This document shows, in pieces, positions 1-64,000 of a stretch of 64,000 bases of DNA (the stretch's first letter is position 1; every line of letters starts with the position of its first letter). The stretch is taken from positions 557-64,556 of the forward strand of contig JAYTCO010000280.1 of NCBI GenBank assembly GCA_043736415.1. Direction: 5' to 3'. The position numbers were made by a program, and so were the translations under genes. Source of the DNA: Ferruginibacter sp. GTDB lineage: Bacteria > Bacteroidota > Bacteroidia > Chitinophagales > Chitinophagaceae. Below the pieces are notes generated by a model. It saw nothing but the letters and a program-made list of their open reading frames with translations. It did no database searches and was not told the origin of the DNA.

Positions 1-2
1 TA

Positions 3-1400
3 AGAATTAAAGGTAAAATTCTTACAGGCAATCAGGTATTCACAACCTTAACAGCTACAAGTCCTACAAATGGCTTCGAATCTGTTGGAAATCCTTATGC
101 TTCAAAAATCAATTACAAAACAGCGATAAAAGCTGATTTGGAACCAAGTTTTACCGTATGGAATCCAACAGCAGGATACTATGGAGTTGGGAGATTTATA
201 CAATATGTGAGTATTACGGGAGTTAACGGAGACTATTCCAACGAAGGCACTGTAATGAACGCAATTGAAAGCGGTCAGGCTTTTTTTATTCAGGCAACAA
301 AAACAAAAAGTGGTACGCTTACAGTTCAGGAATCTGATAAATTAGACGGCAGCTATTTGGTGAGCCGCAATGGAAATACGGGTAGAGGTGGCGTAGTGGT
401 GCCGTCTTTAGAAGTAAATTTGCTAAATTTAGATAACGCAGCAAATCCTACACTCTTAGATCATGTGGCAGTGAAATTTGATGATAACTTCAGCACTGAC
501 ACTGACCAAAATGATGTGAGAAAATTTATGAATGCAGATGATAATCTTGCAATAAAAAATGGTACAAGAAATTTAATATTGAACAGCAGAAAAAGTCTTA
601 CCGCTGCAGATACAATATTTTTATCTCTTTCAAATACAAGAATCGCACTTTATCGTTTTAAAATAGATCCTTCTGTTTTAGGTAATCTTTCTTTGAAAGC
701 TTTTTTAAAAGATAAATTTTTACAAACCGAGATCCCTGTAAGTTTAACAGATGTAACAAATGTAAATTTTAATATCACAGTTGATGCAGCAAGCCGAGCT
801 ACCGATAGGTTCATGATTATATTTAAGAATGTTGCACCTGCAGTATTCATAGCTATTAAAGCAGTAAGAAACAATGACAACAGTGTAGCAGTTACCTGGA
901 ATATGCGTAACGAAAACAACATCAATACCTACAGCATTGAAATAAGTACGGATGGCGGTACAAACTACACAATCATAAATAGCCAAATGCCCACAGCTAA
1001 TAACTTTGGTTCGCCATATTATACAGTTACAGATCTTTCTGCACCCAAAGAAATGGTATGGTATAGAATAAAAGCCAATAACATCTCTAACGGTTCATTC
1101 TACAGCGATAAAGCTGATGCAAAAGCCGTTGATGTGAACACCAAACACGGCATCAGCATGTATCCAAACTTGGTGGTAGATGGAAAAGTAAATCTGTATT
1201 TCAATAACCAGCCTGTAGGCAAATACAACATCAGCATTGTAAACAGCAAAGGAGATCAGGTTGAGTTTTCAACTGTTGAAATAAACAACAATGCAGGATT
1301 GAAAAACATTTCAATGAAAAAAGCTGCAGCAGGAATGTACAGAGCCATTATAAACGATGAGAAAGGGATAAGTGTGGTAATTCCTTTTGTAAAATTGTAA
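3..1400 (+). CDS. Secreted protein with T9SS (Por) C-terminal sorting domain; 5' end lies outside the window
   Basis: The frame is open from nt 3, so the listed start at 138 is only the first start-like codon. The last ~80 aa (MYPNLVVDGKVNLYF...GMYRAIINDEKGISVVIPFVKL) fit the type-A T9SS CTD pattern. A hairpin terminator follows. Confidence 0.7.
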   Translation, partial: RIKGKILTGNQVFTTLTATSPTNGFESVGNPYASKINYKTAIKADLEPSFTVWNPTAGYYGVGRFIQYVSITGVNGDYSNEGTVMNAIESGQAFFIQATKTKSGTLTVQESDKLDGSYLVSRNGNTGRGGVVVPSLEVNLLNLDNAANPTLLDHVAVKFDDNFSTDTDQNDVRKFMNADDNLAIKNGTRNLILNSRKSLTAADTIFLSLSNTRIALYRFKIDPSVLGNLSLKAFLKDKFLQTEIPVSLTDVTNVNFNITVDAASRATDRFMIIFKNVAPAVFIAIKAVRNNDNSVAVTWNMRNENNINTYSIEISTDGGTNYTIINSQMPTANNFGSPYYTVTDLSAPKEMVWYRIKANNISNGSFYSDKADAKAVDVNTKHGISMYPNLVVDGKVNLYFNNQPVGKYNISIVNSKGDQVEFSTVEINNNAGLKNISMKKAAAGMYRAIINDEKGISVVIPFVKL

Positions 1401-1425
1401 TGCTTCAAATATATTTTACCAAGAA

Positions 1426-1460
1426 AACAGGTGCAATCCTTTTAAAGTATTGCACCTGTT
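1426..1460. terminator. Hairpin between convergent genes (aacaggtgcaat / attgcacctgtt, 12-bp arms)
   Basis: Perfect 12-bp inverted repeat read directly, followed by a T-rich run. It sits between the 3' ends of 3..1400(+) and 1511..1909(-). Confidence 0.6.
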
Positions 1461-1510
1461 TTATTTTCTAGTTCCACTCTTTCTCTATGTTCAAACTTTT
1501 GTAAACCTTT

Positions 1511-1909
1511 TTATTTTGTTACTGCCGGTATTTGTTCTTCCAGCATTTTATTATTAAACTTGTCATAATAAGTACAACTCATTTTAGCCATGTTAACTGT
1601 CCATTTTAGCACACCCGTTTCGGCTGAATGATTACAAAACGATGGGTAATCTGTTTGACCTCGTTGATGGTTTTTTAAATAATGCTTAAATCTTTCTTTA
1701 TCGCTAATATTGGCAATATTTAAAACTTTATATGCAGGCTTACTTTTGAGTTGATAATCGTTATCTCCAAAATAAAAAGCATGCCCATCCCTTACAAAAA
1801 AGTCGTATTTTTTTATCCCTAATTTAATAAGGTCCTGCACATAATTTTGAAAATCGGCACCACTCTTAACCATAGAATTTGCATCTTTAATATCTTTCAA
1901 TGTAAACAT
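1511..1909 (-). CDS. DUF1398 family protein (YbcV-like)
   Basis: 132 aa. The motifs VKSGADF..Y...L...G, DGH..Y.G and GQTDYPSFC match my recollection of DUF1398 proteins. Confidence 0.55.
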   Translation of the reverse strand: MFTLKDIKDANSMVKSGADFQNYVQDLIKLGIKKYDFFVRDGHAFYFGDNDYQLKSKPAYKVLNIANISDKERFKHYLKNHQRGQTDYPSFCNHSAETGVLKWTVNMAKMSCTYYDKFNNKMLEEQIPAVTK

Positions 1910-2004
1910 CTTTCAATTTTTATTATCAACAATATGAATGAATCAATTCTTAGTACATTATAATTTTATAAATCTAAATTATGATTTTACAGATTGTTTA
2001 GACA

Positions 2005-3207
2005 TTACAAAACCTGCACAATTAAAAACTTTAAATAGTGTGTGTTTTCCTGTCCGCTTATTATGGGATGATCGGCTGACTGTGCATTAAATACAACCTG
2101 GCGTACTCTTCTTTTAGCATCTTTTGCTGCCATGAGAATGATATCGTAAAACAAAACAGGCTGCACCAGGTTTGTACAACTCGACGTTACTAAAAAACCA
2201 CCCGGTTTTACAAGTTTAATACCACGCAAATTAATTTCTTTGTAACCTGCAACAGCTTTTTCAATACTACTTCGGCTTTTTGCAAACGAGGGTGGGTCAA
2301 GCATTACAACATCCCACCGCTTTTCTTCTTTCGATAATGTTTTGAGTATGTCAAATGCATTTACGCATTGGAAAGTACATATACTTTCTAATGCGTTTAG
2401 TGCTGCATTTTTATTGCACATATCAATGGCACTCTGCGAAATATCCAACCCTAAAACAGACTTTGCCCCAAAATGTGCGGCGCTGATTTCAAAAGAACCT
2501 GTATAGCAAAATGCACCAAGTACATCTGCATCTTTTACAATATGCCGAATGGCAAAACGGTTGTCCTGCTGATCTAAAAAGTATCCGGTTTTTTGGCCGT
2601 TGGCAATATCTATATGCATTTTTATACCGGGTGTTTTATCGTCAAAAGATTTTTCGTTGATAATGATATCGGTATCAAATTCTGCAGAAAGAAAACCTTT
2701 GTGTTGTTCCATTCCTTCGAGCTCTCTTACCGGCACATCGTTACGTTCGTAAATACCTTTTGGCGTAAAAATTTCATTCAATGCTTTTACAATAGATGGC
2801 TTCCACACATCAATACCCAATGCAAGCGTTTGTATTACAAAATAATCGTTGAACTTATCAATAATTAATTGTGGAATATCATCCGCCTCACCAAAAATAA
2901 GTCTGCAGTTTTCACTATAACCAATCTTTTGGCGGTATGCCCATGCATCTTTTATTTTTTTATAAAAAAAAGCATCGTTAATCGTTTCGTTTTTATCACG
3001 GGTTAATAAGCGTACCGATATCTGCGATTGCGGATTGTAATATCCCCTGCCAATAAATATTTTATCAAAACTGTATACATCTACAATTTCACCCGGTGCT
3101 GCAGCTGTATCTTTCTCTTTGCCTGAATTTATTTCATTTCCAAATATCCATGGGTGACCACTTTCAACCCTGCGACTGATATTTTTATTGAGCACAATAC
3201 TTTTCAT
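2005..3207 (-). CDS. rlmI: Class I SAM-dependent rRNA (m5C) methyltransferase, RlmI/YwbD family
   Basis: 400 aa. It has an N-terminal PUA-like region (GHPWIF.NEI) and a C-terminal Rossmann methyltransferase (VLGAFCYTGSF, VMLDPPSFAKS). Confidence 0.65.
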   Translation of the reverse strand: MKSIVLNKNISRRVESGHPWIFGNEINSGKEKDTAAAPGEIVDVYSFDKIFIGRGYYNPQSQISVRLLTRDKNETINDAFFYKKIKDAWAYRQKIGYSENCRLIFGEADDIPQLIIDKFNDYFVIQTLALGIDVWKPSIVKALNEIFTPKGIYERNDVPVRELEGMEQHKGFLSAEFDTDIIINEKSFDDKTPGIKMHIDIANGQKTGYFLDQQDNRFAIRHIVKDADVLGAFCYTGSFEISAAHFGAKSVLGLDISQSAIDMCNKNAALNALESICTFQCVNAFDILKTLSKEEKRWDVVMLDPPSFAKSRSSIEKAVAGYKEINLRGIKLVKPGGFLVTSSCTNLVQPVLFYDIILMAAKDAKRRVRQVVFNAQSADHPIISGQENTHYLKFLIVQVL

Positions 3208-3361
3208 CCTGCAAAAATAACCTTTTAAAATAAAGTAAAGTTTTGCAGAATAGGCAGCCTGATAATTACTGATAATTTACAGATTTAAAACAATAAACTG
3301 TTTTGTGTAGCTTTAATGTAGAAGTTTAAAATTGATGCATTAATAAGACCCTAAAACATTT

Positions 3362-3823
3362 ATGGAAAAATTATTGAAGCTTGTAAAGCAACTGAAAATG
3401 AATGTTCCAAATTATGCTGAACAGCAAACAGCTATCTCTGCCGCTAATGTTGGCTGGCATATTGACCACTGCCTGCTGGTATTTGTACGGATAATTACGG
3501 CAATGGAAACATCAGACCCTGCACTTTACAAAAGCTCTTTTAATTTAAGAAAATTGCTCGTGTACACTTTAAATAAAATACCAAGAGGCAGAGCCAAAGC
3601 ACCAAAAATTGTACAGCCAACGGGAGATATTATACCCGATAAACTGATGGCTAATGTTGATGTGGCATTTAAAAAAATAAAAGCACTAAATAATCTGCAA
3701 AGACACCATTATTTTGATCATCCTTATTTTGGGAAACTAAATTTAAAAGAAACCAATAAGTTTCTTGCAATACATACCAACCACCATCTAAAAATTATCA
3801 ATGATATAATGAAGGCAGGATGA
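3362..3823 (+). CDS. DinB-superfamily protein (DUF1569-like)
   Basis: 153 aa, helical, with His-containing motifs (WHIDHCL, HTNHHLKII) typical of DinB/DUF1569 four-helix proteins. Confidence 0.5.
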   Translation: MEKLLKLVKQLKMNVPNYAEQQTAISAANVGWHIDHCLLVFVRIITAMETSDPALYKSSFNLRKLLVYTLNKIPRGRAKAPKIVQPTGDIIPDKLMANVDVAFKKIKALNNLQRHHYFDHPYFGKLNLKETNKFLAIHTNHHLKIINDIMKAG

Positions 3824-3878
3824 GCATTGTTATCTAACAAACTTCTTTATAAAATATCTGATTAGGTCTATCTGCCTG

Positions 3879-3906
3879 TTGTAAAATTTTCAATAAAATT
3901 TTACAA
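3879..3906. promoter_or_regulatory. Perfect 28-bp palindrome TTGTAAAATTTT-caat-AAAATTTTACAA upstream of ackA-xfp
   Basis: Read directly: 12-bp arms, 4-nt spacer, about 130 bp upstream of the ackA ATG (4035). The function as an operator is inferred. Confidence 0.35.
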
Positions 3907-4034
3907 TTAAAGTATGGACAGCTTATTGCCATTATAGAACGTGCCACTTTGTGCAAAAGAATGTTCAGGTTAATATTTCCTTCATATACAAAACAAAGCC
4001 TTAACGGAAACTGACAGTGGATAATTACTTTTTT

Positions 4035-5237
4035 ATGAAAAAGGAAAGTTTAAATATTTTAACTGTTAACTGCGGCTCTTCCAGCATAAAATTTGCCATA
4101 TATGAAATTTACAGAAAGATCAACAAAATCTTATCAGGACACATAAAAAGAATTGGTTTGGATGATACTGCATTTATGATAACAAATTACATCACCGATG
4201 TAACAGAGGAAATAAAAACAGGAACAAAAAGTTTTAAAGAGGCGGCAGAATTTTTAATTACGCAGTTGAAAGAACAAAAATGTTTTAACAGCGTTGGTTG
4301 CATTGGGCATAGAATAGTTTATGGCATGGAACACACAGATCCGAAAATTATTGATGACCAATTGTTAACGGAATTAAATAAAATAAGAGAATATGATCCG
4401 GATCATCTTCCTGCAGAAATCGACATCATTAAATTATTTAAAAAACAATTTCCTACACTTTTACAGGTTGCCTGTTTTGATACTTCGTTCCATACAACCA
4501 TGCCGGCTGTTGCAAAAATTTTACCCATACCACGGCGCTTTGCCAAAGCCGGCATCAGGCGTTATGGCTTTCATGGCTTATCCTACACTTATTTAATGGA
4601 AAAGTTGAAACAAACAGAAGGTGCAGATAAAAGTAAGGGCAGAATTATTTTGGCTCATCTCGGAAATGGTGCAAGTTTAGCCGCTGTTAAAGAAGGGAAA
4701 AGTGTAGATACCAGCATGGGATTTACACCTGCCGGCGGGTTGGTAATGGGTACTAGAACGGGAGATTTAGACCCCGGAGTTGCCTGGTATATGTTACAAA
4801 ATGAAAAAATGACGGCAAAAAAATTCAATCATATAATAAATCACGAAAGTGGTTTATTAGCTGTTGCGGAAATAAGCGCTGATATGCAGGATTTGTTGAA
4901 AAAAGAAAGCTCAGATGTTCATGCGGCAGATGCAGTAACCTTATTCTGTTACCAGATTAAAAAATGGGTTGGCGCATATACAGCTGTGTTAAACGGACTT
5001 GATATACTGGTTTTTTCGGGAGGCATTGGTGAGAATGCTCCTGACATTCGCTCACGAATTTGTAAGGGATTTGATTATTTAAATATTGAAATAGATGAAA
5101 AAGAAAACAGTACTAACGCACTGCTTATTTCAACAAAAAAAAGTAAAGTAAAAGTATATGTAATACCTACAGACGAAGAAATAATAATAGCAAACAGTGC
5201 AAAAAAACTGTTTAAAAATGAATTAAAAAACACATAA
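4035..5237 (+). CDS. ackA: Acetate kinase
   Basis: ILTVNCGSSSIKFAIY N-terminus, RYGFHGLSY, and a GIGEN-type C-terminal motif. The start was moved to ATG 4035 (MKKESL) from the GTG at 4017. Confidence 0.9.
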   Translation: MKKESLNILTVNCGSSSIKFAIYEIYRKINKILSGHIKRIGLDDTAFMITNYITDVTEEIKTGTKSFKEAAEFLITQLKEQKCFNSVGCIGHRIVYGMEHTDPKIIDDQLLTELNKIREYDPDHLPAEIDIIKLFKKQFPTLLQVACFDTSFHTTMPAVAKILPIPRRFAKAGIRRYGFHGLSYTYLMEKLKQTEGADKSKGRIILAHLGNGASLAAVKEGKSVDTSMGFTPAGGLVMGTRTGDLDPGVAWYMLQNEKMTAKKFNHIINHESGLLAVAEISADMQDLLKKESSDVHAADAVTLFCYQIKKWVGAYTAVLNGLDILVFSGGIGENAPDIRSRICKGFDYLNIEIDEKENSTNALLISTKKSKVKVYVIPTDEEIIIANSAKKLFKNELKNT

Positions 5238-5260
5238 TTATCAACAAAGAAAATTAAATA

Positions 5261-7645
5261 ATGGAAGCACAAAATTTAAAAACAGTAAAAGAAAATGTAT
5301 CAGATGAGATGCTTCATAAAATAAACAGGTACTGGCAGGCTGCTAATTATCTTTCAGTGGGGCAAATTTATTTGTATGATAATGCCCTTTTAAAAGAGCC
5401 TTTAAAACCTCATCATATTAAGCCGATGTTATTAGGACATTGGGGTACAACACCGGGGCAGAATTTTATTTATGTTCACCTAAACAGAATTATAAAAAAG
5501 TATGATCTTAACATGATTTATATTTCTGGACCAGGCCACGGAGGTCCGGCAATTGTGGGTAATGTTTATTTAGAAGGCACTTACAGTGAAATATATCCCA
5601 ACATCAGTAAAGATGCAGAAGGTTTGAAAAAACTGTTTAAACAATTTTCTTTTCCCGGTGGAATACCCAGCCACGTTTCTCCGGAGTGTCCGGGTTCCAT
5701 CCATGAAGGTGGCGAGCTGGGCTATTCTCTTAGTCATGCATTTGGCGCTGCCTTTGATAATCCTGATTTAATTGTATCGTGTGTAATTGGTGATGGCGAG
5801 GCAGAAACAGGCCCTTTAGCCACTGCCTGGCACTCCAATAAATTTCTTAACCCCGTAACTGATGGTGTGGTGCTACCCATACTGCATTTGAATGGATATA
5901 AAATTGCTAACCCAACCATTTTTGCCCGCATTAGCCATGAAGAACTTGAACAGCTTTTTTTAGGATATGGATGGAAACCTTATTTCATAGAAGGTGATGA
6001 CCCGATGCAAATGCACGAAGAAATGGCGCATTTGCTAAATACAGTTGTAGAAGAAATAAAAACAATAAAACAAAATGCAGCACACAATAAAAATGCCCAG
6101 CGTCCACAATGGCCAATGATTATTTTAAAATCTCCTAAAGGATGGACGGGACCAAAATATGTAAATGGGTTAAAGATTGAAGGAAACTTTCGTGCACACC
6201 AGGTTCCTATAACAGACCCGCTTACTAACCCCGAACATTTGGCTCAGCTTGAAGAATGGTTAAGAAGTTATAAGCCTGAAGAGCTTTTTGATAACACGGG
6301 ACATTTACTTCCTGAACTTGCTGACCTTGCTCCAAAAGGAAATCGGCGAATGGGCGCCAACCCGCATGCCAATGGTGGGCTGTTACTACACGATCTTCAT
6401 ATGCCTGACTTTCGTAATTATGGGATTAATTTACCGGTGCGTGGAGAGACCGGGCCGGGTGATACGCTGGTGCTTGGAAAGTTTATTCGTGATATTATTA
6501 AAGAAAATTCTAGCCAAAATAATTTTAGAATTTTTGGTCCGGACGAAACACTTTCAAATAAATTGAATGCAGTTTTTGAAACTACAAGCAGGCAATGGGA
6601 AGCACCAATAATAAATGCTGATGAGTTCCTTGCTACAGAAGGGCGTGTAATGGAAATGCTGAGTGAGCACCAGTGCGAAGGCTGGCTGGAAGGTTATCTG
6701 TTAACGGGCAGACATGGCTTGTTTAACTGTTACGAAGCTTTTATTCATATTATCGATTCCATGTTTAACCAACATGCCAAATGGCTAAAGGTTACTTCTC
6801 ATCTTCCATGGCGAAAGAAAATTTCTTCCTTAAATATTTTGTTAGCATCACACGTTTGGCGGCAGGATCATAATGGGTTTACACATCAGGATCCCGGTTT
6901 TCTTGATCATGCAATAAACAAAAAAGCATCCGTGGTGCGTGTGTATTTACCTGCCGATGCCAACTGTCTTTTATCGGTAATGGATCACTGTTTCCGTAGC
7001 AGACATTATGTAAATATAATTGTCGCCGGTAAGCACCCCTCACCTCAATGGCTTTCTGTAGAAGAGGCAGTAACACACTGTACCAGAGGTATAGGAATAT
7101 GGACCTGGGCGAGCAGCGATAAAGATATGGAACCAGATGTAGTAATGTCCTGTGCAGGTGATGTGCCGACGCTGGAAACAATGGCTGCAGTAGCAATTCT
7201 TCGTGAAAAATTACCTGAACTGAAAGTACGTGTTGTCAATGTTGTTGACCTAATGAAATTACAACCGGAGACGGAGCATCCGCATGGATTAAGCGATGCT
7301 GATTTTGATACATTATTTACAAAAGGGAAGCCCGTAATTTTTGCTTTTCATGGCTATCCAACGCTAATACACAAGCTTACATACCGGCGAACAAATCACA
7401 GCAACATACACGTACGGGGTTACAAAGAAGAAGGTACTATTACCACTGCTTTTGATATGACTGTTTTAAATGACATGGACCGGTTTCATTTGGTAATTGA
7501 TACGCTCGACAGGCTGCCGCAAATAAAGGAAAGAACTGCTTACCTTAAACAGGAAATGCAGGATAAACTTGTTGAGCACAAATATTATATTCGCAAACAC
7601 GGTCTGGATATGCCGGAGATAAAAAACTGGAAATGGAAAGAATAG
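5261..7645 (+). CDS. xfp: Xylulose-5-phosphate/fructose-6-phosphate phosphoketolase
   Basis: 794 aa. The N-terminal [23 protein letters not shown] and [22 protein letters not shown] are hallmark phosphoketolase motifs. It starts 24 nt after ackA. Confidence 0.9.
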
Positions 7646-7896
7646 AGAAAAAACAAATAATACTTATTACCAGTAATGAATTACTCTTTTAAAAAAAAGC
7701 ATGAGTATAAAAAAATAAAGATAATAGTGCAGTGGGTATTCTTAAAATGTAAAAACTAATCTACCCGCTAAAAAATATATAATAGTGAAGTCTTGTTCTA
7801 ACAGAGGTATTAAATTATTTACAGTAAGCACGATAGTTGTAGCAAATAATACAGGGATTTTTTAATAATAATAATTTATAAAATTTAAAACAAAAC

Positions 7897-8139
7897 ATGA
7901 AAAAAGTAATTATGGCAATAGCTATCATATTAGCTGCCACAACAGTAACATTTGCCCAAATGAAAACGGATACTACCCGTATGAACATGAAAATGGCGCA
8001 TAAAAAATACAGCTGTCCAATGCACCCCGAAGTAATGAGAAGCAAACCAGGTAAATGCCCTAAATGTGGAATGAAGCTGGTAGCAATGAAAATGAAGGGA
8101 AAGAAAATGGCTAAACCAACGGGTGAAATGAAAATGTAA
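7897..8139 (+). CDS. Small secreted Met-rich heavy-metal-binding-domain protein
   Basis: Signal peptide, then YSCPMHPEV....GKCPKCGMKL (the heavy-metal-binding zinc-ribbon-like domain seen at the N-termini of Bacteroidota Cu/Ag efflux proteins), then Met-rich tails (MNMKMAH, MKMKGKKM, GEMKM). Confidence 0.6.
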   Translation: MKKVIMAIAIILAATTVTFAQMKTDTTRMNMKMAHKKYSCPMHPEVMRSKPGKCPKCGMKLVAMKMKGKKMAKPTGEMKM

Positions 8140-8151
8140 TAAAAAAAATAG

Positions 8152-8187
8152 ACAAAACCGGCATCTAAAAAAAGATACCGGTTTTGT
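8152..8187 (+). terminator. Rho-independent terminator after the metal-binding protein gene
   Basis: acaaaaccgg...ccggttttgt arms with an inner atct/agat extension, followed by a T-rich tract. Confidence 0.6.
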
Positions 8188-8297
8188 TATCTTAAAAAAA
8201 TAATTGGGCACAAATAATTGAAGAAGCTTAAGTTTTATTGCCGGCTTCTCTCAACTAAACCTTCTGATAAAACAACCGCAAAATTTGTATTACCAAT

Positions 8298-8906
8298 ATG
8301 GAATTATTTTCAACCGCAAATAATCCGATAATAAATATTTTACCCAAAGATGGAATTGTAAATTATTACGGAAAAATTTTTAATGCAACTGAAGCTGATC
8401 ATTACACAGATAAATTATTAACTACCATTGACTGGAAAAATGACGAATCATTTATATACGGAAAACTGATTATTACCAAAAGAAAAGTGGGATGGTACGG
8501 CGATAAAGCTTTTGATTACACATATTCAAAAACAACAAAAAAAGCATTGCCGTGGACAAAAGAACTACTGGAAATAAAAAGAATAACCGAAGAAAAAACG
8601 GGTGAACAGTACAACTCCTGCCTGCTTAATTTATACCACAATGGCGATGAAGGAATGGGCTGGCACAGCGATGCAGAAAAAGAACTGAAAAAAGATGGCG
8701 CTATCGCATCTCTAAGTTTTGGCGCAGAACGAAAATTTCTTTTCAGACATAAAGGAGATAAAGAAACTGTCTCAGTATTTCTACAAAATGGAAGTTTGTT
8801 GTTGATGCACGGCTCTACACAAACCCAGTGGTTGCACAGAATGCCACCTACAAAAAAAGTAACTACACCCCGAATAAACTTAACATTTAGAACGATAAGT
8901 ATTTAA
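8298..8906 (+). CDS. alkB: 2OG/Fe(II)-dependent dioxygenase, AlkB family
   Basis: 202 aa. Contains WHSDAE (HxD), NLTFR and LLNLY..G..GMGWH, typical of AlkB. Confidence 0.75.
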   Translation: MELFSTANNPIINILPKDGIVNYYGKIFNATEADHYTDKLLTTIDWKNDESFIYGKLIITKRKVGWYGDKAFDYTYSKTTKKALPWTKELLEIKRITEEKTGEQYNSCLLNLYHNGDEGMGWHSDAEKELKKDGAIASLSFGAERKFLFRHKGDKETVSVFLQNGSLLLMHGSTQTQWLHRMPPTKKVTTPRINLTFRTISI

Positions 8907-10081
8907 CCCAAAGCTGTTTTAAAATCTTCTATCAAATCTTCCACATTTTCTATACCGATAGAAATGCGCAGCAAATTTTCGGGACTAACAGGATGTTTGC
9001 CTTCAGCACTTCTGCGGTGTTCTACTAAACTTTCTACACCGCCAAGGCTGGTTGCATGTTTAAAAATGGAAAGTTTTCCTGCAACATCTAATGTTTGTTG
9101 CAAACCCCCTTTTACCAGAATAGAAATGATGCTGCCAAAGCCATTTGTCATTTGCTGTTTTGCAACAGCATGATTTGGATGCGTTTTCAAACCGGGATAA
9201 AAAACTTTTTCAATATTGTTATGCTGTTCTAAAAAAGCGGCAATAGTAACAGCGTTTTTGCATTGTGCTGCAAGGCGCATGGGGTAAGTAGCCAAACTTC
9301 TGTTGAGTAACCAGCAATCAAAGGGAGAAGGAACCGCACCTGCAGTAGCCTGATATTCTCTTATGTTATTTGCCGTTTCATTTGTGTGGTTGGTGCACAC
9401 AACACCACCTAAAATATCTGAGTGACCGCTAAAGAATTTTGTAGAAGAATGCATTACGTAATCGACTCCCATTTTCAAAGGCTTTTGCAAAATAGGAGTA
9501 GCAAAAGTATTATCGCAGGCAGTTGTAATATTATGTTTTGCCGCAAGTGCAACAACTGCTTTAATGTCTGCAATTTTTAGTTGTGGATTGGATGGGGTTT
9601 CCATCCAGATCAGTTTTGTGTTTGGTTTTATAAGTTTTTCAATGTTTTCAATTACCGTCATATCTGTTGAATCGAAACTTACGTGCCAGCGTTTAAAAAA
9701 CTTATGCATTAAAAGACGGGTACCGTGGTAACAATCATCCGGAAGTATAATGTGGCTTCCGGGCTCAAGTATGTTTTCAAACAAAGCATTTACAGCCGCC
9801 AGGCCAGATGAGAATGCAATAGCAGTTACAGCTTCTTCCAATGCAGCAATTTTATTTTCAACCGTAAGCCTGTTGGGGTTGCTGATGCGGGTGTATACAT
9901 GATCATTAAGCGAACCATCTGCCTTTCTCTCAAAGGTGGTTGAAAGGTGAATGGGCTGTATAATATCACTGCTGTAAGATGAGTTTTGATGTGCACCATG
10001 CACTGCAATGGTTTCTATTTGCTGTTTTCTATTTGCCATAATTGTTGCTTTAAAGCCGGTAAGCCTGCGCAAATGTACCAT
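8903..10081 (-). CDS. PLP-dependent trans-sulfuration enzyme (cystathionine gamma-synthase/beta-lyase family)
   Basis: The SSTKFFSGHSD motif carries the PLP lysine, and family-typical N- and C-terminal blocks are present. The alternative start MANRKQ at 10039 is more likely. The 3' end overlaps alkB by 4 nt (convergent). Confidence 0.8.
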   Translation of the reverse strand: MVHLRRLTGFKATIMANRKQQIETIAVHGAHQNSSYSSDIIQPIHLSTTFERKADGSLNDHVYTRISNPNRLTVENKIAALEEAVTAIAFSSGLAAVNALFENILEPGSHIILPDDCYHGTRLLMHKFFKRWHVSFDSTDMTVIENIEKLIKPNTKLIWMETPSNPQLKIADIKAVVALAAKHNITTACDNTFATPILQKPLKMGVDYVMHSSTKFFSGHSDILGGVVCTNHTNETANNIREYQATAGAVPSPFDCWLLNRSLATYPMRLAAQCKNAVTIAAFLEQHNNIEKVFYPGLKTHPNHAVAKQQMTNGFGSIISILVKGGLQQTLDVAGKLSIFKHATSLGGVESLVEHRRSAEGKHPVSPENLLRISIGIENVEDLIEDFKTALG

Positions 10082-10229
10082 ATGGTTTCTAAAAATAAAA
10101 ACAGGTAACGGTATGTTGAATTAATATTTAGGCAGATAAAAATATCAGGTGATACAAATAAGCTAAGTCACTGATTGTCGTCATGTCCTAAAATTAAAAT
10201 CAGTAATAATTTTACACAAAACAAAAGAT

Positions 10230-10679
10230 ATGTTAGGAGAACTAAATAATGATCAAATAAATAACCTGCTAAGTAGCCAGGTTGTAGGACGGCTTGCATG
10301 TACAGATGGCGAAAAACCTTACATCGTCCCGGTAACTTATACTTATGATGGTAAATATATTTACGGGCAGACGAACATGGGCAAGAAATTAAAAATGCTT
10401 AGAAAAAACTCAAATGTTTGTTTTGAAGTGGACCAGATGACTGACATGAGAAACTGGCAAAGTATTATTGTACAAGGCGAGTTTGAGGAACTTAAAAATG
10501 AAGAAAAAGAAAAAGCAAGAGGAATACTTTTTGGAAATATTTTTTCCTTGGAAACAAGCAGTACCGTACATGCACATGAACATGAAGTAACGACTACCGT
10601 GGAAGATAGTGAAAGGGTAAAGTTTGTTATGTACAGGATTAAGATCAAAAAAATAACAGGCCGGTTTGAAAAACTTTAG
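10230..10679 (+). CDS. Pyridoxamine 5'-phosphate oxidase-like FMN-binding protein (Pyridox_ox_2/NimA-like)
   Basis: 149 aa. GRLAC..DG.PYIVPV.Y..DG..IYG.T..G.K...L..N..VCFEV is typical of the split-barrel flavin-binding family. Confidence 0.6.
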   Translation: MLGELNNDQINNLLSSQVVGRLACTDGEKPYIVPVTYTYDGKYIYGQTNMGKKLKMLRKNSNVCFEVDQMTDMRNWQSIIVQGEFEELKNEEKEKARGILFGNIFSLETSSTVHAHEHEVTTTVEDSERVKFVMYRIKIKKITGRFEKL

Positions 10680-10717
10680 GTAGATTTTTTATTGCCAAAT
10701 TTCTATATTATCCTACT

Positions 10718-10729
10718 GATATGAATCAT
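10718..10729. promoter_or_regulatory. FNR/FixK-like box TGATatgaATCA upstream of ccoN
   Basis: Perfect TGAT-N4-ATCA read directly. Its centre lies about 146 bp upstream of the ccoN ATG. Binding is inferred. Confidence 0.45.
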
Positions 10730-10869
10730 CACAATTCCTGATTGGCAACACAAAAGATTTATACCTATCATTTCATCTTTGCAGTTTAGTACTGTTGACA
10801 ACAGGCAACAAGTTTATATAATTTGTTTAGTTTTTTTAATGCAACTACGATTCTTTCAACCAAATAACA

Positions 10870-13035
10870 ATGATGTACAACCACGAGCGGTTTAAAAAAC
10901 GTTTACTTATTGCAGCACTTTCGCTGCTTTCCATTTCTAAAGCATCTGCGCAGGCCGCTGATAATATCATAAAAACAAACAGTAACTCTTTTGGATTATG
11001 GATTTTTGCAGGGCTTGTTATAATTCCTTTACTCTTTATAATTGGCAAATTATATTTAGATTTTAAACTTCAGTTAAAGAAAAATAATGAGTGGAACAAA
11101 GAAGGTACTACCCTTAAATTTTCTCAATACCTTAAAAATTTTGACAGAGCCCAAATACATACTTTTGTAACACTTAAAAAGAAAAAATGTTGCGGTAAAT
11201 GCAAGGGCGATGCTGGTTGTGGTGTCAGTAAAAAAGTTGTAGGCATAGTTGTGGTTTTGTTGTGTTTTGCAGACAATATTTTTGCGCAGGCAGCAAAAGA
11301 AAACAAAGCTTTAAGCTCACAACCCGGTATCATCATCACTATTGTGTTGATGCTGATTCCTATTTTACTGGCGGTAATATTTGCACTGGCAAAAGCAAAT
11401 AATGCCATAAGGAATTTTGCCAATAACAAAAAGAAAAAGGAAGCAGGTTCATTTGCTGAATATCTTCAAAACGTTGATGATGCTGCATTGCAGCAGGAAT
11501 TTATTAAAAAAGATAACCTTCCCGTTTATAATTTAACCCACAACGAGCTTTCAGGTAATGAAAAAGCCGAAGACAGTAAAGGGCTGTTAAGCAATATAAG
11601 TGATAAGCATGAAACACATTTTACAGCATCTAAAAGAAAAGCGGCAATTCGGCCAACATTAGATGCCGATATTACAAAACTGATTTTGTGGTATTTGGGT
11701 TGTGCAACATTTTGGCTTGTACTGGGTACAGGCATTGGCGAATACCTCGGAATAAAATTTGTAGCGCCCGATACAGATCACGTCAGCTGGTTAAGCTTCG
11801 GTAGGCTAAGACCTGTGCATACCAATATTGTATTTTGGGGTTGGGCGTCTTTAGCAATGATTGGGCTTGGTTATTATGTAGTACCTACCGTAAGCAATGC
11901 AAAAATTTACAGCATCAAATTTGGTTACATAGCCCTTGCTTGTACAAATATTATGGTAGTTGCGGGGTCTATTGCTTTAATGAGTGGCATAAACAATGGG
12001 GGCGGAGAATTTAGAGAATACATCTGGCCCATTATGGCGTTTTTCGCTGTAGCGCTAATTCTAACATTTATTAATTTCTTTTTGACTGTTGCAAAACGAA
12101 CTACAAAAGAAATTTATATTTCCAATTGGTTTATACTTTCAGCTTTGCTGTTTACCATAATTGTTGCTTTAACTGCTTATTTACCTTTTTGGCAAAATGG
12201 TATTGGAGAAACAATTGTACAGGGATATTTTATGCACTCAGGTGTGGGCATGTGGTTTACATTGTATGTTGTAGGGTTATTATATTATTTTATTCCGCAG
12301 CAAATAAACAAACCAATTTATGCTTACAGTTTAGGCATACTTGCCTTTTGGACACAGATTATTTTCTATACAGTTATTGGTACGCATCACTTTGTTTTTA
12401 GCGCTATTCCATGGTGGCTGCAAACAGTTGCCATTATTGGAAGTGCAGGTATGATAATTCCTGTGGTAGCTGCTACAATTAATTTTACGATGACGTTTAA
12501 AGGCCATTGGAATAAAATTATAAACAGCTATACACTGCCCTTCTTTTTTGTAGCAGTCATTTATTATTTTTTGGTTTCGATGCAGGGAACGGTAGAGGCT
12601 TTTAAGTTTACAAATCTGCTTTGGCATTTTACAGATTTTACTGTAGCTCACGCCCACGCCGGCTTTTACGGCATTATAACTTTTGCATTGTGGGGTGGCA
12701 TTTATGCCATTGTGCCAAGGTTAACAGGTAAAGAACCTCCGCAGCATTTAGTAGGTGCACATTTCTGGATAGCATTTATAGGGCTTATTTTTTATGTTGT
12801 ACCACTTTCTATTGGTGCTACGCTTAGGGGATTAATGTGGATGGATGGGAAACCTTTTATAGACAGTGTTGTTGTAATGTTTCAGTATTGGGTGTGGCGG
12901 GCTATAGGCGGTAGCCTGATGTTTATATCGCATGTAATTTTTGCATACAATTTTTATAGAATGGTAACAAAAGAAATTGAACCGTTGGATGTAAAAAACG
13001 AAGCGTTTCAACAACTTGGATTACATCAAAAATAA
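10870..13035 (+). CDS. ccoN: cbb3-type (C-family) heme-copper oxidase subunit I with a ~260-aa N-terminal membrane extension
   Basis: The C-terminal ~460 aa have 12 TM-like segments. The helix-7 motif YTVIGTHHFVFSAIPWWLQ has a Tyr six residues before the HH pair, the C-family cross-link position. The N-terminal extension has an internal duplication. Confidence 0.8.
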   Translation: MMYNHERFKKRLLIAALSLLSISKASAQAADNIIKTNSNSFGLWIFAGLVIIPLLFIIGKLYLDFKLQLKKNNEWNKEGTTLKFSQYLKNFDRAQIHTFVTLKKKKCCGKCKGDAGCGVSKKVVGIVVVLLCFADNIFAQAAKENKALSSQPGIIITIVLMLIPILLAVIFALAKANNAIRNFANNKKKKEAGSFAEYLQNVDDAALQQEFIKKDNLPVYNLTHNELSGNEKAEDSKGLLSNISDKHETHFTASKRKAAIRPTLDADITKLILWYLGCATFWLVLGTGIGEYLGIKFVAPDTDHVSWLSFGRLRPVHTNIVFWGWASLAMIGLGYYVVPTVSNAKIYSIKFGYIALACTNIMVVAGSIALMSGINNGGGEFREYIWPIMAFFAVALILTFINFFLTVAKRTTKEIYISNWFILSALLFTIIVALTAYLPFWQNGIGETIVQGYFMHSGVGMWFTLYVVGLLYYFIPQQINKPIYAYSLGILAFWTQIIFYTVIGTHHFVFSAIPWWLQTVAIIGSAGMIIPVVAATINFTMTFKGHWNKIINSYTLPFFFVAVIYYFLVSMQGTVEAFKFTNLLWHFTDFTVAHAHAGFYGIITFALWGGIYAIVPRLTGKEPPQHLVGAHFWIAFIGLIFYVVPLSIGATLRGLMWMDGKPFIDSVVVMFQYWVWRAIGGSLMFISHVIFAYNFYRMVTKEIEPLDVKNEAFQQLGLHQK

Positions 13036-13077
13036 GCTGTTATAAAACTTATTTAACTTCTAAAAATATTATTACAG

Positions 13078-14085
13078 ATGAATGTTTTTAATGATCATAA
13101 AAAATTATACTCAATTGCAGGTTTGCTGTTTTTAGTGCTTACTTATGTTACAGTAATAATGCCTGCTTTGCAAAATCAAAATAACAATGCACCGCTGCCG
13201 GGCTCAGTGCCTTTGGCAGGTGATGCGCTGGCGGGCAAATCGGTTTATGTGGCGGAAGGCTGTGTAGGCTGCCATTCACAACAGGTAAGGAATATTGAAA
13301 TGGATAAGGTCTTTGGCTCAAGGCCGGGTATGGCTTCAGACTATGCAAATTTAAAACGAATGAATGTATGGCAAAATACATCTACCGTTATGGGTACAGA
13401 AAGAACAGGCCCGGATCTTACAAATATTGCAGAAAGACAATCCAGTAAAGACTGGCATTTGATGCATTTATTTAATCCCCGCTCAGTGGTGGCACAATCC
13501 ATTATGCCTTCTTATGAATGGCTTTTCGAAATAAAAGATTCTGCTGCAAAAAATGATATGGTCGTAAATGTTCCGGCTGCATTTTTAAACGGCAGAAAAG
13601 GCAAGGTTGTTGCAAAAAAAGAAGCGTTACAATTGCTGGCATATTTGCTTACGCTAAAACAAATACCATTGCCCGATGGAACTAAACCAATGGAATTTTT
13701 ATATAAAAAAGAGCAAAAAGAAGTAGCAGGAGGAGAAGTAAAAGCCGGCGTTAATGGACAAACATTATACACAACCAACTGTCAGAGTTGCCACCAGGCA
13801 AATGGTGAAGGGCTTAAAGGCGCTTTTCCTCCTTTAAAAGGAAGCCCGATCGTTAACGGAGATAACCTGGAATTGTATGTAGATATTATTATGAATGGTT
13901 ATGATGCAAGAGCAGAATATGGAGTAATGCCGGCAGTTGGAACAAATATGAATTTTACAGAAAATGATGTAGCAGCACTTATAAATTATGAAAGAACAAG
14001 TTGGGGAAACGCCGGTAAAAAAGTAACGCCTGAAGAAATAAAAAAGATAATGGATTTTGTTAAAATTAAAGCAGCTTCAAAATAA
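13078..14085 (+). CDS. ccoO: Dihaem cytochrome c subunit: CcoO-like domain fused to a second c-type cytochrome domain
   Basis: N-terminal TM segment. The first haem site CVGCHSQQVR with GTERTGPDL and HLFNPR are CcoO/FixO motifs. A second CQSCHQ haem site and MPAVG lie in the C-terminal domain. Confidence 0.75.
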   Translation: MNVFNDHKKLYSIAGLLFLVLTYVTVIMPALQNQNNNAPLPGSVPLAGDALAGKSVYVAEGCVGCHSQQVRNIEMDKVFGSRPGMASDYANLKRMNVWQNTSTVMGTERTGPDLTNIAERQSSKDWHLMHLFNPRSVVAQSIMPSYEWLFEIKDSAAKNDMVVNVPAAFLNGRKGKVVAKKEALQLLAYLLTLKQIPLPDGTKPMEFLYKKEQKEVAGGEVKAGVNGQTLYTTNCQSCHQANGEGLKGAFPPLKGSPIVNGDNLELYVDIIMNGYDARAEYGVMPAVGTNMNFTENDVAALINYERTSWGNAGKKVTPEEIKKIMDFVKIKAASK

Positions 14086-14092
14086 TTACAAT

Positions 14093-14157
14093 GTCAGGGT
14101 GAGCTTGTCGAACCCGTTGCTAAAAACAAAAAACGCCTTCGACAGGCTCAGGCTGAC
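14093..14157. repeat. REP-like imperfect inverted repeat (gtcagggtgagcttgtcgaa ... ttcgacaggctcaggctgac)
   Basis: 20-nt arms pair at 17/20 around a 25-nt spacer, directly after the ccoO stop. The sequence type (TCGACAGGCTCAG..GAC) resembles intergenic palindromic elements common in Sphingobacteriia/Chitinophagia genomes. It may also act as a terminator or attenuator. Confidence 0.65.
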
Positions 14158-14194
14158 ACCCAATCCTTTTAAAAAATATTTAAAAACTACAGGA

Positions 14195-14464
14195 ATGAAA
14201 AAAATAATTATGACCTTATTAATTTGTTGCGCAGCATTTTCTATTTATGCATGCCCGGTTTGCGAAAGAGCAAAAGCCAAAACAGCCTTTGGGAGTATAA
14301 GCCATGGGCCCGGACCGGGAACCACATGGGACTATATAGCCGTGTGGGTAAGCATTGCAGCAGTTTTACTTACACTGATTTTTACCATAAAATTTTTGGT
14401 TAAGCCAAATGAAAAAAACAGTGATCATATAAAAAACAGCATATTAAATTTTGAACAGTCATGA
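14195..14464 (+). CDS. Small membrane protein with CPVC motif (uncharacterised, oxidase-cluster associated)
   Basis: ATG at 14195 (MKKIIMTLLICCAAFSIYACPVCERAK) with a signal/TM segment and a second TM. The listed ORF start 14057 runs through the REP hairpin and is rejected. Confidence 0.5.
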   Translation: MKKIIMTLLICCAAFSIYACPVCERAKAKTAFGSISHGPGPGTTWDYIAVWVSIAAVLLTLIFTIKFLVKPNEKNSDHIKNSILNFEQS

Positions 14465-14868
14465 GTACGCAAAGCAGGGTTTTAATTTTTATTGATGATG
14501 AAAAAAAGCCTTACGGCGAATATTTAGCGCCAATTAATTTTGAACTTGATACCCGAAAATTAGTTGATGGCGATCATATTTTAAAAGTGGTCAGCAAAGA
14601 CCCTCTTGGCAAAGAGGGTATTAGAAAAATTCCGTTCGTAGTTCGTAACGGGCCATCGGTGGCTGTTGAAGGATTAAACGAAAATGATATTGTGGATGGT
14701 GTAATACCAATAATGATTAATGCTTACGGCAAGGGCGACCAAAAGATATTTTTGATTGAAGGAAGTGAAACGCCACGATCGATACCTGCATGGGTTTGGG
14801 CAATCGTAATTGGTTTTGTAGGCTGGGCAATTTATTATGCCGTCATTTCAATGAACACCAGTTTGTAA
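14461..14868 (+). CDS. Uncharacterised protein with C-terminal CcoP/FixP-N-like membrane anchor
   Basis: A 4-nt overlap with the previous gene suggests coupling. The C-terminal PRSIPAWVWAIVIGFVGWAIYYAV resembles the conserved N-terminal anchor segment of CcoP (..LP.WW....Y.T...A..Y). Confidence 0.5.
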   Translation: MSTQSRVLIFIDDEKKPYGEYLAPINFELDTRKLVDGDHILKVVSKDPLGKEGIRKIPFVVRNGPSVAVEGLNENDIVDGVIPIMINAYGKGDQKIFLIEGSETPRSIPAWVWAIVIGFVGWAIYYAVISMNTSL

Positions 14869-14884
14869 TTATAAAATAAAAATT

Positions 14885-15262
14885 ATGAAAGACAGTACAG
14901 CACATTTACATTTAATATGTGAAGAGTTCAAAAGAACATTACAGTTTTACAAATCTGAAATACCATTTTTTAAAAAAAGACAGGAAGAAATTTCAATAAA
15001 AAATACAGGAGAAGAAATTCGCAAACAGGTAGAACATTTTGAAAATATATTTATTACTATGAATGAAAACCTTGATGTGTTGATGCATGATGTAAACATT
15101 AAACAGGATGCTATATTGAAGGATGCAAAAGAAAAGCCTGATTTTATAAATTTAAAGGTAAATGAAACTGCAGATGATTTAAAAGCATTAATAGATTTTA
15201 CAACTAAAGAATTTGCCGAAACAAAAGAGCATTTTTATCGTTTTCTATCTGAACATTTATAA
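14885..15262 (+). CDS. Helical hypothetical protein (paralog-like to 15731..16120)
   Basis: 125 aa, predicted all-helical. It shares size, heptad-like pattern and C-terminal ending (F..FLSEHL vs FNKYLSENI) with the ORF at 15731. Confidence 0.45.
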   Translation: MKDSTAHLHLICEEFKRTLQFYKSEIPFFKKRQEEISIKNTGEEIRKQVEHFENIFITMNENLDVLMHDVNIKQDAILKDAKEKPDFINLKVNETADDLKALIDFTTKEFAETKEHFYRFLSEHL

Positions 15263-15271
15263 AGATATTTT

Positions 15272-15568
15272 ATGATTATAAAAGAAATTTTATCAGAGTT
15301 AGAAACAAAGGATCATCCTGTTGCAAAAGCATTATATAAAAAAGAAGGCTTTAAAGTTTTAGTGCTTGCATTTAAAAAAGAGATGATTTTAAAAGAACAT
15401 AAGGCACATGAACCAACCAAATTAGTTGTGTTAGATGGAAGGGTATTCTACAAAAGTGAAGCAGAGGAAATAATATTAGATAAATACGACGAATTTGACA
15501 TTCCGGTTAATGATTTACATGCTGTACATGCTTTAGAAGATTCCCTTTGTATGCTGCTGCAAGGGTAA
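15272..15568 (+). CDS. Small cupin-fold-like protein (uncharacterised)
   Basis: 98 aa with the pattern FKVLVLAFKKEMILKEHKAHEPTKLVVLDG.V.Y........L...D...IP....H.V.ALEDS, typical of minimal cupins. It starts 10 nt after the previous gene. Confidence 0.45.
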   Translation: MIIKEILSELETKDHPVAKALYKKEGFKVLVLAFKKEMILKEHKAHEPTKLVVLDGRVFYKSEAEEIILDKYDEFDIPVNDLHAVHALEDSLCMLLQG

Positions 15569-15642
15569 TAAAATTTATATTTGGTTTTTTATAAAAGGCT
15601 TACCTAAGAAAAGATTGATAGCTTTTTGCTAAAGATTTTTGT

Positions 15643-15654
15643 TGATTACAATCA
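15643..15654. promoter_or_regulatory. FNR/FixK-like box tTGATtacaATCAc
   Basis: Perfect TGAT-N4-ATCA. Its centre lies about 82 bp upstream of ATG 15731. Confidence 0.45.
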
Positions 15655-15730
15655 CCCACACTGCTAATATTAATCGTTGTTTAAAGTATTTCATAAAAAT
15701 AACTTTAAACATTACTATCAATTGTTTAAA

Positions 15731-16120
15731 ATGCAAATTGAGAAAATGACTGAGTTAAAATTAATGCAATTGCGGCACGAAATAAATACATGGAAACGCA
15801 TGCTTGGTTTTATGCAGGAAGAAAACGTGCATTTAAAAAACAGGTTATCTGATGTTCTTAAAGACAGGTTTAATAAAAACCTTTTGGATGAAGTAGAGTT
15901 TTTTCAAACCAACTTTATTAAAGAAGACGAAGTAATTGGATTATTAAAAAGTGAAGTGGCAGCAATAGAAAATATTATAAAATGGGACCTGATAACCCAT
16001 GAAAACAATTTACTGATCAAGAAGGGAATAGAAAATGTTAGAAATAATATTGATGCTGCTGAAAGAGATTTTACAAAAATAAGTATTGACTTTAATAAAT
16101 ATTTGTCTGAAAATATTTAG
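15731..16120 (+). CDS. Helical hypothetical protein (paralog-like to 14885..15262)
   Basis: Start set at ATG 15731 (MQIEKMTELK) rather than TTG 15677, because the FNR-like box falls inside the longer version. Confidence 0.45.
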   Translation: MQIEKMTELKLMQLRHEINTWKRMLGFMQEENVHLKNRLSDVLKDRFNKNLLDEVEFFQTNFIKEDEVIGLLKSEVAAIENIIKWDLITHENNLLIKKGIENVRNNIDAAERDFTKISIDFNKYLSENI

Positions 16121-16271
16121 CATGATAGCATAATATATTTAAATTGTTTAATTGCTGTTCATTTAGTTTTCTATCAATAATATTTATGTGCAATAGGGTA
16201 AGGTAGTTGTAAAGATTATTTTGAAGAAGCAGATTTTAAAAAATTCTATTATAAAATTTAAATAACCAATT

Positions 16272-16463
16272 ATGAAAAAGAATATGGGTAAAACAGACAG
16301 AACTTTAAGAGTAGTTTTAAGCATTATCATTGCAGTCATAGGCTATTACTACAAATCGTGGTGGGGGTTGCTTGCATTTATACCGCTTGCTACTTCTTAC
16401 ATAGGCTTTTGTCCATTATACAAAATAATCGGGATTAACAGTTGTAACAAAAATGAGTGCTAA
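16272..16463 (+). CDS. DUF2892 (YgaP-like) small membrane protein
   Basis: 63 aa. DRTLRVVLSIIIAVIGYY...LLAFIPLATSYIGFCPLYKIIGINSC is the typical DUF2892 two-TM pattern. Confidence 0.65.
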   Translation: MKKNMGKTDRTLRVVLSIIIAVIGYYYKSWWGLLAFIPLATSYIGFCPLYKIIGINSCNKNEC

Positions 16464-16464
16464 A

Positions 16465-17523
16465 TTAATTGAGTAAATGTGATAATTTTTCTTCGTTGAG
16501 AATGATGATATTCCCTTCCTTAATATCAACTAATTTTTCTGTTCTAAAATCGCTGAGCGTTCGTATTAGGGATTCGGTCGCAGTACCTGCAATGCTAGCG
16601 AGGCACTCTCGGCTTATTGCAATTTCAAAATTATCAACATTTTCCTTCCTGTATTTTTTTTGTAAAAGCATTAAAGCTTCTGCAACTTTTTTGCGGAGCG
16701 AATTATAGGCAAGTCCCAGCAACTGATCTTCTTTTTCAGAAATATTTTTTGCAAGCAATTGAATAAATTTCCTTGCTACCTGCACATTGTTGTTTAATAA
16801 TTCATCAAAATCTTCTTTAGGAATAATGGCAAGCGAAGTCTCTTCCATGGTCTCAGTTGTATCTCTGTAAACAGTTTCTTCCAGCATGGCAATATATCCA
16901 AAAAAATCGCCCTGGCTGTACAATTCGGTTACCAGTTCTTTACCGTCATTATTGGTTTTAAAGGCTTTTACTTTTCCGCTTACCACATAATATAATTTGT
17001 TGGGATGGTTTCCTTCAGCATAAATTATTTGTTTCTTTTTATATTTATTTATGTTTCTGTCTTCGGCCAAAGTGCTAAGCTCATTTTTACCAAACGATGC
17101 CTGCATCAGCGTATTAAGCCCTTCTATTGAAGGGTTAAGCTGTTGCCGCAGCAATTCATTTTTTTTTAATCGGCTGTTAACTGCATTTAATAATTCCGTA
17201 CCGTCAAATGGTTTTGTAATATAATCATCTGCACCAGATTCCATACCTTTTCTAAAATCGTTGCGCTCTGTTTTTGCAGTAAGAAAAATAAAGGGTGTAT
17301 TTTTTATTGTTTCATTTTTTTGTACCGCATGTAATACACCGTAACCATCAAGCACAGGCATCATAATATCGCAAATAATCAAATCCGGCATGTGCTGCAA
17401 TGCCATTTCCACACCAATTTTTCCATTGGCAGCAGTTATTACTTTGTAGTTTGACAGCTCTAATATTTCAGCAGTGTTTTCCCGTATGAGGTCATTGTCT
17501 TCAATCAGTAATATCTTTTTCAT
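16465..17523 (-). CDS. Hybrid response regulator: CheY-like receiver + cNMP-binding-like domain + CRP/FNR-type HTH
   Basis: The receiver has KILLIEDN, PDLIICDIMMP (phospho-Asp) and YITKPF. The beta-barrel has IIYAEGNHPNKLYYVVSGKVK....G.E. The C-terminal HTH ISRECLASIAGTATESLIRTLSDF has the E-x3-R recognition pair. Confidence 0.85.
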   Translation of the reverse strand: MKKILLIEDNDLIRENTAEILELSNYKVITAANGKIGVEMALQHMPDLIICDIMMPVLDGYGVLHAVQKNETIKNTPFIFLTAKTERNDFRKGMESGADDYITKPFDGTELLNAVNSRLKKNELLRQQLNPSIEGLNTLMQASFGKNELSTLAEDRNINKYKKKQIIYAEGNHPNKLYYVVSGKVKAFKTNNDGKELVTELYSQGDFFGYIAMLEETVYRDTTETMEETSLAIIPKEDFDELLNNNVQVARKFIQLLAKNISEKEDQLLGLAYNSLRKKVAEALMLLQKKYRKENVDNFEIAISRECLASIAGTATESLIRTLSDFRTEKLVDIKEGNIIILNEEKLSHLLN

Positions 17524-17528
17524 ACAGT

Positions 17529-18737
17529 TTATTTTGTGCTGAATGTTATTTTAAACTCCGTACCTTTTTCCAGTTCACTCAAGCATTCTACAGTACCATT
17601 CATAAGCTCTGCATATTTTGCTACTATGTGTAACCCCAGGCCTGTTCCCTGTATATTTCCGGCGTTTGCACCTCTAAAAAACCGCTCCATTAAATGTTTC
17701 TGATCATCTTTTGAAATACCCATACCTAAATCTTTTACAGACAGTATTAAATGCGCTGCTGTATGAATTGTATTTATTTCAATTGTACTTCCCTCCGGTG
17801 AAAACTTGCTTGCGTTGGAAATTAAGTTCATAATAATGTGCTTTACCAGCGATGTATCCATTTCAACATTTTCGTCCCCCGTATGAGTGTATTGTATCTG
17901 CTGGTTTTTTTGCAGATTATTTTTAATCTCTTCCATTACCGAAACAATATGTTCGTGAATATTAAATTCAGAAACCCTTACCGGTATTTTACCTTCTTCA
18001 ATTTTGCCAACACTTAAAAAATCATTTAAAATATCCGTAAGCATATTTACTGATGAAACTATTCGTTGCAAATGTTTTTCCCGCTTGGGCTGATGTTCTG
18101 TAGTAGTATATTTTTCAATTAAATAAGAGGAAGATAAAACAGTGCTGAGTGGTGTGCGAAATTCATGGGATGCCATTGATACAAAACGTGATTTTAATTC
18201 ACTCAATTCTTTTTCTTTTTCAAGCGATCTGGAAAGTTCTTCTTTAGATTTTTCAAGCTGGTGCATAGCATCTGTAAGTTCTTTTGTTCTTTGCTCAACA
18301 GTTGCTTCCAGATCATCATTTAATTTTATAATTTCTGCTTCTGCATTTTTTCTGGTAGACGTATCACTTATAAATGCAATTACATTTTTATCGCCATCTT
18401 TTTCATAATTACCTAAGCTCACTTCTACCTGAAATTCCCTACCGTCTTTTTTTACACCGAACAGATCCATACCATTACCCATAGACCGGCTTTTTGGATT
18501 GTGTGTATAATTTTCCCGGTGATCATTGTGTTTGTGGTGGTACCGTTGCGGTATTAATATCTCTATCGGTTTATCAATTATTTCTTCAATTTTATAACAA
18601 AAAAGATTAAGTGCAAATGGGTTTACAGATAGAATTATACCTTTGCTGTTTACTACCACAATACCCATGGAAGCATGGTTAAAAAGTGCTTCATAACGAT
18701 AAGACTGATTAAAATTATTTTGTTCAGTAGCGGGCAT
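17529..18737 (-). CDS. PAS-domain sensor histidine kinase (FixL-like PAS core)
   Basis: The PAS domain has ILIPQRYHHKHNDHRENY...GVKKDGREFQVEVSLG. H-box SHEFRTPL, N-box NLISNASKFSP and G-boxes DLGMGI / GTGLGL are present. It ends 5 nt before the regulator gene. Confidence 0.85.
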   Translation of the reverse strand: MPATEQNNFNQSYRYEALFNHASMGIVVVNSKGIILSVNPFALNLFCYKIEEIIDKPIEILIPQRYHHKHNDHRENYTHNPKSRSMGNGMDLFGVKKDGREFQVEVSLGNYEKDGDKNVIAFISDTSTRKNAEAEIIKLNDDLEATVEQRTKELTDAMHQLEKSKEELSRSLEKEKELSELKSRFVSMASHEFRTPLSTVLSSSYLIEKYTTTEHQPKREKHLQRIVSSVNMLTDILNDFLSVGKIEEGKIPVRVSEFNIHEHIVSVMEEIKNNLQKNQQIQYTHTGDENVEMDTSLVKHIIMNLISNASKFSPEGSTIEINTIHTAAHLILSVKDLGMGISKDDQKHLMERFFRGANAGNIQGTGLGLHIVAKYAELMNGTVECLSELEKGTEFKITFSTK

Positions 18738-18843
18738 GTGTAAATGTAAATGAAGCCAGGGGATAAGCGTGTTTTAATAAACAAGTTAAGTGTTAATGAA
18801 TGTTACGTATTAAAAGATCATTACTTAAAAATTACTGACTATT

Positions 18844-19011
18844 CTATTTTGTGTCTTCAATTTCTATATCAGTTTCACCATGTCTAATGGTCGGAGAATC
18901 ATTTTCTAATTGTCTTTCAAAATTTTTTCTATCTCTATTATTACGGATAATGGTAAACACAATTAATGCAACTACTGCCACACTCACCATAAATATTAAT
19001 AAAATTTTCAT
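18844..19011 (-). CDS. Possible 55-aa single-TM protein
   Basis: My own translation gives MKILLIFMVSVAVVALIVFTIIRNNRDRKNFERQLENDSPTIRHGETDIEIEDTK. It is below the ORF-track cutoff, lies between trxA and the kinase gene, and has no homology support. Confidence 0.3.
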   Translation of the reverse strand: MKILLIFMVSVAVVALIVFTIIRNNRDRKNFERQLENDSPTIRHGETDIEIEDTK

Positions 19012-19048
19012 AGTTTATAATTTGTCTTAAAAGTTTTAGTTATCAAAA

Positions 19049-19351
19049 TTATAATGCATTTTTTTCTAAAACCTGCATTATTTGTTTTGTTGTTAATACG
19101 CCGGATTGACGCCATTTTAATTGGCCTTTTTTAAAAAGTATTAAAGTGGGCACACCCTGTATCTGGTAAGCAGATGCTGCTTGTGGGCTTTTATCAATGT
19201 CTATTTTTAAAATGGTTAATTTATCTCCCATTTTAAGTTTCAACTCTTCCAGAATAGGTTTCATCATTTTACAGGGACCGCACCATTCTGCAAAAAAATC
19301 TACAAGGGTAGGTTTATCGCTATTAATTATTTCTGAAAATTTATTTGCCAT
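19049..19351 (-). CDS. trxA: Thioredoxin
   Basis: 100 aa with the WCGPCK active site and typical thioredoxin fold pattern. It starts 9 nt after the ATPase gene. Confidence 0.85.
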
Positions 19352-19360
19352 AAGTTTTTT

Positions 19361-21868
19361 TTAAGAAGTTAAAACCTTGTTTCTTTTTTTCCATTTTACT
19401 GCCTCATACCATATTACGCTTAAAAACCCTGTAACAATACTTATTAATAAGTGCATAAAACTTAAATATTCAAATTTAAAAAACAGCGCCAAGGGTTTTA
19501 TGTAAATCAACATTATAACCATTGCAATAGTTATGCTAATTATAAGCAGTACCAGATTATTTTTATATTTTAAAGTTGTAAAAAACGAATAGAAAAACGA
19601 ACGGTTTACAAGCGTTAAAAAAATATTAGCCGAAATTAAAACAGTGAAAACCATTGTCCGGGTTATTGCTTCATTAAAGCTATGTTGTACAGCATACTGA
19701 TATATTATTAACGTACCGGCGGTTATTATTAAACCCTGTAAAATACTTGTCGATAATTCTTTCCAGTTAAAAAAAGTATTGGTAAATGGTCTTGGTTTTT
19801 GCTGCATGGTATTTTTCTCCATAGGTTCATTTTCATAAATGATGGAGCATGTTGGGCCCATAATTAATTCTAAAAAAATAATATGTACCGGTGAAAATAT
19901 ATTTGGATAGACCCAACCCAAAGCCAGCGGAACAAATACGGTAAGCACAATAGGAACATGAATGGAGATAATGTACTGAATAGCTTTTTTAAGATTTGCA
20001 TAAATTTTTCTACCCATGGCAACCGCATCTATCATTCTTGCTAAATCGTCGTCTACCAAAATAAGTGAAGCAGCCTGTTTGGCAATTTCTGTCCCTTTTT
20101 TGCCCATGGCAATACCAATATGAGCAGCTTTTAATGCAGGTCCGTCATTTACGCCATCACCCGTCATTGCTACAATTGCATTATTGGCTTTTAATGCATT
20201 TATAATTTTTAATTTTGCATCAGGAAACATTCGGGTAAAAATATTTGTGTTAGCTACTGTTTCTTTTAAATCAGCATCGCTCAGTTTCATTAAATCATCT
20301 CCACTGATGCTTTTATCGTACCCTTTAAATGCAATTTGTTTTGCAATAGCAGATGTGGTTGCAGCATTATCGCCTGTTATAATCTTTACAGCAATACCCG
20401 CACTGTAAAAACTTTCCATTACAGTTTTAATATTTTCTTTTGGTGGATCGTAAAAACCTACAAGCCCTTTAAAAATAAATTTGTATTCCTGCTGCGTTGC
20501 CAGGAAATTATTTCCTTCAAAAATTGCTTCTCCTACAGCCAATACCCGATATCCATCTGTGGTTATTATTTTAATTGCTTCTTCAATCTGTTGCTTTTCA
20601 TTTTGGGTAAGGTTGGCAATATTCATTAATGCTTCGGGTGCACCCTTTGCAGCTATAATACGTATGCCGGAATTATTCTCAAAAATATGCGTCATCATTG
20701 GTGGCTTACCACCCAAAGGATATTCGTGAACCATTTTATAATCTGCCCGTTCATCAACCTTTATTATTTTTTGATATGCATTGTGCAACGCAATTTCCAT
20801 AGGGTCAAATGCAATTGGTTCACTAGCCCACATCGCTATTGATATTAACTTTTTCTCTTCATCTTCAACAATATTTTCTGCTGCAGCAATTTTATTTGTA
20901 GCCAGCACAAAAACTTTTGCAAGGCTCATTTTATTTTCTGTAATAGTTCCGGTTTTATCTGTACAAATTACGGTAGCGCTACCCAGGGTTTCCACAGTTT
21001 TCATTTGCTTTACTACAATACCCAGCTTCATTAACCTCCATGCACCCAGCGCCATAAATGTGGTAAACGCTACAGGTATTTCTTCAGGCAAAATACTCAT
21101 GGCAAGCGTTAGCGCTTTTAATAAACTATCAAGTACATTGTAAGATTGCAAATAATTTACGACCCACACAATTAAAAAAATAACGGCGCCGGCGATAATC
21201 ATTTTTTTTACAAAATTATTTATCTGCAATTCCAGCGGTGTTTTTTCTTCCTTAATATCTTCCAGGCTTTTGCCGATTTTTCCTAAACGGGTTTCATTGC
21301 CAATGGCTGTAATGTTTGCCAATGCTAAACCACTTGCTACAGTCGTACCCAAGTAAACAATATTATCAGCTGTACTTTTATCTTTAATAACAGCAAAAGA
21401 TTCGCCCGTTAGAATAGATTCATTTACAGAAAAATCATTGGACTGTATTATCTCGCCATCTGCAGATATTGATGTTCCTTCTTCTACCATCAGGCAGTCA
21501 CCAATTACGAGTTCTTCACTTTTTATTTCTGTTACAGCAGCATTTCTAATTACTTTACAATGTGGCTCTGTAAATTTTTTTAATTTCTCTAATGCATTTC
21601 TGCTTCTTGAATTTTGGTACAGGGAAATTGCTGAAACTAACATAATAGCAGACAGCAAAAAAATTCCATCTCCAATATCTCCGGTAAAAAAATAAATAGA
21701 AGTAGCTACCAGTAACAGAATAAGCATTGGTTCTTTTAATAAACTTTTTAATACTTCTAAAAATCCATTTTCTTTCTTGTATGTTAATATATTATAACCA
21801 TTTTTCTTTCTTGAAATACTAACCTCTTCATCTGTCAAACCTTTTATATTAAAATTATTTTCAGACAT
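19361..21868 (-). CDS. Cation-translocating P-type ATPase, P2 (Ca2+/Mg2+-type, CtpF-like)
   Basis: 835 aa with TGES, CTDKTGTITENKM, MTGDGVNDGPALK and 10 TM-like segments. Confidence 0.85.
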   Translation of the reverse strand: MSENNFNIKGLTDEEVSISRKKNGYNILTYKKENGFLEVLKSLLKEPMLILLLVATSIYFFTGDIGDGIFLLSAIMLVSAISLYQNSRSRNALEKLKKFTEPHCKVIRNAAVTEIKSEELVIGDCLMVEEGTSISADGEIIQSNDFSVNESILTGESFAVIKDKSTADNIVYLGTTVASGLALANITAIGNETRLGKIGKSLEDIKEEKTPLELQINNFVKKMIIAGAVIFLIVWVVNYLQSYNVLDSLLKALTLAMSILPEEIPVAFTTFMALGAWRLMKLGIVVKQMKTVETLGSATVICTDKTGTITENKMSLAKVFVLATNKIAAAENIVEDEEKKLISIAMWASEPIAFDPMEIALHNAYQKIIKVDERADYKMVHEYPLGGKPPMMTHIFENNSGIRIIAAKGAPEALMNIANLTQNEKQQIEEAIKIITTDGYRVLAVGEAIFEGNNFLATQQEYKFIFKGLVGFYDPPKENIKTVMESFYSAGIAVKIITGDNAATTSAIAKQIAFKGYDKSISGDDLMKLSDADLKETVANTNIFTRMFPDAKLKIINALKANNAIVAMTGDGVNDGPALKAAHIGIAMGKKGTEIAKQAASLILVDDDLARMIDAVAMGRKIYANLKKAIQYIISIHVPIVLTVFVPLALGWVYPNIFSPVHIIFLELIMGPTCSIIYENEPMEKNTMQQKPRPFTNTFFNWKELSTSILQGLIITAGTLIIYQYAVQHSFNEAITRTMVFTVLISANIFLTLVNRSFFYSFFTTLKYKNNLVLLIISITIAMVIMLIYIKPLALFFKFEYLSFMHLLISIVTGFLSVIWYEAVKWKKRNKVLTS

Positions 21869-21934
21869 GCAAATTTTTTAAAGCGTAATTTTTTCCTGTT
21901 CAATTTTACTTGCAAAAAGTTTTATTCATTGTGT

Positions 21935-22768
21935 TCAATAACTGCAAAGTGATTTTATTTCTGACAGTATATTTGAAATTCGGGTTATGGAGATGCTTAT
22001 GTCATGCAATAATGCTTCCCTTTTTAAAAGTTCTTTACACAAAACAATTCCTTCCATTAATATTGTTTCTTTTTCTTTATTTGTTAAGGATGTAAGGCAT
22101 GTAATTGGATATAAACCGGACTCATCTATTAAATTACGCAGGCTTTTATTGGCAGGATAATCCCAGCTTAATAAACTTAACCCTTCACAAACACCATATT
22201 TTACTGCGTCAGATGAGAATTTGGTATTGGTAACAACACAGCATTTTAAAGGTTTATGAGATGTTTTTTGCCAGTTGTTTTGTACGTCTCTGTACCGAGA
22301 ATGCACATAGAGCGGTATTTTTACATTGCTTACAATGCCAAGACTGTTATGAAATTTGCATTCGGTTAATAAAAAATGATCCTCATTTTCTGCCAATACA
22401 TCTATCTCATGCGTTACACATGCACCTTCTAAAAAAAGCTGCGTTTGTACTTTGTATCCCTGCCATTCAAATATAGCAGCAATGTATTTTTCAAATGGAA
22501 AACCTGATGGACCTAAAGCCATGATAGCTCTCTTTAAATTATAACGGCCGGCATTACTTTTTAAGTCTTTCTTAAGCATATTAAATGCTGCCTGGTATAT
22601 TTTTTTTGTAGAAATGCCATCATATAATATTGATTCTATTTCAAATAAAATATTTTCTACTGTATTTTCATCTGCTCCAGATTTTTTTAGAGATGCTCTC
22701 AATTTCTCTGATGAAAATATATCCTGAACACCGGAAGCTTTTGTGATGGTAATATTTTTATTTTTCAT
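21935..22768 (-). CDS. ATP-cone domain fused to PD-(D/E)xK (Mrr/restriction-endonuclease-like) domain
   Basis: The N-terminal ~90 aa (ITKASGVQDIFSSEKLRASLKKSGA......I...IE..L.DGISTKKIY) fit an ATP-cone. The core HEIDVLAE...FLLTECKF gives a D...ExK nuclease-fold motif. Confidence 0.6.
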   Translation of the reverse strand: MKNKNITITKASGVQDIFSSEKLRASLKKSGADENTVENILFEIESILYDGISTKKIYQAAFNMLKKDLKSNAGRYNLKRAIMALGPSGFPFEKYIAAIFEWQGYKVQTQLFLEGACVTHEIDVLAENEDHFLLTECKFHNSLGIVSNVKIPLYVHSRYRDVQNNWQKTSHKPLKCCVVTNTKFSSDAVKYGVCEGLSLLSWDYPANKSLRNLIDESGLYPITCLTSLTNKEKETILMEGIVLCKELLKREALLHDISISITRISNILSEIKSLCSY

Positions 22769-22791
22769 AAATTATTAACTGTTTAATAATT

Positions 22792-23865
22792 TTATGCAAC
22801 AGTAATTTCTTTTTCCAGATAAACATCCTGTACAGCATTCAGCAGTGCAATACCTTCTTTCATTGGTTTTTGAAATGCTTTTCTTCCTGAAATTAAACCC
22901 GTACCACCTGCACGTTTGTTTATGATGGCTGTAATTACGGCTTCCTTTAAATCTGATTCACCTTTAGATTCTCCACCTGAATTAATTAACCCTGAACGAC
23001 CCATAAAACAATTTAATACCTGGTATCTGCATAAATCAATTGGGTTGGCAGAACTTAATTCGGAATACATCCGCTTATCTGTTTTACCGTAAGTTATACC
23101 GGCAGAATTTAAAAAAGTAAAACCACCATTATTCACAGGTAATTTTTGTTTTATTATATCTGCCTGTATTGTTACACCTAAATAATTTGCCTGCCCGGTA
23201 AGGTCGGCAGATAAATGATAATCTGCCTCTGTACTTTTAAATGCATTGTTGCGCAGGTAACACCACAATATAGTTGCCATGCCAAGCGAATGTGCTTCTT
23301 CAAAAAGCCTTGCAACTTCTACTATTTGCCTGCCCGATTCTTCCGATCCAAAATATATGGTTGCACCAACTGCTTTGGCACCAAGGTTCCATGCATCTTT
23401 TACAGATGCAAACTGTATCTGGTCAAATTTGTTTGGATAAGTAAGCAGTTCATTGTGGTTTAATTTTACAATAAAAGGAATTTTATGAGCATATTTTCTA
23501 CTCAACATTGCCAGGCCACCAACGGTACTTGCTACAGCATTACAGCCGCCTTCTATGGCAAGTTTAATAATATTTTCAGGATCAAAATAAAGCGGATTAG
23601 CTGCAAAAGATGCACCTGCACTGTGTTCTACACCCTGGTCCACAGGCAGAATTGATAAATACCCTGTACCTGCAAGTGTGCCGTTGTTATACAATGAGCT
23701 AAGGTTGCAAAGTGTCTGGTTATTTCTGTTAGATAAACTGATTACATCATCAATAAAAGTAGGAGAAGGAAGATGAAGCATTTCTTTAGAAACCGTTTTA
23801 CAGGTATGCGTAAGCAATTCTTCGTTTTCTTTTCCAATTAAAGCGGTTATGTTTTCGTGTGTCAT
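22792..23865 (-). CDS. fbaB: Class I fructose-bisphosphate aldolase (FbaB/DhnA type)
   Basis: Long identical stretches to E. coli FbaB as I remember it: [53 protein letters not shown]. Confidence 0.9.
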
Positions 23866-23919
23866 AATACTAATTTTTATACTGATTTATTTTATTGAAA
23901 AGATTTATTAGCACTTAAT

Positions 23920-26622
23920 TTATTTCATACAAAAAATTTTTTTCTTATGCTGCTTCCCAAAAATAATTTTATACAGCTGTACCAAAAATAATGGGATTAA
24001 GCTTGCTGTTATTGCAATCAACCAAACATTCAACTCAAGCATATTTAATTCCAATACCCTTCTCATTTGCGGTACAGCAAAAACCATTAATATTATACCT
24101 GCACAAATAATTATTGCCAGCCATACAAATTTATTTTTTGTTATCTCATTCAGCAATAACTTTGATTTTGCAGATGCCATATTAAATACATGAAATAACT
24201 GTGCAAATGCCAAAGTAATAAAGGCAACATTATTGGCTGTCTTATCATCTACCAATAAATATGCTTTACAATAAATAACCGCAGCCATGCAGGCAAATGT
24301 TATTGATAAAGCATATAAACCAATTGCCACCCAATCTTTATTTGAAACTATTAAATTTTTAGGATTCCTCGGTGGCCTGTCCATAACTGTTTTATCGCCC
24401 TTGCCTAAACCAAGTGCCAATGCAGGAAAAACATCTGTCACCATATTTAAAAATAAAATCTGCAAGGGCAGTAAAGTAGCAGCAGGTGCAATAAAACCTA
24501 GTGTTGTTACAATAAATATTTCACTCAAATTGCAGGATACTAAATACACAACAAACTTTTGTATATTTTGAAAAATTTCTCTGCCATGTGCAACAGCCAA
24601 TGCTATTGATGTAAAGGAATCATCTTTTAAAACAATGCTTGCCGTTTCTTTTGCTACCTGTGTTCCTCTAAGCCCCATGGCAATACCAATATCTGCTTTC
24701 TTAAGTGCCGGAGCATCATTTACACCGTCGCCCGTCATGGCAACAATGTTTCCGGCTTTTTGAAAAACGCCTACGATTTCTAATTTTTGTTTCGGGGTAG
24801 TTCTTGCAAATACAGCTGTTTCCAACATTCTTTTCTCCCATTCATCCGTTACCGAAACCATATCCGGCAAATCACTTCCTGTAATTACTTTTTGCTCAGT
24901 ATCATCAACCAAACCAACTTTTTTTGCAATATTTAAGGCCGTCATTGGATGGTCTCCGGTTATCATCACAATCTTTATACCTGCGTTTCTGCAGGATAAT
25001 ATAGCGTCTTTAATATCAAGCCTTGGTGGATCTAAAAACCCGATCATACCTGCATACATCAACCCGTTTAAAAAATCTTCTTTATTAATTTCCTTATCTT
25101 CTTTGTAAGCAAAAGCCAATACCCGCAAACCTTCGGCTGCCATCTTTTCTGATTCAGCAATTATTTTTTTTCTATCGTCTTCACTCAACTCCTTCTCTGT
25201 TTCGCCAAAAAGTATCCGTTCACATTTTACAAGCAAATGTTCTACAGAACCTTTTGCAGCTACAAAATTTCCTGAATTATTTTTATGGACTGTACCCATT
25301 ATTTTGGTGTCTGAATTAAAAGGCATTTCTCCAATTCTTTCGTTGGCTTCTTTTAATTTATCTGCTGTTGAACCCGATGCATCTGCTAAATGTATCAAAG
25401 CAATCTCAATCGGATCGCCCAGTAATTTCTTTTTATCATCATTTTTTGCTGAAGCATTGTTGCACAATGCACCAATTAATATTAATTTTTCAAAATTATT
25501 TTTACTCTTTTCTACTGCAGCTTTATCATATTTTAATGAATTGTTTTCAATGGTAACTTTTATATTTTCTTCAGGGAAAGAAAAGGTATCAACATAAATT
25601 TTATTTTCAGTGAGCGTTCCTGTTTTATCGGTTAAAATAACATTGGTACTGCCAAGTGTTTCCACAGCAGATAATTTTTTTACAATGGCATTTCGTTTTG
25701 CCATCAGCAACATGCCATAAGCCAAAGCCACAGTAGATACTATTGGCAGGCCTTCGGGGAACGCTGCCACAGCCAATGCAATAGAAGTTTCAAGAATTAA
25801 TGCCCAGTGCTTTCCCTGTATAATTCCTGTTACAGCAAAAATGGATGTCATTATTAATGTTATCCAGATGAGTTTTATACTTAATGCTGCTATCTTTTTT
25901 TCAAGAGGTGTTTCTGTTTCTTTGTGGCTGTCCACCAAAGAAGTAATGGTGCCAAGTTGAGTATTTTCTGCAATACCTGTAATCACTGCCTTTCCATTAC
26001 CATTCATTACAGATGTGCCTTTAAAAACCATATTAAATTGATCGCCTAAGGCAGCTTCTTTAAGTAATTTTTCTGTATTTTTTTCTGTAGGAAGTGATTC
26101 TCCGGTAAGCGATGATTCATCGCACTGCAATTGATTGGCTTCTACCAGTCGAGCATCTCCGGGTATTACATCACCGGCTTCCAAAACAATTAAATCTCCT
26201 ACCGTAATTTTCTCAGAGGGTATTTGCAGCGTTTTTCCATCACGAATAACGTTGGAAAGTATTACGTCCATTTCCTTTAAAGCATTCATTGAACTACGGG
26301 CCTGTAACTCCATAAAAAATCCAATCAGTGCATTTACAAAAATGACTACAGCAATGGAAATAGCTTCAATATTGTTTTGAAAATAAAGCGTAACTGCCAT
26401 GGCAAACAGCAGCAAATAAACAATTGGACTTTTAAACTGGAGCAACAGTATTAACCATACCGATTTCTGTTTTTGCACCGCATAAATATTTGCACCAAAT
26501 TTTGCTGTACGAGCCTCTGCTTCTGCGGGGCTTATGCCATTTTCAGCGTTGGTTTCAAGGGCAGTAATTGTTTTTTCTACAGATAAAGTATGAACAGCTT
26601 CAATTGGATATTTTATGTTCAT
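23920..26622 (-). CDS. Cation-translocating P-type ATPase, P2A (SERCA/CtpF-like)
   Basis: 900 aa with an N-terminal cation-ATPase domain, TGES, LTDKTGTLTENK and MTGDGVNDAPALKKADIGIAMG. Confidence 0.85.
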   Translation of the reverse strand: MNIKYPIEAVHTLSVEKTITALETNAENGISPAEAEARTAKFGANIYAVQKQKSVWLILLLQFKSPIVYLLLFAMAVTLYFQNNIEAISIAVVIFVNALIGFFMELQARSSMNALKEMDVILSNVIRDGKTLQIPSEKITVGDLIVLEAGDVIPGDARLVEANQLQCDESSLTGESLPTEKNTEKLLKEAALGDQFNMVFKGTSVMNGNGKAVITGIAENTQLGTITSLVDSHKETETPLEKKIAALSIKLIWITLIMTSIFAVTGIIQGKHWALILETSIALAVAAFPEGLPIVSTVALAYGMLLMAKRNAIVKKLSAVETLGSTNVILTDKTGTLTENKIYVDTFSFPEENIKVTIENNSLKYDKAAVEKSKNNFEKLILIGALCNNASAKNDDKKKLLGDPIEIALIHLADASGSTADKLKEANERIGEMPFNSDTKIMGTVHKNNSGNFVAAKGSVEHLLVKCERILFGETEKELSEDDRKKIIAESEKMAAEGLRVLAFAYKEDKEINKEDFLNGLMYAGMIGFLDPPRLDIKDAILSCRNAGIKIVMITGDHPMTALNIAKKVGLVDDTEQKVITGSDLPDMVSVTDEWEKRMLETAVFARTTPKQKLEIVGVFQKAGNIVAMTGDGVNDAPALKKADIGIAMGLRGTQVAKETASIVLKDDSFTSIALAVAHGREIFQNIQKFVVYLVSCNLSEIFIVTTLGFIAPAATLLPLQILFLNMVTDVFPALALGLGKGDKTVMDRPPRNPKNLIVSNKDWVAIGLYALSITFACMAAVIYCKAYLLVDDKTANNVAFITLAFAQLFHVFNMASAKSKLLLNEITKNKFVWLAIIICAGIILMVFAVPQMRRVLELNMLELNVWLIAITASLIPLFLVQLYKIIFGKQHKKKIFCMK

Positions 26623-26633
26623 ACTAATGTTTA

Positions 26634-27467
26634 TTATGATTTATGAAACACCAATAAGGGAACTTTAGCATCGAACGAATACTCTGCAGATTTGCTTGAT
26701 AAAAATATTTTCTCAAACCAGTTTCTGTTTTGTTCCGTAAACATAACCATAACAGAAGGCTGAATACTTTTTACGGCAACTTCAATATCTGAAACCAAAG
26801 ATTCATTAGGATTTCTTGGAGTTGTTTGAAAATTTACATTATAATTTGTAATTGCTTTAATAGCCCTGTCTGTTAATGCTAAATCTTCTTTTTTATCAGG
26901 TGCAGATGTAAGGTGAAGTAATTCTACTGTTGCTTTTAACGGCTCTGCAAATGCTATTACTTTTAAAATTTCGTTTTCATAATTAAGCAAATCTGAAACA
27001 TAAAGTATACTTGTTATAGTACGCTTTTCATAATTATGGGGAATGGCTATAACGGGAACTTCAGAATTATTTATCAGGTTAGCTGTATTTGTACCAAGCA
27101 GCCTTTTTACAGTTCCGGCACCTCTGGTACTTATACAAATAAAATCAAAATTATTTTCAGCCGCATATTCTCTTATGCAACTATCTGCAAATACAGAACT
27201 TTTTATAACACATTTATATGGTGCAGCAGTTTCATTTATTCCTTTATAAGTTTCTTCAACAAAAGCATTTAATTTCTCTTCAATTTTTTCTGCTTCATCT
27301 TTTTCATAACCACCTACTCTTACTTCATTCCACGCAGTAGGAGTTAAGATATGATAAGTATTAAAAAAAGTGAGTTCATAATCATTTTGTGAAGCCAGTT
27401 GAATTGCAAAATATAAACCGGCTTTTGAGTTTTCAGAAAAATCGGTTGTAACAAGTATTTTTTTCAT
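26634..27467 (-). CDS. Tandem-domain universal stress protein
   Basis: 277 aa with two UspA-like halves (MKKILVTTDFS...; G..RLLGTNTANLINNSEVPVIAIP). Confidence 0.8.
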   Translation of the reverse strand: MKKILVTTDFSENSKAGLYFAIQLASQNDYELTFFNTYHILTPTAWNEVRVGGYEKDEAEKIEEKLNAFVEETYKGINETAAPYKCVIKSSVFADSCIREYAAENNFDFICISTRGAGTVKRLLGTNTANLINNSEVPVIAIPHNYEKRTITSILYVSDLLNYENEILKVIAFAEPLKATVELLHLTSAPDKKEDLALTDRAIKAITNYNVNFQTTPRNPNESLVSDIEVAVKSIQPSVMVMFTEQNRNWFEKIFLSSKSAEYSFDAKVPLLVFHKS

Positions 27468-27539
27468 GAAATAATTTTTTATTTATTTTTTCAATTTTAA
27501 AATATAATGTATTAGTGAATAAAAGATTTTAAGCAGTAT

Positions 27540-28475
27540 TTAATTTGTCGCTTTATTCATTAGACCATATATTTTTTCTACATCTTTTAAATTGCACAAT
27601 TCTGTACCTGTATTCATAGTGGCTGCTGTGCCACATGCAACTCCGTATTTTACTGCCTCGGCAATGTTTTTTTGTTTTGACAAAAAATAAACAATACCCG
27701 CCAACATGCTGTCACCTGCACCAACAGTGCTCTTTCTAATTACAGCAGGTGGTTCAATTGTTTTTATTAAATCATTGGTTACAAACAAAGCTCCTTGTGC
27801 ACCCATAGATATTACCACTACCTCGCATTTACCTTCTGCAATAATTTCTTTAGCAGCGGCTTCTATTTCATGTTGTTTCAAATGTGTTTTACCCGAAAGA
27901 AAACACAGTTCACCAAGATTTGGTTTAAGCAGGTAAACGCCTTCATTTACAGCTTCCCTTAAAGCTTCACCGGATGTATCTACAACAAATTTTGCATTTT
28001 TATTCTTTGCAATTTTTGCCAGCTGAGCAAAAATATTTAAAGGTACCCCGGGCGGTAAACTTCCGCTTGCTACAATAAAAGAAATATCCTGAATTTCTTC
28101 AACTGCTTTTAGGCATTGCATCCATTCTACATCACTAAGGTTTGTGCCCGGCATACCAAAACGGTATTGTGCATTTTCAGCTTCATCAAGCACTATTATA
28201 TTTTCTCTTGTTTCATTTTGTACTTCAATAATTACTGCATGTATATTTTCAACTTCCAGTAAATGATTAAAATATTTTCCCGTATATCCGCCTGACGGAA
28301 AAATAGCTGTAGCATCTCCACCCAATTTCTTTATTGCTCTTGCTACATTAATTCCACCACCACCCGGCTCAAGTTTTGGCGCAGCACAATGCAGCTTTTT
28401 ATCAGGCAGTAATTTTTTTACTGATGTGGTTTTATCAATACATGGGCTGAATGTAACGGTAACGATGGTTGACAT
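27540..28475 (-). CDS. pfkB: PfkB-family sugar kinase, 6-phosphofructokinase II type
   Basis: FEPGGGGINVARAIKKLGGDATAIFPSGG and the C-terminal GAGDSMLAG closely match E. coli PfkB (Pfk-2) motifs. Confidence 0.75.
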   Translation of the reverse strand: MSTIVTVTFSPCIDKTTSVKKLLPDKKLHCAAPKLEPGGGGINVARAIKKLGGDATAIFPSGGYTGKYFNHLLEVENIHAVIIEVQNETRENIIVLDEAENAQYRFGMPGTNLSDVEWMQCLKAVEEIQDISFIVASGSLPPGVPLNIFAQLAKIAKNKNAKFVVDTSGEALREAVNEGVYLLKPNLGELCFLSGKTHLKQHEIEAAAKEIIAEGKCEVVVISMGAQGALFVTNDLIKTIEPPAVIRKSTVGAGDSMLAGIVYFLSKQKNIAEAVKYGVACGTAATMNTGTELCNLKDVEKIYGLMNKATN

Positions 28476-28483
28476 AATATTGT

Positions 28484-29515
28484 TTAGCTGTTTCCATTTC
28501 CGGATATTTCTTCTTCTACCAAAATATTTGTAAGCTCATTTTTACAAGTGTTGTTTTTTTGGAAGCAATCAATATTTTCAAAAGTAGTATCCGCAATATT
28601 TGTAAGTGCCTGCACCGTAGCAAAAGCCTGGTGCGGAGTTATCAAGACATTCGGCATAGAAAGTAATTTTTTCAACAAATCGTCCTTCATTTCTTTCCCT
28701 GTAAGGTCAGAGAAGAAAATACCTCTTTCATTTTCATAAACATCTGCTCCGTAATAGGCAATATTACCATTTTGTAATCCCTCAATTACATCTACCGTAT
28801 TTACGCATGCCCCACGCCCCGTATTGATGAGCATTGTACCCGGTTTCATTAAATCTATCAGCTTTTTATTAATTAAATATTTTGTTTCGGGTGTAGATGA
28901 AGTATGAATGCTAATGATATCTGCTGAGGCACAAAGCGTTTCCTTATCCAAATATTCAACACCAAATTTTTCTTTCAATTGATCATTTTCGTTTGGGTCA
29001 CAACACAAAATTTTGCAGCCAAAGCCATACATAATTTTTACCAGTACACTGCCAATAATACCCACGCCAATAATGCCTATGGTTTTACCATGCAGATCGT
29101 AACCAATTAAATTATCTGTAGTAAAATTTTGTTGGTGAACCTGCTTTTCTGCAATAATGGTTTTTCTGTTTAGCGCCTGTATGAGCGCTATTACATGTTC
29201 TGCAATAGCATAAGGTGAATATGCAGGCACATTTGTAACTTTAATACCTACAGCGTTTGCTTTTTCAATATCAATATTGTCATGCCCTGCCGCTCTTGTT
29301 GTAATGCATTTCACATCAATTTCATAAAGTAATTTTATCACCTCTGCACTTGCATCATCGCCGGTAAAAATGCTGATGATCTCAAAACCGGTAGCAAGAT
29401 GAGCAGTTTCCAAACACAACGGCTTTTTTAAAAATGTAATTTCATAATTATTTGTGTTTGCCTTTTCCAGGTAAGGTTGCTCGTATGGTTTTGTACTGAA
29501 GAAGAGTGTTTTCAT
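28484..29515 (-). CDS. ldhA: D-lactate dehydrogenase / D-isomer-specific 2-hydroxyacid dehydrogenase
   Basis: The N-terminal pattern FFSTKPYEQPYL...NVPAYSPYAIAEH parallels E. coli LdhA. An NAD-binding GIIGVGIIG motif is present. Confidence 0.75.
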   Translation of the reverse strand: MKTLFFSTKPYEQPYLEKANTNNYEITFLKKPLCLETAHLATGFEIISIFTGDDASAEVIKLLYEIDVKCITTRAAGHDNIDIEKANAVGIKVTNVPAYSPYAIAEHVIALIQALNRKTIIAEKQVHQQNFTTDNLIGYDLHGKTIGIIGVGIIGSVLVKIMYGFGCKILCCDPNENDQLKEKFGVEYLDKETLCASADIISIHTSSTPETKYLINKKLIDLMKPGTMLINTGRGACVNTVDVIEGLQNGNIAYYGADVYENERGIFFSDLTGKEMKDDLLKKLLSMPNVLITPHQAFATVQALTNIADTTFENIDCFQKNNTCKNELTNILVEEEISGNGNS

Positions 29516-29522
29516 AAATACA

Positions 29523-29561
29523 TTTTACATATTTTATTTGAAGATATTTTAATATGTAAAA
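29523..29561. promoter_or_regulatory. 11-bp perfect inverted repeat ttttacatatt-N17-aatatgtaaaa just upstream of ldhA
   Basis: Read directly. It lies 8-46 bp upstream of the ldhA start and about 63 bp after the USP stop, so it could be an attenuator, terminator or operator. Confidence 0.3.
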
Positions 29562-29623
29562 ATAAACACCCCAATTTTTAGACCGAAAACTTTTTACACA
29601 TCCTAAACTATACAAGACACTTA

Positions 29624-30439
29624 TTATCTTAATAAAAGCACAGGTACATGGCTGTGTAAAACCATTTGCTTGGTATGACTTCTGCTGATAATTTTTTCCC
29701 ACAGGGTGTGATGCTTTCGCATAACAATTAATAAATCAATATTATTTTTTTCTGCAAAATCGACTACACTTTTATCAATGTGTTCGCCCTCAACAAAATG
29801 GAATTCTACTTTGTGTGTTTCAAACATCTTATTAATTTTATTTGAAAATAAAATAAAATCTTCGTTAAACTCCTCTTCTTTTGCTGCATTTATAACATGA
29901 ATATTTGAATTAAAATCGTTTGCCAGCAATTTAATTTCAGCAATAAAATCTTCATCAATTTCATTTTTAAAATCATAAGCAATTCCAATGTTTTTAAAAG
30001 CTGAAAAACTTGCATTATACGGAACTGTTATAAGCGGCCATGTGCAGTTTTTTAATGCGTCGGCTGTATGTCCGCCAAACATAATTCGTTCAGCTGCTGT
30101 TTTACCCTGGCTACCCATTATTAAAAAGTATGGTTTTACGCTGTCACAAATTTCATTTAACTCATTTGCAAAAACACCCAACTTTACCTGCGTTAAAATA
30201 TTAAGTTTAGTAGCTGTACTTTTTAAAAGTTCATTTTTAAAAGTTTCTATATCATTTTCAGCAATAGCTTTTAAATCAACAATATTCATAACAATAATTG
30301 GATCTTCAAAGTTTGGCATTAATTGATATACATTAAAAAGTAAAACATCTGCATTTATGATCTGCGCCATTTTTAAGGCATACATTGATGCGTTTAACGC
30401 ATTTGAAGAAAAATCTGTTGCTACAATAATTGTTTTCAT
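29624..30439 (-). CDS. Tandem-domain universal stress protein (paralog of 33901..34719)
   Basis: 271 aa. MKTIIVATDFS..ALNA..YA.K.A and the C-terminal HTKQ.VLH.HVPV are shared with the 33901 gene. Confidence 0.8.
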   Translation of the reverse strand: MKTIIVATDFSSNALNASMYALKMAQIINADVLLFNVYQLMPNFEDPIIVMNIVDLKAIAENDIETFKNELLKSTATKLNILTQVKLGVFANELNEICDSVKPYFLIMGSQGKTAAERIMFGGHTADALKNCTWPLITVPYNASFSAFKNIGIAYDFKNEIDEDFIAEIKLLANDFNSNIHVINAAKEEEFNEDFILFSNKINKMFETHKVEFHFVEGEHIDKSVVDFAEKNNIDLLIVMRKHHTLWEKIISRSHTKQMVLHSHVPVLLLR

Positions 30440-30497
30440 TTACTTACTTTATTTAGTGAAGGTTTGAATACTGATTTTTTACCATCAGTCATTTCAG

Positions 30498-31220
30498 TTA
30501 TTTATAAATTTTTCTTTTCAATTGTATCATTTTCAATTTTAAGGTATCATATATCAAGCCGATAAATAATACCAAGGTTGCGAGGATTAAAACTTTCAAT
30601 TGTAATTTTTGATATAACAGGCCAGCTGAAATGCCTCCAATAAAAAAGAAAATAATAATTGTTAACCGCAATTTTATGGAGGCATATAATTTTATTCTTT
30701 GAAGTGCTTTTTTATAAAAGAAAAGTTGAGATAACTCGATGCCTAAATCTGTAAAAAGGCCTGTTAAATGCGTAGTACGTACTGTAGCATCAGATATTTT
30801 AGTGACCAAAGAATTTTGTAACCCCATTGCAAACAATAAAATACAAACAATAAAATTGGCATAGCTTTCAATTAAGTTTTTTCCTAAGCTGGCAACAAAC
30901 AAAAGCAACACTATTTCAATAACAATTGGAAGAATATAAGTTTTATTTTCATTTTTTAAAGCAACGTATTCCACCAGTAAACTTGAGATAAAAGCACCTA
31001 AAAAGAAAAATAAAATATATAAAAAGTAAACCAATCCTTTCCAAAAATGCACCTGAAACACCTCATCTACAAAATAAGCAAAATGCCCCGTAACATTTGT
31101 GGTAAGCTGTTTCACAGCTAAAAATCCGGCAACGTTTACTATTCCTGCTACAAAAGAAAGTAATGATGCAATTTGTAAATTGTGTTTTACCGTTCTTGTT
31201 TTTCCTTGATGCCTAAACAT
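30498..31220 (-). CDS. DUF1275 (YoaK) family membrane protein
   Basis: 240 aa, 6 TM, with VTGHF and TTHLTG motifs typical of YoaK/DUF1275. Confidence 0.65.
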   Translation of the reverse strand: MFRHQGKTRTVKHNLQIASLLSFVAGIVNVAGFLAVKQLTTNVTGHFAYFVDEVFQVHFWKGLVYFLYILFFFLGAFISSLLVEYVALKNENKTYILPIVIEIVLLLFVASLGKNLIESYANFIVCILLFAMGLQNSLVTKISDATVRTTHLTGLFTDLGIELSQLFFYKKALQRIKLYASIKLRLTIIIFFFIGGISAGLLYQKLQLKVLILATLVLFIGLIYDTLKLKMIQLKRKIYK

Positions 31221-31524
31221 CTTTTTGTATTTTATTTACCATAATTATAAAAGGTTTTAATAAAAAAATGAATTGTTTTAATACTGGTATTGTATTGTTT
31301 AGATCCATATTCATTTAATTAAACATTTTGTCATTTTCATTATTAATAATAAAATTTTTATAAAAAGAATTTTAAGCTTTTTGCAGTAAAACAACAAACA
31401 TTGATAGCATAAAAAAATTTGCAAGAAAGTTTGCAGTAAGTTGCCTCTACACATATTATTTTAGTGAATCCCTTATATAAAATAATAAGAAATTAAAGAT
31501 AGAATTCCGGTATACCCAAACCCC

Positions 31525-32616
31525 TTAACCTTCTTTCACGTTGTACTCAATACTTTTCAACGTAAATTTTCCGTAAACAAATTCACCCTCAGGATAATGC
31601 CAAACTGTTTCTCCATACTGCATAATATTGCGCCCATCAATTTGAGCATAATTTTTTACAGGAGTAGAAAAACCATATTCCTTCATTTCGTTAACAGCAT
31701 ATCTGTCATCAGAAATAAAATTTATCAGTTGCCCCTGCTCATTAAAATATAGAATTGCGTTTATTTTATTTACGCCATTTGTAAAAGTCGCCTTGGCAGA
31801 TAAACTATCAATCGCTGTCCATAGAATTCTTTTGTCAATTAACGAAGCGGGTGCCATAAGGCACATATCGTTAAATACTGTTACAGTTTCGGCTTTATTT
31901 AATTCCGTACCTTTTATGCTTACTACATTAAATAAGCCCAACGGTTTTATTTGCATGGTTGCCCTTTCATTTTGGTAACAGTGATAACCCGGTACAGGAA
32001 CACCATAAATCTTTGCTTTCATAAAAAACAATCTGGTTGGGTCATCAAAAAAATTATACTGTACAGAAGTAAATTTGAAAAAATCCTTTCCCTTTTCCCT
32101 CATTTCGCCGTCAAAAATAATTCTCATATTTTTTACTTTCGGTTTATTAACTGCTCCTGAATAACGAATATATTTTTGAACCGGAAATGGCAGAGAAACA
32201 ATATCTGCATCTATCAATAAATCATTGGTTACAAAATTTGTTTCGGCCATATGGTTATCAATATCTTTCTTAAAGTTCATTTCAAAGTGAAAGGTTGCCC
32301 AAGAAGAAATGGTAACAACAAGAATAATAATATTTAAAACAGTTCCAAATTTTGCATCATGCCAAACCGAAATAATTAGTACCTGAGATATTACAACTGC
32401 AGCAAAGGCAACATATACCCAACCTTCTTTTTTCAATAAACATAGTATAGCTGCTGTTACAAAAAGAAGAGCTGTAAGCAGCCAAAAAATGCCATTTGGT
32501 TTAGAAATATCTTTTGTTAGCTGAGGAATATTTGCATAATTAAATGCTTTTGCAAAACCCATTGTATGGAGTAGTCCATGAGCAAACAAAATGATGGGTA
32601 GAAGGTATTTAAGCAT
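31525..32616 (-). CDS. Membrane-anchored uncharacterised protein (4 N-terminal TM + ~250-aa soluble domain)
   Basis: 363 aa. The start overlaps the Acg-like gene stop by 8 nt, suggesting translational coupling. I cannot assign a family with confidence. Confidence 0.5.
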   Translation of the reverse strand: MLKYLLPIILFAHGLLHTMGFAKAFNYANIPQLTKDISKPNGIFWLLTALLFVTAAILCLLKKEGWVYVAFAAVVISQVLIISVWHDAKFGTVLNIIILVVTISSWATFHFEMNFKKDIDNHMAETNFVTNDLLIDADIVSLPFPVQKYIRYSGAVNKPKVKNMRIIFDGEMREKGKDFFKFTSVQYNFFDDPTRLFFMKAKIYGVPVPGYHCYQNERATMQIKPLGLFNVVSIKGTELNKAETVTVFNDMCLMAPASLIDKRILWTAIDSLSAKATFTNGVNKINAILYFNEQGQLINFISDDRYAVNEMKEYGFSTPVKNYAQIDGRNIMQYGETVWHYPEGEFVYGKFTLKSIEYNVKEG

Positions 32617-33736
32617 AATTCTTTTTTACAAATGACTCTATCGAACGCCTTAATGACACAGGATTTGGGTAATTTTTTAAATACCCTGTTCGTAAAATAA
32701 ACTGCACAGGATCGTTAATCCCCATAGAGGTATTTAAAATTTGATTTGTTTTTGCTTCTTCAATTATCTGCGTCATTGGGTGAATGGCAATATTTCTCCC
32801 TCTTACTTTTAACCATAGCCTTTGCAATCTTTTACCGGTTTCTAATAATGTTTCTAACGAATTATCTTTGCTTGTTATAAGTAACCATCCTGCTGATGCA
32901 TTCGAAACTTCCTTCACCACTTTATCAATACTTTGCTCCCTAAAACTTTTTTTCATCACATCGCTTTTGCCATAAAAATTTCGCAAATACCAGCCAGGTA
33001 TACCTTCTATTTCCATACCTGCAAGTGTGAGCCCGTCTAAATATTTGGCTGCATCTTTATCGGAGAATCTTATCCAATCTGCTAATTCGCTTTGTGCTGC
33101 ATCTCTGTACGATTGAATCCTGTTGGCTTCAATGGTTTGTTCATTTAGCCATACATGTTCTTTTGAGCTATTAGGAATGTAATGAATGAAATCATTTTCA
33201 TCGTTAAGTAAATATGAAATGTCTTCTCTTTTAAGTATATCGCTTAAATAATTTGAACGAACAGTGCGACGTTGCTTTATTTGTTCAATATCATATTTGA
33301 TAATCCTTGTTGCTTTAGTAAGTTTTAGGTCAACTACATTTTCATTTTGATTATTTGTGGCTAAAATATTATACTGATAATTGTAACCAAAGCTTTTTGC
33401 AGCGTATTCTAAATTTTGTAAAAAAGCTCCGATAGATAAAATGGTTTCTCGTTGTGTAGGGTCAACACCGGGTAACCAGCGGCTTTTATCATTGCAAATA
33501 ATCCAATGGTATGGCTCCAAATATTTTACAAACCATGGTTGTGTGTTGTGCCCGCTTGGCGCAAGGGAAGCAAGTGCCAATATATCTCTTTCATGCGGCT
33601 TAAAAGGAAATTCAATTGTAAAATCTTGTTTTATATCTGCTCTTACCAAATTATTTTTATCGCTAAAGCCATAGTAAGTTGCGCCGCCAATAACGATAGC
33701 AGATCCTGTAAAAGCTAAAAATTTTCGCCTCGTCAT
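32609..33736 (-). CDS. Acg-type (tandem) nitroreductase-family FMN protein with twin-arginine signal
   Basis: Start set at MTRRKFLAFTGSAIVIGGATYYG, a Tat-like RRxFL motif. APSGHNTQPW is a nitroreductase motif, and the ~375-aa size fits Acg-family proteins. The longer listed start (33868) would add an AT-rich low-complexity leader that covers the promoter box. Confidence 0.7.
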   Translation of the reverse strand: MTRRKFLAFTGSAIVIGGATYYGFSDKNNLVRADIKQDFTIEFPFKPHERDILALASLAPSGHNTQPWFVKYLEPYHWIICNDKSRWLPGVDPTQRETILSIGAFLQNLEYAAKSFGYNYQYNILATNNQNENVVDLKLTKATRIIKYDIEQIKQRRTVRSNYLSDILKREDISYLLNDENDFIHYIPNSSKEHVWLNEQTIEANRIQSYRDAAQSELADWIRFSDKDAAKYLDGLTLAGMEIEGIPGWYLRNFYGKSDVMKKSFREQSIDKVVKEVSNASAGWLLITSKDNSLETLLETGKRLQRLWLKVRGRNIAIHPMTQIIEEAKTNQILNTSMGINDPVQFILRTGYLKNYPNPVSLRRSIESFVKKNYA

Positions 33737-33807
33737 AATATTTCTAAAATTTATTAATGGAATTATTAATAAAGTATAAAAATATTCAAACAGATTGTTT
33801 ATTAAAA

Positions 33808-33819
33808 TGATCAAAATCA
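33808..33819. promoter_or_regulatory. FNR/FixK-like box aTGATcaaaATCAg upstream of the Acg-like gene
   Basis: Perfect TGAT-N4-ATCA. Its centre lies about 78 bp upstream of ATG 33736. Confidence 0.45.
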
Positions 33820-33900
33820 GTAAGCAGTATGACAGCTGTCTACCTACTTTAAAAAAGTAAACAAACAAGTTATTATCCTTGCACTTCTAAAGTGACGCAG

Positions 33901-34719
33901 TTATTTAGTTAATGACATTACAGGAACATGGCAATGAAGTACCAGTTGTTTGGTGTGACTTTTATGAAATAGTCTTTGAAACATATTGTAATGTTTAGGC
34001 ATTACAATTAGCAGGTCTACATTGTTGGATTCCACAAACTTTAAAATAGCTTCTTCAGTTTGATGTGAAGTTAAAAAATGATATTTTATTATAAAAGGAG
34101 TAAAGGCATTTTCAAGCTCGCTCGCTAATAATGTAAAATGCTCATTAAATTCCTCTTCCTGTACTGCATTTAAAATATCGATAGAGGCATTAAAATCCCC
34201 GGCAATTAATTTTATATCGGCAATTAAATTTTCTTTTATTACTTCCTCAAAATCGTATGCAATACCTATTTTTTTAATGGCTGAAAAAGTAAACGTAGAT
34301 GGTACTGTAATTATCGGCCATGCAAAATGATTAATGGTTTTACCTGCATGAGAGCCCATTAAAAAATGTTCAGCAGCGGTTTTACCCTGGCTGCCCATTA
34401 TTACTGCATAGGGATTTAATCGTTCGCATATTAAAATCAACTCATCATTAAAAACGCCTAATCTTACTTCGGTCGTAATATTAAAACTAAAATTGGATTG
34501 CTGAACAAGATCAGATTTAAAATGTAATAACTGTGTTTCAGCAGATTTTTTTAAATCATCTACATTAATATCAATTATAATTTCTCCGTAATTAGGCAGA
34601 ACCTCAAAAACGTTAAAAAGTAAAATATCAGCACCTACAGTTTCAGCTATTTTTACAGCATATTTGGCAGCATTTAAAGCAATAGGCGAAAAGTCGGTTG
34701 CCACTATAATGGTTTTCAT
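33901..34719 (-). CDS. Tandem-domain universal stress protein
   Basis: 272 aa, a clear paralog of 29624..30439. Confidence 0.8.
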   Translation of the reverse strand: MKTIIVATDFSPIALNAAKYAVKIAETVGADILLFNVFEVLPNYGEIIIDINVDDLKKSAETQLLHFKSDLVQQSNFSFNITTEVRLGVFNDELILICERLNPYAVIMGSQGKTAAEHFLMGSHAGKTINHFAWPIITVPSTFTFSAIKKIGIAYDFEEVIKENLIADIKLIAGDFNASIDILNAVQEEEFNEHFTLLASELENAFTPFIIKYHFLTSHQTEEAILKFVESNNVDLLIVMPKHYNMFQRLFHKSHTKQLVLHCHVPVMSLTK

Positions 34720-34794
34720 CTTTTCAATATTTAAAATTTAAAATTGAGCTTTTGACAGGAAATAAAATTACTCATAATAACCGGCTTTAAAAGC

Positions 34795-34806
34795 TGATAA
34801 TAATCA
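34795..34806. promoter_or_regulatory. FNR/FixK-like box cTGATaataATCAa upstream of the USP gene
   Basis: Perfect TGAT-N4-ATCA. Its centre lies about 82 bp upstream of ATG 34719. Confidence 0.45.
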
Positions 34807-34857
34807 ATAATAACAACGACAAAGCTGATAGTATTAAAGGACTATTAATTTGCCATC

Positions 34858-35415
34858 TTACAAATCTGAAGTATCTGCTTTTACGCACCACAATAATTCT
34901 TTAATAAAACCGGCCGCTAATTTATCCGTTGCTTCTTTGTTAACAGCATTGCCGGTTTCGTCATAATTGTCCTGCACTTTTGCTACAGAAAACATTTCTG
35001 TAATAGTCCATGCCTTTATTTTCCAAAGAGTAAACTGCAAAGAAATAAGACACTGTGAGCCTGCAAAAGGTCCTGCAGAAACGGTTGCAATAGCTATTGG
35101 TTTATGCCGCCACTCTTCCAATAAAAGATCAATTGCATTTTTTAAACTTGCGGGATAACCACCATTATATTCTGGCGTTACAATTATAATTCCTTCACTG
35201 TCTTTTATTTTTTCTGCAAACTCCAGCGTTTTAAGCAATGGCGAAGCTTGAAATTGTAACCGTTCTTCAAAAATGGGGAAATTATATTCCATTAAATCAA
35301 GCATTTGGGTTTCTGCAAGATTATTGTCTTTAAGATATTTTTCAAAATACAAAGCAACACGATGGCTGTTGCGCCCTGTTCTTACACTGGCTGAAATAAT
35401 TGAAATACGTGGCAT
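34858..35415 (-). CDS. NAD(P)H-dependent FMN reductase family protein
   Basis: 185 aa. ISIISASVRTGRNSHRVA and IIVTPEYNGGYP are typical FMN_red motifs. Confidence 0.75.
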   Translation of the reverse strand: MPRISIISASVRTGRNSHRVALYFEKYLKDNNLAETQMLDLMEYNFPIFEERLQFQASPLLKTLEFAEKIKDSEGIIIVTPEYNGGYPASLKNAIDLLLEEWRHKPIAIATVSAGPFAGSQCLISLQFTLWKIKAWTITEMFSVAKVQDNYDETGNAVNKEATDKLAAGFIKELLWCVKADTSDL

Positions 35416-35568
35416 AATAAATTACTTAAAGGTTTATGGTTAAAAAGAAAATACTTTTTATTGCTGACTAAAAAGTAAAAGCAACATCACACACAAGCAA
35501 ATATTTGTCCAGTTATAAAAAGAATATTACAACCTTACCTTTAAAAGGTTCAAATGAATTTTTTTATT

Positions 35569-37737
35569 TTACAGTTTAATTTTAAAGCCACCGTTAAAAA
35601 TAAAACCTTCCGTTGGTGTGTAAACTTCCTTAAAAGAAGGATTTTGAATTGTGCCCGTATATAAATTATCCCAGCGTGACTGGCGGGTGTCTGTAAAGTT
35701 TTCAAAATTTATAAATAGACTGAAATGTTTGAATTTATATTCGCTTGAAAGCCCTGTAACCCAATAATCCCGTACCTTTTCGTTGTTTGATAAATACTGT
35801 GCGCCAACATAATAAAGTTCGTAACCTATGCGCAGCTTTTCGTTTAGCTCATACATTAAATCTATATTAAGGTGATGCTTTGCAGAAAGTGGGTTGGCTG
35901 TAGAACTCTTGTTGAAATTTCTTCTTACATCGGTAAAAGTGTAACCTACATACAAAGAAATATCTTCCATTCTAAATTTTAAAGCTGTTTCAAAACCTTT
36001 GGTATCAATATTTCCCTGAGCGTTTTTAAAAGCAAAATCATTGGTTGCTGGAACGGGTTGAAGTACGAGCGGATCTTTAATAACAGTATAAAAAAACAAC
36101 TGATTAATGGAAAAGTTTATATCCTCAAAAATGACTGTTTTGTAATTTAAATCGCCATTTAAACCATAAGATTTTTCGGCTTTAATACTTTCAAAATTCA
36201 GCGGAATTATATTTTGAAAAGCTTTTTCTTCTGCATCTTCTGAAAAGATATTTGGCGTTTTATAACCTAAGCCACCACCAATTCTTGAGGTAAGGTTATC
36301 TGTTATTTTATAAAGCAAAGATAAACGCGGCAATACAAAAGCGCTGTTTCTATTGGTAACATCCAATCGCACTCCACTTTCAGCAATAAATTTACTTGAA
36401 ACTTTTAAATTATTTTGTAAAAATAAACCGGCTGCAGTATTGTTATAATTTAATTTTGCAGCCGTAATATTTGTCTGTTTAAAATTATCTGAAATATAAT
36501 TTGCCCCTATATTCCATTCAGATTTTTCGTGGGGAATCAGCAGGTTTATTTCGCTGAATGTTGCTGTCTGTTTACCATCAAAATTGTAGGTTTTTCTTTC
36601 AATTTTTCGGTTAAAAAAAGCGACGCTGTTTTTAATGGTAAGAATATTTTTATTTAGAAATCTTTTTTCAAAAGATGCCTGTGTACTAAAACGGTCGCTG
36701 TTGTTGCTTTCATAAAATGTATGTACAGCATCTGCTTTATTATTTATAGCAAGCATATCGCCGCCTATGCGTTTTTCAAAACCTGCATTTACGCCGATGC
36801 TTAGGGTGGTTTTGTCATTAGGGTAATAATAAAATTTTGGGTTGAAGGAATAACGGGTATATTTTGGAATGTCGGAGAAGCCATCTTTGTTGGCATCGTA
36901 AGCTTTTTGTGCATTGCTGGATACAAAAAATGTTAATCCTGTTTTCTTATATTTTTCACCATAAAATGCGCTTAAATCCAAGGCATTGGTTTGATTGACA
37001 TTTGCCAGAAAAGAAATTTCTCTTTCTGCCGTAGGCACTTTTGTTATAAGATTGATAAGCCCCGCAATGGCGCCGCCCCCATACAATGTGGAGGTTGCAC
37101 CTTTTATAACTTCTACTCTTTTTAAATTTAATGGTGGTATTTGTAAAACACTTAACCCACTAGCAAACCCGGAATACAATGGAAACCCATCCTGTAAAAG
37201 CTGTGTGTATTTTCCTTCTAACCCTTGAATGCGAATGCTTGAACCGCCTGAAACCTGCGATGTTTGCTGTGTTTGCACGCCTGCAATTTCTGATACAAGC
37301 ATTTTAATATTGCCTGGCTGCATTACCGATTTTTCATCAAGATCGGCCGCAGGTATTCCTTCTATACGTGTTGGAATATCCTTAATATTTCGGCTGCTTC
37401 TGGTGGAGCTGACTACTTTTATTTCTTCAAGATCTTCTGCTGATTCATCCATCAAAATATTTACAGTTTCATTTTGCGGGAAGGTTATTTTTATTTCTTT
37501 TTCGGTGTAGCCGATGCCGGTAACAACAATTGTTTGTTTGCCATCTGCAATATTTGTTAGCTGTACAAACCCTGTACTGTCGCTGATGCTGCTGTTTAAA
37601 GTACCTTTTATTTTTACAGAAAGGCCAGCTAAAACTTCGCCGCTTTTTTCATTTTTTAAAATAGCCTTAAAAGTATTTTGGGAAAAAACATGGGTTGAAG
37701 AAATTAAAATAAAAAGTAAAACAAGTATTTTTTGCAT
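35569..37737 (-). CDS. TonB-dependent receptor with N-terminal CarboxypepD_reg domain
   Basis: 722 aa with a signal peptide, a carboxypeptidase-regulatory-like domain, a plug (VEVIKGATSTLYGGGAIAGLINLITK) and a beta-barrel. Confidence 0.85.
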   Translation of the reverse strand: MQKILVLLFILISSTHVFSQNTFKAILKNEKSGEVLAGLSVKIKGTLNSSISDSTGFVQLTNIADGKQTIVVTGIGYTEKEIKITFPQNETVNILMDESAEDLEEIKVVSSTRSSRNIKDIPTRIEGIPAADLDEKSVMQPGNIKMLVSEIAGVQTQQTSQVSGGSSIRIQGLEGKYTQLLQDGFPLYSGFASGLSVLQIPPLNLKRVEVIKGATSTLYGGGAIAGLINLITKVPTAEREISFLANVNQTNALDLSAFYGEKYKKTGLTFFVSSNAQKAYDANKDGFSDIPKYTRYSFNPKFYYYPNDKTTLSIGVNAGFEKRIGGDMLAINNKADAVHTFYESNNSDRFSTQASFEKRFLNKNILTIKNSVAFFNRKIERKTYNFDGKQTATFSEINLLIPHEKSEWNIGANYISDNFKQTNITAAKLNYNNTAAGLFLQNNLKVSSKFIAESGVRLDVTNRNSAFVLPRLSLLYKITDNLTSRIGGGLGYKTPNIFSEDAEEKAFQNIIPLNFESIKAEKSYGLNGDLNYKTVIFEDINFSINQLFFYTVIKDPLVLQPVPATNDFAFKNAQGNIDTKGFETALKFRMEDISLYVGYTFTDVRRNFNKSSTANPLSAKHHLNIDLMYELNEKLRIGYELYYVGAQYLSNNEKVRDYWVTGLSSEYKFKHFSLFINFENFTDTRQSRWDNLYTGTIQNPSFKEVYTPTEGFIFNGGFKIKL

Positions 37738-37839
37738 ACGCCGTATCTGGTTAATTAAGCGGCGAAATTAAGCACTAATATAACTGAAGCATCCCCGTTT
37801 ATAAAATATGTTGAAAATGCTGAGGATAGATTTAATGAA

Positions 37840-37960
37840 GAGCATAGCCGGGATGGAAGCGGCACCGTAACCCGTGTTAGCAAACAAAGTGAGGAACGAA
37901 CTGTAGTTTTGCGTTACACGGGTGCAGGTACAGCGTACAGCCCGATACTGAAGTTGAAGC
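37840..37960 (-). ncRNA. Candidate structured RNA / cis-regulatory leader of unknown class upstream of the TonB-dependent receptor
   Basis: A ~120-nt island is clearly GC-richer than its AT-rich surroundings. The helices I can draw are an outer stem (cagtatcggg / cccggctatg), gtac-gct-gtac, and acccgtgt / acacgggt. The strand is assigned only from the neighbouring genes. Confidence 0.3.
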
Positions 37961-37980
37961 AAGTTTTAAAGCTCCTGCTG

Positions 37981-39156
37981 CTAGCGCATTAATTTATCTT
38001 TAAAATAATTTAAACGCAATGTATCGTTCCAGCCATTCGGATTTTTCTCAAAAACTTTGCTGCTGTAGAATGCCATACCTTTTAATGCGGGCAGGCTGCG
38101 TATTTTTTGTATTTGTTTTGGCAACTGGGTTTTATCTTTCCATGCGGCATTGCTGTTTGCACGGTAATAACCAATGCCGATATAGCAATCTTTGCCGTAG
38201 CTGTGTGCTGCCCACCAATCTGCAAGGGTATTAAAATCTGCAAGCTTATGGTCTATTTCCCAATAAAGCTGAGGGGTTACATAGTCTATCCAGCCCATGC
38301 GCAGCCAGAGTAAAATATCTGCATATAAATCATCATAATTTGTTTGTCCGGCTTTGGTATTACTGCCCATAGAATCTACAGATGCATTGCGCCACACACC
38401 AAACGGGCTTATGCCAAACCTGCATTTTTTATTGGTTTCCTTAATGGCTTTGCCAAGCATTACAATTATAGAATCTGTATTGCTTCGGCGCCAGGTATCT
38501 TTGCTCATACCATTACCATATTGCTTATACTTTGCATCGTCAGGAAATTCTTTGCCTGCAATGCGGTAAGGATAAAAATAATCATCAAAATGTACTGCAT
38601 CTACCTGATACCGTTTAACCACATCTTTAACAACATTTGTTACATAACGCTGCACATCTTTATTGCCGGGATCAAAATATTTTTTGTCACCATAGGTAAT
38701 AAACCATTCCGGATGCTGGCGTGTAATATGTGTTGCTGTAATAGATGAATTTGTTATGCTAAAAACGGCACGGTAAGGGTTCATCCAAGCATGAAATTCC
38801 ATTCCCCGTTTGTGTGTTTCAGTTATCATAAACTCCAGCGGATCGTAATACGGAAAAGGCGCCTGACCCTGCACGCCTGTAAGCCATTGGCTCCAGGGCT
38901 CAAAGGGTGATGGATAAAATGCATCTGCCGCGGGACGTACCTGTACAATTACCGCATTCATACCATTGCGCTGGTGCATGTTAAGGAGTTTTAAAAATGC
39001 AGCTTTTTGTAAATGGGCATAAATTGTTGGCGAATCGGGCCAGTCAATATTATCTACAGTAGCAACCCACACAGCCCTAAACTCAGGCTTTGCAACATTT
39101 TGTGCTGTTGAGCCCAACGCATATAAAAAAGTAAACAGCAGCAGATAAAATTTCAT
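37981..39156 (-). CDS. Glycoside-hydrolase-like family 10 (GHL10/DUF187, YngK-like) lipoprotein or secreted protein
   Basis: Start set at MKFYLLLFTFLYALGSTAQ (signal peptide). EFRAVWVATVDNIDWP and WIDYVTPQLYW are family motifs. Confidence 0.7.
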   Translation of the reverse strand: MKFYLLLFTFLYALGSTAQNVAKPEFRAVWVATVDNIDWPDSPTIYAHLQKAAFLKLLNMHQRNGMNAVIVQVRPAADAFYPSPFEPWSQWLTGVQGQAPFPYYDPLEFMITETHKRGMEFHAWMNPYRAVFSITNSSITATHITRQHPEWFITYGDKKYFDPGNKDVQRYVTNVVKDVVKRYQVDAVHFDDYFYPYRIAGKEFPDDAKYKQYGNGMSKDTWRRSNTDSIIVMLGKAIKETNKKCRFGISPFGVWRNASVDSMGSNTKAGQTNYDDLYADILLWLRMGWIDYVTPQLYWEIDHKLADFNTLADWWAAHSYGKDCYIGIGYYRANSNAAWKDKTQLPKQIQKIRSLPALKGMAFYSSKVFEKNPNGWNDTLRLNYFKDKLMR

Positions 39157-39196
39157 GACAGGCATTTTAAGAACGGTAAAATAGAAAATAAAATGT

Positions 39197-39649
39197 TTAG
39201 GAAACAAGTCTCATTTTATCCAGCAGTTTATTTACATTTTTTGCATCGGCTTCTGTGAGAGAGCCGGCAATAGCATCCATAGTAAGTTCAAAAGCATCAA
39301 GTTTTTCCAACAGTTTTTTCCCCTTAGCAGTAATGGTAACATCTACCATTCTTTTATCGCCGGGACATACCATTTTTTTTACAAGCGCCTTGGTAATTAA
39401 CCTGTCAACAATGCGGCTGGTATCGCTCATTTTATCGAGCATTCTTTGCCTTATTTGCAATGTTGAAATGGGTGTGGCTGCACCCCGCAGAATGCGCAGA
39501 ATATTAAACTGCTGCGGTGTAATATCTTCTTTTTCAAAAAAGCTTTTTAGCCTTTCGTTCATCCAGTTATAGGTGTAAATAAGATTGATGATTACCTTCT
39601 GGTGCTCGGTTCTAAACTTTGGCTGGTTGATATCTTTTTCTAAACTCAT
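39197..39649 (-). CDS. MarR family transcriptional regulator
   Basis: 150 aa with the winged-helix pattern ITPQQFNILRIL......ST.L......D.S..SR.VDRL..K.LV. Confidence 0.8.
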   Translation of the reverse strand: MSLEKDINQPKFRTEHQKVIINLIYTYNWMNERLKSFFEKEDITPQQFNILRILRGAATPISTLQIRQRMLDKMSDTSRIVDRLITKALVKKMVCPGDKRMVDVTITAKGKKLLEKLDAFELTMDAIAGSLTEADAKNVNKLLDKMRLVS

Positions 39650-39666
39650 AATTGGAACACAATAAT

Positions 39667-39698
39667 AAAAAAAAGCTGCAACATTGTAGGTTGCAGGC
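39667..39698 (-). terminator. Rho-independent terminator of the AI-2E transporter gene
   Basis: On the minus strand a ctgcaac / gttgcag stem is followed by a T8 run (A8 on the plus strand at 39667-39674). Confidence 0.6.
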
Positions 39699-39737
39699 TT
39701 TAAAATAATTAATTTATTTTGTTAAAGGTCGTACAAT

Positions 39738-40808
39738 TTAAGGTTGACCTGTAATTTTTTTATCCAGTTCTCTTTCCAAAATAATTTGCGACTCATGGTT
39801 TTCGGAAAATTCATTAATATAAATTTTTACAAGTATTAAGAAATAACTAATGAGCAAAGGCCCAAAAATTAGACCTATAAAACCAAATAGATTCAGCCCT
39901 ACAATTACACCCAATACGGTTATAAGGGGATGAACATTACCTATTTTTTTCATGAAACTTATTCGGGCCACATAATCCACATTACCCGTTACCAAAAGGC
40001 TGTAAATGCCCAGACCTATTGCCGGCCATGTAAGGCCTTGCGAAAAAAGATAGAGCATTATTGGCACCCAGACAATCATTGTACCCACAAGTGGAAAAAA
40101 TGCAAATACACCGGTTATGAATCCCCAAAGTCCCCAATCATCCATACCAAAAACCCAATAACCCAAGGAAGCAAATATGCCCTGCACAATACAGATAATG
40201 GGTATACCAAGAGCATTCGCCTTTATCATCATTTTTGTTTCGCCGGCAAGTATATCAACATTATGCGGTTTTAGTGGTATAATCTTGTGCAGGTTTTTTT
40301 CCATATCTCTGCCGCCAACCAACAAAAAATATAATAAAAAAAACATCATCAATAAATTGGCGAGTGTAGTTGCTGTACCGCTTAACAACATGGGTACCAT
40401 ACCAGAAATTTTTTGTGTAACAGTTTTAATATTATCTGGAGATAAAACTTTTATTCCAGTTTTTGCAGAGATATTCTCTGCCATATTTTGCAGTTTTTGT
40501 ACTATCTGATCCTGATTTTTTAGTATCTGGTTTATTTTAGGTGTAACGAGATTTACAGTTAAATAAATTGGTAATGAAATTATAACGAGATAAAAAAGAA
40601 TAAACATCATGGCCGTCCAGCCCTTCTTCCATTTGTTTTTAAAAATAAGTTTGAAATAATAGCTGCGGCCCAGAATGTAAAGCGTTATGCCACCTAATAA
40701 ACCCGGTATAAAAATATACAACTGACCAATTAACAATACTGCTATTAAAAAAATAAGGAGCAATACCAACACTTGCAAAATGCGTTTATTAAATAAATTT
40801 TTATCCAT
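39738..40808 (-). CDS. AI-2E family transporter (PerM/YhhT-like permease)
   Basis: 356 aa, about 8 TM, with the typical family layout including the GLNLFGFIGLIFGP segment. Confidence 0.75.
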   Translation of the reverse strand: MDKNLFNKRILQVLVLLLIFLIAVLLIGQLYIFIPGLLGGITLYILGRSYYFKLIFKNKWKKGWTAMMFILFYLVIISLPIYLTVNLVTPKINQILKNQDQIVQKLQNMAENISAKTGIKVLSPDNIKTVTQKISGMVPMLLSGTATTLANLLMMFFLLYFLLVGGRDMEKNLHKIIPLKPHNVDILAGETKMMIKANALGIPIICIVQGIFASLGYWVFGMDDWGLWGFITGVFAFFPLVGTMIVWVPIMLYLFSQGLTWPAIGLGIYSLLVTGNVDYVARISFMKKIGNVHPLITVLGVIVGLNLFGFIGLIFGPLLISYFLILVKIYINEFSENHESQIILERELDKKITGQP

Positions 40809-40837
40809 CTAAAAAATTTAAAACAGGTAAATAAATT

Positions 40838-41866
40838 TTACTTCCAAACTGACTCACCTTCACTGCAATTGGCACAAATATCAATATTTTTTCTGCTCTT
40901 CATTAACTCACTTCTAAATTGTTTGTAGTTATCGTTTTGCCATATTTTTTTAAACGGCTCATTTTTTAAATTACCTAAGCGGTGCATGGCATCTTTATCA
41001 AAACAGCATGGTACCACTAGCCCATCCCAGGTAATTACATTTGCGTGCCAGAGTTTCCAGCAGCGGTTTGCAAATTTATTTTTAGCTTTAAAACTGCCGT
41101 CTGCATTGCGTTTGTAGCGGCTGTATTTTTCGTTTACGGGTATTAACTGGTTGGGATCATTTTCGTAATCATACACCTGTGCGGTTTTAAAACGTACCTC
41201 ATCAACCCCAATTTCTTTTGCAAGTTTTTTTATATCCTCTATCTGGTGTTCGTTGTGCTTAACCACTAAAAACTGAAAAAAAACAAACGGCGTTTTGCTG
41301 TTTAATTCCTTTTTCCATTTCACAATATTTTTTGCACCTTCCAGTACTTTATCAAGGCTTCCGCCTACACGGTATTGTTTGTATGCTTCCTGCGTAGTGC
41401 CGTCTATTGAGATAATTAAACGGTCCAGCCCACTCTCCACTGTTTTTTTTGCAGCTTCATCTGTAAGGTAATGTGCATTGGTACTGGTAGCGGTGTAAAT
41501 ACCTTTATCAGATGCATATTTTACCATATCTAAAAAAGAAGTATTTAAATACGGCTCTCCCTGAAAATAAAAAATTAGGTATAATAATTCTTTGTGAATA
41601 TCATCTATCGTTTCAGTAAAAAAATCTTTCTGCAGCATACCTGTTGGCCGGGTAAATGCTCTTAGTCCACTCGGACATTCAGGGCAGCGAAGATTGCAAC
41701 TTGTGGTTGGCTCAAAAGAAATTGAAATGGGGAAACCCCATTGTACAGGTCTGTCCAGCAGCTTGCTTAAAAAAAAACTACTTACAACTTTTAACCCGTT
41801 CCATGCACGTGCGGGGGTAAGTTTACCGGCAAAATTTACAGCATCATTAAAATTAAATTCGGGCAT
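40838..41866 (-). CDS. Radical SAM protein with C-terminal SPASM-like Cys cluster
   Basis: CNLRCPECPSG (CX3CX2C) and GEP are present. C-terminal cysteines (VVPCCFD, CANCSEG) form a SPASM-like cluster. Confidence 0.75.
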   Translation of the reverse strand: MPEFNFNDAVNFAGKLTPARAWNGLKVVSSFFLSKLLDRPVQWGFPISISFEPTTSCNLRCPECPSGLRAFTRPTGMLQKDFFTETIDDIHKELLYLIFYFQGEPYLNTSFLDMVKYASDKGIYTATSTNAHYLTDEAAKKTVESGLDRLIISIDGTTQEAYKQYRVGGSLDKVLEGAKNIVKWKKELNSKTPFVFFQFLVVKHNEHQIEDIKKLAKEIGVDEVRFKTAQVYDYENDPNQLIPVNEKYSRYKRNADGSFKAKNKFANRCWKLWHANVITWDGLVVPCCFDKDAMHRLGNLKNEPFKKIWQNDNYKQFRSELMKSRKNIDICANCSEGESVWK

Positions 41867-41921
41867 ACTTACAAAATTACTTAGTTAAGATTAAATGCTG
41901 ATTTAACCGGTATGCAGAACT

Positions 41922-42899
41922 TTACAATTTGCAGATGATCCCCGGTATTAATTTGCCAAAATGATATTGCATATTTAAGGTAATATTTTTCTTTTTAGCC
42001 TCGGCATTTTTAATTTTTGCAAAACGGTGATAATTAAAAGAAACCTGCCTGCCGGTTAAATAACCTAATGCTGCACCGGCCAAAACATCGGTAGCCCAGT
42101 GTTTATTTTCTGTAATGCGGCTAAGCCCTACAAGTGTTGCTGCACTGTAAGCAATTATAGGTATGTAAGGTTTATTTCTATATTCTACCGCAAAAACGGT
42201 TGCAGCCGCAAATGCAGCAGTTGTGTGGCCTGAAGGGAATGAACTGTTAGAACTTTTACCATTTCCATCTTTTGAAAGATTGCCAAAAGGACCCTTAAAA
42301 ATCGGTTCAGCTCTTACACCTGATGAGTAATAATTTGGCCTTGTTCTGCCGGTGAGGGTTTTAATTACAGCTTCGGTTAAAAAGCCTGTCAGTACAGCTT
42401 GCGTGGCAAGCAAAGTGGTCGTTTTTACTTTTTCACTTTTTACAATTACGCCGTAAAGCCCAAAGGCACCAAGTGTAACAGCTTCATACAATCCACCAAA
42501 ATTGGTTACAAATTTCCCCACATTTCTTACATTGGCGCTCCGGGTTCGCAGTTCAAGCGCATTTTGTTGTATTGGTTTATCTGCAAATGCAAGTGCTCCT
42601 GTTACAAGGGCAAATTTACCCAATCTTACAAAATCCCTCTTGTGCATGTGAAAAGGTTTGGTAAATTCCTGTTTTATATTACTTCCCAATAAAATAAAAT
42701 AACTTTTTACATTAAGTTTTGTTACTTCATTATAAGCGTCTTTATCAATATTATTTATCTGCGTACCTGTGCTGTCAGTCTTTTTAGCTAAACTGTCAAG
42801 CTTTTTTATAAGCGTATCTTTTATAACCGGTTCCTGTGCAAATGCAGAAATATTAAACAGCATAAAGCAAATGGTAGGTATAATAATTCTTAATTTCAT
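41922..42899 (-). CDS. PAP2-superfamily phosphatase (secreted or membrane)
   Basis: Start set at MKLRIIIPTICFMLFNISAFAQ (signal peptide). PSGHT and SRITENKHWATDVLAG are PAP2 motifs C2 and C3. The longer listed ORF overlaps the divergent peptidase gene. Confidence 0.75.
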   Translation of the reverse strand: MKLRIIIPTICFMLFNISAFAQEPVIKDTLIKKLDSLAKKTDSTGTQINNIDKDAYNEVTKLNVKSYFILLGSNIKQEFTKPFHMHKRDFVRLGKFALVTGALAFADKPIQQNALELRTRSANVRNVGKFVTNFGGLYEAVTLGAFGLYGVIVKSEKVKTTTLLATQAVLTGFLTEAVIKTLTGRTRPNYYSSGVRAEPIFKGPFGNLSKDGNGKSSNSSFPSGHTTAAFAAATVFAVEYRNKPYIPIIAYSAATLVGLSRITENKHWATDVLAGAALGYLTGRQVSFNYHRFAKIKNAEAKKKNITLNMQYHFGKLIPGIICKL

Positions 42900-43068
42900 A
42901 AGTGTTATTTTAATTCTAGTAAAATACAGGAATAAATTCTGCGTTGAATGTATAAATAATAAACAGTCTTGTTTTATGCAACAGGGTATTAGTTTAAAAT
43001 AATTATTACGTACATAAAATTTTATGTACAGTTTTATGTTTAAAAACGAATCATTTATAAATTTAGAT

Positions 43069-44922
43069 ATGAAATCAATTTTATTCTTTTTGCTTTTTTT
43101 TACAGGCATAGCGTATGGTCAGGAAAAAGCAGATGCCGAATCAATTGCACGTATGGAAAAAGATGCACATCAAAATCAGTTTATTAACGCGGCACGGCTA
43201 ACAGCTGAATCTGATAATTTTGATGTAAAATATTACAGGTGCGAATGGGCTGTTGATCCGGCTGTTCGTTTCATTGATGGTAAAGTGACTGTCTATTTTA
43301 AACCGATATCTGCACTTTCTTCTATAACATTAGATATGCAATCGCCATTGGTTGCTGATAGTATAAAGCGCAATGGTTCACAGCTAACTTTTTCTCAGCC
43401 CAACAATACACTTGTTATAAATTTTCCGTCAAATATTAATACCAATGTGCTGGACTCAGTAAGTATTTGGTACCAGGGAGTGCCCGCCAATACAGGCTTC
43501 GGGTCTTTTATACAGAATGTGCATGCAGGTACGCCGGTGTTGTGGACGCTGAGTGAATCGTACGGCTCAAGAGAGTGGTGGCCATGCAAAAACGGTATTA
43601 ATGACAAAGCAGATTCTGTTGATGTTTTCATTACAGCACCTGCTGCATATAAAGCCGCAAGCAATGGTATTTTACAAACCGAAACACCTGTTGCAGGTGG
43701 CAAAATAAAAACACACTGGAAACACCGCTATCCAATATCATCTTATCTTATTTGCATGGCGGTAACTAATTATGCTGTTTTTAACAACAGCATCCAGCTT
43801 GGTAATGTTAACCTGCCAATGGTAACTTATTGCTATCCTGAAAGTCTTGCTTTATTTCAAAACAACACATCAAAAGTGTTGGAATCAATACAATTATTTC
43901 ATAACAATTTTGGACCTTATCCTTTTATAAATGAAAAATATGGGCATGTACAATTTGGGTGGGGCGGCGGCATGGAGCACCAGACTTCTACTTTTATTGT
44001 AACGCCAGATGAATCATTGATGGCACATGAACTTGGTCACCAATGGTTTGGCGATAAAATTACCTGCAACAGCTGGGAAGATATATGGTTAAACGAAGGT
44101 TTTGCAACTTACCTCGCAGCCTTTAATATGGAAACAAAATATCCTGCCACCGCACTCGCTAACAGAAAAAATATAATCAACAGCATAACATCACAACAGG
44201 GTGGCTCTGTAAAGGTTATGGACACTACTAACCTTAACCAGATTTTTAGTTACAGGTTGAGTTATAACAAAGGAAGTTACCTCTTGTTTATGCTGCGTTT
44301 TATTTTGGGTGACGATGTTTTTTTAAAAGCGCTAAGGCGTTATCAGCAGGATCCTGCATTGGTTTATGGGAATGCAACTACGGCTGATTTAAAAAGAAAT
44401 TTAGAGATGGAAAGTGGTAAAAATCTTACTTACTTTTTTGATCAATGGTATACGGGTCAGGGTTACCCAAGCTATCAGGTACAATGGAATGTGCTCGACA
44501 GTAATTGTGTAAATATTAAACTTTCTCAAACTACTTCTCACCCATCGGTTTCGTTCTTTAAACTTCCGGTTTCACTAAAGTTTAAAAATGCTACTCAGGA
44601 AAAAACAGTTGTGCTCGATAATAATATAAATGGTGAAATATTTATTAGATCGCTGGGGTTTGTTGCAGATACTGTATTGGTAGATCCCGGTCTTTGGCTG
44701 GTTACAAAAAACAACAGCACAGAAAAAACTTCTCCTGTTAATAATGGCAGCTGTTCGCCCGCTCCTACTAACAATGGCGAGGGTATTGTTGATGTTTTTC
44801 CAAACCCGGTAAGCAATCCTTTTACAATTTACATACATGATTTTAAAGATGATAAAGCGCAGGTGCAGGTGTACAACAAACTCGGGCAAAAAATTTACAG
44901 CAAAAACATTTTGATTACTTAA
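43069..44922 (+). CDS. M1-family zinc aminopeptidase with T9SS C-terminal sorting domain cut by an in-frame TAA
   Basis: Start at MKSILFFLLFFTGIAYGQ. HELGHQWFGD plus WLNEGFATY are gluzincin M1 motifs. The CTD begins at VDVFPNPVSNPFTIYI, but the ORF stops at 44920-44922 in the middle of the domain. Confidence 0.8.
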   Translation: MKSILFFLLFFTGIAYGQEKADAESIARMEKDAHQNQFINAARLTAESDNFDVKYYRCEWAVDPAVRFIDGKVTVYFKPISALSSITLDMQSPLVADSIKRNGSQLTFSQPNNTLVINFPSNINTNVLDSVSIWYQGVPANTGFGSFIQNVHAGTPVLWTLSESYGSREWWPCKNGINDKADSVDVFITAPAAYKAASNGILQTETPVAGGKIKTHWKHRYPISSYLICMAVTNYAVFNNSIQLGNVNLPMVTYCYPESLALFQNNTSKVLESIQLFHNNFGPYPFINEKYGHVQFGWGGGMEHQTSTFIVTPDESLMAHELGHQWFGDKITCNSWEDIWLNEGFATYLAAFNMETKYPATALANRKNIINSITSQQGGSVKVMDTTNLNQIFSYRLSYNKGSYLLFMLRFILGDDVFLKALRRYQQDPALVYGNATTADLKRNLEMESGKNLTYFFDQWYTGQGYPSYQVQWNVLDSNCVNIKLSQTTSHPSVSFFKLPVSLKFKNATQEKTVVLDNNINGEIFIRSLGFVADTVLVDPGLWLVTKNNSTEKTSPVNNGSCSPAPTNNGEGIVDVFPNPVSNPFTIYIHDFKDDKAQVQVYNKLGQKIYSKNILIT

Positions 44923-45027
44923 GGTTCTGCTTCGCTAAAAATACAATCAGCCAATTGGGCAAGAGGAACCTATATTGTTGAAGTTACTGCTGCGGGTAAA
45001 ACAGTACGAAAGCAGGTTTTGAGGTAA
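44923..45027 (+). other. In-frame continuation encoding the missing last strands of the T9SS sorting domain
   Basis: My translation, in the same frame directly after the TAA, is GSASLKIQSANWARGTYIVEVTAAGKTVRKQVLR*. This is the canonical end of a type-A CTD (..G.Y.V.V......  .K.V.). Confidence 0.6.
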
Positions 45028-45079
45028 GTGATTTTTGTGTTTTTTTGATGAATGATTATTTTTAAAGGTTGAAGAAAGT

Positions 45080-45844
45080 ATGGCTAAAAAAGTGCGGGGC
45101 TTTGGTAAAAAGATATTTTACACGGTTATTTTTTTAATTACCTGTTCCATCGTTGCTTACTATTTTAAAGACCGTTTTAATAAACCCACCTTTATTCTTT
45201 ACAAAGAATTTGGCATTTACATTCCTGTAAATTATCAGGTACACGGAATAGATGTAAGCAGGCATCAGCAGAATATTTCGTGGGATGCTGTTAAGCAAAT
45301 GAAGATTAATAATGTTGCAGTTGGTTTTGCTTTTATAAAAGCAACAGAAGGCACTGATTTAATTGATGATCAATTTAAAACAAACATGCGCAATGCTCTG
45401 GCAGCTGAAATACCAAGAGGCGCCTACCATTTTTTTTTAGGCAGCAAAAGCGGAAAATTACAGGCAGCACATTTTGTAGAAAATGTTTATTTAAAAAAAG
45501 GAGATCTGCCACCGGTGCTGGATGTTGAACAGGCCAACGGCGCATCTGTAACAGACTTACAGCAGCGGGTTGCTGACTGGCTTAAACTTGTAGAAAAAAG
45601 GTACAAAGTAAAACCCATTATTTACAGCAACATAAGTTTTTACAATAAATTTTTAGCAGGAAAATTTGATGATTATCCGCTTTGGGTAGCCCATTATCTG
45701 GAAAGAAATAAACCCCGCATACAACGCAACTGGACCTTTTGGCAACACAACGAAACTGGCCATGTAAACGGCATTCAGGCTAATGTTGATTTTAATGTTT
45801 TTAATGGAGACAGTACTGCATTCAACAACATCCTTATAAAATAA
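45080..45844 (+). CDS. GH25 family lysozyme (muramidase) with N-terminal membrane anchor
   Basis: GIDVSRHQQNISWDAVK, FAFIKATEG and the DVEQ-type catalytic region are present. Confidence 0.8.
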   Translation: MAKKVRGFGKKIFYTVIFLITCSIVAYYFKDRFNKPTFILYKEFGIYIPVNYQVHGIDVSRHQQNISWDAVKQMKINNVAVGFAFIKATEGTDLIDDQFKTNMRNALAAEIPRGAYHFFLGSKSGKLQAAHFVENVYLKKGDLPPVLDVEQANGASVTDLQQRVADWLKLVEKRYKVKPIIYSNISFYNKFLAGKFDDYPLWVAHYLERNKPRIQRNWTFWQHNETGHVNGIQANVDFNVFNGDSTAFNNILIK

Positions 45845-45937
45845 ACGGATTATTTTTCTTAAGTCGATATAGGCTTTTATTGGCAAAGGCTAATTTCACT
45901 ATTTAACAAAACGATTAAATTTTTATAACTTTAGCAG

Positions 45938-46171
45938 ATGGGAATGGAAGATGATACTCAGCTTTTTTTGGTAACCATTATGCAGACGGTTTCTTTGCTG
46001 ATTTTATGGTTGCTCATCAATATTTTTGTGGGGCTTTATTTAAAATTTGGTCTATTCGATGAATGCCCATCTTTAAAAAATTTTTTATATTATGCTGTTT
46101 TTATTACCGGCTGTTTTTTTCTTTTTAAGCACATTAAAAAAAAGTGGAGTAAAGTTAGTGGACAGTTATAA
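45938..46171 (+). CDS. Small two-TM hypothetical protein
   Basis: ORF with two hydrophobic segments. No family recognised. Confidence 0.35.
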   Translation: MGMEDDTQLFLVTIMQTVSLLILWLLINIFVGLYLKFGLFDECPSLKNFLYYAVFITGCFFLFKHIKKKWSKVSGQL

Positions 46172-46189
46172 ATAAAACGTTTTCGCTGG

Positions 46190-46618
46190 TTAGCTGCTGT
46201 GGTCCTGTATTATTAACCATTGCTTTTTAATTTTTTTAAACAACAAAGTAAAAGTACCACCAATATCACCCACCGTTCTTTTAAGATGCCACTTTCCAAC
46301 AACGGAATAATATTCCGGCGACAGCCTTTTCACGTCTATTAATGTAAAATCAAGTTTACCCATAGTATTAATATCCGGATATCCTTTTTTATAATTCTTT
46401 AGGGTATTTTCCCAGCCATAGGTTGGTCCGTTTTTACCAATAAACATTAGGGAATCGTTGCGCCAATAACCGTCCATAAATTTTTCCAGGTCTCCGGTAT
46501 TCCAGGCAGATGTCTGTTTGGAAAGTATATTTTTTATAAGCAAATCATCTGTAATTTTTTGAGCATTTGCGGCGTTACCTAAAAACGATAACAACAAAAC
46601 GAATAGAAGTTTTTGCAT
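46190..46618 (-). CDS. Secreted NTF2-like (SnoaL/DUF4440) protein
   Basis: Signal peptide, then the ...W..GD...F...Y..D......G... pattern of DUF4440. Confidence 0.55.
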   Translation of the reverse strand: MQKLLFVLLLSFLGNAANAQKITDDLLIKNILSKQTSAWNTGDLEKFMDGYWRNDSLMFIGKNGPTYGWENTLKNYKKGYPDINTMGKLDFTLIDVKRLSPEYYSVVGKWHLKRTVGDIGGTFTLLFKKIKKQWLIIQDHSS

Positions 46619-46670
46619 TGTTTTAATTTTTATATATTTATACAGACTGAGTTATAAAACTAAAAGTTTT

Positions 46671-47060
46671 TTAATGCGCATGGTGTGGCGAACTGCATTT
46701 TCTTTTTGTGCAAAGCCTGTAGTTTAAGTAATGGGCACTAACTATTAAAATAACAGCGGGAACTACAAAATAACCTTCTATGTGTAAAAAAAACTGTTTC
46801 GTTATCAGTAATAAAAAACCGGCTGTAAAAAGAAAAACAGGCAATGTATTCTTATGATGTGTTTTGTAACCATGCAGCAACGCATAAACTCCCACAGCAA
46901 AAGCCAGCAATATCATACCCCACTCAAAATATATATTGTGAATAATGTTTACACCAAATAATGGAAGGCTGGTAAGCAACAACGGCAACGCTATGCAATG
47001 TATTGCACAGGCAAGCGAAGTAGCAATTCCAAATCCGTCCCAGTTTATTTTTAGGTTCAT
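46671..47060 (-). CDS. MerC-family membrane protein
   Basis: GIATSLACAIHCIALPLL (MerC-type Cys-containing first TM) and four TM segments. ATG at 47060 preferred over TTG at 47072. Confidence 0.6.
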   Translation of the reverse strand: MNLKINWDGFGIATSLACAIHCIALPLLLTSLPLFGVNIIHNIYFEWGMILLAFAVGVYALLHGYKTHHKNTLPVFLFTAGFLLLITKQFFLHIEGYFVVPAVILIVSAHYLNYRLCTKRKCSSPHHAH

Positions 47061-47252
47061 AGTCAATAACAAATATACAATTTTTGCACTAACGTTGCAA
47101 ATAGTTTAAACACTTAACGAAGTTTTGCATTTTTCAAATGTACCTTTGCGGAGTTTACTTTTTAAGTGATGTAAAAAAACGCTCCGGAAAGCAATATTTT
47201 AAAAAAATTTTTGACCTGACGACATTATTTATCAAAAAAAGTGATACCATGA

Positions 47253-47978
47253 ATGAGTAAAAAAATAAAATTTTACCTACTGTTTTTCGCTGTCTTATTG
47301 GGTGTATTCTATTTCTTCATTATGAAGGATTATGATTTTGATGCATCTCCTTTGCAGGTTATTAATCCTGCAGTACCTGCATTTAGTTTTACCAATCAGG
47401 ATGGAAAAATTATCACCCAAAAAAATACGGATGATAAGGTTTATGTGGCTGAATATTTTTTTACAACCTGTAAAGGTATTTGCCCAAAAATGAATGCAAA
47501 CATGCGCAGGGTGTATGATGCCTATAAAAATGAAAATGATTTTTTAATACTTTCGCACACCTGCATGCCCGAGGTTGACAGCATACCATTGCTAAAAAAG
47601 TATGAACTAAAAATGATCAACAATTCACTTTTAAAAAGTGCTGATGGATCTTACTCCATAAGCAACGCAGCCGTTACAGGTAATGCACCAAATAAAAACT
47701 GGAATTTTGTTACGGGCAATAAAGATTCTCTTTATAAAATGGCCCGCATCGGTTACATAATTGACAACCAAAAACCTGACAGCAACCAGAACATAGCCAA
47801 CCAGTTTATACATACCCAATATTTTGCTCTCGTTGACAGGTACAGGCGTGTAAGAGGGATTTATGATGGCTTAAAAGAAGATGAGGTAAAAAAACTGATA
47901 TACGATATTAAAGGAGTTTTAAAAGAAAAGGTTGACCACACAAGATTTATGACAGGCTTCAGCAATTCACCCACTTAA
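47253..47978 (+). CDS. SCO1/SenC family thiol-disulfide/copper chaperone protein
   Basis: N-terminal TM and a thioredoxin-fold with the FFTTCKGICP (CxxxC) motif. Confidence 0.7.
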   Translation: MSKKIKFYLLFFAVLLGVFYFFIMKDYDFDASPLQVINPAVPAFSFTNQDGKIITQKNTDDKVYVAEYFFTTCKGICPKMNANMRRVYDAYKNENDFLILSHTCMPEVDSIPLLKKYELKMINNSLLKSADGSYSISNAAVTGNAPNKNWNFVTGNKDSLYKMARIGYIIDNQKPDSNQNIANQFIHTQYFALVDRYRRVRGIYDGLKEDEVKKLIYDIKGVLKEKVDHTRFMTGFSNSPT

Positions 47979-47990
47979 TAAAAAACAAAC

Positions 47991-48404
47991 ATGAAAATAA
48001 AGCCGGATATTTTAAAACAATCAGGGCTTAGTGTAACAGAAAGTCGTAAAAAAATCCTTGATCTTTTTTTAGAAACAGACGGTGCACTGGCACATGCAGA
48101 TATTGAAAAAAACACTTCTTCAGCTTTTGACAGAGTAACGGTTTACCGCACTTTACAAACCTTTGTTGAAAAAGGGATTATTCACCAGATACCTACAACA
48201 GATAACTCAATACTGTATGCGCTTTGTAAACACAATTGTGAGCAGGGTCATCACCACGACGACCATGTGCATTTTATTTGCAGCAATTGTGATAAGACTA
48301 TTTGCCTGGATGAGGTGACTGTACCTGAAGTAAAACTTCCTAAAAATTTTACCAAACAACAATCTGCAATGGTGGTTACAGGTATTTGTGAAGATTGCAA
48401 ATAA
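47991..48404 (+). CDS. Fur-family metalloregulator
   Basis: 137 aa with a winged helix (R..IL..........A..I........FDRVTVYRTL), HHHDDH, and CxxC pairs (CSNC, CEDC). Confidence 0.8.
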   Translation: MKIKPDILKQSGLSVTESRKKILDLFLETDGALAHADIEKNTSSAFDRVTVYRTLQTFVEKGIIHQIPTTDNSILYALCKHNCEQGHHHDDHVHFICSNCDKTICLDEVTVPEVKLPKNFTKQQSAMVVTGICEDCK

Positions 48405-48457
48405 GAAAGGGTGCAGTTTTTATTATTTGTTTAGATTTGTTTATTATTAAAACTCTT

Positions 48458-48925
48458 ATGTTGAAATCAATACTGTTAGGTTTAATATTATGTTTATCAA
48501 TATGTGCATTTGCACAACCCAAGCCTGCTGTTAAAGGTGTAAAATATGGTGCAGGTACAACTGCTGCCGGCGCTTTGGAAGTAAATCTTTTAGAAGAGAA
48601 ATTGGTAACTGCAGAAAAATATAACGGTAAAGTAAAAGGAACCGTAAGTAAAGTTTGCGAAAAGAAAGGCTGCTGGATGACGCTTGCGCAAACTGACGGT
48701 GAAGGAATTATGATCCGTTTTAAAGATTATAAATTTTTTATGCCTAAAAATATTGTAGGTAAAGATGTAGTATTAAAGGGTACAGCACAAAGAACAACCA
48801 CATCGGTAGAAATGCTAAAGCATTATGCCGAAGATGCAGGTAAAAGCAAAGAAGAAATAGAAAAAATTACTGCGCCTAAAACAGAAATAGAATTTATTGC
48901 AACGGGAGTTTTGGTTTTAAACTAA
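48458..48925 (+). CDS. DUF4920 domain protein (secreted)
   Basis: Start at MLKSILLGLILCLSICAFAQ. VCEKKGCWMTL and FKDYKFFMPK are motifs I associate with DUF4920. Confidence 0.55.
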   Translation: MLKSILLGLILCLSICAFAQPKPAVKGVKYGAGTTAAGALEVNLLEEKLVTAEKYNGKVKGTVSKVCEKKGCWMTLAQTDGEGIMIRFKDYKFFMPKNIVGKDVVLKGTAQRTTTSVEMLKHYAEDAGKSKEEIEKITAPKTEIEFIATGVLVLN

Positions 48926-48949
48926 GAAATTTCCATTAAAATATAAAAA

Positions 48950-48976
48950 GGCTGCGAATAATTCGCAGCCTTTTTT
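48950..48976. terminator. Bidirectional hairpin terminator (ggctgcgaat-a-attcgcagcc + T6)
   Basis: Perfect 10-bp arms flanked by an A-run and a T-run, between convergent genes. Confidence 0.7.
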
Positions 48977-48996
48977 ATTAAATATTATCCATAAAA

Positions 48997-49998
48997 TTAT
49001 TTGGGTTTGTACTCAAAAACAATAGATGCGTTCTGCTGAAGCGTAGAACTCGAGTATAATTCATACCGTTTACCATCAGCTGTTGTAAAGACTACCAGTG
49101 CAGTATTTGGAGGAATGCTGCCCAAATTTTCTGCAAACAAAACAATGCTGTGCAAAGCAATATTTTCATCCAGTTCAACCACTACCACCAACGGGCTTGC
49201 TGTAAGCCCTTTGTTTTTTAATATAGGTCTTCCATTGTAATAAATACTTATTGTATCGCCGTCAATAGTTCCGTTATCATAAATATTCAGCGTTATTTTT
49301 TTATCATGCACCACAATTCTTCTAAGCTCCTTATCAACTCTGCCATTTGTGGTAGCAGGCAAAGTATTTGCTTTTACAGATTGCTTTGCAACAATAGAAT
49401 CTTTAATATCTGGCACTGTAACAATCGGTGGTAAAGTTTTGTTTTTGTTTATCACCGGTGGTTTTTTTGCAACAGGTATTTCTTTTTTAGGTGAAGCTGT
49501 TATTTTCGGGAAAGGTTTTTCAGGAGGTTGAAAAGTTGCCATACAGTCCTTCATTGTTTGGGTAATAATGGTGGGTCTTGAAGATGTTTTCTGCAGCACA
49601 AAACTGTTTGGATCACCGCCTGCAAAAAACATAGATGGTTTAATTCTGCAGCTTCCTTTTAGTACCATTTTTCCTTCTTCAAATTCTATTTTAAATTTTA
49701 ATTGCATCAGCGCATGCCCGCCACCTTGCTCCATAAACGAACTTCCTTCAATATACCATGTATTTAAAAGTTTGCTGTAACTGCCATTAAAATAAGCTTT
49801 GCAATAACTTTTTTTATTGCTCAGTTCATAATCCCAGCTGTAGCCACAAAGGTTGTTGCCAACCTGTACAATATTTAATTGCAAAAATTCATAACCCTCC
49901 ATTTCCCCTTCCCAGGTGCCGGTAAGCTTTTGGGCTTGTGCAACCTGCGCAAACACTATTACAATAATGGTAAAAAATATTTTCAAAATAAATGTCAC
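48997..49998 (-). CDS. Secreted hypothetical protein with Pro/Lys-rich linker
   Basis: 333 aa with a signal peptide (VFAQVAQAQ), two beta-rich domains and a PPEKPFPKITASPKKEIPVAKKPPV linker. No family recognised. Confidence 0.5.
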   Translation of the reverse strand: MTFILKIFFTIIVIVFAQVAQAQKLTGTWEGEMEGYEFLQLNIVQVGNNLCGYSWDYELSNKKSYCKAYFNGSYSKLLNTWYIEGSSFMEQGGGHALMQLKFKIEFEEGKMVLKGSCRIKPSMFFAGGDPNSFVLQKTSSRPTIITQTMKDCMATFQPPEKPFPKITASPKKEIPVAKKPPVINKNKTLPPIVTVPDIKDSIVAKQSVKANTLPATTNGRVDKELRRIVVHDKKITLNIYDNGTIDGDTISIYYNGRPILKNKGLTASPLVVVVELDENIALHSIVLFAENLGSIPPNTALVVFTTADGKRYELYSSSTLQQNASIVFEYKPK

Positions 49999-50256
49999 AA
50001 TTGTTCTGTTTAAAATTAATTCATTTTTATGCTTTGTGGCAATAAAATCATTTCAGTCTTTAATTTATTACCATCAAAATTTAATCCCTACAGCTCAAGG
50101 AATATTGATTATTGTAAACATGGTTAAAAAAAGTTATCGAATAAAAAATTAAGAAAATGCATTATAGTTTAACGATTGGTAACATTATGGTAACCTTACG
50201 GTAACATTATAATCACAAAAAATAATGTCTTTTGCATTGATTTTAAAACAAAAATT

Positions 50257-53200
50257 ATGCAACAAAAATTATCTTTTTATTTTCTGATAATAGTGCTTTT
50301 TTTGAGCACAAATTTATTTGCTCAGGAAACTTCCTCTGCATTAACAGGAAAAGTTACAGATGAAAAAGGAACTGTTATAGCTAATGCTTCCATCATTTTA
50401 AAATATGAACCTACAGGTGCAGTTAGTGGAAGCCAAACAAACAGCAAAGGTTTATTTAATTTGGTAAATCTAAGACCCGGTGGCCCTTACACAGTTACTG
50501 TTTCCAATAGTGGATTTAAAGTACAGAAATTTGAAAACATCAATCTTGCTTTGGGAGAAAATGCTCCTGTAAATGTATTGATGAGGGTAGATGATAAAAG
50601 CCTTACTGAGATTGTAATAAGTGCAACTTCAAAAAGATATGCAGGTGGTACAAGCATAGGCAGAGCACAAATTACAACACTGCCAAGTATAGGCAGAAGT
50701 ATTAGCGATTTTACAAGACTAACGCCACAATCAAACAACAACTCTTTTGCAGGTAGTAATTTTCGTTATAATAATGTAACATTAGATGGTGCAATTAACA
50801 ATGATGCAATTGGTTTCAGTAACAGCGCAGGTGGCACAAGTGGTGGCGGACAAAGCGGTTCAGCAGGTTCAGGCAACAGAACAAACCCTTACAGTTTGGA
50901 AACAATACAGGAAGTGCAGGTTCAACTTGCACCTTTTGATGTGAAGCTTGGTAATTTTACCGGTGGCAGTGTAAATGCAGTTACAAAAGGCGGTGGTAAT
51001 GATGTACATGGTTCTTTATATTGGTATGGACACGGGCAGAGTTTGGTAGGTAAAAGTGTAGATGGATTAAAAACCAAAATAGGGTCAGACTTTCACGACA
51101 ATCAATATGGCGCAAGCATTAGCGGACCAATCATAAAAAATAAATTATTTTTTTATGCAAATGCAGAATTTACACGCCATCAGGAACCTACTTTTTACAA
51201 TGCAGGCGATCCAGGTGCTGCCATTACCGTTGCCGATGCGCAGAGGGTAATTAACCAATTAAAAAATAAATATAATTATGATCCCGGTAGCTACGATGCA
51301 TATAAAATAAAAACAAACAGTGATAAGTTTTTTGCTAGGGTTGACTGGAATATCAATTCAAAAAATAACCTTACCGTGCGGTATATTCATACCAATGGCC
51401 TTGGAAATAATCTTGAGCGTTCTTCTACAAATTTCCAGTTTTCTTCTACTGATTTTACTCAGCATTCTATTAATAATAATGTGGTGGCTGAACTAAAAAC
51501 AAAATTTAATAATGAAGTAAGCAACAGCTTAATTGTAAGCTCAATTAATGTTCATGAATACAGAGATTACCCAGGGCAGCTTGCACCTTTTGTTGACATA
51601 AACGGTGGACAAATTTGGGCAGGTACTTGGAGAGAAGCGTCCATTTATAATATGAAGCAAAAAACAATTGAGTTTACTGATAATGTAACTATATCGAAAG
51701 GTATAAATAAAATTACAATGGGTACGCACAATGAATTTTATGATATTACTTACGGCTTTGTGAATTCATATACTGGAAGATGGGAATACTCAAGTCTTAC
51801 AAATTTTGAAGCAAACAAACCAAGTCGTATTCGTGGTTCATTTTCTCTCGATCCAAGAAAACAAACTGCTCAAAGTATTTATGATGCACCACCAAGTCCC
51901 TTTAAAGTAAACTTAACAAGTGCTTATGCACAGGATGAAATAACCATCACAAAAAACTTTAAAATTACTCCGGGTATTCGTGTGGATTATTCTTTCTTAG
52001 GTAGCCAGCCACCTCTAGATCCGTTAGTAAACAGTACTGTTGAATACAAGTCTGCTAATCCAACTTATAACCATACTGCTTTTGGGGATATTAATAATAA
52101 ATGGTTAGGTAAAGCTACCGTTTCACCTCGCTTAGGTTTTAACTATGATGTAAAAGGAAACCAAAGTTTAGTAATAAGAGGTGGTACCGGTATATTTACA
52201 GGACGTATGCCTTTTGCATGGTTAGGTAATGCGTACACACTTACAGGACTCAATTATGGCAATATAGATTATCGTGTACCTAGTGGTAACGTTGTAGGCT
52301 TAGCCATTGATCCTTTAACATTAAAAGATACTATATCAAAGTACAACGCAGCTGCAGCATCAACTCGTGAAGTTGACCTTATTGATAATAAATTTAAGTT
52401 ACCTACCGTTTGGAGAAGCAATGTAGCAGTAGATATTAAATTTGGTAAAGGGTATAAGCTTACGCTTGATGCACTTTACACCAAAACAGTGCATGATGTA
52501 AGATTTCAGCAGATAAACCTAAGAGATTCATCTACTTTTCTTACAAGTGGCCCTACACAAACTCCTGTATATTTAGGATCTAATCAAAAAAACAATACTA
52601 TATTTTCCAATGCTTTTTTTCTATCTAACACTAAAGAAGGATACCGGTATAATTTAACGGCGCAAATATCCAAAGCAGGTAATAAAACAAAATTTGGCAG
52701 TAACCATTTTATTGCACTTAATTACAGTTTAGCTTACACCTACGGTAGAAGTAAAGATGTAAGTAATGGTATCAGAAATTCTTTTCAAAGCAATTTCGAA
52801 GTTAATCCTGCAGTTGTTGCTGAAAATGCCCAGCTTGCAAGTTCTAATTTTGATCTTCGTCATCGTATAGTTGGGTCTTTGGGTTTAAATGCACAGTGGA
52901 ATAAAACAAACAACACAACACTTGGTTTTGTTTTTTCTAAACAGTCCGGCAGCCCTTTCTCTTATATTTACAACCCAAGTGTAAATGCATTTAGAAACGG
53001 TTCAAATGCTAACCTGGCGTTTATACCGGCTACTACTTCAGCCACAAATTTTAGAGATTATACGTTAAATGGTTCGGTATATACAGCAACACAGCAATCT
53101 TTAGATTTTAATAATTTTGTAAGCAACGACAAATACCTGTCAAGCCGAAAAGGGCAATATGCAGAACGCAACGGTGCACATACACCATGGAACTCTACAT

Positions 53201-53535
53201 TGGATATGAAATTGATGCACGAGTTTAAATTCTCTTTTGCCAATAATAAAACAGTACACTCTTTACAATTTAGTGTTGATGTGTTGAATGTGCTTAACCT
53301 TATAAACAATGATTGGGGACATATTAATTTTGTAACAAACATTAATAATTATACTGTTAATATTTTAAAATTTGTACCGGACAACAGCAGCAGTACAGGT
53401 GTAGCACCAGGCTCAGCAGCTTATACACCTACTTATAATTTTGCACCACCCGCAACTTCTAATGGTAAATATTACACATTAGATCCAATTAACAGTCGTT
53501 GGCAAGGGCAGCTGGGTATTCGTTACAGCTTCTAA
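50257..53535 (+). CDS. TonB-dependent receptor (large, CarboxypepD_reg N-terminus)
   Basis: 1092 aa with a signal peptide, an SALTGKVTDEKG carboxypeptidase-regulatory-like domain, a plug, a long barrel and a terminal ..GIRYSF. Confidence 0.85.
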   Translation: MQQKLSFYFLIIVLFLSTNLFAQETSSALTGKVTDEKGTVIANASIILKYEPTGAVSGSQTNSKGLFNLVNLRPGGPYTVTVSNSGFKVQKFENINLALGENAPVNVLMRVDDKSLTEIVISATSKRYAGGTSIGRAQITTLPSIGRSISDFTRLTPQSNNNSFAGSNFRYNNVTLDGAINNDAIGFSNSAGGTSGGGQSGSAGSGNRTNPYSLETIQEVQVQLAPFDVKLGNFTGGSVNAVTKGGGNDVHGSLYWYGHGQSLVGKSVDGLKTKIGSDFHDNQYGASISGPIIKNKLFFYANAEFTRHQEPTFYNAGDPGAAITVADAQRVINQLKNKYNYDPGSYDAYKIKTNSDKFFARVDWNINSKNNLTVRYIHTNGLGNNLERSSTNFQFSSTDFTQHSINNNVVAELKTKFNNEVSNSLIVSSINVHEYRDYPGQLAPFVDINGGQIWAGTWREASIYNMKQKTIEFTDNVTISKGINKITMGTHNEFYDITYGFVNSYTGRWEYSSLTNFEANKPSRIRGSFSLDPRKQTAQSIYDAPPSPFKVNLTSAYAQDEITITKNFKITPGIRVDYSFLGSQPPLDPLVNSTVEYKSANPTYNHTAFGDINNKWLGKATVSPRLGFNYDVKGNQSLVIRGGTGIFTGRMPFAWLGNAYTLTGLNYGNIDYRVPSGNVVGLAIDPLTLKDTISKYNAAAASTREVDLIDNKFKLPTVWRSNVAVDIKFGKGYKLTLDALYTKTVHDVRFQQINLRDSSTFLTSGPTQTPVYLGSNQKNNTIFSNAFFLSNTKEGYRYNLTAQISKAGNKTKFGSNHFIALNYSLAYTYGRSKDVSNGIRNSFQSNFEVNPAVVAENAQLASSNFDLRHRIVGSLGLNAQWNKTNNTTLGFVFSKQSGSPFSYIYNPSVNAFRNGSNANLAFIPATTSATNFRDYTLNGSVYTATQQSLDFNNFVSNDKYLSSRKGQYAERNGAHTPWNSTLDMKLMHEFKFSFANNKTVHSLQFSVDVLNVLNLINNDWGHINFVTNINNYTVNILKFVPDNSSSTGVAPGSAAYTPTYNFAPPATSNGKYYTLDPINSRWQGQLGIRYSF

Positions 53536-53556
53536 TAAAAATTCATTTTAAAAAAA

Positions 53557-53588
53557 GCTCAATACATATTTTGTATTGAGCTTTTTTT
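53557..53588 (+). terminator. Rho-independent terminator (gctcaatac-N7-gtattgagc + T7)
   Basis: Perfect 9-bp stem followed by a T-run, 22 nt after the receptor stop. Confidence 0.7.
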
Positions 53589-54143
53589 ATGAACTATAAC
53601 TTATGGTTTTTTTGGTGGATGTTGAGCCCGCCATTTGTAGGCGTATTTTTAATTGAACGGATTCAAAAAAGTTAGTATCTGTCCACATGACTTTTTTCAT
53701 TTCCGCAGATAACAAGAGAAAAGGATAAAATTCCGATCAATCTTTTAAATAGGAAATACATTTACATGAATAGCCAAATAAATCTTTAGCAGCAGCCTTT
53801 CCCTTCTTGCATACGTGGGAAAACAACGGTTTCAGTAGCTGCAAAAAACACAACAATCATCTGCGGTTAATAATAATCTGATCATGCATTGTTTGCATGT
53901 ATAAAAATGCACACGCATTTGAAGGCATGTTTCTTCTTTCTCAAAACCACATCAGGATTTATTTATAAACCTATACAGTAAAACCCGTACGATACCACCT
54001 GGGTAGTTATTTTAGGACGAGGCAAGCACGACGCAACAATATTGCAACTTCACTGCTCACCCAATCATCCTTCGGTGGTCACCCATAGAAAAGCCGTTAG
54101 AAGCCTACTGCAATAACGCATCAGGTTTATGCCTAAATTACTT

Positions 54144-55217
54144 TTAGGAAAACGCTTCTTTCGGGTACCATTTTTTCTTTAACCAAAATGCAAGCCGCAC
54201 CAGCATAATCAATGCAGGCACTTCTACCAGCGGACCAATTACTCCGGCAAAAGCCTGCCCGCTGTTAATACCAAAAATACCAATGGCAACGGCAATAGCC
54301 AGTTCAAAATTATTACCGGTAGCAGTAAAAGCAATTGCCGTATTTTTTGAGTAATCAGCGCCCATTTTTTTACCAATAAAAAAACTTACCAAAAACATTA
54401 CTGCAAAATATAGTACCAATGGCAGGGCAATTTTTAAAACATCAAAAGGCAGTTGCACAATAAGTTTTCCTTTTAAGCTAAACATTAATAAGATGGAAAA
54501 AAGCAATGCCAGCAATGTTATGGGCGATATGGCAGGTATGTATTTATTATTAAACCAATCTAGACCCTTCAATTTTATTAATAAAAAACGGCTTACAATC
54601 CCTGCGAAAAACGGAATACCTAAATAGATTAAAACACTTTTGGCAATTTGCCCGATGGTAATATTTACCTCCATGCTTTTTACTCCAAAATAAGGTGGTA
54701 AAACATTTATGAAAAGCCACGCATATACACTGTAAAAAAGTATCTGAAAAATGCTGTTGAGTGCTACCAGTCCTGCAGCATATTCTCTGTTTCCCTCCGC
54801 CAGTTCGTTCCACACAATTACCATGGCTATGCAGCGGGCTATGCCGATAAGAATTAACCCTGTCATATATTCCGGCTGGTTATGAAAGAAAATAATGGCT
54901 AAAAAAAACATCAGTAACGGGCCGATAATCCAGTTAAGCAAAAGAGAAATGCTTAGTATTTTAAGATTCTTAAACACCTCCCCCATTTTTTCGTAACGCA
55001 CTTTTGCCAGTGGCGGGTACATCATTAATACAAGCCCAATGGCCAGCGGAATATTGGTTGTACCGTTAGAAAATAAATTAATAAACTGTGAAGAATTTGG
55101 AAAAAAATAACCGATGCCTACACCAATAAACATCGCAATAAATATCCACAGGGTAAGATAACGATCCAGAAAACTTAGTTTTTTCCTTTGAGCAGGGTTG
55201 CAGTTTATAGCACTCAT
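54144..55217 (-). CDS. acr3: Arsenite efflux permease, ACR3 family
   Basis: Start set at [26 protein letters not shown]. The 10-TM layout and the [10 protein letters not shown] motif (ACR3 conserved Cys) are present. The longer listed ORF overlaps the upstream gene. Confidence 0.85.
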
Positions 55218-55242
55218 CTTTGCATATTTTATAAAAAATAAA

Positions 55243-56016
55243 TTAAATACCCTCACGCAAACTTGTTGCATATTCATTTGGCAAAATACTTTGTTCAACC
55301 GCTTTTGCAGCAGTTTCTACATCGTAATTAAAGCGTATAAATTCTACCTGAATGCTGTCTTTATTCATTATAGAACTGTTGTCGTTTATGGTTAGCATTA
55401 CATAACCGCCTTGTGGATTGCTGTCTTTAGGTTTACCAACCGAACCAATATTTATAGCATGGCGAAAATAATTTTGTCCCTCAACACCAGAATTTAATAT
55501 ACGGTGATAAGGTTTATGTGTATGCCCAAAACACATAACGTCTGCATCTGCCTGTTCCATAATCCGAAGCATACTTTTTTCTTCTCTGTCTTCAAAAAGA
55601 TATTCGTTTATTTTTCTTGGACTGCCGTGTACCAACAGCAAATTCAGTTTGTCTTCGTTTAATTGAAATTCAACTTTTATGTGTGCAGGAAGTGAGCGCA
55701 AATAAGCTCTTTCATCGTCTTTTATTATTGAGTTGGTGAAAGAGATGGAAATCTTACCGTTGTCTTTTTCGTGGTCAGTTTTATAAGCACAACCACATTC
55801 GTTACTCATTCGGCCTATGCCAAAATCGTAGTTGCCCGCTATGGTAGGTATTTTTCTGTTTCGTATTTCGTTTACTACTTCGTTTGGCCAAATGTTGTAG
55901 CCAACCAAATCTCCCAAGCAATAAATAGCGTCAGGATTTCGGCTGTCAACATCTTTAAAAAAAGCCTGCAATGCCGGAAGATTTGCGTGTATATCACTAA
56001 ATAATATAATTTTCAT
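55243..56016 (-). CDS. Calcineurin-like metallophosphoesterase (YfcE/MJ0936-like)
   Basis: The motifs SDIHAN, GDLVGY, GNYD, LVHGSP and GHTH are the canonical metallophosphoesterase set. Confidence 0.75.
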
Positions 56017-56045
56017 AAAAGTTTATCAGTTACAAGTTATAAGTA

Positions 56046-56458
56046 GTCAGTAGTCAAGATTTTGTTACTGATTTTATAAGTCCTGTTATAATTTTCGAAA
56101 TTTCTTTACTGGCATAAATGAATTCAATTGACTTTTCTTTAGATAAATAATTCAGTCGTTCTGCCAAATAAAGCATTGATTTTACTTCGCTACAAGAGCC
56201 TAATGACATAAACAAAAATCTTCTAAAATCAGCATTAGAACTTCTATCAAAGCCTTCTGCAATATTATTTGAAATAGATACCGATGACCTGCATATTTGG
56301 TTTCTAAAATCCCAATCCTTATTTTCTTTAAAGGCACTGTAAATTTCTACTGTAAAATCCTGCGCTTTCTGCCATGCAATAATATCTTCAAATCTTAAAA
56401 TTGTCATTAATTAAATTTTAATGTTCTTTAACTTATTTACTGATGACTGACTACTGAC
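56046..56458. mobile_element. Possible inserted cassette: four-helix-bundle gene bracketed by an 11-bp perfect inverted repeat
   Basis: gtcagtagtca at 56046-56056 pairs with tgactactgac at 56448-56458. Both sit in AGTCA/TGACT-rich low-complexity flanks. The unit lies between two ars-operon genes. Confidence 0.3.
56054..56407 (-). CDS. Four-helix-bundle protein (23S rRNA intervening-sequence protein family, TIGR02436-like)
   Basis: 117 aa. Contains Q..RS..SI..NIAEGF.R.S..DF..FL..S.GS..E, characteristic of this family. Confidence 0.8.
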   Translation of the reverse strand: MTILRFEDIIAWQKAQDFTVEIYSAFKENKDWDFRNQICRSSVSISNNIAEGFDRSSNADFRRFLFMSLGSCSEVKSMLYLAERLNYLSKEKSIEFIYASKEISKIITGLIKSVTKS

Positions 56459-56473
56459 AACTGTTCACTAATC

Positions 56474-56947
56474 TCAGCAACAACCTCCGCCCGGTGTGCA
56501 ACAGCTTTGTGCAGCAGTTTGTAATTCTACCAATTGTACTTTCTGTTTTGCAGGTGCAATACCGCAGGCATCAGTTGCAAGGCAGGCAGTTTGTTTTGAT
56601 ATAAGTACAAAATCTTTTCCGTTATAATCCAGGTCGTATTTTCCTATAGTATCAGCCTGATATTCCACTTCAATATCAAGATCTGTTATACCAAGTTTTT
56701 TTTCAGATAATGAAATGATGTTTAAAAGTTTTTCAGGCTTTAATCTGTGCTCAGTATCATTGGCATTCCAAAGCTGAAAGTTTATAACTTTCTCAAAACG
56801 CTCCACACCACCACAATCAATAAAATGTTTTGTAACAAGCCCAATTTCAGTAACGTGAAAATGTTCCGGAACAAGTTCACCCGTAGGTAATTTAAAATTT
56901 ACAGCTTCCGCTGCTGCAAGAATTGCTTTAATCTCTGATAATTTCAT
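56474..56947 (-). CDS. DUF6428 family protein (ars-operon associated), Cys-rich C-terminus
   Basis: 157 aa. HFHVTEIG and FQLW are family-like motifs, and the C-terminal tail is CCTPGGGCC. The position directly after arsR is typical of Bacteroidota ars operons. Confidence 0.6.
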   Translation of the reverse strand: MKLSEIKAILAAAEAVNFKLPTGELVPEHFHVTEIGLVTKHFIDCGGVERFEKVINFQLWNANDTEHRLKPEKLLNIISLSEKKLGITDLDIEVEYQADTIGKYDLDYNGKDFVLISKQTACLATDACGIAPAKQKVQLVELQTAAQSCCTPGGGCC

Positions 56948-56965
56948 GCTGATTTTTTTAATTGG

Positions 56966-57298
56966 TTAACAACAATTTTTCTTCCTGTTTTCCATCCTGG
57001 TATTTACATTCCCAAAATAATTCTGCAGTTTAAGCATCACCTTTTCATCAATACAATAGCAAACAGTATTTCCTTCAATATCGCCTTTTATAATGCCTGC
57101 ATTTTTAAGTTCTTTTAAATGTTGCGATACAGTGGGCTGCGCTAAAGGCAGTTCATTTACTATGTCTCCACAAATGCAGGTATCTACTTTTAGCAGGTAT
57201 TCAATAATGGCAATTCTTGCCGGGTGGCCCAATGCCTTTGCAAGTATGGCTATTTCATTTTGTCCTACAGTAAAATGGTCGGTTTTTGATGCTCCCAT
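56966..57298 (-). CDS. arsR: ArsR/SmtB family metalloregulator
   Basis: 110 aa with [17 protein letters not shown], a CICGD metal site, and [22 protein letters not shown]. Confidence 0.8.
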
Positions 57299-57308
57299 GC
57301 TTTTAATT

Positions 57309-57324
57309 TAATATTGCAATATTA
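57309..57324. promoter_or_regulatory. Perfect 16-bp palindrome TAATATTGCAATATTA, candidate ArsR operator
   Basis: Read directly. It lies 11-26 bp upstream of the arsR ATG, in the divergent arsR / PhoU-like-PiT intergenic region. Confidence 0.45.
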
Positions 57325-57476
57325 CGATAAAGAAACCAAGTAAAAAGTTTTAAAAGAATATTTACCTTTATTAGATGATAATAAAATACGATGCCATTGT
57401 TAAGAAATTATTACCAATTGTAAAGCATTCTTATTAAAAAGCTATAATCCTACTTTTGCCACTAAAATTTAAAACG

Positions 57477-58124
57477 ATGGGCTTTAATTCAATTCTAAAA
57501 ATATTTTTACCTAAGGATAGAATTTTCTATCAACTGTTTGAAAATGTTGCCGGTGTGCTCGTAAATATGGGAGATAAATTGAAAGAAGTTGTAAATGAAC
57601 CGGATTTTGAGAAGCGTGCAAAATTGATAAAAGATGTAGAGGATTTAGAGCATGTAAACGATGATTATACGCACCAGATATTTACAGAACTTGGTAAAAA
57701 TTTTATAACTCCTTTTGATAGGGAAGATATTCATTACCTCGCTTCAGCACTTGATGATATTGCTGACTACATTTATGCATCAGCAAAAAAGATAAACTTT
57801 TACAGAGTAAATCCCGATGATATTGGTATCCGCAAATTTGGAGATCTTATTGCCCTTGGTTGCGTGCAGGTACACAAAGCCGTAACAGAACTTCGCAACA
57901 TGAAAAACATGCGCCAGATTACAGATGCTCTTGTAGCCATAAACAGTATTGAAAATCAGGGCGATGATATTTTTGACATGAGTATTGAACGACTTTTTGC
58001 AACAGAGCCCGATGCTAAAGAAGTTATAAAAAAGAGAGAGATTTATCAGGTAATGGAAATTGTTACAGATAAATGTGAAGATGCAGCAAATGTTATAGAA
58101 AGTATTATTGTGAAATATGCCTAA
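57477..58124 (+). CDS. DUF47 / PhoU-like phosphate-transport accessory protein (TIGR00153 family)
   Basis: Start at ATG 57477 (MGFNSILKIF). The helical PhoU-like pattern E...D......L...F.TPFDREDI..L...LDDI.D is present. It is paired with the PiT gene. Confidence 0.75.
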   Translation: MGFNSILKIFLPKDRIFYQLFENVAGVLVNMGDKLKEVVNEPDFEKRAKLIKDVEDLEHVNDDYTHQIFTELGKNFITPFDREDIHYLASALDDIADYIYASAKKINFYRVNPDDIGIRKFGDLIALGCVQVHKAVTELRNMKNMRQITDALVAINSIENQGDDIFDMSIERLFATEPDAKEVIKKREIYQVMEIVTDKCEDAANVIESIIVKYA

Positions 58125-58191
58125 CATAATTGATGCTTTTTAAAGCACCATTATGCCCCTGTAACTTTTTTTCTTTTTATAATTAATTCTC

Positions 58192-59334
58192 ATGGCATCC
58201 ATTCTCATTATAATAATTATTCTGGCCATTGTATTTGATTACATCAATGGTTTTCACGATGCTGCAAATTCAATTGCTACCATTGTTTCTACAAAAGTAT
58301 TAACCCCTTTTCAGGCAGTAATATGGGCAGCATTTTTCAACTTCGTAGCTTTTTTTATATTTAGTGATCATGCAGTTGCTAACACTGTAGCAAAAACAGT
58401 TCATGCAGATGTAGTTAATGGCAGCAATGGAATGGTCATTATCTTATCAGGCCTAATATCCGCAATTTGCTGGAATTTGCTTACCTGGTGGTATGGTATT
58501 CCTTCATCTTCATCTCACACCCTTATAGGCGGTTTTGCAGGCGCAGCTATTGCAGCGGCAGGTTTCAGCAGCATTGATACTTCTATGATTATGAAAACGG
58601 TTATATTCATTGTATTGGCACCGTTAATAGGCATGTTTATGTCAATATTTATTTCCATTATAACCATGCAGCGGAGTTTTTGGCTCAAAATATCCATCAT
58701 TGCTGTGTTGGTAACAGTTTGTGTAATTTTTATACCTTTTAAAAAAGAGTTTGAAAGATGGGGTCTGCTAGGTTTGGGAGTTATTTTTATGCTGAGTTAT
58801 TTTTATAATTACTTGAGGGGTGAATCTGCTCAGCGTACCCAGAATATGTATAAAAAACTGCAGTTGGTGTCTTCTGCCTTTTTTAGCATTGGGCATGGCG
58901 GTAGCGATGCACAGAAGGTAATGGGTATTATTACGGTAGCTTTAATTGCCGGAGGTAAAATCCAGACTTTTAGCCAGATGCCGGATTGGGTGCCACTTGC
59001 GTGTTACTCAGCTATTGGTTTGGGTACTATGAGTGGCGGCTGGAAAATTATTAAAACCATGGGCACAAAAATTACAAAGGTTACTCCGCTTGAAGGTGTT
59101 TGTGCAGAAACTGCTGGTGCTATAACATTGTTTACAGCAGCAAGCCTTGGCGCTCCCGTAAGTACCACGCATACCATAACCGGTGCAATTATTGGCGTTG
59201 GTGCTACCAAAAGATTAAGTGCTGTTCGTTGGGGAGTTACCATTAATCTTGTTTGGGCATGGATACTTACTATACCTGTTAGTGGTTTGCTCGCAGCCAT
59301 TATATATTATCTTCTTCATGCAATTTTGGGATAA
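58192..59334 (+). CDS. pit: Inorganic phosphate transporter, PiT (PHO4) family
   Basis: NGFHDAANSIAT and a second GGSDAQK repeat are present, with about 10 TM segments. Confidence 0.85.
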   Translation: MASILIIIIILAIVFDYINGFHDAANSIATIVSTKVLTPFQAVIWAAFFNFVAFFIFSDHAVANTVAKTVHADVVNGSNGMVIILSGLISAICWNLLTWWYGIPSSSSHTLIGGFAGAAIAAAGFSSIDTSMIMKTVIFIVLAPLIGMFMSIFISIITMQRSFWLKISIIAVLVTVCVIFIPFKKEFERWGLLGLGVIFMLSYFYNYLRGESAQRTQNMYKKLQLVSSAFFSIGHGGSDAQKVMGIITVALIAGGKIQTFSQMPDWVPLACYSAIGLGTMSGGWKIIKTMGTKITKVTPLEGVCAETAGAITLFTAASLGAPVSTTHTITGAIIGVGATKRLSAVRWGVTINLVWAWILTIPVSGLLAAIIYYLLHAILG

Positions 59335-59400
59335 TATTTATTTTACTTGTTATGGACTTCATTTTGTTTACAGCAAGGTAAAATTCACTTTCTTTGCCAC

Positions 59401-60426
59401 ATGAAATTAATACTTGTAACAGGTGGTTGTGGTTACATAGGGTCTCACACCATTGTAGACCTTATTGAAAATGGCTATGATGTAATCAGTATTGACAATA
59501 ACAGCCGCAGCAATGAAAGTATTCTATTAGGAGTTGAAAAAATAACCGGTAAAAAAGTAAAAAACTACAAAGTAGATCTATGCATTTACGATGATGTGTA
59601 TGCAGTTTTTCAGGAGAATCCATTAATAGAAGGAATTATACATTTTGCAGCTTACAAGGCGGTTGGAGAATCAGTAGATAAACCCATGATGTACTTTGAA
59701 AATAACATCAGTTCACTTATAAATATTTTGAAATGTGCGCAGGAAATGAAAGTACCACATTTTGTTTTTTCCTCTTCCTGCACAGTTTACGGCAATCCGG
59801 ATGTTATGCAGGTGACTGAATCTACCCCACAAAAAAAAGCAGCATCTCCCTACGGCCTCACCAAACAAATTGGGGAAAGCATAGTAGAAAATATTGTTGA
59901 TAAATGCAATACCAATGCAGTTTTGCTTAGGTATTTTAATCCCGTTGGTGCACACCCATCTATTGCAATTGGTGAATTACCACTTGGCAAACTGCAAAAC
60001 CTTATACCGGCAATTACACAAACTGCTATAGGAAAATTACCGCAAATGACCGTTTTTGGTGCAGATTACGATACCAAAGATGGCAGTTGTATCAGGGATT
60101 TTATACACGTATCAGATATAGCACATGCTCATACACTTGCTTTAAAGTTTTTAGAATTAAAAAAAGAAGAAAACACCTGCGAAATCTTTAACCTTGGTAC
60201 AGGTGATGGCTACAGTGTGCTCGAAGTAATTAAAGCATTTGAAAAAGAAAATAATGTACAATTAAATTATATAATTGGGCCAAAAAGAGATGGAGATATT
60301 GTTGCCATTTATGCAAACAACAATAAGGCAAAAGACTTGCTGAAATGGATTCCATCCTTAACAATTAAGGATATGGTAAAAACTGCCTGGCTTTGGGAAT
60401 TAAGTCTTCAAAGCCATAGCCAATAA
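59401..60426 (+). CDS. galE: UDP-glucose 4-epimerase
   Basis: Start at MKLILVTGGCGYIGSH. The catalytic YxxxK (SPYGLTK) and a C-terminal GalE-like block are present. Confidence 0.85.
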   Translation: MKLILVTGGCGYIGSHTIVDLIENGYDVISIDNNSRSNESILLGVEKITGKKVKNYKVDLCIYDDVYAVFQENPLIEGIIHFAAYKAVGESVDKPMMYFENNISSLINILKCAQEMKVPHFVFSSSCTVYGNPDVMQVTESTPQKKAASPYGLTKQIGESIVENIVDKCNTNAVLLRYFNPVGAHPSIAIGELPLGKLQNLIPAITQTAIGKLPQMTVFGADYDTKDGSCIRDFIHVSDIAHAHTLALKFLELKKEENTCEIFNLGTGDGYSVLEVIKAFEKENNVQLNYIIGPKRDGDIVAIYANNNKAKDLLKWIPSLTIKDMVKTAWLWELSLQSHSQ

Positions 60427-60505
60427 GGGTTTCCACTTTATTTGTATCATAACTATTCAAAATAAATTATTAACCTTTACTTTGTAAATCAATAAAATAA
60501 AATAC

Positions 60506-61462
60506 ATGCTAAGTGACATTGAAGTAACCGGTAAAAAAGATACCAGAAGTGGTTTTGGAGATGGACTTTTGGAGGCTGCAACTGCTAATGAAAATATTGT
60601 CGCCCTTACGGCTGACCTTGCAGGATCTTTAAAATTAGGACCATTTATAAAAGCTTTTCCTGATAGGTTTATACAGTGCGGTATTGCAGAAGCAAATATG
60701 ATTGGCATTGCTGCCGGTTTAACCATTGGCGGTAAAATTCCGTACACCACAACTTTTGCAAACTTTAGCACAGGTCGTGTGTATGACCAGATAAGGCAAA
60801 GTGTGGCTTATAGTGGTAAAAATGTAAAAATATGTGCCTCGCATGCTGGACTTACTTTGGGAGAAGATGGTGCAACACACCAAATTTTAGAAGACATTGG
60901 GTTAATGAAAATGTTACCCGGTATGACGGTTATTGTACCATGCGATTATAACCAAACCAAAGCTGCTACAAAAGCTATTGCAGATTATGAAGGCCCTGTT
61001 TACCTGCGTTTCGGGAGACCTGTATGGCCCATTTTTACTAAAGAAGAAGATTTTAAAATAGGTAAAGCACAAATATTAAATGAGGGAAAAGATATTTCCA
61101 TTTTTGCATGTGGTCACTTGGTTTGGAAGGCTGTTGAAGCAGCCAGAATTTTAGAAGCAAGAGGTATTAGTGTAGATTTAATAAATATTCACACAATTAA
61201 ACCACTGGATACTGAAGCCATCATTGCATCTATAAAGAAAACAGGTTGTGCAGTTACAGCAGAGGAGCACAATATTTTGGGAGGCCTTGGAGACAGTATC
61301 GCTCAAACCGCAGCCAAAAACCATCCTATTCCCATTGAATACATTGGTACAAATGATACTTTTGGCGAAAGCGGAAAGCCTGAAGATTTATTGGTGAAAT
61401 ATGGTTTAGATACTGATAATATTGTAGCAGCTGCAGATAAAGTTTTAGCAAGAAAAAAATAG
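60506..61462 (+). CDS. Transketolase, C-terminal subunit (pyrimidine-binding + C-terminal domains)
   Basis: 318 aa. RSGFGDGL, CGIAEANM and GEDGATHQ are motifs of the split-transketolase C-terminal subunit. No N-terminal subunit is adjacent. Confidence 0.8.
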   Translation: MLSDIEVTGKKDTRSGFGDGLLEAATANENIVALTADLAGSLKLGPFIKAFPDRFIQCGIAEANMIGIAAGLTIGGKIPYTTTFANFSTGRVYDQIRQSVAYSGKNVKICASHAGLTLGEDGATHQILEDIGLMKMLPGMTVIVPCDYNQTKAATKAIADYEGPVYLRFGRPVWPIFTKEEDFKIGKAQILNEGKDISIFACGHLVWKAVEAARILEARGISVDLINIHTIKPLDTEAIIASIKKTGCAVTAEEHNILGGLGDSIAQTAAKNHPIPIEYIGTNDTFGESGKPEDLLVKYGLDTDNIVAAADKVLARKK

Positions 61463-61481
61463 TAAAGAAAAAAAATACATT

Positions 61482-61516
61482 AAAAAAGCACGCATTTTAA
61501 AATGCGTGCTTTTTTA
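61482..61516. terminator. Bidirectional terminator (aaaaaagcacgcatttt|aaaatgcgtgctttttt)
   Basis: Perfect palindrome with an A-run and a T-run, between the convergent transketolase and rhodopsin genes. Confidence 0.75.
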
Positions 61517-61534
61517 ATGTAATAATTTATTAAG

Positions 61535-62287
61535 TTATCCTGTTGCTGCATTCTTTTCAGAACGACTAAGAGCATATATAACCAAACCGAAACCGATTTT
61601 GTTAACTGCATCTCCAATGTTGTAAACGATATCCATTGCTTGCTTTGCAGCAGCTCTGTCAGAAACCATTTCTATTCCAAACAATCCGCCTTTGGTACCT
61701 AATATATATCCTAATGGATAAATAGCCCAACCCACTAATACGAACCATCCAAGTGTTTTAACTGCACTTGTAACAGCCGGTGTAGATGCGCTTGCAAGTT
61801 TTGCAACATCTCCAAACCATACAAGATATACGATATAGAAATATGCCAATCCACTAACTAAACCCCATACCCAGCTTACTGTATCTTCAGGATGAATTGC
61901 TTCACCTATGTAACCTGTAACAAGCATTACTACAGAAGCGAAAATTAACTTCCAAAGCAAACTAACTTTTGCACCCACTTTTTTTGTGATAAGATAAAAC
62001 TCAACACACATAAGTGGCACAGTCAATAACCAGTCAACATAACGGAAAAATGTTGGAGAATCTCCGGTGTCCAGATTGTAACCTCTCATGTAGTAGTAAT
62101 GCACTGCTGCAATACCAGTTATTAGACCTGAAACTAAAACAGATGTACGCCACTCAGGGGCAGTATTACCTGTTTCGATAAAAAAGAATACGGCAGCGGC
62201 CATCATAGCCATTGTACCGACAAAGAATGTAAACGCTACGTAGTTGTTTGTAGCAATCGGCTTAATGTCAAGCAGAATTTGTAACAT
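61535..62287 (-). CDS. Proteorhodopsin-type light-driven proton pump (DTE motif)
   Basis: 250 aa, 7 TM. RYVDWLLTVPLMCVEFYL gives D/T/E at the PR 97/101/108 positions and Met at the 105 tuning site. AAVHYYYM carries the His75 equivalent. GDAVNKIGFG carries the Asp227 and Schiff-base Lys231 equivalents. Confidence 0.9.
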   Translation of the reverse strand: MLQILLDIKPIATNNYVAFTFFVGTMAMMAAAVFFFIETGNTAPEWRTSVLVSGLITGIAAVHYYYMRGYNLDTGDSPTFFRYVDWLLTVPLMCVEFYLITKKVGAKVSLLWKLIFASVVMLVTGYIGEAIHPEDTVSWVWGLVSGLAYFYIVYLVWFGDVAKLASASTPAVTSAVKTLGWFVLVGWAIYPLGYILGTKGGLFGIEMVSDRAAAKQAMDIVYNIGDAVNKIGFGLVIYALSRSEKNAATG

Positions 62288-62510
62288 AAGGGTTTAGTTT
62301 TAATTGTTGAGTTTTGAATAAAATAACTAACGATAATTTGTATAGATAAAATTAGTACTTTCACATTCCAATAACATATTTTTTAAAAGTTTTTTTATTA
62401 AAAAACGAGATAATTTTATAATTAGCTGATTATTAAAGAATTAATATTAAAAATAAAAATAATTTTCCCGAATTTGAAAATTCAGTTCTAATTGCCAAAA
62501 CTATAATTGA

Positions 62511-63485
62511 ATGAAAAGATTGTCAACCATAAATTATTATAATACAGAATCTATCCTGCTGATTTTGGGTGTTTTACTTTTGATTACTCATTATTACATT
62601 TTTCCGATAGATCCAAAAGTTCAGATGATTATTTTACTTACGTTGGTAATTTTAGTGGGTGTACCTCACGGAGCTTTAGATTTTTTGGTAGATGAACAAA
62701 CCAAAGTTGCCTTACAACAAAATTTTTCTATAAAAAAGTTCGTAATACTTTATTTATTCAGGCTTTTTTCTTTTGCGCTTATCTGGATTTTTCCGTGGGT
62801 AGCATTTTCAATATTCATGGTATTTTCTATTTATCATTTTGGAGAAACAGATATGGCTGGGTTGCTAAAAACCAAAAAAAAATCAGGTATTTTATATGTT
62901 GCTTATGGCGCATTTATCCTCGGCGTATTGTTACTTGTACACCTCCCTCAAATAAAAGACACCCTACCGGTTATTAAAAACTTTGTTGAGAACAGTGATT
63001 TATACTTGCTATTAGAAGCCAATCGTTACCTTATCATTATGGCTTTGGGCTTTATATTTATTGTAGCAATTGTATACCAAAAGTCAATTGATAATATAGA
63101 AGTTAGCTTACCACAACTTGTTAGGCTTATCGTTTTACTAGCCATTATTACTCTATTACCCCTTTTGATGGCTTTTACCTTTTATTTTGCTTTGTGGCAC
63201 TCAATTCTTTCTGTAAGAAATATATTTTCCTATTTTAAATCATTTAACAACGATAAAAAATTTGCAATTATATGTAATAAAAGTATTCTTTTTAGTCTTT
63301 TGGCGTTGGGTGGAATGTTTATGATATTTTTTGTTTTGAATTATTTTTTACCGGATATGAATATGCTTTTTGCCCTGCTTATTATATTATCTGTACTCAC
63401 CTTACCACATTTACAGGTTATGCACCGTATGTACCAAAATCTAAACATCAAGAACAACAGTTTGCCTGTTTTAAGTACTCAGTAA
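62511..63485 (+). CDS. blh: Brp/Blh family beta-carotene 15,15'-dioxygenase (retinal synthesis)
   Basis: 324 aa, multi-TM, with conserved His motifs (VGVPHGALDF, IYHFGETD, ALWHS, LPHLQVMH). It is divergent from the rhodopsin gene. Confidence 0.8.
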   Translation: MKRLSTINYYNTESILLILGVLLLITHYYIFPIDPKVQMIILLTLVILVGVPHGALDFLVDEQTKVALQQNFSIKKFVILYLFRLFSFALIWIFPWVAFSIFMVFSIYHFGETDMAGLLKTKKKSGILYVAYGAFILGVLLLVHLPQIKDTLPVIKNFVENSDLYLLLEANRYLIIMALGFIFIVAIVYQKSIDNIEVSLPQLVRLIVLLAIITLLPLLMAFTFYFALWHSILSVRNIFSYFKSFNNDKKFAIICNKSILFSLLALGGMFMIFFVLNYFLPDMNMLFALLIILSVLTLPHLQVMHRMYQNLNIKNNSLPVLSTQ

Positions 63486-63491
63486 TACTAT

Positions 63492-64000
63492 TTACAATAA
63501 CCATTTTATTTCTCCAGAATTAAACTGCCTTTCAAAAGCATCATAAGTTATTAATTGCCCCTGCCTGTTTACTTCTTTTATACAAGTGCTAAAAATGATG
63601 TTTTCTTTTTTCATTTTTACTGTTTCATTTTTCTTGTAAAGCTGTTTGTTATAATAATCAAAATAGAAATCTTCTCCAACGTGGTTTATCTCTTTAAAAT
63701 TTACTAAAAGTAATTTGTGCAGTTTTTTTGCTAATTCTATTGGATTAAAAATTTGGCTACAAACAGTTTTTAAGGAAGTAGCATTTATGTTTTCGGGTCC
63801 AAAATTTATTTGATTTACATTAAACCCAATACCGATAACAGCCCATAACCATTCTTTATTAGAAAATATATTTTCAATTAAAATTCCTCCTGCCTTTCTG
63901 TCATTAAAATAAATATCATTTGGCCATTTTATATAAGTCTCCTGCCCGGTAATACCTAAGGAAAACTGGTGACAAGTGCAAGCAACTACTGCGTTAAACA
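63492..64000 (-). CDS. birA: Biotin--[acetyl-CoA-carboxylase] ligase, C-terminal part (5' end outside the window)
   Basis: My own minus-strand translation gives ...KWPNDIYFNDRKAGGILIEN...IGIGFNVNQ...GEIKWLL*. KWPND...K.GGIL.E is the BirA signature. It is absent from the ORF track because the start is outside the window. Confidence 0.7.
   Translation of the reverse strand, partial: FNAVVACTCHQFSLGITGQETYIKWPNDIYFNDRKAGGILIENIFSNKEWLWAVIGIGFNVNQINFGPENINATSLKTVCSQIFNPIELAKKLHKLLLVNFKEINHVGEDFYFDYYNKQLYKKNETVKMKKENIIFSTCIKEVNRQGQLITYDAFERQFNSGEIKWLL

Follow-up and report, generated by a model that had tools for sequence, protein, structure and literature searches.

Tandem CRP/FNR-type boxes as conserved predicted operators of low-oxygen and stress genes in a Chitinophagaceae locus

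The genes for cbb3-type oxidase and hemN are classical targets of FNR, FixK and Anr. In CRP and FNR, the TGA core of the binding site is read by a glutamate and an arginine of the recognition helix, and Ser212 of FNR reads the outer T of the FNR box. Described systems close to the locus considered here include the FixL-FixJ-FixK cascade of rhizobia and Caulobacter, the class II promoters of E. coli FNR (TTGAT-N4-ATCAA at -41.5) and the DosS/DosT-DosR regulon of M. tuberculosis.

The window (the whole 64 kb stretch of DNA that was analysed) comes from a soil-type Bacteroidota bacterium. An earlier note had described four perfect TGAT-N4-ATCA palindromes in promoter regions of an oxidase/stress island. 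Here, statistics, conservation, tandem geometry, position relative to -7 elements and domain content were computed. We consider it probable that the boxes are conserved operators of a CRP/FNR-family activator of low-oxygen and stress genes, most likely acting through a REC-CRP protein encoded beside them. The genes concerned are as follows.

10230-10679, plus strand: PNPOx-like (Pyridox_ox_2) protein, predicted target gene
10870-15568, plus strand: divergent cbb3-type oxidase operon (ccoN-like, FixO and cytochrome c fusion, four unknown small ORFs), predicted target operon
15731-16120, plus strand: 129-aa antiparallel three-helix-bundle protein of unknown function, predicted target gene
16465-17523, minus strand: hybrid response regulator with REC, cNMP-binding-like and HTH_Crp_2 (Pfam) domains, candidate cognate regulator
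17529-18737, minus strand: cytoplasmic PAS-HisKA-HATPase kinase, its gene lying 5 bp upstream of that for the regulator, candidate cognate sensor
31525-33733, minus strand: Acg-family FMN oxidoreductase and DUF6544 protein, predicted target operon
33901-34719, minus strand: tandem-domain universal stress protein (USP), predicted target gene

A pattern scan found the perfect palindrome TGAT-N4-ATCA (TGATNNNNATCA) six times in the window, where shuffles lead one to expect 1.37 and 0 of 100 gave six. Four copies are intergenic, as claimed (10717-10728, 15643-15654, 33808-33819 and 34795-34806; the first had been placed 1 bp off, at 10718), and none was found in intergenic DNA beyond 10.7-35 kb, again as claimed. 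Chance matches had been put at well below one, and for the 6863 bp of intergenic DNA the computed expectation is 0.12 (Markov resampling) to 0.30 (composition); four or more were reached in 0 of 5000 simulations. Coding DNA, which had not been scanned exhaustively, holds two further perfect matches.

4394-4405, no strand assigned: perfect TGAT-N4-ATCA in the acetate kinase gene, probable chance match
14565-14576, no strand assigned: perfect TGAT-N4-ATCA in ORF 14461-14868, probable chance match

Two coding matches are the number that chance predicts, and this pair is probably accidental; the match at 4394 has neither a tandem partner nor a -7 element among the top matches of the composite scan described below.

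The comparison set consisted of 80 related Chitinophagaceae loci, comprising 1.31 Mb around orthologous regulators, of which 14.5% is intergenic. In an unbiased scan of this DNA for all 256 palindromes made of a 4-mer, N4 and its reverse complement, TGAT-N4-ATCA was intergenic in 85 of 132 cases and TGAC-N4-GTCA in 32 of 40. TGAY-N4-RTCA as a whole gave 236 intergenic and 105 coding copies, a 13-fold difference in density, so the motif is not equally frequent in coding DNA; the counts and the intergenic placement bear out the view that the boxes are non-random and lie in promoter regions. The family consensus is (A/C)TGAY-N4-RTCA(T/G), to which TGATTGTCGTCA at 10172, previously set aside as a one-mismatch site, is a full match in its TGAY-N4-RTCA part and thus a member of the set. 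The TGA-N6-TCA core agrees with the proposal that these are operators of the CRP/FNR family. The more specific consensus TTGAT-N4-ATCAA does not apply here: the outer base is A in 50%, C in 26% and T in only 15%, so that the outer T defining FNR/FixK sites is disfavoured.

The boxes form tandem pairs spaced 22 bp from centre to centre, a pairing that the earlier note had missed. Perfect-core pairs at exactly 22 bp number 64, where random placement predicts 0.66 (maximum 5), compared with three at 21 bp and one at 23 bp, and partner positions picked by geometry alone are 69-90% T-G-A/T-C-A. The Bacteroidota -7 element TAnnTTTG begins 29.5 bp past the proximal centre and 51.5 bp past the distal centre; in flavobacterial sigma-A promoters this element covers -12 to -5 (PMC9723704). 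These offsets place the boxes at about -41.5 (proximal) and -63.5 (distal) relative to start sites inferred from the predicted -7 elements. A composite scan of the whole window returned as its top matches exactly five correctly oriented intergenic promoters, those of the PNPOx-like, ccoN-like, three-helix, Acg nitroreductase and USP genes. Boxed promoters thus number five instead of four, the addition being the PNPOx-like pair at 10150/10172.

10150-10161, plus strand: distal box (about -63.5) of the PNPOx-like promoter, TGATACAAATAA, one core mismatch, 22 bp upstream of 10172
10172-10183, plus strand: proximal box (about -41.5) of the PNPOx-like promoter, TGATTGTCGTCA, centre 52.5 bp from the ATG at 10230
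10207-10214, plus strand: predicted sigma-A -7 element TAATTTTA of the PNPOx-like promoter, starting 29.5 bp past the proximal centre
10717-10728, plus strand: distal box (about -63.5) of the ccoN-like operon promoter, TGATATGAATCA, first box described earlier
10739-10750, plus strand: proximal box (about -41.5) of the ccoN-like promoter, TGATTGGCAACA, one core mismatch, 22 bp from 10717
10774-10781, plus strand: predicted -7 element CATCTTTG of the ccoN-like promoter, 29.5 bp past the proximal centre, inferred leader about 80 nt
15643-15654, plus strand: distal box (about -63.5) of the three-helix gene (15731) promoter, TGATTACAATCA, second box described earlier
15665-15676, plus strand: degenerate proximal box of the 15731 promoter, TAATATTAATCG, two core mismatches
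15700-15707, plus strand: predicted -7 element TAACTTTA of the 15731 promoter, starting 51.5 bp past the distal centre
33830-33841, minus strand: distal box of the Acg-nitroreductase promoter, AGACAGCTGTCA (minus strand), one core mismatch
33808-33819, minus strand: proximal box (about -41.5) of the Acg-nitroreductase promoter, TGATTTTGATCA (minus strand), third box described earlier
33777-33784, minus strand: predicted -7 element TATTTTTA of the Acg promoter
34795-34806, minus strand: proximal box (about -42.5) of the USP 33901-34719 promoter, TGATTATTATCA (minus strand), fourth box described earlier
34763-34770, minus strand: predicted -7 element TAATTTTA of the USP promoter, starting 30.5 bp past the box centre

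The distal position of the USP promoter (34817-34828) is weakly box-like. Placement in the oxidase/stress island holds for the five promoters, but most of the island (19-31 kb) is without a recognisable box in this genome, and within the window the composite scan found none in front of the kinase/regulator operon. The start codon lies 147.5 bp (ccoN-like), 82.5 bp (15731), 80.5 bp (nitroreductase, ATG 33733) and 81.5 bp (USP, ATG 34719) from the centre of the box. These distances match the figures given before, but the consistency of 78-82 bp is partly coincidental, the perfect box at 15643 being the distal member (-63.5, leader about 19 nt) and those at 33808 and 34795 the proximal ones (-41.5, leader about 40 nt). 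The suggestion of a class II-like site stands, with one box per promoter at about -41.5 from the inferred start site.

Several CRP/FNR members repress from positions overlapping upstream polymerase contacts, and the proximal box, spanning -47 to -36, overlaps the polymerase's upstream promoter contacts. The REC-CRP regulator or a paralog might thus be a repressor that occludes the -33 region and is released under an inducing condition. We judge this improbable, because a repressor's site would need no base-exact register, whereas class II activation has just the geometry seen here, with a fixed register at -41.5 and a 22-bp tandem on the same face. Moreover, the promoters are without a -33 TTG element, as is typical of activator-dependent promoters; there is no G enrichment where this element would lie.

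Boxes are kept upstream of orthologs in the related loci while the flanks diverge, and the conservation that the earlier note had put forward as a check is seen for ccoN, the 15731 family and PNPOx. A box lies within 300 nt upstream of 24 of 25 ccoN orthologs, 16 of the 25 having a perfect-core 22-bp pair; in the closest relative (L002) the site equivalent to 10717 reads TGATAAACATCA-N10-TGATGGCCATCA. Upstream boxes are found for 27 of 57 orthologs of the 15731 family, which keep the layout of a perfect distal and a half-degenerate proximal box (e.g. TGACGAATATCA-N10-TGATGGAAATAC), and for PNPOx orthologs in 7 of 11 related loci, some of them at 52.5-57.5 bp. Only 8 of 34 metagenomic Acg orthologs have one within 250 nt, four of these as 22-bp pairs. 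It is hardly credible that the four palindromes arose by chance in AT-rich intergenic DNA or are what is left of a repeat element. Each box is indeed short, with eight specified bases, and two more perfect copies lie in coding DNA, but the palindrome scan with its intergenic enrichment in 80 other genomes, the simulations, the retention upstream of orthologs and the exact 22-bp pairing refute this reading, and there were no Rfam matches.

The adjacent REC-cNMP-HTH_Crp hybrid response regulator is the likeliest candidate for binding the boxes, in line with its earlier nomination as a candidate. It is the sole CRP-family gene in the window and carries a receiver domain (acidic pocket, Asp52, Thr82 and Lys104 present) and no Cys cluster; no Fe-S FNR or stand-alone FixK genes are encoded in the window. 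Its recognition helix is GTATESLIRTL, and about 70 orthologs keep GTA(T/K)ES(L/V)IRTL almost without change. The helix retains the TGA-reading Glu and Arg and is without FNR Ser212 and CRP Arg180, which fits a box without the outer T or a preceding G. The T and K variants showed no co-variation with the motif, so that a specificity code linking the regulator to the boxes is putative. More than 8000 database clusters share its three-domain set; in the literature searched, no description of such a system was found. The best solved relative of residues 154-346 (cNMP-like and HTH) is the stand-alone Crp/Fnr-family regulator of PDB 2gau (E 8e-23), which differs in having no receiver domain, is given no function by its depositors and is uninformative on DNA specificity.

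Chitinophagaceae genomes usually hold many CRP/FNR paralogs, and the boxes could be real CRP/FNR-type operators bound by a stand-alone paralog, Fe-S FNR-like or FixK-like, encoded outside the window, with REC-CRP reading other DNA or acting upstream as FixJ does before FixK. We regard this as possible yet doubtful. In its favour, TGAT-N4-ATCA is the FNR core, the target set includes the classical cbb3 oxidase and hemN, the kinase/regulator operon here is unboxed, the regulon reaches 16-18 kb away from the REC-CRP gene, and the CRP part of the regulator falls below every curated family threshold. However, FNR and FixK need an outer T, which these boxes disfavour, a second CRP-like protein is encoded in only 2 of 80 related loci, and the recognition helix is invariant across lineages together with the motif. 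Box density, too, is highest at the promoters of the kinase, the 15731 family and ccoN, which flank the regulator, with 24 of 73 kinase operons boxed in the related loci, a co-localisation that is partly built in because all 80 loci were chosen for containing the regulator.

The PAS domain of the kinase has as its best solved relatives the heme domains of FixL (5e-12) and DosP. Its proximal His is aligned with that of FixL and kept by most of 68 orthologs; the kinase PAS domain does not conserve the distal Arg of FixL. The kinase therefore resembles a heme-PAS oxygen sensor of FixL/DosP type, with heme binding and oxygen specificity putative. With FixL-FixJ-FixK the locus shares this cytoplasmic kinase with its FixL-like PAS domain, a CRP/FNR-type DNA-binding protein without an Fe-S cluster (best NCBIfam match Caulobacter FixK, though at 83 bits against a cut-off of 300) and palindromic TGA-N6-TCA boxes before a cbb3-type oxidase operon. 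It differs in lacking the FixJ (REC-LuxR) step; with the receiver and the CRP-type module fused in one protein, two tiers are reduced to a single one. In addition, the boxes do not keep the outer TT/AA of the FixK site, they occur as 22-bp tandems, and the promoter context is of the Bacteroidota -7 type. E. coli FNR shares the core, one site at about -41.5 and respiratory/anaerobic-type targets such as a high-affinity oxidase and a HemN-like protein. Here, in contrast, the candidate regulator has no Cys cluster and Ile in place of Ser212, the outer T is not conserved, most promoters need the second box at -63.5, and sensing would be delegated to the kinase.

The predicted regulon includes cbb3-type oxidase (its ccoN-like protein is extended by 270 aa at the N terminus), a HemN-like protein, Hsp20, USPs, Acg and other nitroreductases and cytochrome c, and the three-helix gene adjoins the kinase/regulator pair in 59 of 80 loci. 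As predicted gene functions go, this content fits hypoxia. The likeness to the DosR regulon is striking, with a nitroreductase of the Acg family scoring above the cut-off of the NCBIfam Acg model (NF047509; 231 bits against 199), several USPs and Hsp20/alpha-crystallin. P-type ATPases, a PfkB kinase and baeRF-like proteins are also shared, as is the clustering of the gene set with a (here putative) heme-type sensor kinase and a response regulator. The output of the regulator is CRP-type where that of DosR is NarL/LuxR-type, the sensor domain is PAS and not the GAF of DosS/DosT, and a search for the DosR-type GGGAC-N4-GTCCC box found none. As the phylum differs from that of Mycobacterium, the likeness would be convergent or due to gene-set transfer.

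In the mechanism we propose, the identity of the binding protein, the signal, activation rather than repression, and cooperativity are what we infer. The resemblance of the kinase PAS to heme oxygen sensors suggests that the adjacent kinase (17529-18737) would phosphorylate the N-terminal receiver of the regulator (16465-17523) in response to low oxygen or to a related gas or redox signal. The CRP-type part of the regulator would dimerise and read the TGA...TCA core. Each regulated promoter would present two palindromes 22 bp apart, at about -41.5/-63.5, without a recognisable -33 element; two dimers would bind them side by side, cooperatively, and would recruit RNA polymerase from the -41.5 site. 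The system may thereby switch on the five promoters of the window, those of the PNPOx-like gene, the divergent cbb3-type oxidase operon, the three-helix protein, the Acg operon and the USP. The arrangement would in effect be a FixLJ-FixK cascade condensed to a single two-component pair, with a DosR-like regulon under its control.

A pattern search of the window recovered six perfect TGAT-N4-ATCA palindromes, a CRP/FNR-type box, against 1.37 expected from shuffled sequence, and at least six occurred in none of 100 shuffles. When the matches were sorted with a gene map built from the ORF list and Pfam, four proved to be intergenic (10717, 15643, 33808 and 34795) and two coding (4394, in acetate kinase, and 14565, in an ORF without known function). 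The intergenic DNA of the window amounts to 6863 bp, in which 0.12–0.30 boxes are expected by chance and four were obtained in none of 5000 simulations. The coordinates and start-codon distances in an earlier note on this sequence were correct to within 1 bp, the box centres lying 147.5 (10717), 82.5 (15643), 80.5 (33808) and 81.5 bp (34795) from the ATG. The two coding boxes were considered as functional sites and dismissed, because chance alone would account for two such matches and neither is accompanied by a tandem partner or a promoter −7 element. Searches for an RNA element gave no Rfam match in the window.

The analysis centres on the following genes of the oxidase/stress cluster (the island).

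10870–15568: divergent cbb3-type oxidase operon, beginning with a ccoN-like gene
15731–16120 (+): three-helix protein (the 15731 protein)
16465–17523 (−): response regulator with receiver (REC), cNMP-binding-like and HTH_Crp domains (the REC-CRP protein)
17529–18737 (−): PAS-HisKA-HATPase kinase

For comparison we used 1.31 Mb of sequence from 80 loci that surround orthologs of the REC-CRP protein, 59–81% identical to it. The closest relatives are Ferruginibacter metagenome-assembled genomes; the GC content of the window is about 34%. All 256 palindromes formed by a 4-mer, N4 and its reverse complement were counted without bias in these loci, and two were clear outliers: TGAT-N4-ATCA, with 85 of 132 occurrences intergenic, and TGAC-N4-GTCA, with 32 of 40, where the intergenic share of the sequence is 14.5%. 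In intergenic DNA the family form that embraces both, TGAY-N4-RTCA, was counted 236 times, against 105 in coding DNA, and its intergenic density is 13 times higher. Of the 80 loci, 69 have one or more intergenic boxes. The boxes are a real set of transcription-factor sites.

Boxes within 300 nt upstream of orthologous genes in the comparison loci

ccoN orthologs: 24 of 25
15731 family: 27 of 57
PNPOx-like orthologs: 7 of 11
kinase operon: 24 of 73

The boxes are thus conserved upstream of orthologs, as the earlier note's proposal requires. In the closest relative, the DNA upstream of ccoN has diverged, yet the box pair is kept at the same place. Further recurrent targets are genes for Hsp20 (17 cases in related loci, more than any other extra target), USP-like, DUF892, BON, DUF2267 and baeRF-like proteins, a HemN-like radical SAM enzyme, cytochrome c and nitroreductases. 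The box before the Acg nitroreductase gene is lineage-labile, since only 8 of 34 Acg orthologs on metagenome contigs carry one within 250 nt, and this weaker conservation implies that membership in the regulon is mosaic. Many box-less Acg orthologs (loci L085–L092 and L104–L106) are preceded by a different conserved motif, roughly GTGAAT-NN-TG(T/C)AAG, which suggests that another regulator may act in those lineages.

A position profile around 153 oriented sites revealed a second TGA…TCA signal at ±22 bp. Among intergenic perfect-core pairs, 64 are spaced by exactly 22 bp, three by 21 and one by 23, whereas random placement would give 0.66; at partner positions chosen by geometry alone, the T-G-A/T-C-A bases are present in 69–90%. 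Tandem arrangement is therefore the rule, and the single boxes described in the earlier note are members of 22-bp tandems. The base that precedes TGA in the 236 sites is A in 50%, C in 26%, T in 15% and G in 9% (c, t, a and c in the four window boxes). As it is A or C, and rarely T or G, the consensus is neither the TTGAT of the FNR/FixK box nor the GTGA of the CRP box, and the TTGAT-N4-ATCAA consensus previously put forward is not upheld.

The start of the Bacteroidota sigma-A element, TAnnTTTG, lies 29.5 bp past the centre of the proximal box, the member of the pair nearer to this −7 element, and 51.5 bp past that of the distal box. Given that TAnnTTTG spans −12 to −5 (PMC9723704), its predicted start positions place the boxes at about −41.5 and −63.5. 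A −33 TTG was not visible in the position profile of the boxed promoters, and a sigma-70 and terminator scan of the window was uninformative, the host being a member of the Bacteroidota.

A composite model consisting of distal box, proximal box and −7 element was run over the whole window on both strands. Its top matches were five intergenic, correctly oriented promoters, one more than had been recognized before, and the next correctly oriented matches fall in coding sequence.

Promoters at the top of the composite scan (box positions given as listed for each pair)

ccoN-like promoter: boxes 10717/10739, perfect member distal
Acg nitroreductase promoter: boxes 33830/33808, perfect member proximal
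PNPOx-like promoter: boxes 10150/10172, perfect member proximal (a TGAY-N4-RTCA match)
15731 protein promoter: boxes 15643/15665, perfect member distal
USP promoter: box 34795, proximal and perfect, with a weak distal partner

The distances of about 81 bp to the start codon that had been read as a uniform spacing are real, but they are not uniform in origin: 15643 is a distal box followed by a short leader, whereas 33808 and 34795 are proximal boxes followed by leaders of about 40 nt. The kind of control envisaged in the earlier note, a CRP/FNR-family activator in what is predicted to be a class II position, stands; its consensus, box architecture, number of promoters and strict family assignment do not. 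The composite scan found no box before the kinase operon or in the 19–31 kb region of the window, and island genes from 31.2 down to 19.0 kb are without a recognizable regulator site. Inspection by eye and by pattern of the box-less island promoters at 18.7–31.5 kb gave no convincing second shared motif. One such region, the 304-bp intergenic stretch before the DUF1275 gene (31221–31524), carries three (c/t)T(T)GCAAA elements within about 60 bp. Elsewhere, a 608-bp region lacking an ORF of at least 80 aa (53536–54143) contains two TGA-N6-TCA matches at 53654 and 53688, which are 34 bp apart, are not of the Y/R type and do not appear among the top composite-scan matches.

Several observations point to the REC-CRP protein, the sole CRP-family member encoded in the 64 kb, as the regulator that binds these sites. 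The boxes are densest at the promoters on either side of its gene, one in three kinase operons has a box, no other CRP-like gene is consistently nearby in the 80 loci, and the recognition helix, GTA(T/K)ES(L/V)IRTL, is almost invariant. As every comparison locus contains the REC-CRP gene, ascertainment is the main weakness of this assignment. In CRP/FNR proteins, Glu and Arg of the recognition helix read the TGA core, and both are kept here. FNR Ser212 and CRP Arg180 have no counterpart in the helix, which fits a box without an outer T or a preceding G. Box composition is alike for the T (59 loci) and K (10 loci) variants of the helix, so this comparison gives no evidence of a specificity code.

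The kinase gene lies 5 bp upstream of the regulator gene, and the pair has the features of a two-component system. The receiver domain (Pfam Response_reg, 5.9e-28) has all phosphorylation residues, and its DLIICDIMMP motif is kept in orthologs. Compared with E. coli CRP, the regulator has Tyr at the position of Glu72 and Thr at that of Arg180. In the PDB, the kinase PAS domain is matched best by the heme domains of FixL (5e-12) and DosP. Their proximal His has an aligned counterpart that most orthologs keep; the distal Arg is not conserved. The REC-cNMP-HTH_Crp family comprises more than 8000 sequence clusters, all with generic automatic names only, and the full-text literature searched, which lies outside subscription journals, holds no description of REC-CRP regulators or of such a regulon in Bacteroidota.

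Known oxygen-responsive systems resemble this one in part. The window boxes have the TGAT-N4-ATCA core of FNR sites, but the outer T/A of TTGAT-N4-ATCAA is not conserved; judged by the predicted −7 elements, the proximal box would be centred at the class II position near −41.5. The REC-CRP protein lacks the N-terminal Cys cluster for [4Fe-4S] and the E--SR motif of FNR: its two Cys residues are not in a cluster, and its helix reads TESLIR, with Ile in place of Ser. CRP sites of the form TGTGA-N6-TCACA differ as well, given that G precedes TGA in so few of the sites here, and the regulator does not keep the cAMP-contacting residues of CRP. The regulatory logic is like that of FixLJ-FixK, including a cbb3 oxidase operon preceded by a box (the 10717/10739 pair), but it has no FixJ tier, the receiver and the CRP-type module being parts of one protein. 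No FixJ-type REC-LuxR regulator was found in the island, where the gene beside the kinase encodes the REC-CRP protein. This protein scores far below threshold with the FixK, CRP and FNR family models; for the FixK equivalog (NCBIfam NF050806) it reaches 82.9 bits where 300 are needed. With DosRST the likeness is in gene content, namely an Acg nitroreductase and three USPs in the window and Hsp20 in related loci, whereas the regulator is of another type and both the sensor domain and the operator are different. The window encodes no NarL/LuxR-type DosR regulator, and a DosR-type box, GGGAC-N4-GTCCC, was rejected, with two matches at two mismatches against 4.0 expected.

Between 10 and 35 kb, the island comprises the PNPOx-like gene, the oxidase operon, the small helical protein, the kinase and its regulator, together with genes for thioredoxin, two P-type ATPases, the three USPs, PfkB, a 2-hydroxyacid dehydrogenase, a DeoC aldolase and the Acg-family nitroreductase, which passes the NCBIfam Acg model (231 bits, cut-off 199). 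The oxidase is divergent, its ccoN-like protein scoring 261 against an NCBIfam ccoN cut-off of 583. This protein has 270 additional N-terminal residues, for which DUF4153 gave the only match, a weak one, and its gene is followed by a fusion of FixO with cytochrome c and by four small ORFs that belong to no family; the operon may represent a distinct C-family oxidase variant.

The 15731 protein (129 aa) matches no Pfam or NCBIfam family. It is modelled as an antiparallel three-helix bundle (pLDDT 88), for which Foldseek returned no informative structural neighbour (best E-value 0.06). Members of its family sit beside the kinase and regulator genes in 59 of the 80 loci and are themselves among the box targets; as a speculation, the protein might modulate the system by feedback. 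Small membrane-protein ORFs below the 80-aa listing threshold lie between the 15731 gene and the regulator gene (63 aa, 16273–16464, +) and downstream of thioredoxin (~55 aa, about 18846–19010, −). An acetate kinase and phosphoketolase (XFP) pair is located just upstream of the island (4017–7645). In related locus L109 (2529–4940), a single unannotated ORF separates an XFP gene from the Acg ortholog that closely follows it, a hint that the phosphoketolase pathway accompanies the stress gene set. Farther away, a bacteriorhodopsin-family gene (61535–62287, −; Pfam Bac_rhodopsin, 2.8e-45) adjoins a gene for a Blh-type beta-carotene 15,15′-dioxygenase (62511–63485, +), and the two form a predicted light-driven pump and retinal-synthesis module in this Chitinophagaceae genome.

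In the mechanism that we propose, the kinase would sense a signal related to oxygen and the regulator would be phosphorylated, upon which two dimers would bind cooperatively and activate the promoter in a class II-type manner. We give an even chance to the full proposal, which is that a widespread, uncharacterized REC-cNMP-HTH_Crp class in Chitinophagaceae and other Bacteroidota couples a FixL-like heme-PAS kinase directly to a CRP/FNR-type module, and that phosphorylation-driven, side-by-side binding of two dimers to 22-bp tandems (−63.5 and −41.5) switches on a hypoxia/dormancy regulon whose gene content converges on that of the mycobacterial DosR regulon.

The control of genes in response to oxygen is well understood for Proteobacteria (FNR, FixLJ-FixK and Anr/Dnr) and Actinobacteria (DosRST). 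To our knowledge, it has hardly been described in aerobic soil and freshwater Bacteroidota. As cultured relatives carry the system, it is directly testable; orthologs are present in, among others, Pseudoflavitalea rhizosphaerae KACC 18655, Pollutibacter soli JS81, Niastella sp. OAS944, Chitinophaga filiformis ZLX-1 and Flavipsychrobacter stenotrophus RB1R16. If the proposal is correct, these bacteria would gain a candidate sensor/regulator pair and a defined operator, (A/C)TGAY-N4-RTCA in 22-bp tandems, with a defined geometry on the unusual Bacteroidota −7 promoter, and the regulon would be predictable in hundreds of genomes. It would also represent a new means of controlling a CRP/FNR-type protein, in which a fused receiver domain takes the place of a ligand or Fe-S cluster, and a convergent assembly of the ‘dormancy’ gene set.

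Follow-up and report, generated by a model that had tools for sequence, protein, structure and literature searches.

Proteins of the CRP/FNR family are textbook one-component regulators, each responding to a ligand that it binds itself, such as cAMP, heme or an Fe-S cluster, and in many of them the β-barrel serves as a scaffold only. In the FixL-FixJ-FixK systems of rhizobia and Caulobacter, a regulator of this family is the end point of a cascade that starts with FixL, a soluble PAS-HisKA-HATPase kinase with a five-coordinate heme and the distal residues Arg220 and Arg206. FixL is followed by FixJ, which has a LuxR-type HTH, and by the separately encoded FixK, which acts on boxes with a TGAT-N4-ATCA core and whose regulon is concerned with nitrogen fixation. 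Related heme-PAS domains occur in EcDOS (DosP), which shows His/Met ligation in its ferrous form and drives a c-di-GMP phosphodiesterase, and in FG214, a one-component regulator from Fimbriimonas ginsengisoli (PDB 10jx), where the heme is held via His156 and, in the crystal of the reduced form, by Met172 on the distal side (preprint 10.64898/2026.03.15.711900). In Mycobacterium tuberculosis, the heme-based kinases DosS and DosT, which sense through GAF domains, are paired with the response regulator DosR (the DevSR system). The DosR regulon includes alpha-crystallin/Hsp20, several universal stress proteins (USPs) and Acg/Rv3131-type nitroreductases (PMC3177182).

Here, we describe a locus in a 64-kb stretch of DNA from Ferruginibacter sp. 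(the window) that shares features with each of these systems. Like FixL, its kinase is soluble, with a PAS domain nearest to the heme domain of FixL, and its predicted end point is likewise a CRP/FNR-type protein acting on boxes with the same core, one of them before a cbb3-like oxidase. Unlike in the rhizobial cascade, however, receiver and CRP/FNR body form a single protein, there being neither a FixJ with a LuxR-type HTH nor a separate FixK gene. If the reading given below is correct, a large and conserved family has placed the CRP/FNR fold under a phosphorylation receiver, which would be a distinct mode of control.

A kinase-regulator pair common in Bacteroidota

Both genes lie on the minus strand. 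The sensor histidine kinase (HK; 17529..18737), of 402 aa, comprises PAS (residues 14-125), HisKA (182-249) and HATPase_c (294-400) domains according to Pfam, and no transmembrane segment was found in it (maximum Kyte-Doolittle 19-residue average 1.45). Its catalytic motifs are the H-box HEFRTP with the phospho-accepting His191 inside the HisKA domain (codon 18165..18167, minus strand), the N box NLISNA, the G1 box DLGMG and the G2 box GTGLGL. The response regulator (RR; 16465..17523), of 352 aa and with a REC-cNMP_binding-like barrel-HTH_Crp_2 architecture, is encoded 3′ of HK after a gap of 5 nt (17524..17528); an earlier note on this DNA had given the same open reading frames and spacing. 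A divergent cbb3-like oxidase is found upstream of the pair and an array encoding USP, Acg, P-type ATPase and PfkB proteins downstream.

The architecture survey proposed in the earlier note revealed the HK-RR pair in at least 578 species genomes, mainly from Chitinophagales, so that the REC-CRP architecture is common rather than rare among Bacteroidota relatives. Of 80 species loci, about 72 have a kinase gene directly 5′ of RR, and a convergent gene for a small helical protein usually accompanies the pair, adjoining RR in 57-63 of the 80. Nevertheless, a literature search, whose scope did not extend to Galperin's response-regulator census papers, found no characterized REC-CRP regulator, as the note had also supposed for Bacteroidota. 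Flavobacterium RgzAB, described in a preprint, was considered as a precedent and rejected, RgzB being a single-domain response regulator.

A PAS domain predicted to hold heme

The PAS domain of HK (18363..18698, minus strand) is predicted to bind heme and to belong to the FixL/DosP/FG214 class. When this domain alone was searched against PDB sequences, the close matches were solely FixL, EcDOS/DosP and FG214 (E-values from 5.8e-12 to 7e-8), and the next match was a non-heme PAS domain with an E-value of 1.7e-3. Its core, residues 60-109, aligns without gaps to FixL (phmmer E-value 5.8e-12 for RmFixL) as well as being matched to EcDOS and FG214, and, as had been read by eye, a histidine occupies the proximal column: His70 (codon 18528..18530, minus strand), predicted to lie on the Fα helix, aligns with H194 of RmFixL, H77 of EcDOS and H156 of FG214. 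A structure prediction, which the earlier note had suggested, gave a confident AF2 model (pLDDT 87.5) from a shallow alignment of 20 short fragments, obtained in a homolog search with the PAS domain alone. The top 31 Foldseek matches of the model in the PDB are all heme-PAS domains, the best (TM 0.89) being BjFixL 8js5. According to the PAS classification of Xing et al. 2023, the Fα His is the primary heme determinant in the FixL/DosP cluster (cluster 3; PMC10468136), and the HK domain has this residue in His70.

Conservation points in the same direction. Of 67 partner kinases, 64 retain His70, as do 793 of 827 related PAS domains (96%), while Arg84 and Met86 (codon 18480..18482, minus strand) are nearly invariant, with a methionine at column 86 in 63 aligned partner PAS domains. 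Met86, the candidate distal ligand, aligns with the distal Met172 of FG214, and the two proteins have the motif H-x2-H-R-x2-Y-x3-P-x2-R-x-M-G in common. Met95 of EcDOS aligns two residues away from Met86, at N88.

The distal side of the pocket, in contrast, is not that of FixL. As claimed previously, the arginine columns of RmFixL (R200 and R214; R206 and R220 in BjFixL) are occupied by N76 and M90 in HK, and across the partner kinases column 90 holds Met in 31 cases, Leu in 15, Lys in 10 and Arg in 9. The column of the distal His175 of FG214 is Gly89, and glycine is found there in 60 partner domains. With the FixL arginines absent and a glycine in the His175 column, the pocket equals that of no characterized sensor exactly. 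We conclude from these comparisons that the PAS domain most likely holds a b-type heme, and that its pocket is more probably of the His/Met than of the FixL type, because the distal Arg of FixL is absent and Met86 aligns with the distal Met of FG214. If the distal pocket is indeed of the His/Met type, the signal may come from redox changes or from a gas that displaces Met and not, as in FixL, from O2 bound to an arginine. The original description of a FixL-like sensor thus stands as regards the FixL/DosP heme-PAS class and the retained Fα His, but not as regards the distal side.

An alternative would retain a genuine two-component system, with operator and regulon unchanged, but give it a PAS domain without a gas- or redox-sensing heme, which would bind another ligand or none and would report, for example, on energy status, on a metabolite or on general stress. 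The residues that define O2 sensing in FixL are missing from HK, its PAS clade is huge (60,710 representative clusters, some of its proteins having 13-14 tandem copies), a further PAS domain of a different kind is present in many partner kinases, and the Fα His, being kept so widely in the clade, could in principle have a structural role. Moreover, about 40% of the FixL/DosP PAS cluster lacks this His and presumably senses other signals (PMC10468136). Nevertheless, we consider a heme-less sensor unlikely in view of the joint retention of His70, Met86 and Arg84 among the partners, of the fact that all close matches of known function are heme proteins, including FG214 with its identical extended motif, and of a predicted regulon consisting of classic low-oxygen genes, which encode a cbb3-like oxidase, a HemN-like radical SAM protein, Hsp20, USP and Acg. 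A heme-holding PAS domain is the reading we retain.

We also considered, and rejected, a distinct "type B" group of partner kinases, as the longer kinases turned out to combine a PAS domain of the query type with a second one.

The regulator carries a receiver on a CRP/FNR-type body

A Pfam profile search found all three domains of the proposed receiver-barrel-HTH fusion in RR: Response_reg (residues 4-116, E-value 5.9e-28), cNMP_binding (160-246, 3.5e-22) and HTH_Crp_2 (279-349, 6.9e-13). The receiver (17176..17514, minus strand) has an intact phospho-acceptor site. Asp52 (codon 17368..17370), present in LIICDIMMP as previously read, is invariant together with E8, D9, Y101 and K104 in 79 of 79 orthologs, and position 82 is Thr in 68 and Ser in 11 of them. 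In the recognition-helix region (residues 313-326, GTATESLIRTLSDF; 16546..16587, minus strand), E317 and R321 of the TESLIR motif pointed out in the note, as well as S318, are likewise invariant in all 79 orthologs.

With class II activators of the FNR/CRP type, RR shares the barrel and HTH_Crp fold, the Glu/Arg pair on the recognition helix, a TGA...TCA repeat with a 4-bp spacer as the predicted site and the inferred centering of that site near -42. Residues 154-346 are matched by PDB entry 2gau (E-value 7.8e-23), and no PDB entry spanned both halves of the protein. RR differs from FNR in lacking the [4Fe-4S] Cys cluster, its only cysteines being at positions 51 and 307, and from CRP in a phosphate-binding cassette that keeps Gly71 but departs from the canonical cAMP type in length and at other positions; presumably, its activity is set by the N-terminal receiver. 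An AF2 model of full-length RR was poor (pLDDT 65, pTM 0.38) and was left out of the packing and fold analysis.

The notion of a FixL-FixJ-FixK cascade collapsed into two proteins is apt as a functional analogy. It does not extend to the protein families, since the best family-model matches of the receiver are of the OmpR/PhoB type and the CRP half scores well below the curated cut-offs for FixK (NF050806; 82.9 bits versus 300), CRP (82 versus 266) and Fnr (67 versus 228).

Alternatively, RR might integrate two inputs, phosphorylation of the receiver and a small molecule, cyclic nucleotide or other, bound in the barrel (residues 160-246; 16786..17046, minus strand). The significant cNMP_binding match would be in keeping with this, as would the invariant pocket residues G205, G209 and Y219 and the basic residue at position 220. 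The phosphate-binding cassette, however, is non-canonical: from G205 to R220 it exceeds the G71 to R82 segment of CRP by 4 residues, the Arg82 column is mostly Lys (Lys in 53 and Arg in 14 of 79 orthologs), and although Gly71 of CRP is kept, Glu72 is replaced by Asp and Ser83 by Glu/Asp. Together with the scaffold-only role of the barrel in many family members, this makes a second input rather unlikely in our judgment, and we favor control through the receiver.

Predicted operator boxes and promoter geometry

An unbiased enumeration of palindromes in non-coding DNA near the HK-RR genes ranked TGAT-N4-ATCA first, with 47 occurrences versus 5.3 expected. The broader pattern (A/C)TGA(T/C)-N4-(A/G)TCA(T/G) occurs at 147 sites in non-gene DNA, compared with 7.7 ± 2.7 in dinucleotide shuffles. 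In the window, TGAT-N4-ATCA is found 6 times versus 1.37 expected, a count reached in 0 of 100 shuffles; four of these boxes are at promoter positions (10717, 15643, 33808 and 34795), with a fifth, variant site at 10172. Boxes at 4394, 14565 and 52851, which lie inside coding sequence and have no promoter architecture, were treated as chance occurrences. The FixK/FNR-like boxes reported earlier are borne out, being strongly enriched and tied to the locus across 80 genomes, but not in their outer bases, since the flank is preferentially A or C, versus the T of TTGAT in FNR/FixK sites, and the window contains no perfect copy of the strict FNR consensus TTGAT-N4-ATCAA. The residue of RR that we take to occupy the position of Ser212 in FNR is Ile, which fits the loss of this outer T, and the invariant E317, S318 and R321 fit the invariant core of the box.

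The boxes are phased both with each other and with the promoter. Counted from the center of the box, a -7 element is found at exactly +29 in 22 cases and at exactly +51 in 46, over a background of about 1 per position. A second box-like site is present at an offset of -22 bp in 48% of cases and of +22 bp in 29%, over a background of 2.4%. With the transcription start placed relative to TAnnTTTG as is general for Bacteroidota promoters, the tandem boxes would be centered about 42 and 64 bp 5′ of it, a geometry that we infer to be that of an activator.

The boxes thin out away from RR, from 2.0 to 0.39 per non-coding kb, their density peaking at less than 2 kb and being about five-fold lower by 6 kb. 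The HK-RR operon has boxes upstream in 22 of 72 loci, as does the small gene next to RR in 29 of 50 promoters, and boxes are also found in 20% of the "other" promoters near RR. Over its 64 kb, the window has no stand-alone CRP/FNR paralog, and the 80 flanks have essentially none. In a composite promoter scan of the window, the canonical site was absent before the HK-RR operon and in the 19-31 kb stress array; accordingly, the claim that the pair sits between a cbb3 cluster and a hypoxia-type array with boxes is right about the context, but the canonical box is missing from that array. A recognition-helix variant, T316K, did not co-vary with the box sequence (p = 0.46), so that it is co-localization alone that links RR to the boxes.

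That the boxes are bound by a classical CRP/FNR regulator encoded elsewhere, with RR recognizing another sequence or competing for them, would suit a TGA...TCA core that is generic for the FNR/FixK/CRP family, the lack of co-variation, the boxless HK-RR operon of the window and the boxed "other" promoters, but we judge it improbable in the face of the steep decay of box density away from RR, the boxes before the HK-RR operon and the small gene, the lack of a stand-alone paralog and a recognition helix that is invariant, as expected with an invariant site.

Predicted targets

The most conserved predicted target is the small helical/coiled-coil protein of 124 aa, a length also given in the NCBI annotation, which is encoded convergently with RR (15746..16120, plus strand) and which, apart from coiled-coil noise, matched nothing in Pfam, NCBIfam or the PDB profiles. 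It is preceded by a tandem operator (15643..15676) with a perfect distal box (15643..15654, TGATTACAATCA) and a degenerate proximal one (15665..15676), followed by the -7 element TAACTTTA (15700..15707), an arrangement shared by 29 of 50 promoters of the orthologous small gene.

Two further plus-strand targets are predicted nearby. A Pyridox_ox_2 (PNPOx-like) flavoprotein, identified by Pfam (10230..10679), lies behind a tandem operator at 10150..10183, with a distal box at 10150..10161 (1 mismatch), a proximal box at 10172..10183 (TGATTGTCGTCA) and the -7 element TAATTTTA at 10207..10214; its homologs are preceded by a box in 5-7 other loci. The divergent cbb3-like (C-family) oxidase (10870..14085) consists of a CcoN-like protein (10870..13035) and a CcoO/cytochrome c fusion (13078..14085) and scores below the curated cut-offs (261 versus 583 bits for ccoN). 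Tandem boxes lie 5′ of it at 10717..10750 (10717..10728, TGATATGAATCA; 10739..10750, 1 mismatch), and no -7 element was found at the canonical phase, which makes the assignment of this promoter weaker. An oxidase ortholog in another of the surveyed loci (L002) also has an upstream tandem box pair, and a homolog is found within 6 kb of RR in 17 of 80 loci.

On the minus strand, a predicted target is an Acg-family FMN oxidoreductase (Rv3131-like; 32609..33736), which matches NF047509 with 230 bits (cut-off 199). The domain begins at residue 96 of a long open reading frame, and the start was revised to 33736 (MTRRKFLAF...). Its tandem operator (33808..33841) comprises a proximal box at 33808..33819 (TGATCAAAATCA) and a distal one at 33830..33841 (1 mismatch), and its -7 element is at 33777..33784 (minus strand). 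Next to it, a tandem universal stress protein with two Pfam Usp stretches (33901..34719, minus strand) is predicted to be controlled from the box TGATAATAATCA at 34795..34806, with a -7 element identical to that of the flavoprotein gene (TAATTTTA) at 34763..34770 (minus strand).

Judging from the boxes in many relatives, the regulon would include the HK-RR operon itself, the small helical protein, Hsp20, USPs, Acg-type and other nitroreductases, the PNPOx-like flavoprotein and the cbb3-like oxidase. HK-RR thus appears to turn on a low-oxygen/stress gene set, which we predict to be a programme of the low-oxygen/dormancy type. The low-oxygen regulon envisaged earlier is upheld by such predicted targets, the cbb3-like oxidase among them; its content, however, is closer to that of mycobacterial DosR than to that of FixK, being stress- and dormancy-like rather than directed to nitrogen fixation.

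Proposed mechanism and comparison with DosRST

Taken as a whole, the explanation that we consider probable is that HK and RR form a cytoplasmic two-component system with a co-transcribed regulator, in which a heme-PAS kinase acts through the REC-CRP/FNR protein and the boxes on a low-oxygen programme. The heme ligands would be His70 on Fα and, as the likely sixth one, Met86 in the FG loop, in a His/Met site of the EcDOS/FG214 kind rather than a five-coordinate one with a distal Arg. Whereas the PAS domain of EcDOS drives a phosphodiesterase, the one described here would drive a histidine kinase: autophosphorylation of His191 would be switched when the heme changes state, whether by losing O2, by being reduced or by having its Met replaced by a gas, and the phosphoryl group would pass to Asp52 of RR. 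In place of the usual OmpR- or NarL-type output, RR would use a CRP/FNR-type body of β-barrel, dimer helix and winged HTH. The phosphorylated protein, presumably a dimer, would bind (A/C)TGA(T/C)-N4-(A/G)TCA(T/G), usually at two sites 22 bp apart, and would, from about -42 and -64, probably activate rather than repress transcription. Computation directly supports the domain architectures, the catalytic and candidate ligand residues, the conserved gene neighborhood and boxes that are enriched, phased and linked to the locus. Heme binding, phosphotransfer, the kind of signal, recognition of the boxes by RR and its activating role are extrapolated from these.

This scheme resembles DosRST in combining a (here predicted) heme-based kinase with a response regulator, in its tandem boxes, the proximal one beside the promoter, and in the autoregulation predicted for many relatives. 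The targets, Hsp20, USPs and Acg-type nitroreductases, are likewise shared, with a P-type cation ATPase and PfkB as neighbors. Since the Dos kinases sense via GAF domains and DosR has a NarL/LuxR-type output with another box, the resemblance is one of function, that is, convergence and not homology. More tentatively, we suggest that Chitinophagia and related Bacteroidota may possess a phylum-specific hypoxia/dormancy programme set by phosphorylation of a CRP/FNR-fold activator, driven by a His/Met heme-PAS kinase and read out through a tandem TGAY-N4-RTCA promoter code, as a convergent counterpart of DosRST.

Should this hold, it would be an independent case of the Hsp20/USP/Acg dormancy set under a heme-based kinase, a first handle on low-oxygen sensing and survival in the abundant Chitinophagales of soil and freshwater, and a novel control mode for the CRP/FNR fold, with no ligand or Fe-S cluster in the barrel. 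RR would then be a natural system in which to study how a CRP-type dimer can be driven by a receiver. The analysis provides specifics ready for experiment, namely His70, Met86, His191, Asp52, Glu317/Arg321, the operator, the promoter geometry and the target genes, and culturable hosts are available in Chitinophaga filiformis, Niastella, Pseudoflavitalea rhizosphaerae, Pollutibacter soli and Flavipsychrobacter stenotrophus.

The kinase and the regulator

The kinase (17529..18737, minus strand, 402 aa) and the regulator (16465..17523, minus strand, 352 aa) are separated by 5 nt, exactly as an earlier note, made from the sequence by eye, had placed them. Pfam identifies PAS (residues 14-125), HisKA (182-249) and HATPase_c (294-400) domains in the kinase and Response_reg (4-116; E 5.9e-28), cNMP_binding (160-246; E 3.5e-22) and HTH_Crp_2 (279-349; E 6.9e-13) domains in the regulator, thus recovering all three parts of the proposed fusion of a receiver, a cNMP-like barrel and a CRP/FNR HTH. 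The H-box of the kinase (His191) is normal, as are its N, G1 and G2 boxes, and the protein lacks a membrane segment.

No curated NCBIfam model attains its cut-off with either protein. The CRP half of the regulator scores 82.9 bits against the FixK model (cut-off 300), 82 bits against the CRP model (cut-off 266) and 67 bits against the Fnr model (cut-off 228), and the top-scoring models for the receiver are OmpR/PhoB-type regulators. The idea of a collapsed FixLJ-FixK cascade therefore serves as an analogy and does not amount to a demonstrated origin of the pair. Database names for the exact proteins of the window are generic or absent; the cluster of the kinase is named 'PAS domain S-box-containing protein', and homologs of the regulator are annotated 'response regulator' or 'CRP/FNR family transcriptional regulator'. 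No PDB entry covering both halves of the regulator was found. On either side of the pair is a small ORF for a membrane protein: a YgaP-like TM protein (16272..16463, plus strand, 63 aa; Pfam E 1e-19), convergent with the regulator and ending 1 nt from its stop codon, and, between the kinase and the thioredoxin gene, an ORF of 54 aa that has a single hydrophobic segment (18847..19011, minus strand).

The PAS sensor domain

When the PAS domain alone was searched by sequence against all solved structures, heme-PAS proteins were the only close matches: RmFixL (E 5.8e-12), the Fimbriimonas ginsengisoli heme-PAS regulator FG214 (PDB 10jx; E 1.7e-11), EcDOS/DosP (E about 1e-9 to 2e-8) and BjFixL (E about 4e-8). 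The core alignments are ungapped and match His70 to RmFixL His194 and EcDOS His77, in agreement with the by-eye alignment to FixL; the Asn and Met noticed there in the columns of two FixL arginines are N76 and M90. An AlphaFold2 model covering kinase residues 1-144 was obtained with good confidence (mean pLDDT 87.5); in it, His70 sits on a long Fα helix (64-79). In a Foldseek search of this model against the PDB, ranks 1-31 are all heme-PAS domains, with BjFixL 8js5 as the best match (TM 0.89). A rival explanation is that the PAS domain is of a non-heme type; the first non-heme PAS match in the sequence search follows the heme-PAS set at E 1.7e-3, and LOV domains enter the Foldseek ranking only at rank 32 and beyond.

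In FG214, the proximal ligand has been assigned to His156; the distal ligand is His175 in the ferric form and Met172 in the dithionite-reduced crystal (10.64898/2026.03.15.711900). His156, His175 and Met172 align with His70, Gly89 and Met86 of the kinase, which thus retains the proximal His and the Met and lacks the distal His. Judged by this alignment, the predicted heme pocket is of the EcDOS/FG214 kind and not of the FixL kind.

A large-scale PAS classification places FixL and DosP in one cluster (PMC10468136). The subtype is very large: an exhaustive representative search returned 60,710 clusters at E <= 1e-3, among them many multi-PAS proteins. Within the 827 PAS domains of the top 150 proteins of this search, 793 have His70, and most of these (480) a FixL-type Arg at column 90, unlike the clade of the window kinase. 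Several proteins of 2,400-5,500 aa (P0142-P0146, P0151, P0153 and others) each carry 12-14 tandem FixL-like PAS copies; 96% of the domains among the top subtype matches have the Fα histidine, and a distal Arg of the FixL type is present in most copies. Should the Fα His signify heme, each of these giant polypeptides would hold a dozen heme sensors in an array.

Conservation of the module

The earlier note had raised the matter of how far the regulator architecture is spread; it is abundant, not rare, with relatives encoded at at least 578 loci in a scan of species-representative genomes. The best 80 of these show 59-95% identity and are nearly all from Chitinophagales, the closest being Ferruginibacter MAGs, which makes this genus the probable source of the window. 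Among the carriers that can be cultured are Chitinophaga filiformis, Niastella sp., Pseudoflavitalea rhizosphaerae, Pollutibacter soli and Flavipsychrobacter stenotrophus. At about 72 of the 80 loci, a kinase gene lies directly 5' of the regulator. Partner kinases of ~400 aa have one PAS domain, and those of ~545 aa have the same domain followed by a second, different PAS. Column 70 is His in 64 of 67 partner kinases, and there is hardly any variation at Met86 and Arg84. The second PAS, present in about half of the partner kinases (residues ~170-320; loci L003, L006, L008, L009, L013, L014 and others), has an insertion of ~10 residues, no Fα histidine and the motif FHDKxEI...DDFxVLxEKxRRNIHxE, and suggests a second input absent from the window kinase.

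All 79 orthologs compared share the catalytic residues E8, D9, D52, Y101 and K104 of the regulator; at position 82, 68 of them have T and 11 have S. E317, S318 and R321 of the recognition helix are likewise invariant. A second ligand input through the barrel of the regulator is a rival to control by the kinase alone. Since the cNMP-like cassette exceeds that of CRP by 4 residues and mostly has Lys in place of CRP Arg82, canonical cyclic-nucleotide binding appears doubtful.

The most conserved neighbor of the regulator, also one of its predicted targets and convergent with it at 57-63 of the 80 loci, is the third gene of the module, which encodes a small helical/coiled-coil protein of ~124 aa (15746..16120, plus strand). 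It has no detectable family and is named 'hypothetical protein' in the database; this protein may be a functional partner of the two-component system. Few residues are invariant in its alignment (W16, E26, E51, F116). A paralogous ~124-aa helical/coiled-coil protein, likewise without a detectable family, is encoded at 14885..15262 (plus strand).

Predicted operator and promoter geometry

The TGAT-N4-ATCA palindrome noticed earlier occurs 6 times in the window versus 1.37 expected. In an unbiased enumeration of every gapped 4-mer and 5-mer palindrome in the non-ORF DNA of the 80 loci and the window, it also came out on top (47 versus 5.3), followed by ATGA-N6-TCAT and TGAC-N4-GTCA; the top 5-mer was ATGAT-N4-ATCAT. 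Boxes with the consensus (A/C)TGA(T/C)-N4-(A/G)TCA(T/G) number 147, compared with 7.7 +/- 2.7 in 100 dinucleotide shuffles of the same segments (maximum 14). Perfect boxes occur in 29/50 promoters of the small helical gene, 22/72 of the kinase and 86/420 of other neighbors. The boxes might instead be bound by a different regulator; their density, 2.0 per non-coding kb up to a distance of 2 kb from the regulator gene, drops to 0.39 at 5-6 kb, and a search for stand-alone CRP/FNR genes found none in the 64-kb window and one weak match in the 80 flanks. The site flank is A/C, in contrast to the T of TTGAT in FNR sites. FNR Ser212 contacts the outer T of its site, and the recognition helix of the regulator has Ile at the Ser212 position, a difference consistent with the A/C flank.

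Across 148 non-coding boxes, a TAnnTTT(G/A) element of the -7 type lies exactly 29 nt downstream of the box center in 22 cases and exactly 51 nt downstream in 46, against a background of about 1 per position. In 48% of cases another box-like site lies exactly 22 bp away at offset -22, and in 29% at +22 (background 2.4%). In Bacteroidota promoters the first T of TAnnTTTG lies near -13, which would put the two sites at centers near -42 and -64. By this analysis, the predicted geometry matches that of class II activators of the CRP/FNR type, with a helper site further upstream. The arrangement is reminiscent of the Dev boxes, also in tandem, of DosR promoters (PMC3177182).

The predicted regulon

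The gene most often preceded by a box is that of the small helical protein (31 loci); next come the kinase-regulator operon (21, and 5 for the regulator alone), Hsp20 (16), Pyridox_ox_2 (5) and USP-like proteins (4; named by similarity, a scanned representative giving no Pfam match). Two loci each have boxes before a HemN-like radical SAM enzyme, OsmC, a nitroreductase, YceI, a PLD enzyme, a P-type ATPase and the cbb3-like oxidase.

Five promoters of the window fit the predicted pattern, upstream of Pyridox_ox_2 (10150/10172), the cbb3-like oxidase (tandem boxes 10717/10739, with no -7 element at the canonical phase), the small helical gene (15643/15665), an Acg-family gene (33830/33808) and a tandem USP (34795). 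A composite scan for box and promoter gave 6 sites in the window versus 0.6 in shuffles, none of them upstream of the kinase-regulator operon or in the 19-31 kb array (thioredoxin, two P-type ATPases, DeoC aldolase, USPs, PfkB, 2-hydroxyacid dehydrogenase). For this stretch the scan did not bear out the box-bearing hypoxia array of the earlier note; the operon and the array may be controlled otherwise or via weaker sites. A 277-aa ORF in the array (21935..22768, minus strand) is out of keeping with its neighbors and has only weak matches, to AF1548-like C-terminal, Mrr_cat restriction-endonuclease and ATP-cone domains (E 0.0015-0.011).

In the best-supported model, a heme-based kinase acts through the receiver-CRP/FNR regulator on a low-oxygen/stress regulon. 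The cytoplasmic kinase would sense by heme, with His70 and Met86 as probable ligands, and phosphorylate the receiver fused to the CRP/FNR body; the regulator would then activate the regulon from phased tandem sites. We infer each of these elements: that the kinase binds heme, what it senses, that it passes a phosphoryl group to the regulator, and that the regulator binds DNA and activates transcription. The low-oxygen kinase-regulator picture drawn previously is kept, with corrections to the type of pocket and to the regulon, whose predicted content is closer to DosR than to FixK. Heme-PAS kinases and CRP/FNR regulators are already known, and the REC-CRP combination is visible in databases; no characterized REC-CRP/FNR member was found in the literature searched. 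New here are a widespread family of putative CRP/FNR activators under receiver control, the predicted operator and promoter code of this family, and a DosR-like predicted regulon in Chitinophagales.

Individual genes of the window

Acetate kinase (4017..5237) and phosphoketolase (5261..7645), both on the plus strand, form a substrate-level phosphorylation pair that fits an oxygen-limited lifestyle. They have no upstream regulator box; TGATCCGGATCA at 4394 was rejected as one, being within the ackA coding sequence and devoid of promoter architecture.

The oxidase genes match the cbb3 CcoN and CcoO/P models, as expected for the cbb3 cluster recognized earlier, but score far under the curated cut-offs, and we therefore call them divergent cbb3-like. 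The CcoN-like subunit (10870..13035, plus strand) has an N-terminal extension of ~270 aa with hydrophobic segments and a Cys-rich stretch, KKCCGKCKGDAGCG; the subunit encoded downstream is a CcoO fused to a CcoP-like cytochrome c. Because both subunits fall so far below the cut-offs, the oxidase may be a distinct C-family subtype, or the CcoN-like start may be miscalled.

The ORF of the Acg-family FMN oxidoreductase (32609..33868, minus strand) has an over-extended 5' end. With translation starting at 33736, the most probable position, the protein begins with MTRRKFLAFTGSAIVIGGATYYG. This N-terminus resembles a twin-arginine export signal, and such a signal would be unexpected on an Acg/Rv3131-type protein.

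Follow-up and report, generated by a model that had tools for sequence, protein, structure and literature searches.

The window analysed, 64,000 nucleotides of DNA from Ferruginibacter, a soil or freshwater bacterium of the Chitinophagaceae (Bacteroidota), contains a run of 17 consecutive minus-strand ORFs covering about 19 kb (16465-35415), with no gene-sized ORF of comparable length on the plus strand between them. From the FMN reductase gene to the regulator gene the gaps measure 138, 32, -8, 304, 58, 108, 8, 72, 11, 54, 23, 66, 9, 37, 106 and 5 bp, in agreement with the original prediction of 16 minus-strand genes (17 with a 55-aa ORF) mostly less than 110 bp apart. The 32 bp between USP1 and Acg, as first called, become 164 bp with the Acg start corrected. 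Families were assigned with Pfam and NCBIfam profiles and their cutoffs, and nearly all predicted domains were confirmed. As such, a co-directional run is nothing unusual for genes in operon-type organisation; what is non-random is the gene content. The array consists of two neighbouring blocks: A, with FMN reductase, USP1 and Tat-Acg plus DUF6544, and B, which runs from USP2 through a D-lactate-type dehydrogenase, PfkB, USP3, a P2A ATPase, a class I aldolase, an AF1548-like protein, a second ATPase, thioredoxin and a small membrane protein to a kinase and a regulator.

Block A opens with an FMN reductase of the NADPH-dependent family (34858..35415, minus strand, as are all array genes; Pfam FMN_red, 1.7e-32), whose gene is syntenic with USP-Acg-DUF6544 in the related loci L164 and L165. 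USP1 (33901..34719) is a tandem universal stress protein with two Pfam Usp stretches, and its first domain carries the ATP-binding motif G-x2-G-x9-G-S. The next gene encodes an Acg-family FMN-binding oxidoreductase (32609..33736; NF047509, 230 bits against a cutoff of 199). A start at TTG 33868 was rejected; ATG 33736 yields 375 aa, the length also given by public gene callers, with the twin-arginine (Tat-type) motif MTRRKFL at the N-terminus, and the RR motif is kept in 6/6 Bacteroidota homologues. The Acg stop is overlapped by 8 nt by the start of a DUF6544 membrane protein gene (31525..32616; Pfam DUF6544, 6.9e-68), the product of which has N-terminal hydrophobic segments (TM helices) and is found again beside Acg and ATPase in other Bacteroidota. 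After a gap of 304 bp follows a DUF1275 (YoaK-like) membrane protein (30498..31220; Pfam DUF1275, 8e-39), a gene not found among the related loci examined.

The downstream block is opened by the tandem protein USP2 (29624..30439; Pfam Usp), syntenic in L001, L007, L082, L083 and L090. A D-isomer-specific 2-hydroxyacid dehydrogenase resembling D-lactate dehydrogenase comes next (28484..29515; Pfam, NCBIfam). It had been called LdhA, and the family assignment holds, with D-LDH/VanH nearest, yet the protein stays under every equivalog cutoff. The PfkB-family hexose-phosphate kinase (27540..28475; Pfk-2/1-PFK subfamily) scores 309 bits with TIGR03168 (cutoff 216) and 319 bits, below the cutoff of 353, with the Pfk-2 profile NF007632. 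Tandem-length USP3 (26634..27467; Pfam Usp) lies immediately 5' of a 900-aa P2A-type (SERCA/PMR1-like) cation ATPase (23920..26622), identified by family profiles and by its PEGLP and DKTGT motifs. The block continues with a class I fructose-bisphosphate aldolase of FbaB type (22792..23865; NF006707, 631 bits against a cutoff of 327) and a 277-aa AF1548-like protein of restriction-endonuclease fold (21935..22768; PDB 1Y88, E 3e-29, residues 95-274), in whose N-terminal domain of about 90 aa an ATP-cone is plausible by eye, albeit with no Pfam hit. Two P2-ATPases had been predicted; the 900-aa protein is of type P2A, but the second (19361..21868; 835 aa), a P-type ATPase with DKTGT and without PEGLP, passes the generic family cutoff only. 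Thioredoxin (19049..19351; TIGR01068, 113 bits against a cutoff of 97) is followed by a conserved 55-aa single-TM membrane protein (18844..19011) with homologues in relatives: a 96% identical copy in L001, and one at the equivalent position in L082 with the common motif FTIIRNN(R/K)(D/E)R.

The sensor pair, co-directional with the rest of block B at gaps of 5-106 bp, closes the array. The kinase (17529..18737) is a soluble PAS-HisKA-HATPase histidine kinase by domain profiles, with a FixL/FG214-like PAS domain that is a candidate for heme binding. The best PDB matches of this domain are heme-based O2 or redox sensors (RmFixL 1d06, E 5e-12; FG214 10jx; EcDos/DosP), and in each of these the proximal His is matched by His70, a residue invariant in the 39 orthologues with the same PAS subtype. 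The kinase is thus a probable heme-based oxygen sensor. On the distal side, however, FixL Arg220, the contact to bound O2, is replaced by Met, and His175 of FG214 (for its heme ligation, see bioRxiv 10.64898/2026.03.15.711900) by Gly, so that ligand and signal could differ from O2. Downstream of the kinase gene, the regulator gene (16465..17523) encodes a hybrid response regulator with REC (Asp52), cNMP-binding-like and Crp-type HTH domains (REC, cNMP_binding and HTH_Crp_2 profiles), an architecture that every one of the top 120 homologues retains. No other gene of the window belongs to the CRP/FNR family or encodes a REC domain, and the recognition helix of the regulator, TESLIR, matches neither FNR nor CRP specificity residues. 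FNR has an iron-sulfur sensing region at the N-terminal position; here, in contrast, a receiver domain is fused directly to the CRP/FNR-type DNA-binding module.

Across 84 related loci, the genes accompanying the kinase/REC-CRP pair are those for cbb3 oxidase, HSP20, USPs and a conserved 124-aa three-helix protein. The gene for the latter, the most conserved neighbour of the pair, is convergent with the regulator gene in the window (15746..16120, plus strand; predicted three-helix bundle) and has a paralogue at 14885-15262. Among the 35 long loci the PAS kinase adjoins the regulator in 34, the 124-aa gene in 27 and cco genes in 15. Together with the alignment of the PAS domain to heme O2 sensors and its retained proximal His, this neighbourhood supports the predicted link to oxygen.

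The array as a whole has a narrower distribution. The upstream and downstream blocks occur apart in the near relatives L001, L082 and L164, the downstream block is kept only by close Ferruginibacter relatives, and in the rest of the Bacteroidota recurrence is limited to small sub-blocks, namely Acg+DUF6544 and USP+ATPase, the latter being the most recurrent pair, with USPs adjoining an ATPase orthologue in 27/81 loci (ATPase co-occurrence counts are inflated, since single-linkage clusters merged P1B (CcoI-like) and P2 ATPases). In the full array, two blocks that are each conserved on their own have thus come to lie side by side in one lineage, and it is not the conserved module that had been proposed. 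Horizontal sharing with Actinobacteria fares no better: the sole PDB match of Acg, M. smegmatis Acg 2YMV, reaches just 35 bits, USP1 matches none of the mycobacterial USP structures, and the GC content of the array is similar to that of its own flanks.

The top intergenic palindrome in the 84 regulator loci is (A/C)TGAT-N4-ATCA(T/G), referred to here as the box. Over these loci, which are phylogenetically non-independent so that counts overstate independent events, 63 of 111 sites are intergenic although intergenic DNA makes up 10.6% of the sequence (P about 1e-32), the box ranks first of all 4-mer palindromic dyads (61 observed, 3.5 expected), and ATCA-N10-TGAT, corresponding to tandem boxes at 22 bp, is seen 37 times against 3.5 expected. 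The box also stands at fixed spacing from TAnnTTTG, the Bacteroidota -7 promoter element: measured from the box centre, distances of 29 nt (6 cases) and 51 nt (12 cases) stand out over a background near 0.3 per offset. The window holds six exact TGAT-N4-ATCA sites against 1.37 expected, a number reached in 0/100 shuffles. We assign the box to the REC-CRP regulator by co-localisation; another CRP/FNR protein, with its gene outside the window, might bind it instead.

Composite promoters of box and -7 element precede only the PNPOx-like gene, the cco-like operon, the 124-aa gene, Acg and USP1 in the window. The first three have tandem boxes on the plus strand, each pair followed by a -7-like element at distances of 51 and 29 nt. 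At the 124-aa gene (15643..15676) the box at 15643 is exact and that at 15665, 22 bp on, has two mismatches; the element is TAACTTTA, and the site is conserved in L001. The boxes of the cco-like operon (10717..10750; exact at 10717, one mismatch at 10739) precede CATCTTTG, and at their position L082 has two exact boxes 22 bp apart. Those of the PNPOx-like gene (10150..10183) have one mismatch each and precede TAATTTTA; an exact box is found in L082. The operon itself (10870..15568, plus strand; CcoN-like subunit, FixO-cytochrome c fusion and five small genes) is syntenic in L082, L083 and L084. It had been predicted, at 10.9-14.1 kb, as a cbb3 oxidase; a C-family heme-copper oxidase it is, but a divergent one, the CcoN-like subunit scoring 261 bits against the ccoN cutoff of 583 and carrying a 270-aa N-terminal extension. 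The PNPOx-like gene (10230..10679, plus strand) encodes a Pyridox_ox_2 split-barrel flavoprotein of PNPOx/Nim-like type with Nim and PPOX as nearest families.

These two genes also bear on whether the heme-PAS kinase senses NO, with a box regulon of Acg (nitroreductase fold), the Nim/PNPOx-like flavoprotein, the divergent C-family enzyme, FMN reductase and thioredoxin detoxifying NO and repairing the resulting damage. An oxidase so far under the ccoN cutoff, with so long an extension, may have an NO-reductase-like role, the flavoprotein is close to Nim, and DosS and DosT of M. tuberculosis respond to NO and CO besides hypoxia. However, most related loci have a canonical ccoNO-ccoP-ccoG-fixH set nearby, genes for hcp, norVW, hmp and nitrite/nitrate reductases are absent from the window, and those for fermentation and glycolysis are more in line with energy limitation; we consider a nitrosative-stress response very unlikely. 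Of the energy kit in the original prediction, the PfkB, class I aldolase and D-LDH-like families of the array are confirmed. ackA-xfp (acetate kinase and phosphoketolase; 4017..7645, plus strand) is context only: it has no composite promoter, and a box at 4394 lies inside ackA without a -7 partner.

Inside the array, composite promoters are found only before USP1 and Tat-Acg. The USP1 box, TGATAATAATCA (34795..34806, minus strand), is centred 30 nt upstream of the -7-like TAATTTTA and is kept in L164 although the flanks differ. The Acg box, TGATTTTGATCA (33808..33819, minus strand), is centred 29 nt upstream of TATTTTTA and begins 72 nt upstream of the corrected ATG; the same 12-mer occurs upstream of a YtxH...ATPase operon in L005. 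Upstream of the FMN reductase gene there is neither box nor -7 element, a -33/-7-type promoter-like element without a box precedes the dehydrogenase gene, and the USP-DLDH-PfkB-USP-ATPase block of L082 has no box anywhere. The predicted wiring to a CRP/FNR-fusion regulator thus holds in so far as a CRP/FNR-type box is present, but since only two of about nine array promoter regions have it and seven do not, control of the whole array by the regulator is not supported.

The 17 genes might be independent head-to-tail operons without a common programme, their likeness to the DosR regulon stemming from the commonness of USP, ATPase and sugar-kinase families. In keeping with this, most internal promoter regions lack the box, the two blocks separate in near relatives, and DUF1275, the AF1548-like protein, FbaB and the second ATPase are variably present among close relatives. 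On the other hand, USPs (at those 27/81 ATPase loci), Acg+DUF6544, PfkB and DLDH recur around the ATPase and the regulator across Bacteroidota classes, USP and P-ATPase genes of Mucilaginibacter and Saprospiraceae loci likewise have composite promoters, and the sensor pair is closely co-directional with block B; we consider the lack of a common programme quite unlikely.

The best explanation, which we favour while holding it only somewhat more probable than its negation, is that blocks A and B stand together with a heme-PAS kinase/REC-CRP pair that drives the box promoters at low O2. Gene identities, synteny, box enrichment and promoter geometry are established; from these we infer heme binding, the signal, the box-binding protein and the physiology. 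A fall in O2, or NO, CO or a redox change at the heme, would cause the kinase to phosphorylate Asp52 of the regulator, which would bind the boxes, centred about 41 bp and often also about 63 bp upstream of the transcription start, and activate transcription. Its targets here would be USP1, Tat-Acg with DUF6544, the cbb3-like oxidase operon, the PNPOx-like flavoprotein and the 124-aa helical protein, and in relatives also HSP20, other USPs and canonical cbb3 genes; composite promoters there precede members of the 124-aa family (17), HSP20 (10), CcoN/O (6), USP-like (4), PNPOx (3) and USP (3) genes. Transcription of block B itself apparently starts from a promoter of ordinary type ahead of the dehydrogenase gene, and the block would contribute the sensor pair along with ion pumps and a route from glycolysis to lactate. 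If so, an aerobe would keep its redox balance, ATP and ion gradients through oxygen shortage.

The same genes could form a general dormancy or stationary-phase stress island (starvation, desiccation, cold, osmotic stress), with the PAS domain sensing redox or another ligand and oxygen limitation as one inducer among several. Related loci are rich in HSP20, Dps, YtxH, BON/OsmY-like proteins, glycogen phosphorylase, FtsH and Mla systems, the O2-contacting residue of FixL is not conserved, and FG214, to which the PAS subtype is structurally most closely related, serves as a redox switch and not a gas sensor (bioRxiv 10.64898/2026.03.15.711900). Against this stand the tight linkage of the pair to cbb3 assembly and structural genes in 15/35 long loci, the composite promoters before CcoN/O, and an effector set matching experimentally defined low-oxygen stimulons; we regard the stress island as rather unlikely, and retain the low-O2 reading.

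At the level of families, the predicted parallel to the DosR regulon is confirmed for Acg, tandem USPs, PfkB and the P2-type ATPase, and can be extended by HSP20 in related loci and the PNPOx-like protein in the window. The pair can be seen as the local equivalent of FixL-FixJ-FixK in rhizobia, condensed to two proteins. Such an effector set under CRP/FNR-type instead of DosR control has been described before: the lxa locus of B. cenocepacia combines an equivalent set with CRP/FNR-type control at low O2 (PMC3721108), and an equivalent combination appears in the FixLJ-FixK2 microoxic proteome of B. diazoefficiens (PMC6515984). Tuberculosis bacteria, Burkholderia and rhizobia thus provide earlier examples of a low-oxygen survival gene set of this sort, which is found here with a fused regulator.

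The reading to which we incline, if only slightly, is that of an oxygen- or redox-responsive survival programme under a FixL-like kinase and a REC-CRP hybrid. The genes for these two proteins belong to an array of 17 consecutive ORFs, all on the minus strand, which spans 16465-35415 in the ORF listing of the window. The gene assignments that the original prediction had made by eye were nearly all upheld by Pfam and NCBIfam. The array encodes an FMN reductase family protein, three universal stress proteins (USPs) of tandem length, an Acg-family FMN oxidoreductase (32609-33736), a DUF6544 membrane protein whose gene overlaps the stop codon of Acg, a DUF1275 protein, a D-isomer 2-hydroxyacid dehydrogenase (short of the equivalog cutoffs, nearest to D-lactate dehydrogenases), a PfkB hexose-phosphate kinase, a P2A ATPase of 900 aa with PEGLP and DKTGT motifs, a class I aldolase (FbaB), a P-type ATPase of 835 aa, a thioredoxin, a PAS-HisKA-HATPase kinase and a REC-cNMP_binding-HTH_Crp_2 regulator. 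The 55-aa ORF encodes a small membrane protein, which is conserved. A repeat search in the array gave only weak matches, between the two ATPase paralogues.

The Acg protein scored 230.3 bits against NF047509 (cutoff 199), with a match covering profile positions 2-318 of 319, i.e. the full double nitroreductase-fold of Acg. The family had thus been recognized properly, but the start had to be moved to ATG 33736, which gives MTRRKFL and agrees with public gene callers. In a PDB search Acg 2YMV was the sole relative, at 35 bits. The twin-arginine motif of the N-terminus is kept in 6/6 Bacteroidota homologues examined, and its presence suggests a periplasmic or membrane-anchored Acg in Bacteroidota, unlike the mycobacterial protein. 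Acg homologues in the related loci L064, L068, L071, L072 and L077 carry an N-terminal (T/N)RR(K/R)F(L/F), and a DUF6544 gene often comes directly after them. The 277-aa protein (21935-22768, minus strand), first described as an ATP-cone/nuclease-fold protein, does possess an AF1548-like endonuclease-fold domain (PDB 1Y88, E 3e-29), but its N-terminal ~90 aa, ATP-cone-like by eye, have no Pfam match. In loci of Ferruginibacter its gene is found together with those of FbaB and the second ATPase.

The kinase (17529-18737) has one PAS domain and no GAF domain according to Pfam. The best solved relatives of its PAS domain are RmFixL (E 5e-12), FG214 (PDB 10jx) and EcDos/DosP, all of which are heme-PAS proteins; in FG214, described only recently, heme b has His156 on its proximal and His175/Met172 on its distal side (bioRxiv 10.64898/2026.03.15.711900). 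His70 of the window kinase aligns with the proximal histidines FixL His194, EcDos His77 and FG214 His156. It is kept in 39/39 kinases with this PAS subtype, among 58 orthologous kinases, and sits within LIPxR(F/Y)xxxHxxxRxxY...PxxRxMG in these 39. On the distal side Met86 aligns with Met172 of FG214, and neither the distal arginine of FixL nor the distal histidine of FG214 is conserved at its position, so the ligand chemistry may differ. The PAS domain is, from its sequence, a candidate heme-binding sensor of the FixL-like kind. At one related locus, L081 (JGI 3300005058, Ga0071082_100920), two PAS domains are present in the kinase, and the regulator shares 76% identity; genes for YtxH, a holin-like protein, dodecin, DUF2267, glycogen phosphorylase and FtsH as well as two HSP20 genes are also found there, and an IS (DDE transposase) is inserted among these.

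In the regulator (16465-17523) the phospho-acceptor lies in the context ...LIICDIMMP..., the cNMP-binding-like domain is without the RS pair that contacts cAMP in CRP, and the Crp-type helix-turn-helix has the recognition helix TESLIR. An FNR-type N-terminal cysteine cluster ([4Fe-4S]) is absent, because the receiver domain takes that position. The window contains no other REC genes. The best 120 of more than 8000 regulator homologues are all 350-361 aa long with the same three domains; the REC-CRP architecture is, judged from these proteins, abundant and well conserved.

The core TGAT-N4-ATCA of the box that the regulator putatively binds was observed 6 times in the window against 1.37 expected, a number reached in 0/100 shuffles, and all six exact boxes fall within 4.4-34.8 kb. 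When palindromic dyads were enumerated on the window's own intergenic DNA there were too few for significance after multiple testing, and the enumeration became decisive only with 84 regulator loci. When each 4-mer palindromic dyad with a gap of 0-10 was counted in these loci, TGAT-N4-ATCA ranked first (61 observed, 3.5 expected), and 63/111 exact sites are intergenic, with intergenic DNA making up 10.6% of the sequence (P ~1e-32). ATCA-N10-TGAT is enriched in the same enumeration (37 observed, 3.5 expected; related loci L081-L163), which shows that the boxes often occur in tandem, exactly 22 bp apart. The consensus in the related loci is (A/C)TGAT-N4-ATCA(T/G), with A/C rather than T as the flank.

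Promoters of Bacteroidota carry a TAnnTTTG element centred near -7. The distance from box centre to TAnnTTTG peaks at 29 nt (6 cases) and 51 nt (12 cases), over a background of ~0.3 per offset, and these peaks put the boxes at about -41 and -63, where CRP/FNR activators classically sit in the class II and the upstream position. Such activator-promoter geometry is unusually rigid for Bacteroidota promoters. When the window was scanned for the composite of box and element, exactly five gene-proximal promoters were obtained: those of the PNPOx-like gene (boxes 10150 and 10172, within 10150-10183), the cco-like operon (10717 and 10739, within 10717-10750), the gene of a 124-aa protein (15643 and 15665, within 15643-15676), Acg (box 33808) and USP1 (box 34795). 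A sixth match, at 47516, is inside a coding region. Two exact boxes lack a -7 partner, one inside ackA (4394-4405) and one inside a 135-aa ORF (14565-14576), and may be chance matches or internal sites. In the relatives the composite targets are the 124-aa family (17), HSP20 (10), CcoN/O (6), USP-like (4), PNPOx (3), USP (3) and regulator or kinase genes (5), and in Mucilaginibacter and Saprospiraceae loci the composite precedes USP and P-type ATPase genes.

Other motifs gave less. The T-flanked FNR box TTGAT-N4-ATCAA, with one mismatch, was not enriched in the window (7 matches, 5.95 expected), and only the 12-nt core of the box is informative. CTGAT-N4-ATCAG was discarded as an alternative consensus, its enrichment being merely marginal. 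Scans for sigma-70 promoters and intrinsic terminators, which are uninformative for a Bacteroidota genome, stayed at chance level. Upstream of USP2 lies a perfect palindrome, ACTGAT-N8-ATCAGT, with a spacing unlike that of the main box, and the 9-mer AATCAGTAT is found upstream of USP2 and FbaB (3 observed, 0.8 expected) and is kept in the related locus L001; the sites concerned are at 30457-30476 and 23879-23887 (minus strand).

Within the array, only USP1, Acg and the dehydrogenase gene are preceded by a -7-like element whose distance to the start codon is the usual one. The elements of USP1 and Acg go with a box, that of the dehydrogenase gene with a -33-like TTTC and no box. The short gaps before USP2, USP3, FbaB, the second ATPase and the small ORF contain no -7-like element, and no box is found in the array's remaining promoter regions, so that two promoters inside the array and three beside it have one. 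The CRP/FNR-type wiring originally suggested for the array is thus in line with the USP1 and Acg promoters, but the remaining promoters are boxless. As far as the DNA itself can tell, only the block of FMN reductase, USP1, Tat-Acg and DUF6544 (block A) is demonstrably box-linked; the block from USP2 through kinase and regulator (block B) has no box in the related locus L082 either. In the most economical reading, USP1 would be transcribed alone, Acg-DUF6544 would form one unit that possibly runs on into DUF1275-USP2, and a long unit would begin with the dehydrogenase gene and end with that of the regulator. Since block B encodes the sensor pair, the enzymes from glycolysis to lactate, the pumps and the thioredoxin would at least be co-expressed with the sensor.

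A metagenome scan with the regulator yielded 80 further loci (58-94% identity), which were clustered afterwards, and features were counted in the 35 loci with a length of 12 kb or more. A PAS kinase was found in 34/35, a conserved small protein convergent with the regulator in 27/35, cbb3 oxidase genes in 15/35, HSP20 in 10/35 and USPs in 8/35, and 24/35 had at least one DosR-like effector family. The ATPase cluster lumps a probable CcoI copper pump with the P2 pumps, and counts of ATPases are therefore inflated. Near cbb3 genes the usual order is kinase, regulator, small protein, (HSP20), TauE-like, FixH, CcoG, CcoP, CcoNO and P-type ATPase. The window's own oxidase (10870-14085, plus strand) has a CcoN-like subunit, and behind the gene of this subunit come a FixO-cytochrome c fusion and a set of five small ORFs. 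The enzyme had been taken for a cbb3 oxidase, and it does belong to the C-family of heme-copper oxidases, but it is not cbb3 proper (261 bits, TIGR00780 cutoff 583.15); the CcoN-like subunit has 721 aa with an N-terminal extension of 270 aa, and the CcoO-like partner is likewise under the cutoff. It is classed as a divergent C-family heme-copper oxidase that may reduce O2 or NO, the sequence not telling which.

Conservation of the array was followed in a one-genome-per-species scan with the 900-aa ATPase as query, which placed the window in Ferruginibacter, the best MAG having 94% identity. Eighty loci were gene-called and clustered for a comparison of ATPase neighbourhoods, with counts given out of 81. 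Only close Ferruginibacter relatives retain the order USP-DLDH-PfkB-USP-ATPase-...-Trx-kinase-regulator. In other Bacteroidota the surroundings of the ATPase are mosaic, with tandem USPs as the commonest neighbour (27/81 loci) and AI-2E transporters as the second commonest (17/81); in the window an AI-2E family transporter gene (39738-40808, minus strand) lies 4 kb upstream of the array. Mucilaginibacter loci have USP-ATPase-...-USP-ATPase-Acg-...-DUF6544, one of them also with REC-CRP and PAS kinases, and Cytophagales loci have Dps, Mla and L,D-transpeptidase genes added around the ATPase. L082, which an exact-protein look-up identified (regulator 81% identical), has a shorter core, USP-DLDH-PfkB-USP-ATPase-Trx-small ORF-kinase-regulator, and, just as the window does, a convergent cco-like operon and PNPOx-like gene. 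Among relatives the inserts that vary are FbaB, the AF1548-like gene and the second ATPase. The two blocks also occur apart: another related locus, L164, keeps the synteny TonB receptor-FMN reductase-USP-Acg-DUF6544 with other genes coming next, and L001 keeps the downstream block with different upstream neighbours. The 19-kb array thus consists of two separately conserved blocks that adjoin in this genome. It is a lineage-specific juxtaposition, neither a conserved nor a transferred module.

The original prediction had seen in the array a conserved module, possibly shared horizontally, and neither part could be sustained, given the restricted gene order and the separate blocks on the one hand and the following on the other. 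Recent transfer from Actinobacteria was rejected: Acg reaches only 35 bits to 2YMV, USP1 matches only archaeal USPs among solved structures and not Rv2623, and the GC of the array (0.30-0.36) is similar to that of the flanks. No mobile-element genes or repeats flanking the array were found in the window. Convergence at the family level appears to be the better reading of the DosR likeness, preferred over horizontal sharing.

That likeness, the starting point of the prediction, is real for the effectors. The DosR regulon, which hypoxia, NO and CO induce and on which anaerobic survival depends, also comprises Acg-family oxidoreductases, tandem USPs, PfkB and a P2-type ATPase (CtpF), matching at the family level only; it is likewise headed by a heme-based sensor kinase (here predicted), and HSP20 is found in relatives of the present locus. 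It does not extend to the control. The sensor domain of DosS/DosT is GAF and that of the window kinase PAS, DosR is of the NarL/LuxR type and the present regulator REC-CRP, and the DosR box (GGGAC-N4-GTCCC core, with 2 mismatches) gave 2 matches in the window, both intragenic, against 4.0 expected. Moreover, the mycobacterial DosR genes are scattered over several loci, whereas one array is found here, and the present Acg, remotely similar (35 bits), has a conserved twin-arginine signal and a DUF6544 membrane partner, unlike mycobacterial Acg.

A closer precedent comes from an obligate aerobe, Burkholderia cenocepacia, whose lxa locus (for low-oxygen-activated) was described by Sass et al. 2013 (PMC3721108). 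The ~50 genes of this locus include six USPs, a nitroreductase, a PfkB-type kinase, a cation ATPase, acetate kinase, a two-component system, PHA synthesis, class II RNR and alpha-crystallin, and it involves Anr-like CRP/FNR regulators with the motif TGA-N6-TCA; that it overlaps with the DosR regulon was noted by its authors themselves (PMC3721108). Like the window, it thus unites USPs, nitroreductase, PfkB-type kinase, cation ATPase and CRP/FNR as well as two-component regulators at one locus, and its motif has the same core as the present box. On the other hand, the lxa regulators are separate Anr-like proteins and the locus has experimental support, induction having been shown and deletion lowering anoxic survival (PMC3721108). 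In Pseudomonas aeruginosa an FNR-type box through which Anr acts drives USPs, ackA-pta and ldhA for fermentative substrate-level phosphorylation, and a cbb3 oxidase, with survival without growth (PMC3721108). The Anr regulon resembles the one predicted here in having such a box before USPs and cbb3-type oxidase genes, but Anr senses O2 directly via its Fe-S cluster, whereas the present CRP-type module is without that region and would be driven by phosphorylation.

The rhizobial FixL-FixJ-FixK cascade shares a heme-PAS histidine kinase at its start (here the heme is predicted), an end regulator of the CRP/FNR family without an Fe-S cluster and with a TGAT-N4-ATCA core (here putatively bound), and, in the FixK2 regulon, cbb3 oxidase genes as prime targets. 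Genomic evidence points to the last likeness here as well, in the adjacency of pair and oxidase genes (15/35) and in the composites before CcoN/O and the cco-like operon of the window. The core microoxic proteome of Bradyrhizobium diazoefficiens includes USPs, two of them FixK2 targets, a nitroreductase that is a FixK2 target, a hexose kinase of the 1-phosphofructokinase family, phosphoketolase, a PNPOx-family protein and FixNOQP (PMC6515984). The present system differs from the rhizobial cascade in having neither a FixJ-type (LuxR-HTH) regulator nor a separate FixK; the output domain is Crp-type, and with the receiver fused straight to the CRP-type module (FixJ and FixK in one) the cascade is one step shorter. 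The box differs from the FixK box TTGAT-N4-ATCAA in its A/C flank and in commonly occurring as tandem 22-bp boxes, the promoters carry the -7 TAnnTTTG element of Bacteroidota, and the distal-pocket arginine of FixL is not conserved.

The idea of a DosR effector set under a CRP/FNR-type regulator, put forward as regulator replacement, is sound but not new, as the lxa locus and the FixK2 regulon precede it and document it in Proteobacteria. What is distinct here is the phylum, the REC-CRP fusion, the tandem 22-bp boxes on Bacteroidota-type promoters, Tat-Acg with DUF6544, and the 124-aa partner gene. A literature search, with subscription journals outside its coverage, found no description of such a system in Bacteroidota. 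If confirmed, the low-oxygen persistence toolkit of USPs, Acg-type flavoproteins, PfkB, cation pumps, small heat-shock proteins and high-affinity oxidase would reach a new phylum, and would have been assembled repeatedly under differing heme-sensor-to-regulator wirings: in mycobacteria a GAF sensor feeds a NarL-type regulator, Pseudomonas and Burkholderia use an Fe-S FNR, rhizobia go from PAS via FixJ to FixK, and here a PAS sensor would act on REC-CRP. Oxygen fluctuates in soils, freshwater and activated sludge, and Chitinophagaceae abound in these habitats. The box with its fixed promoter geometry would allow the response to be predicted in genomic and metagenomic data, and the predicted oxygen switch, compact with its two proteins, is open to testing or engineering.

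A more far-reaching reading, which we put forward as tentative and rather doubtful, is that aerobic Bacteroidota have their own hypoxia-dormancy switch from heme-PAS kinase to REC-CRP, with the 124-aa protein as obligatory third component and Tat-Acg/DUF6544 as membrane redox module. Its host group would be Chitinophagaceae, with traces in Sphingobacteriales and Saprospiraceae. The kinase would phosphorylate the REC-CRP hybrid, which would bind tandem boxes at ~-41/-63 with 22-bp spacing; the 124-aa protein, convergent and box-controlled, might be e.g. a feedback inhibitor or adaptor, and the Tat-Acg/DUF6544 pair would be periplasmic, without a mycobacterial equivalent. The gene of the 124-aa protein (15746-16120, plus strand; true start ATG 15746) has a paralogue at 14885-15262 (plus strand). 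Its family is the most conserved neighbour of the pair (27/35 long loci) and the commonest composite-promoter target, and from this position and its own box one might speculate that the protein acts in the signalling circuit. The 124-aa protein has no Pfam or NCBIfam match; the family shares a near-invariant segment, WKRxLxFMQEENVHLKNRLSDVLK. AlphaFold2 predicts a three-helix bundle (pLDDT 90), for which Foldseek against PDB returned generic helical bundles only. A hemerythrin was considered and rejected on the basis of this model and of just one conserved histidine. The gene of a 63-aa YgaP-like transmembrane protein (16272-16463, plus strand) separates the 124-aa gene from that of the regulator and recurs in 7 related loci.
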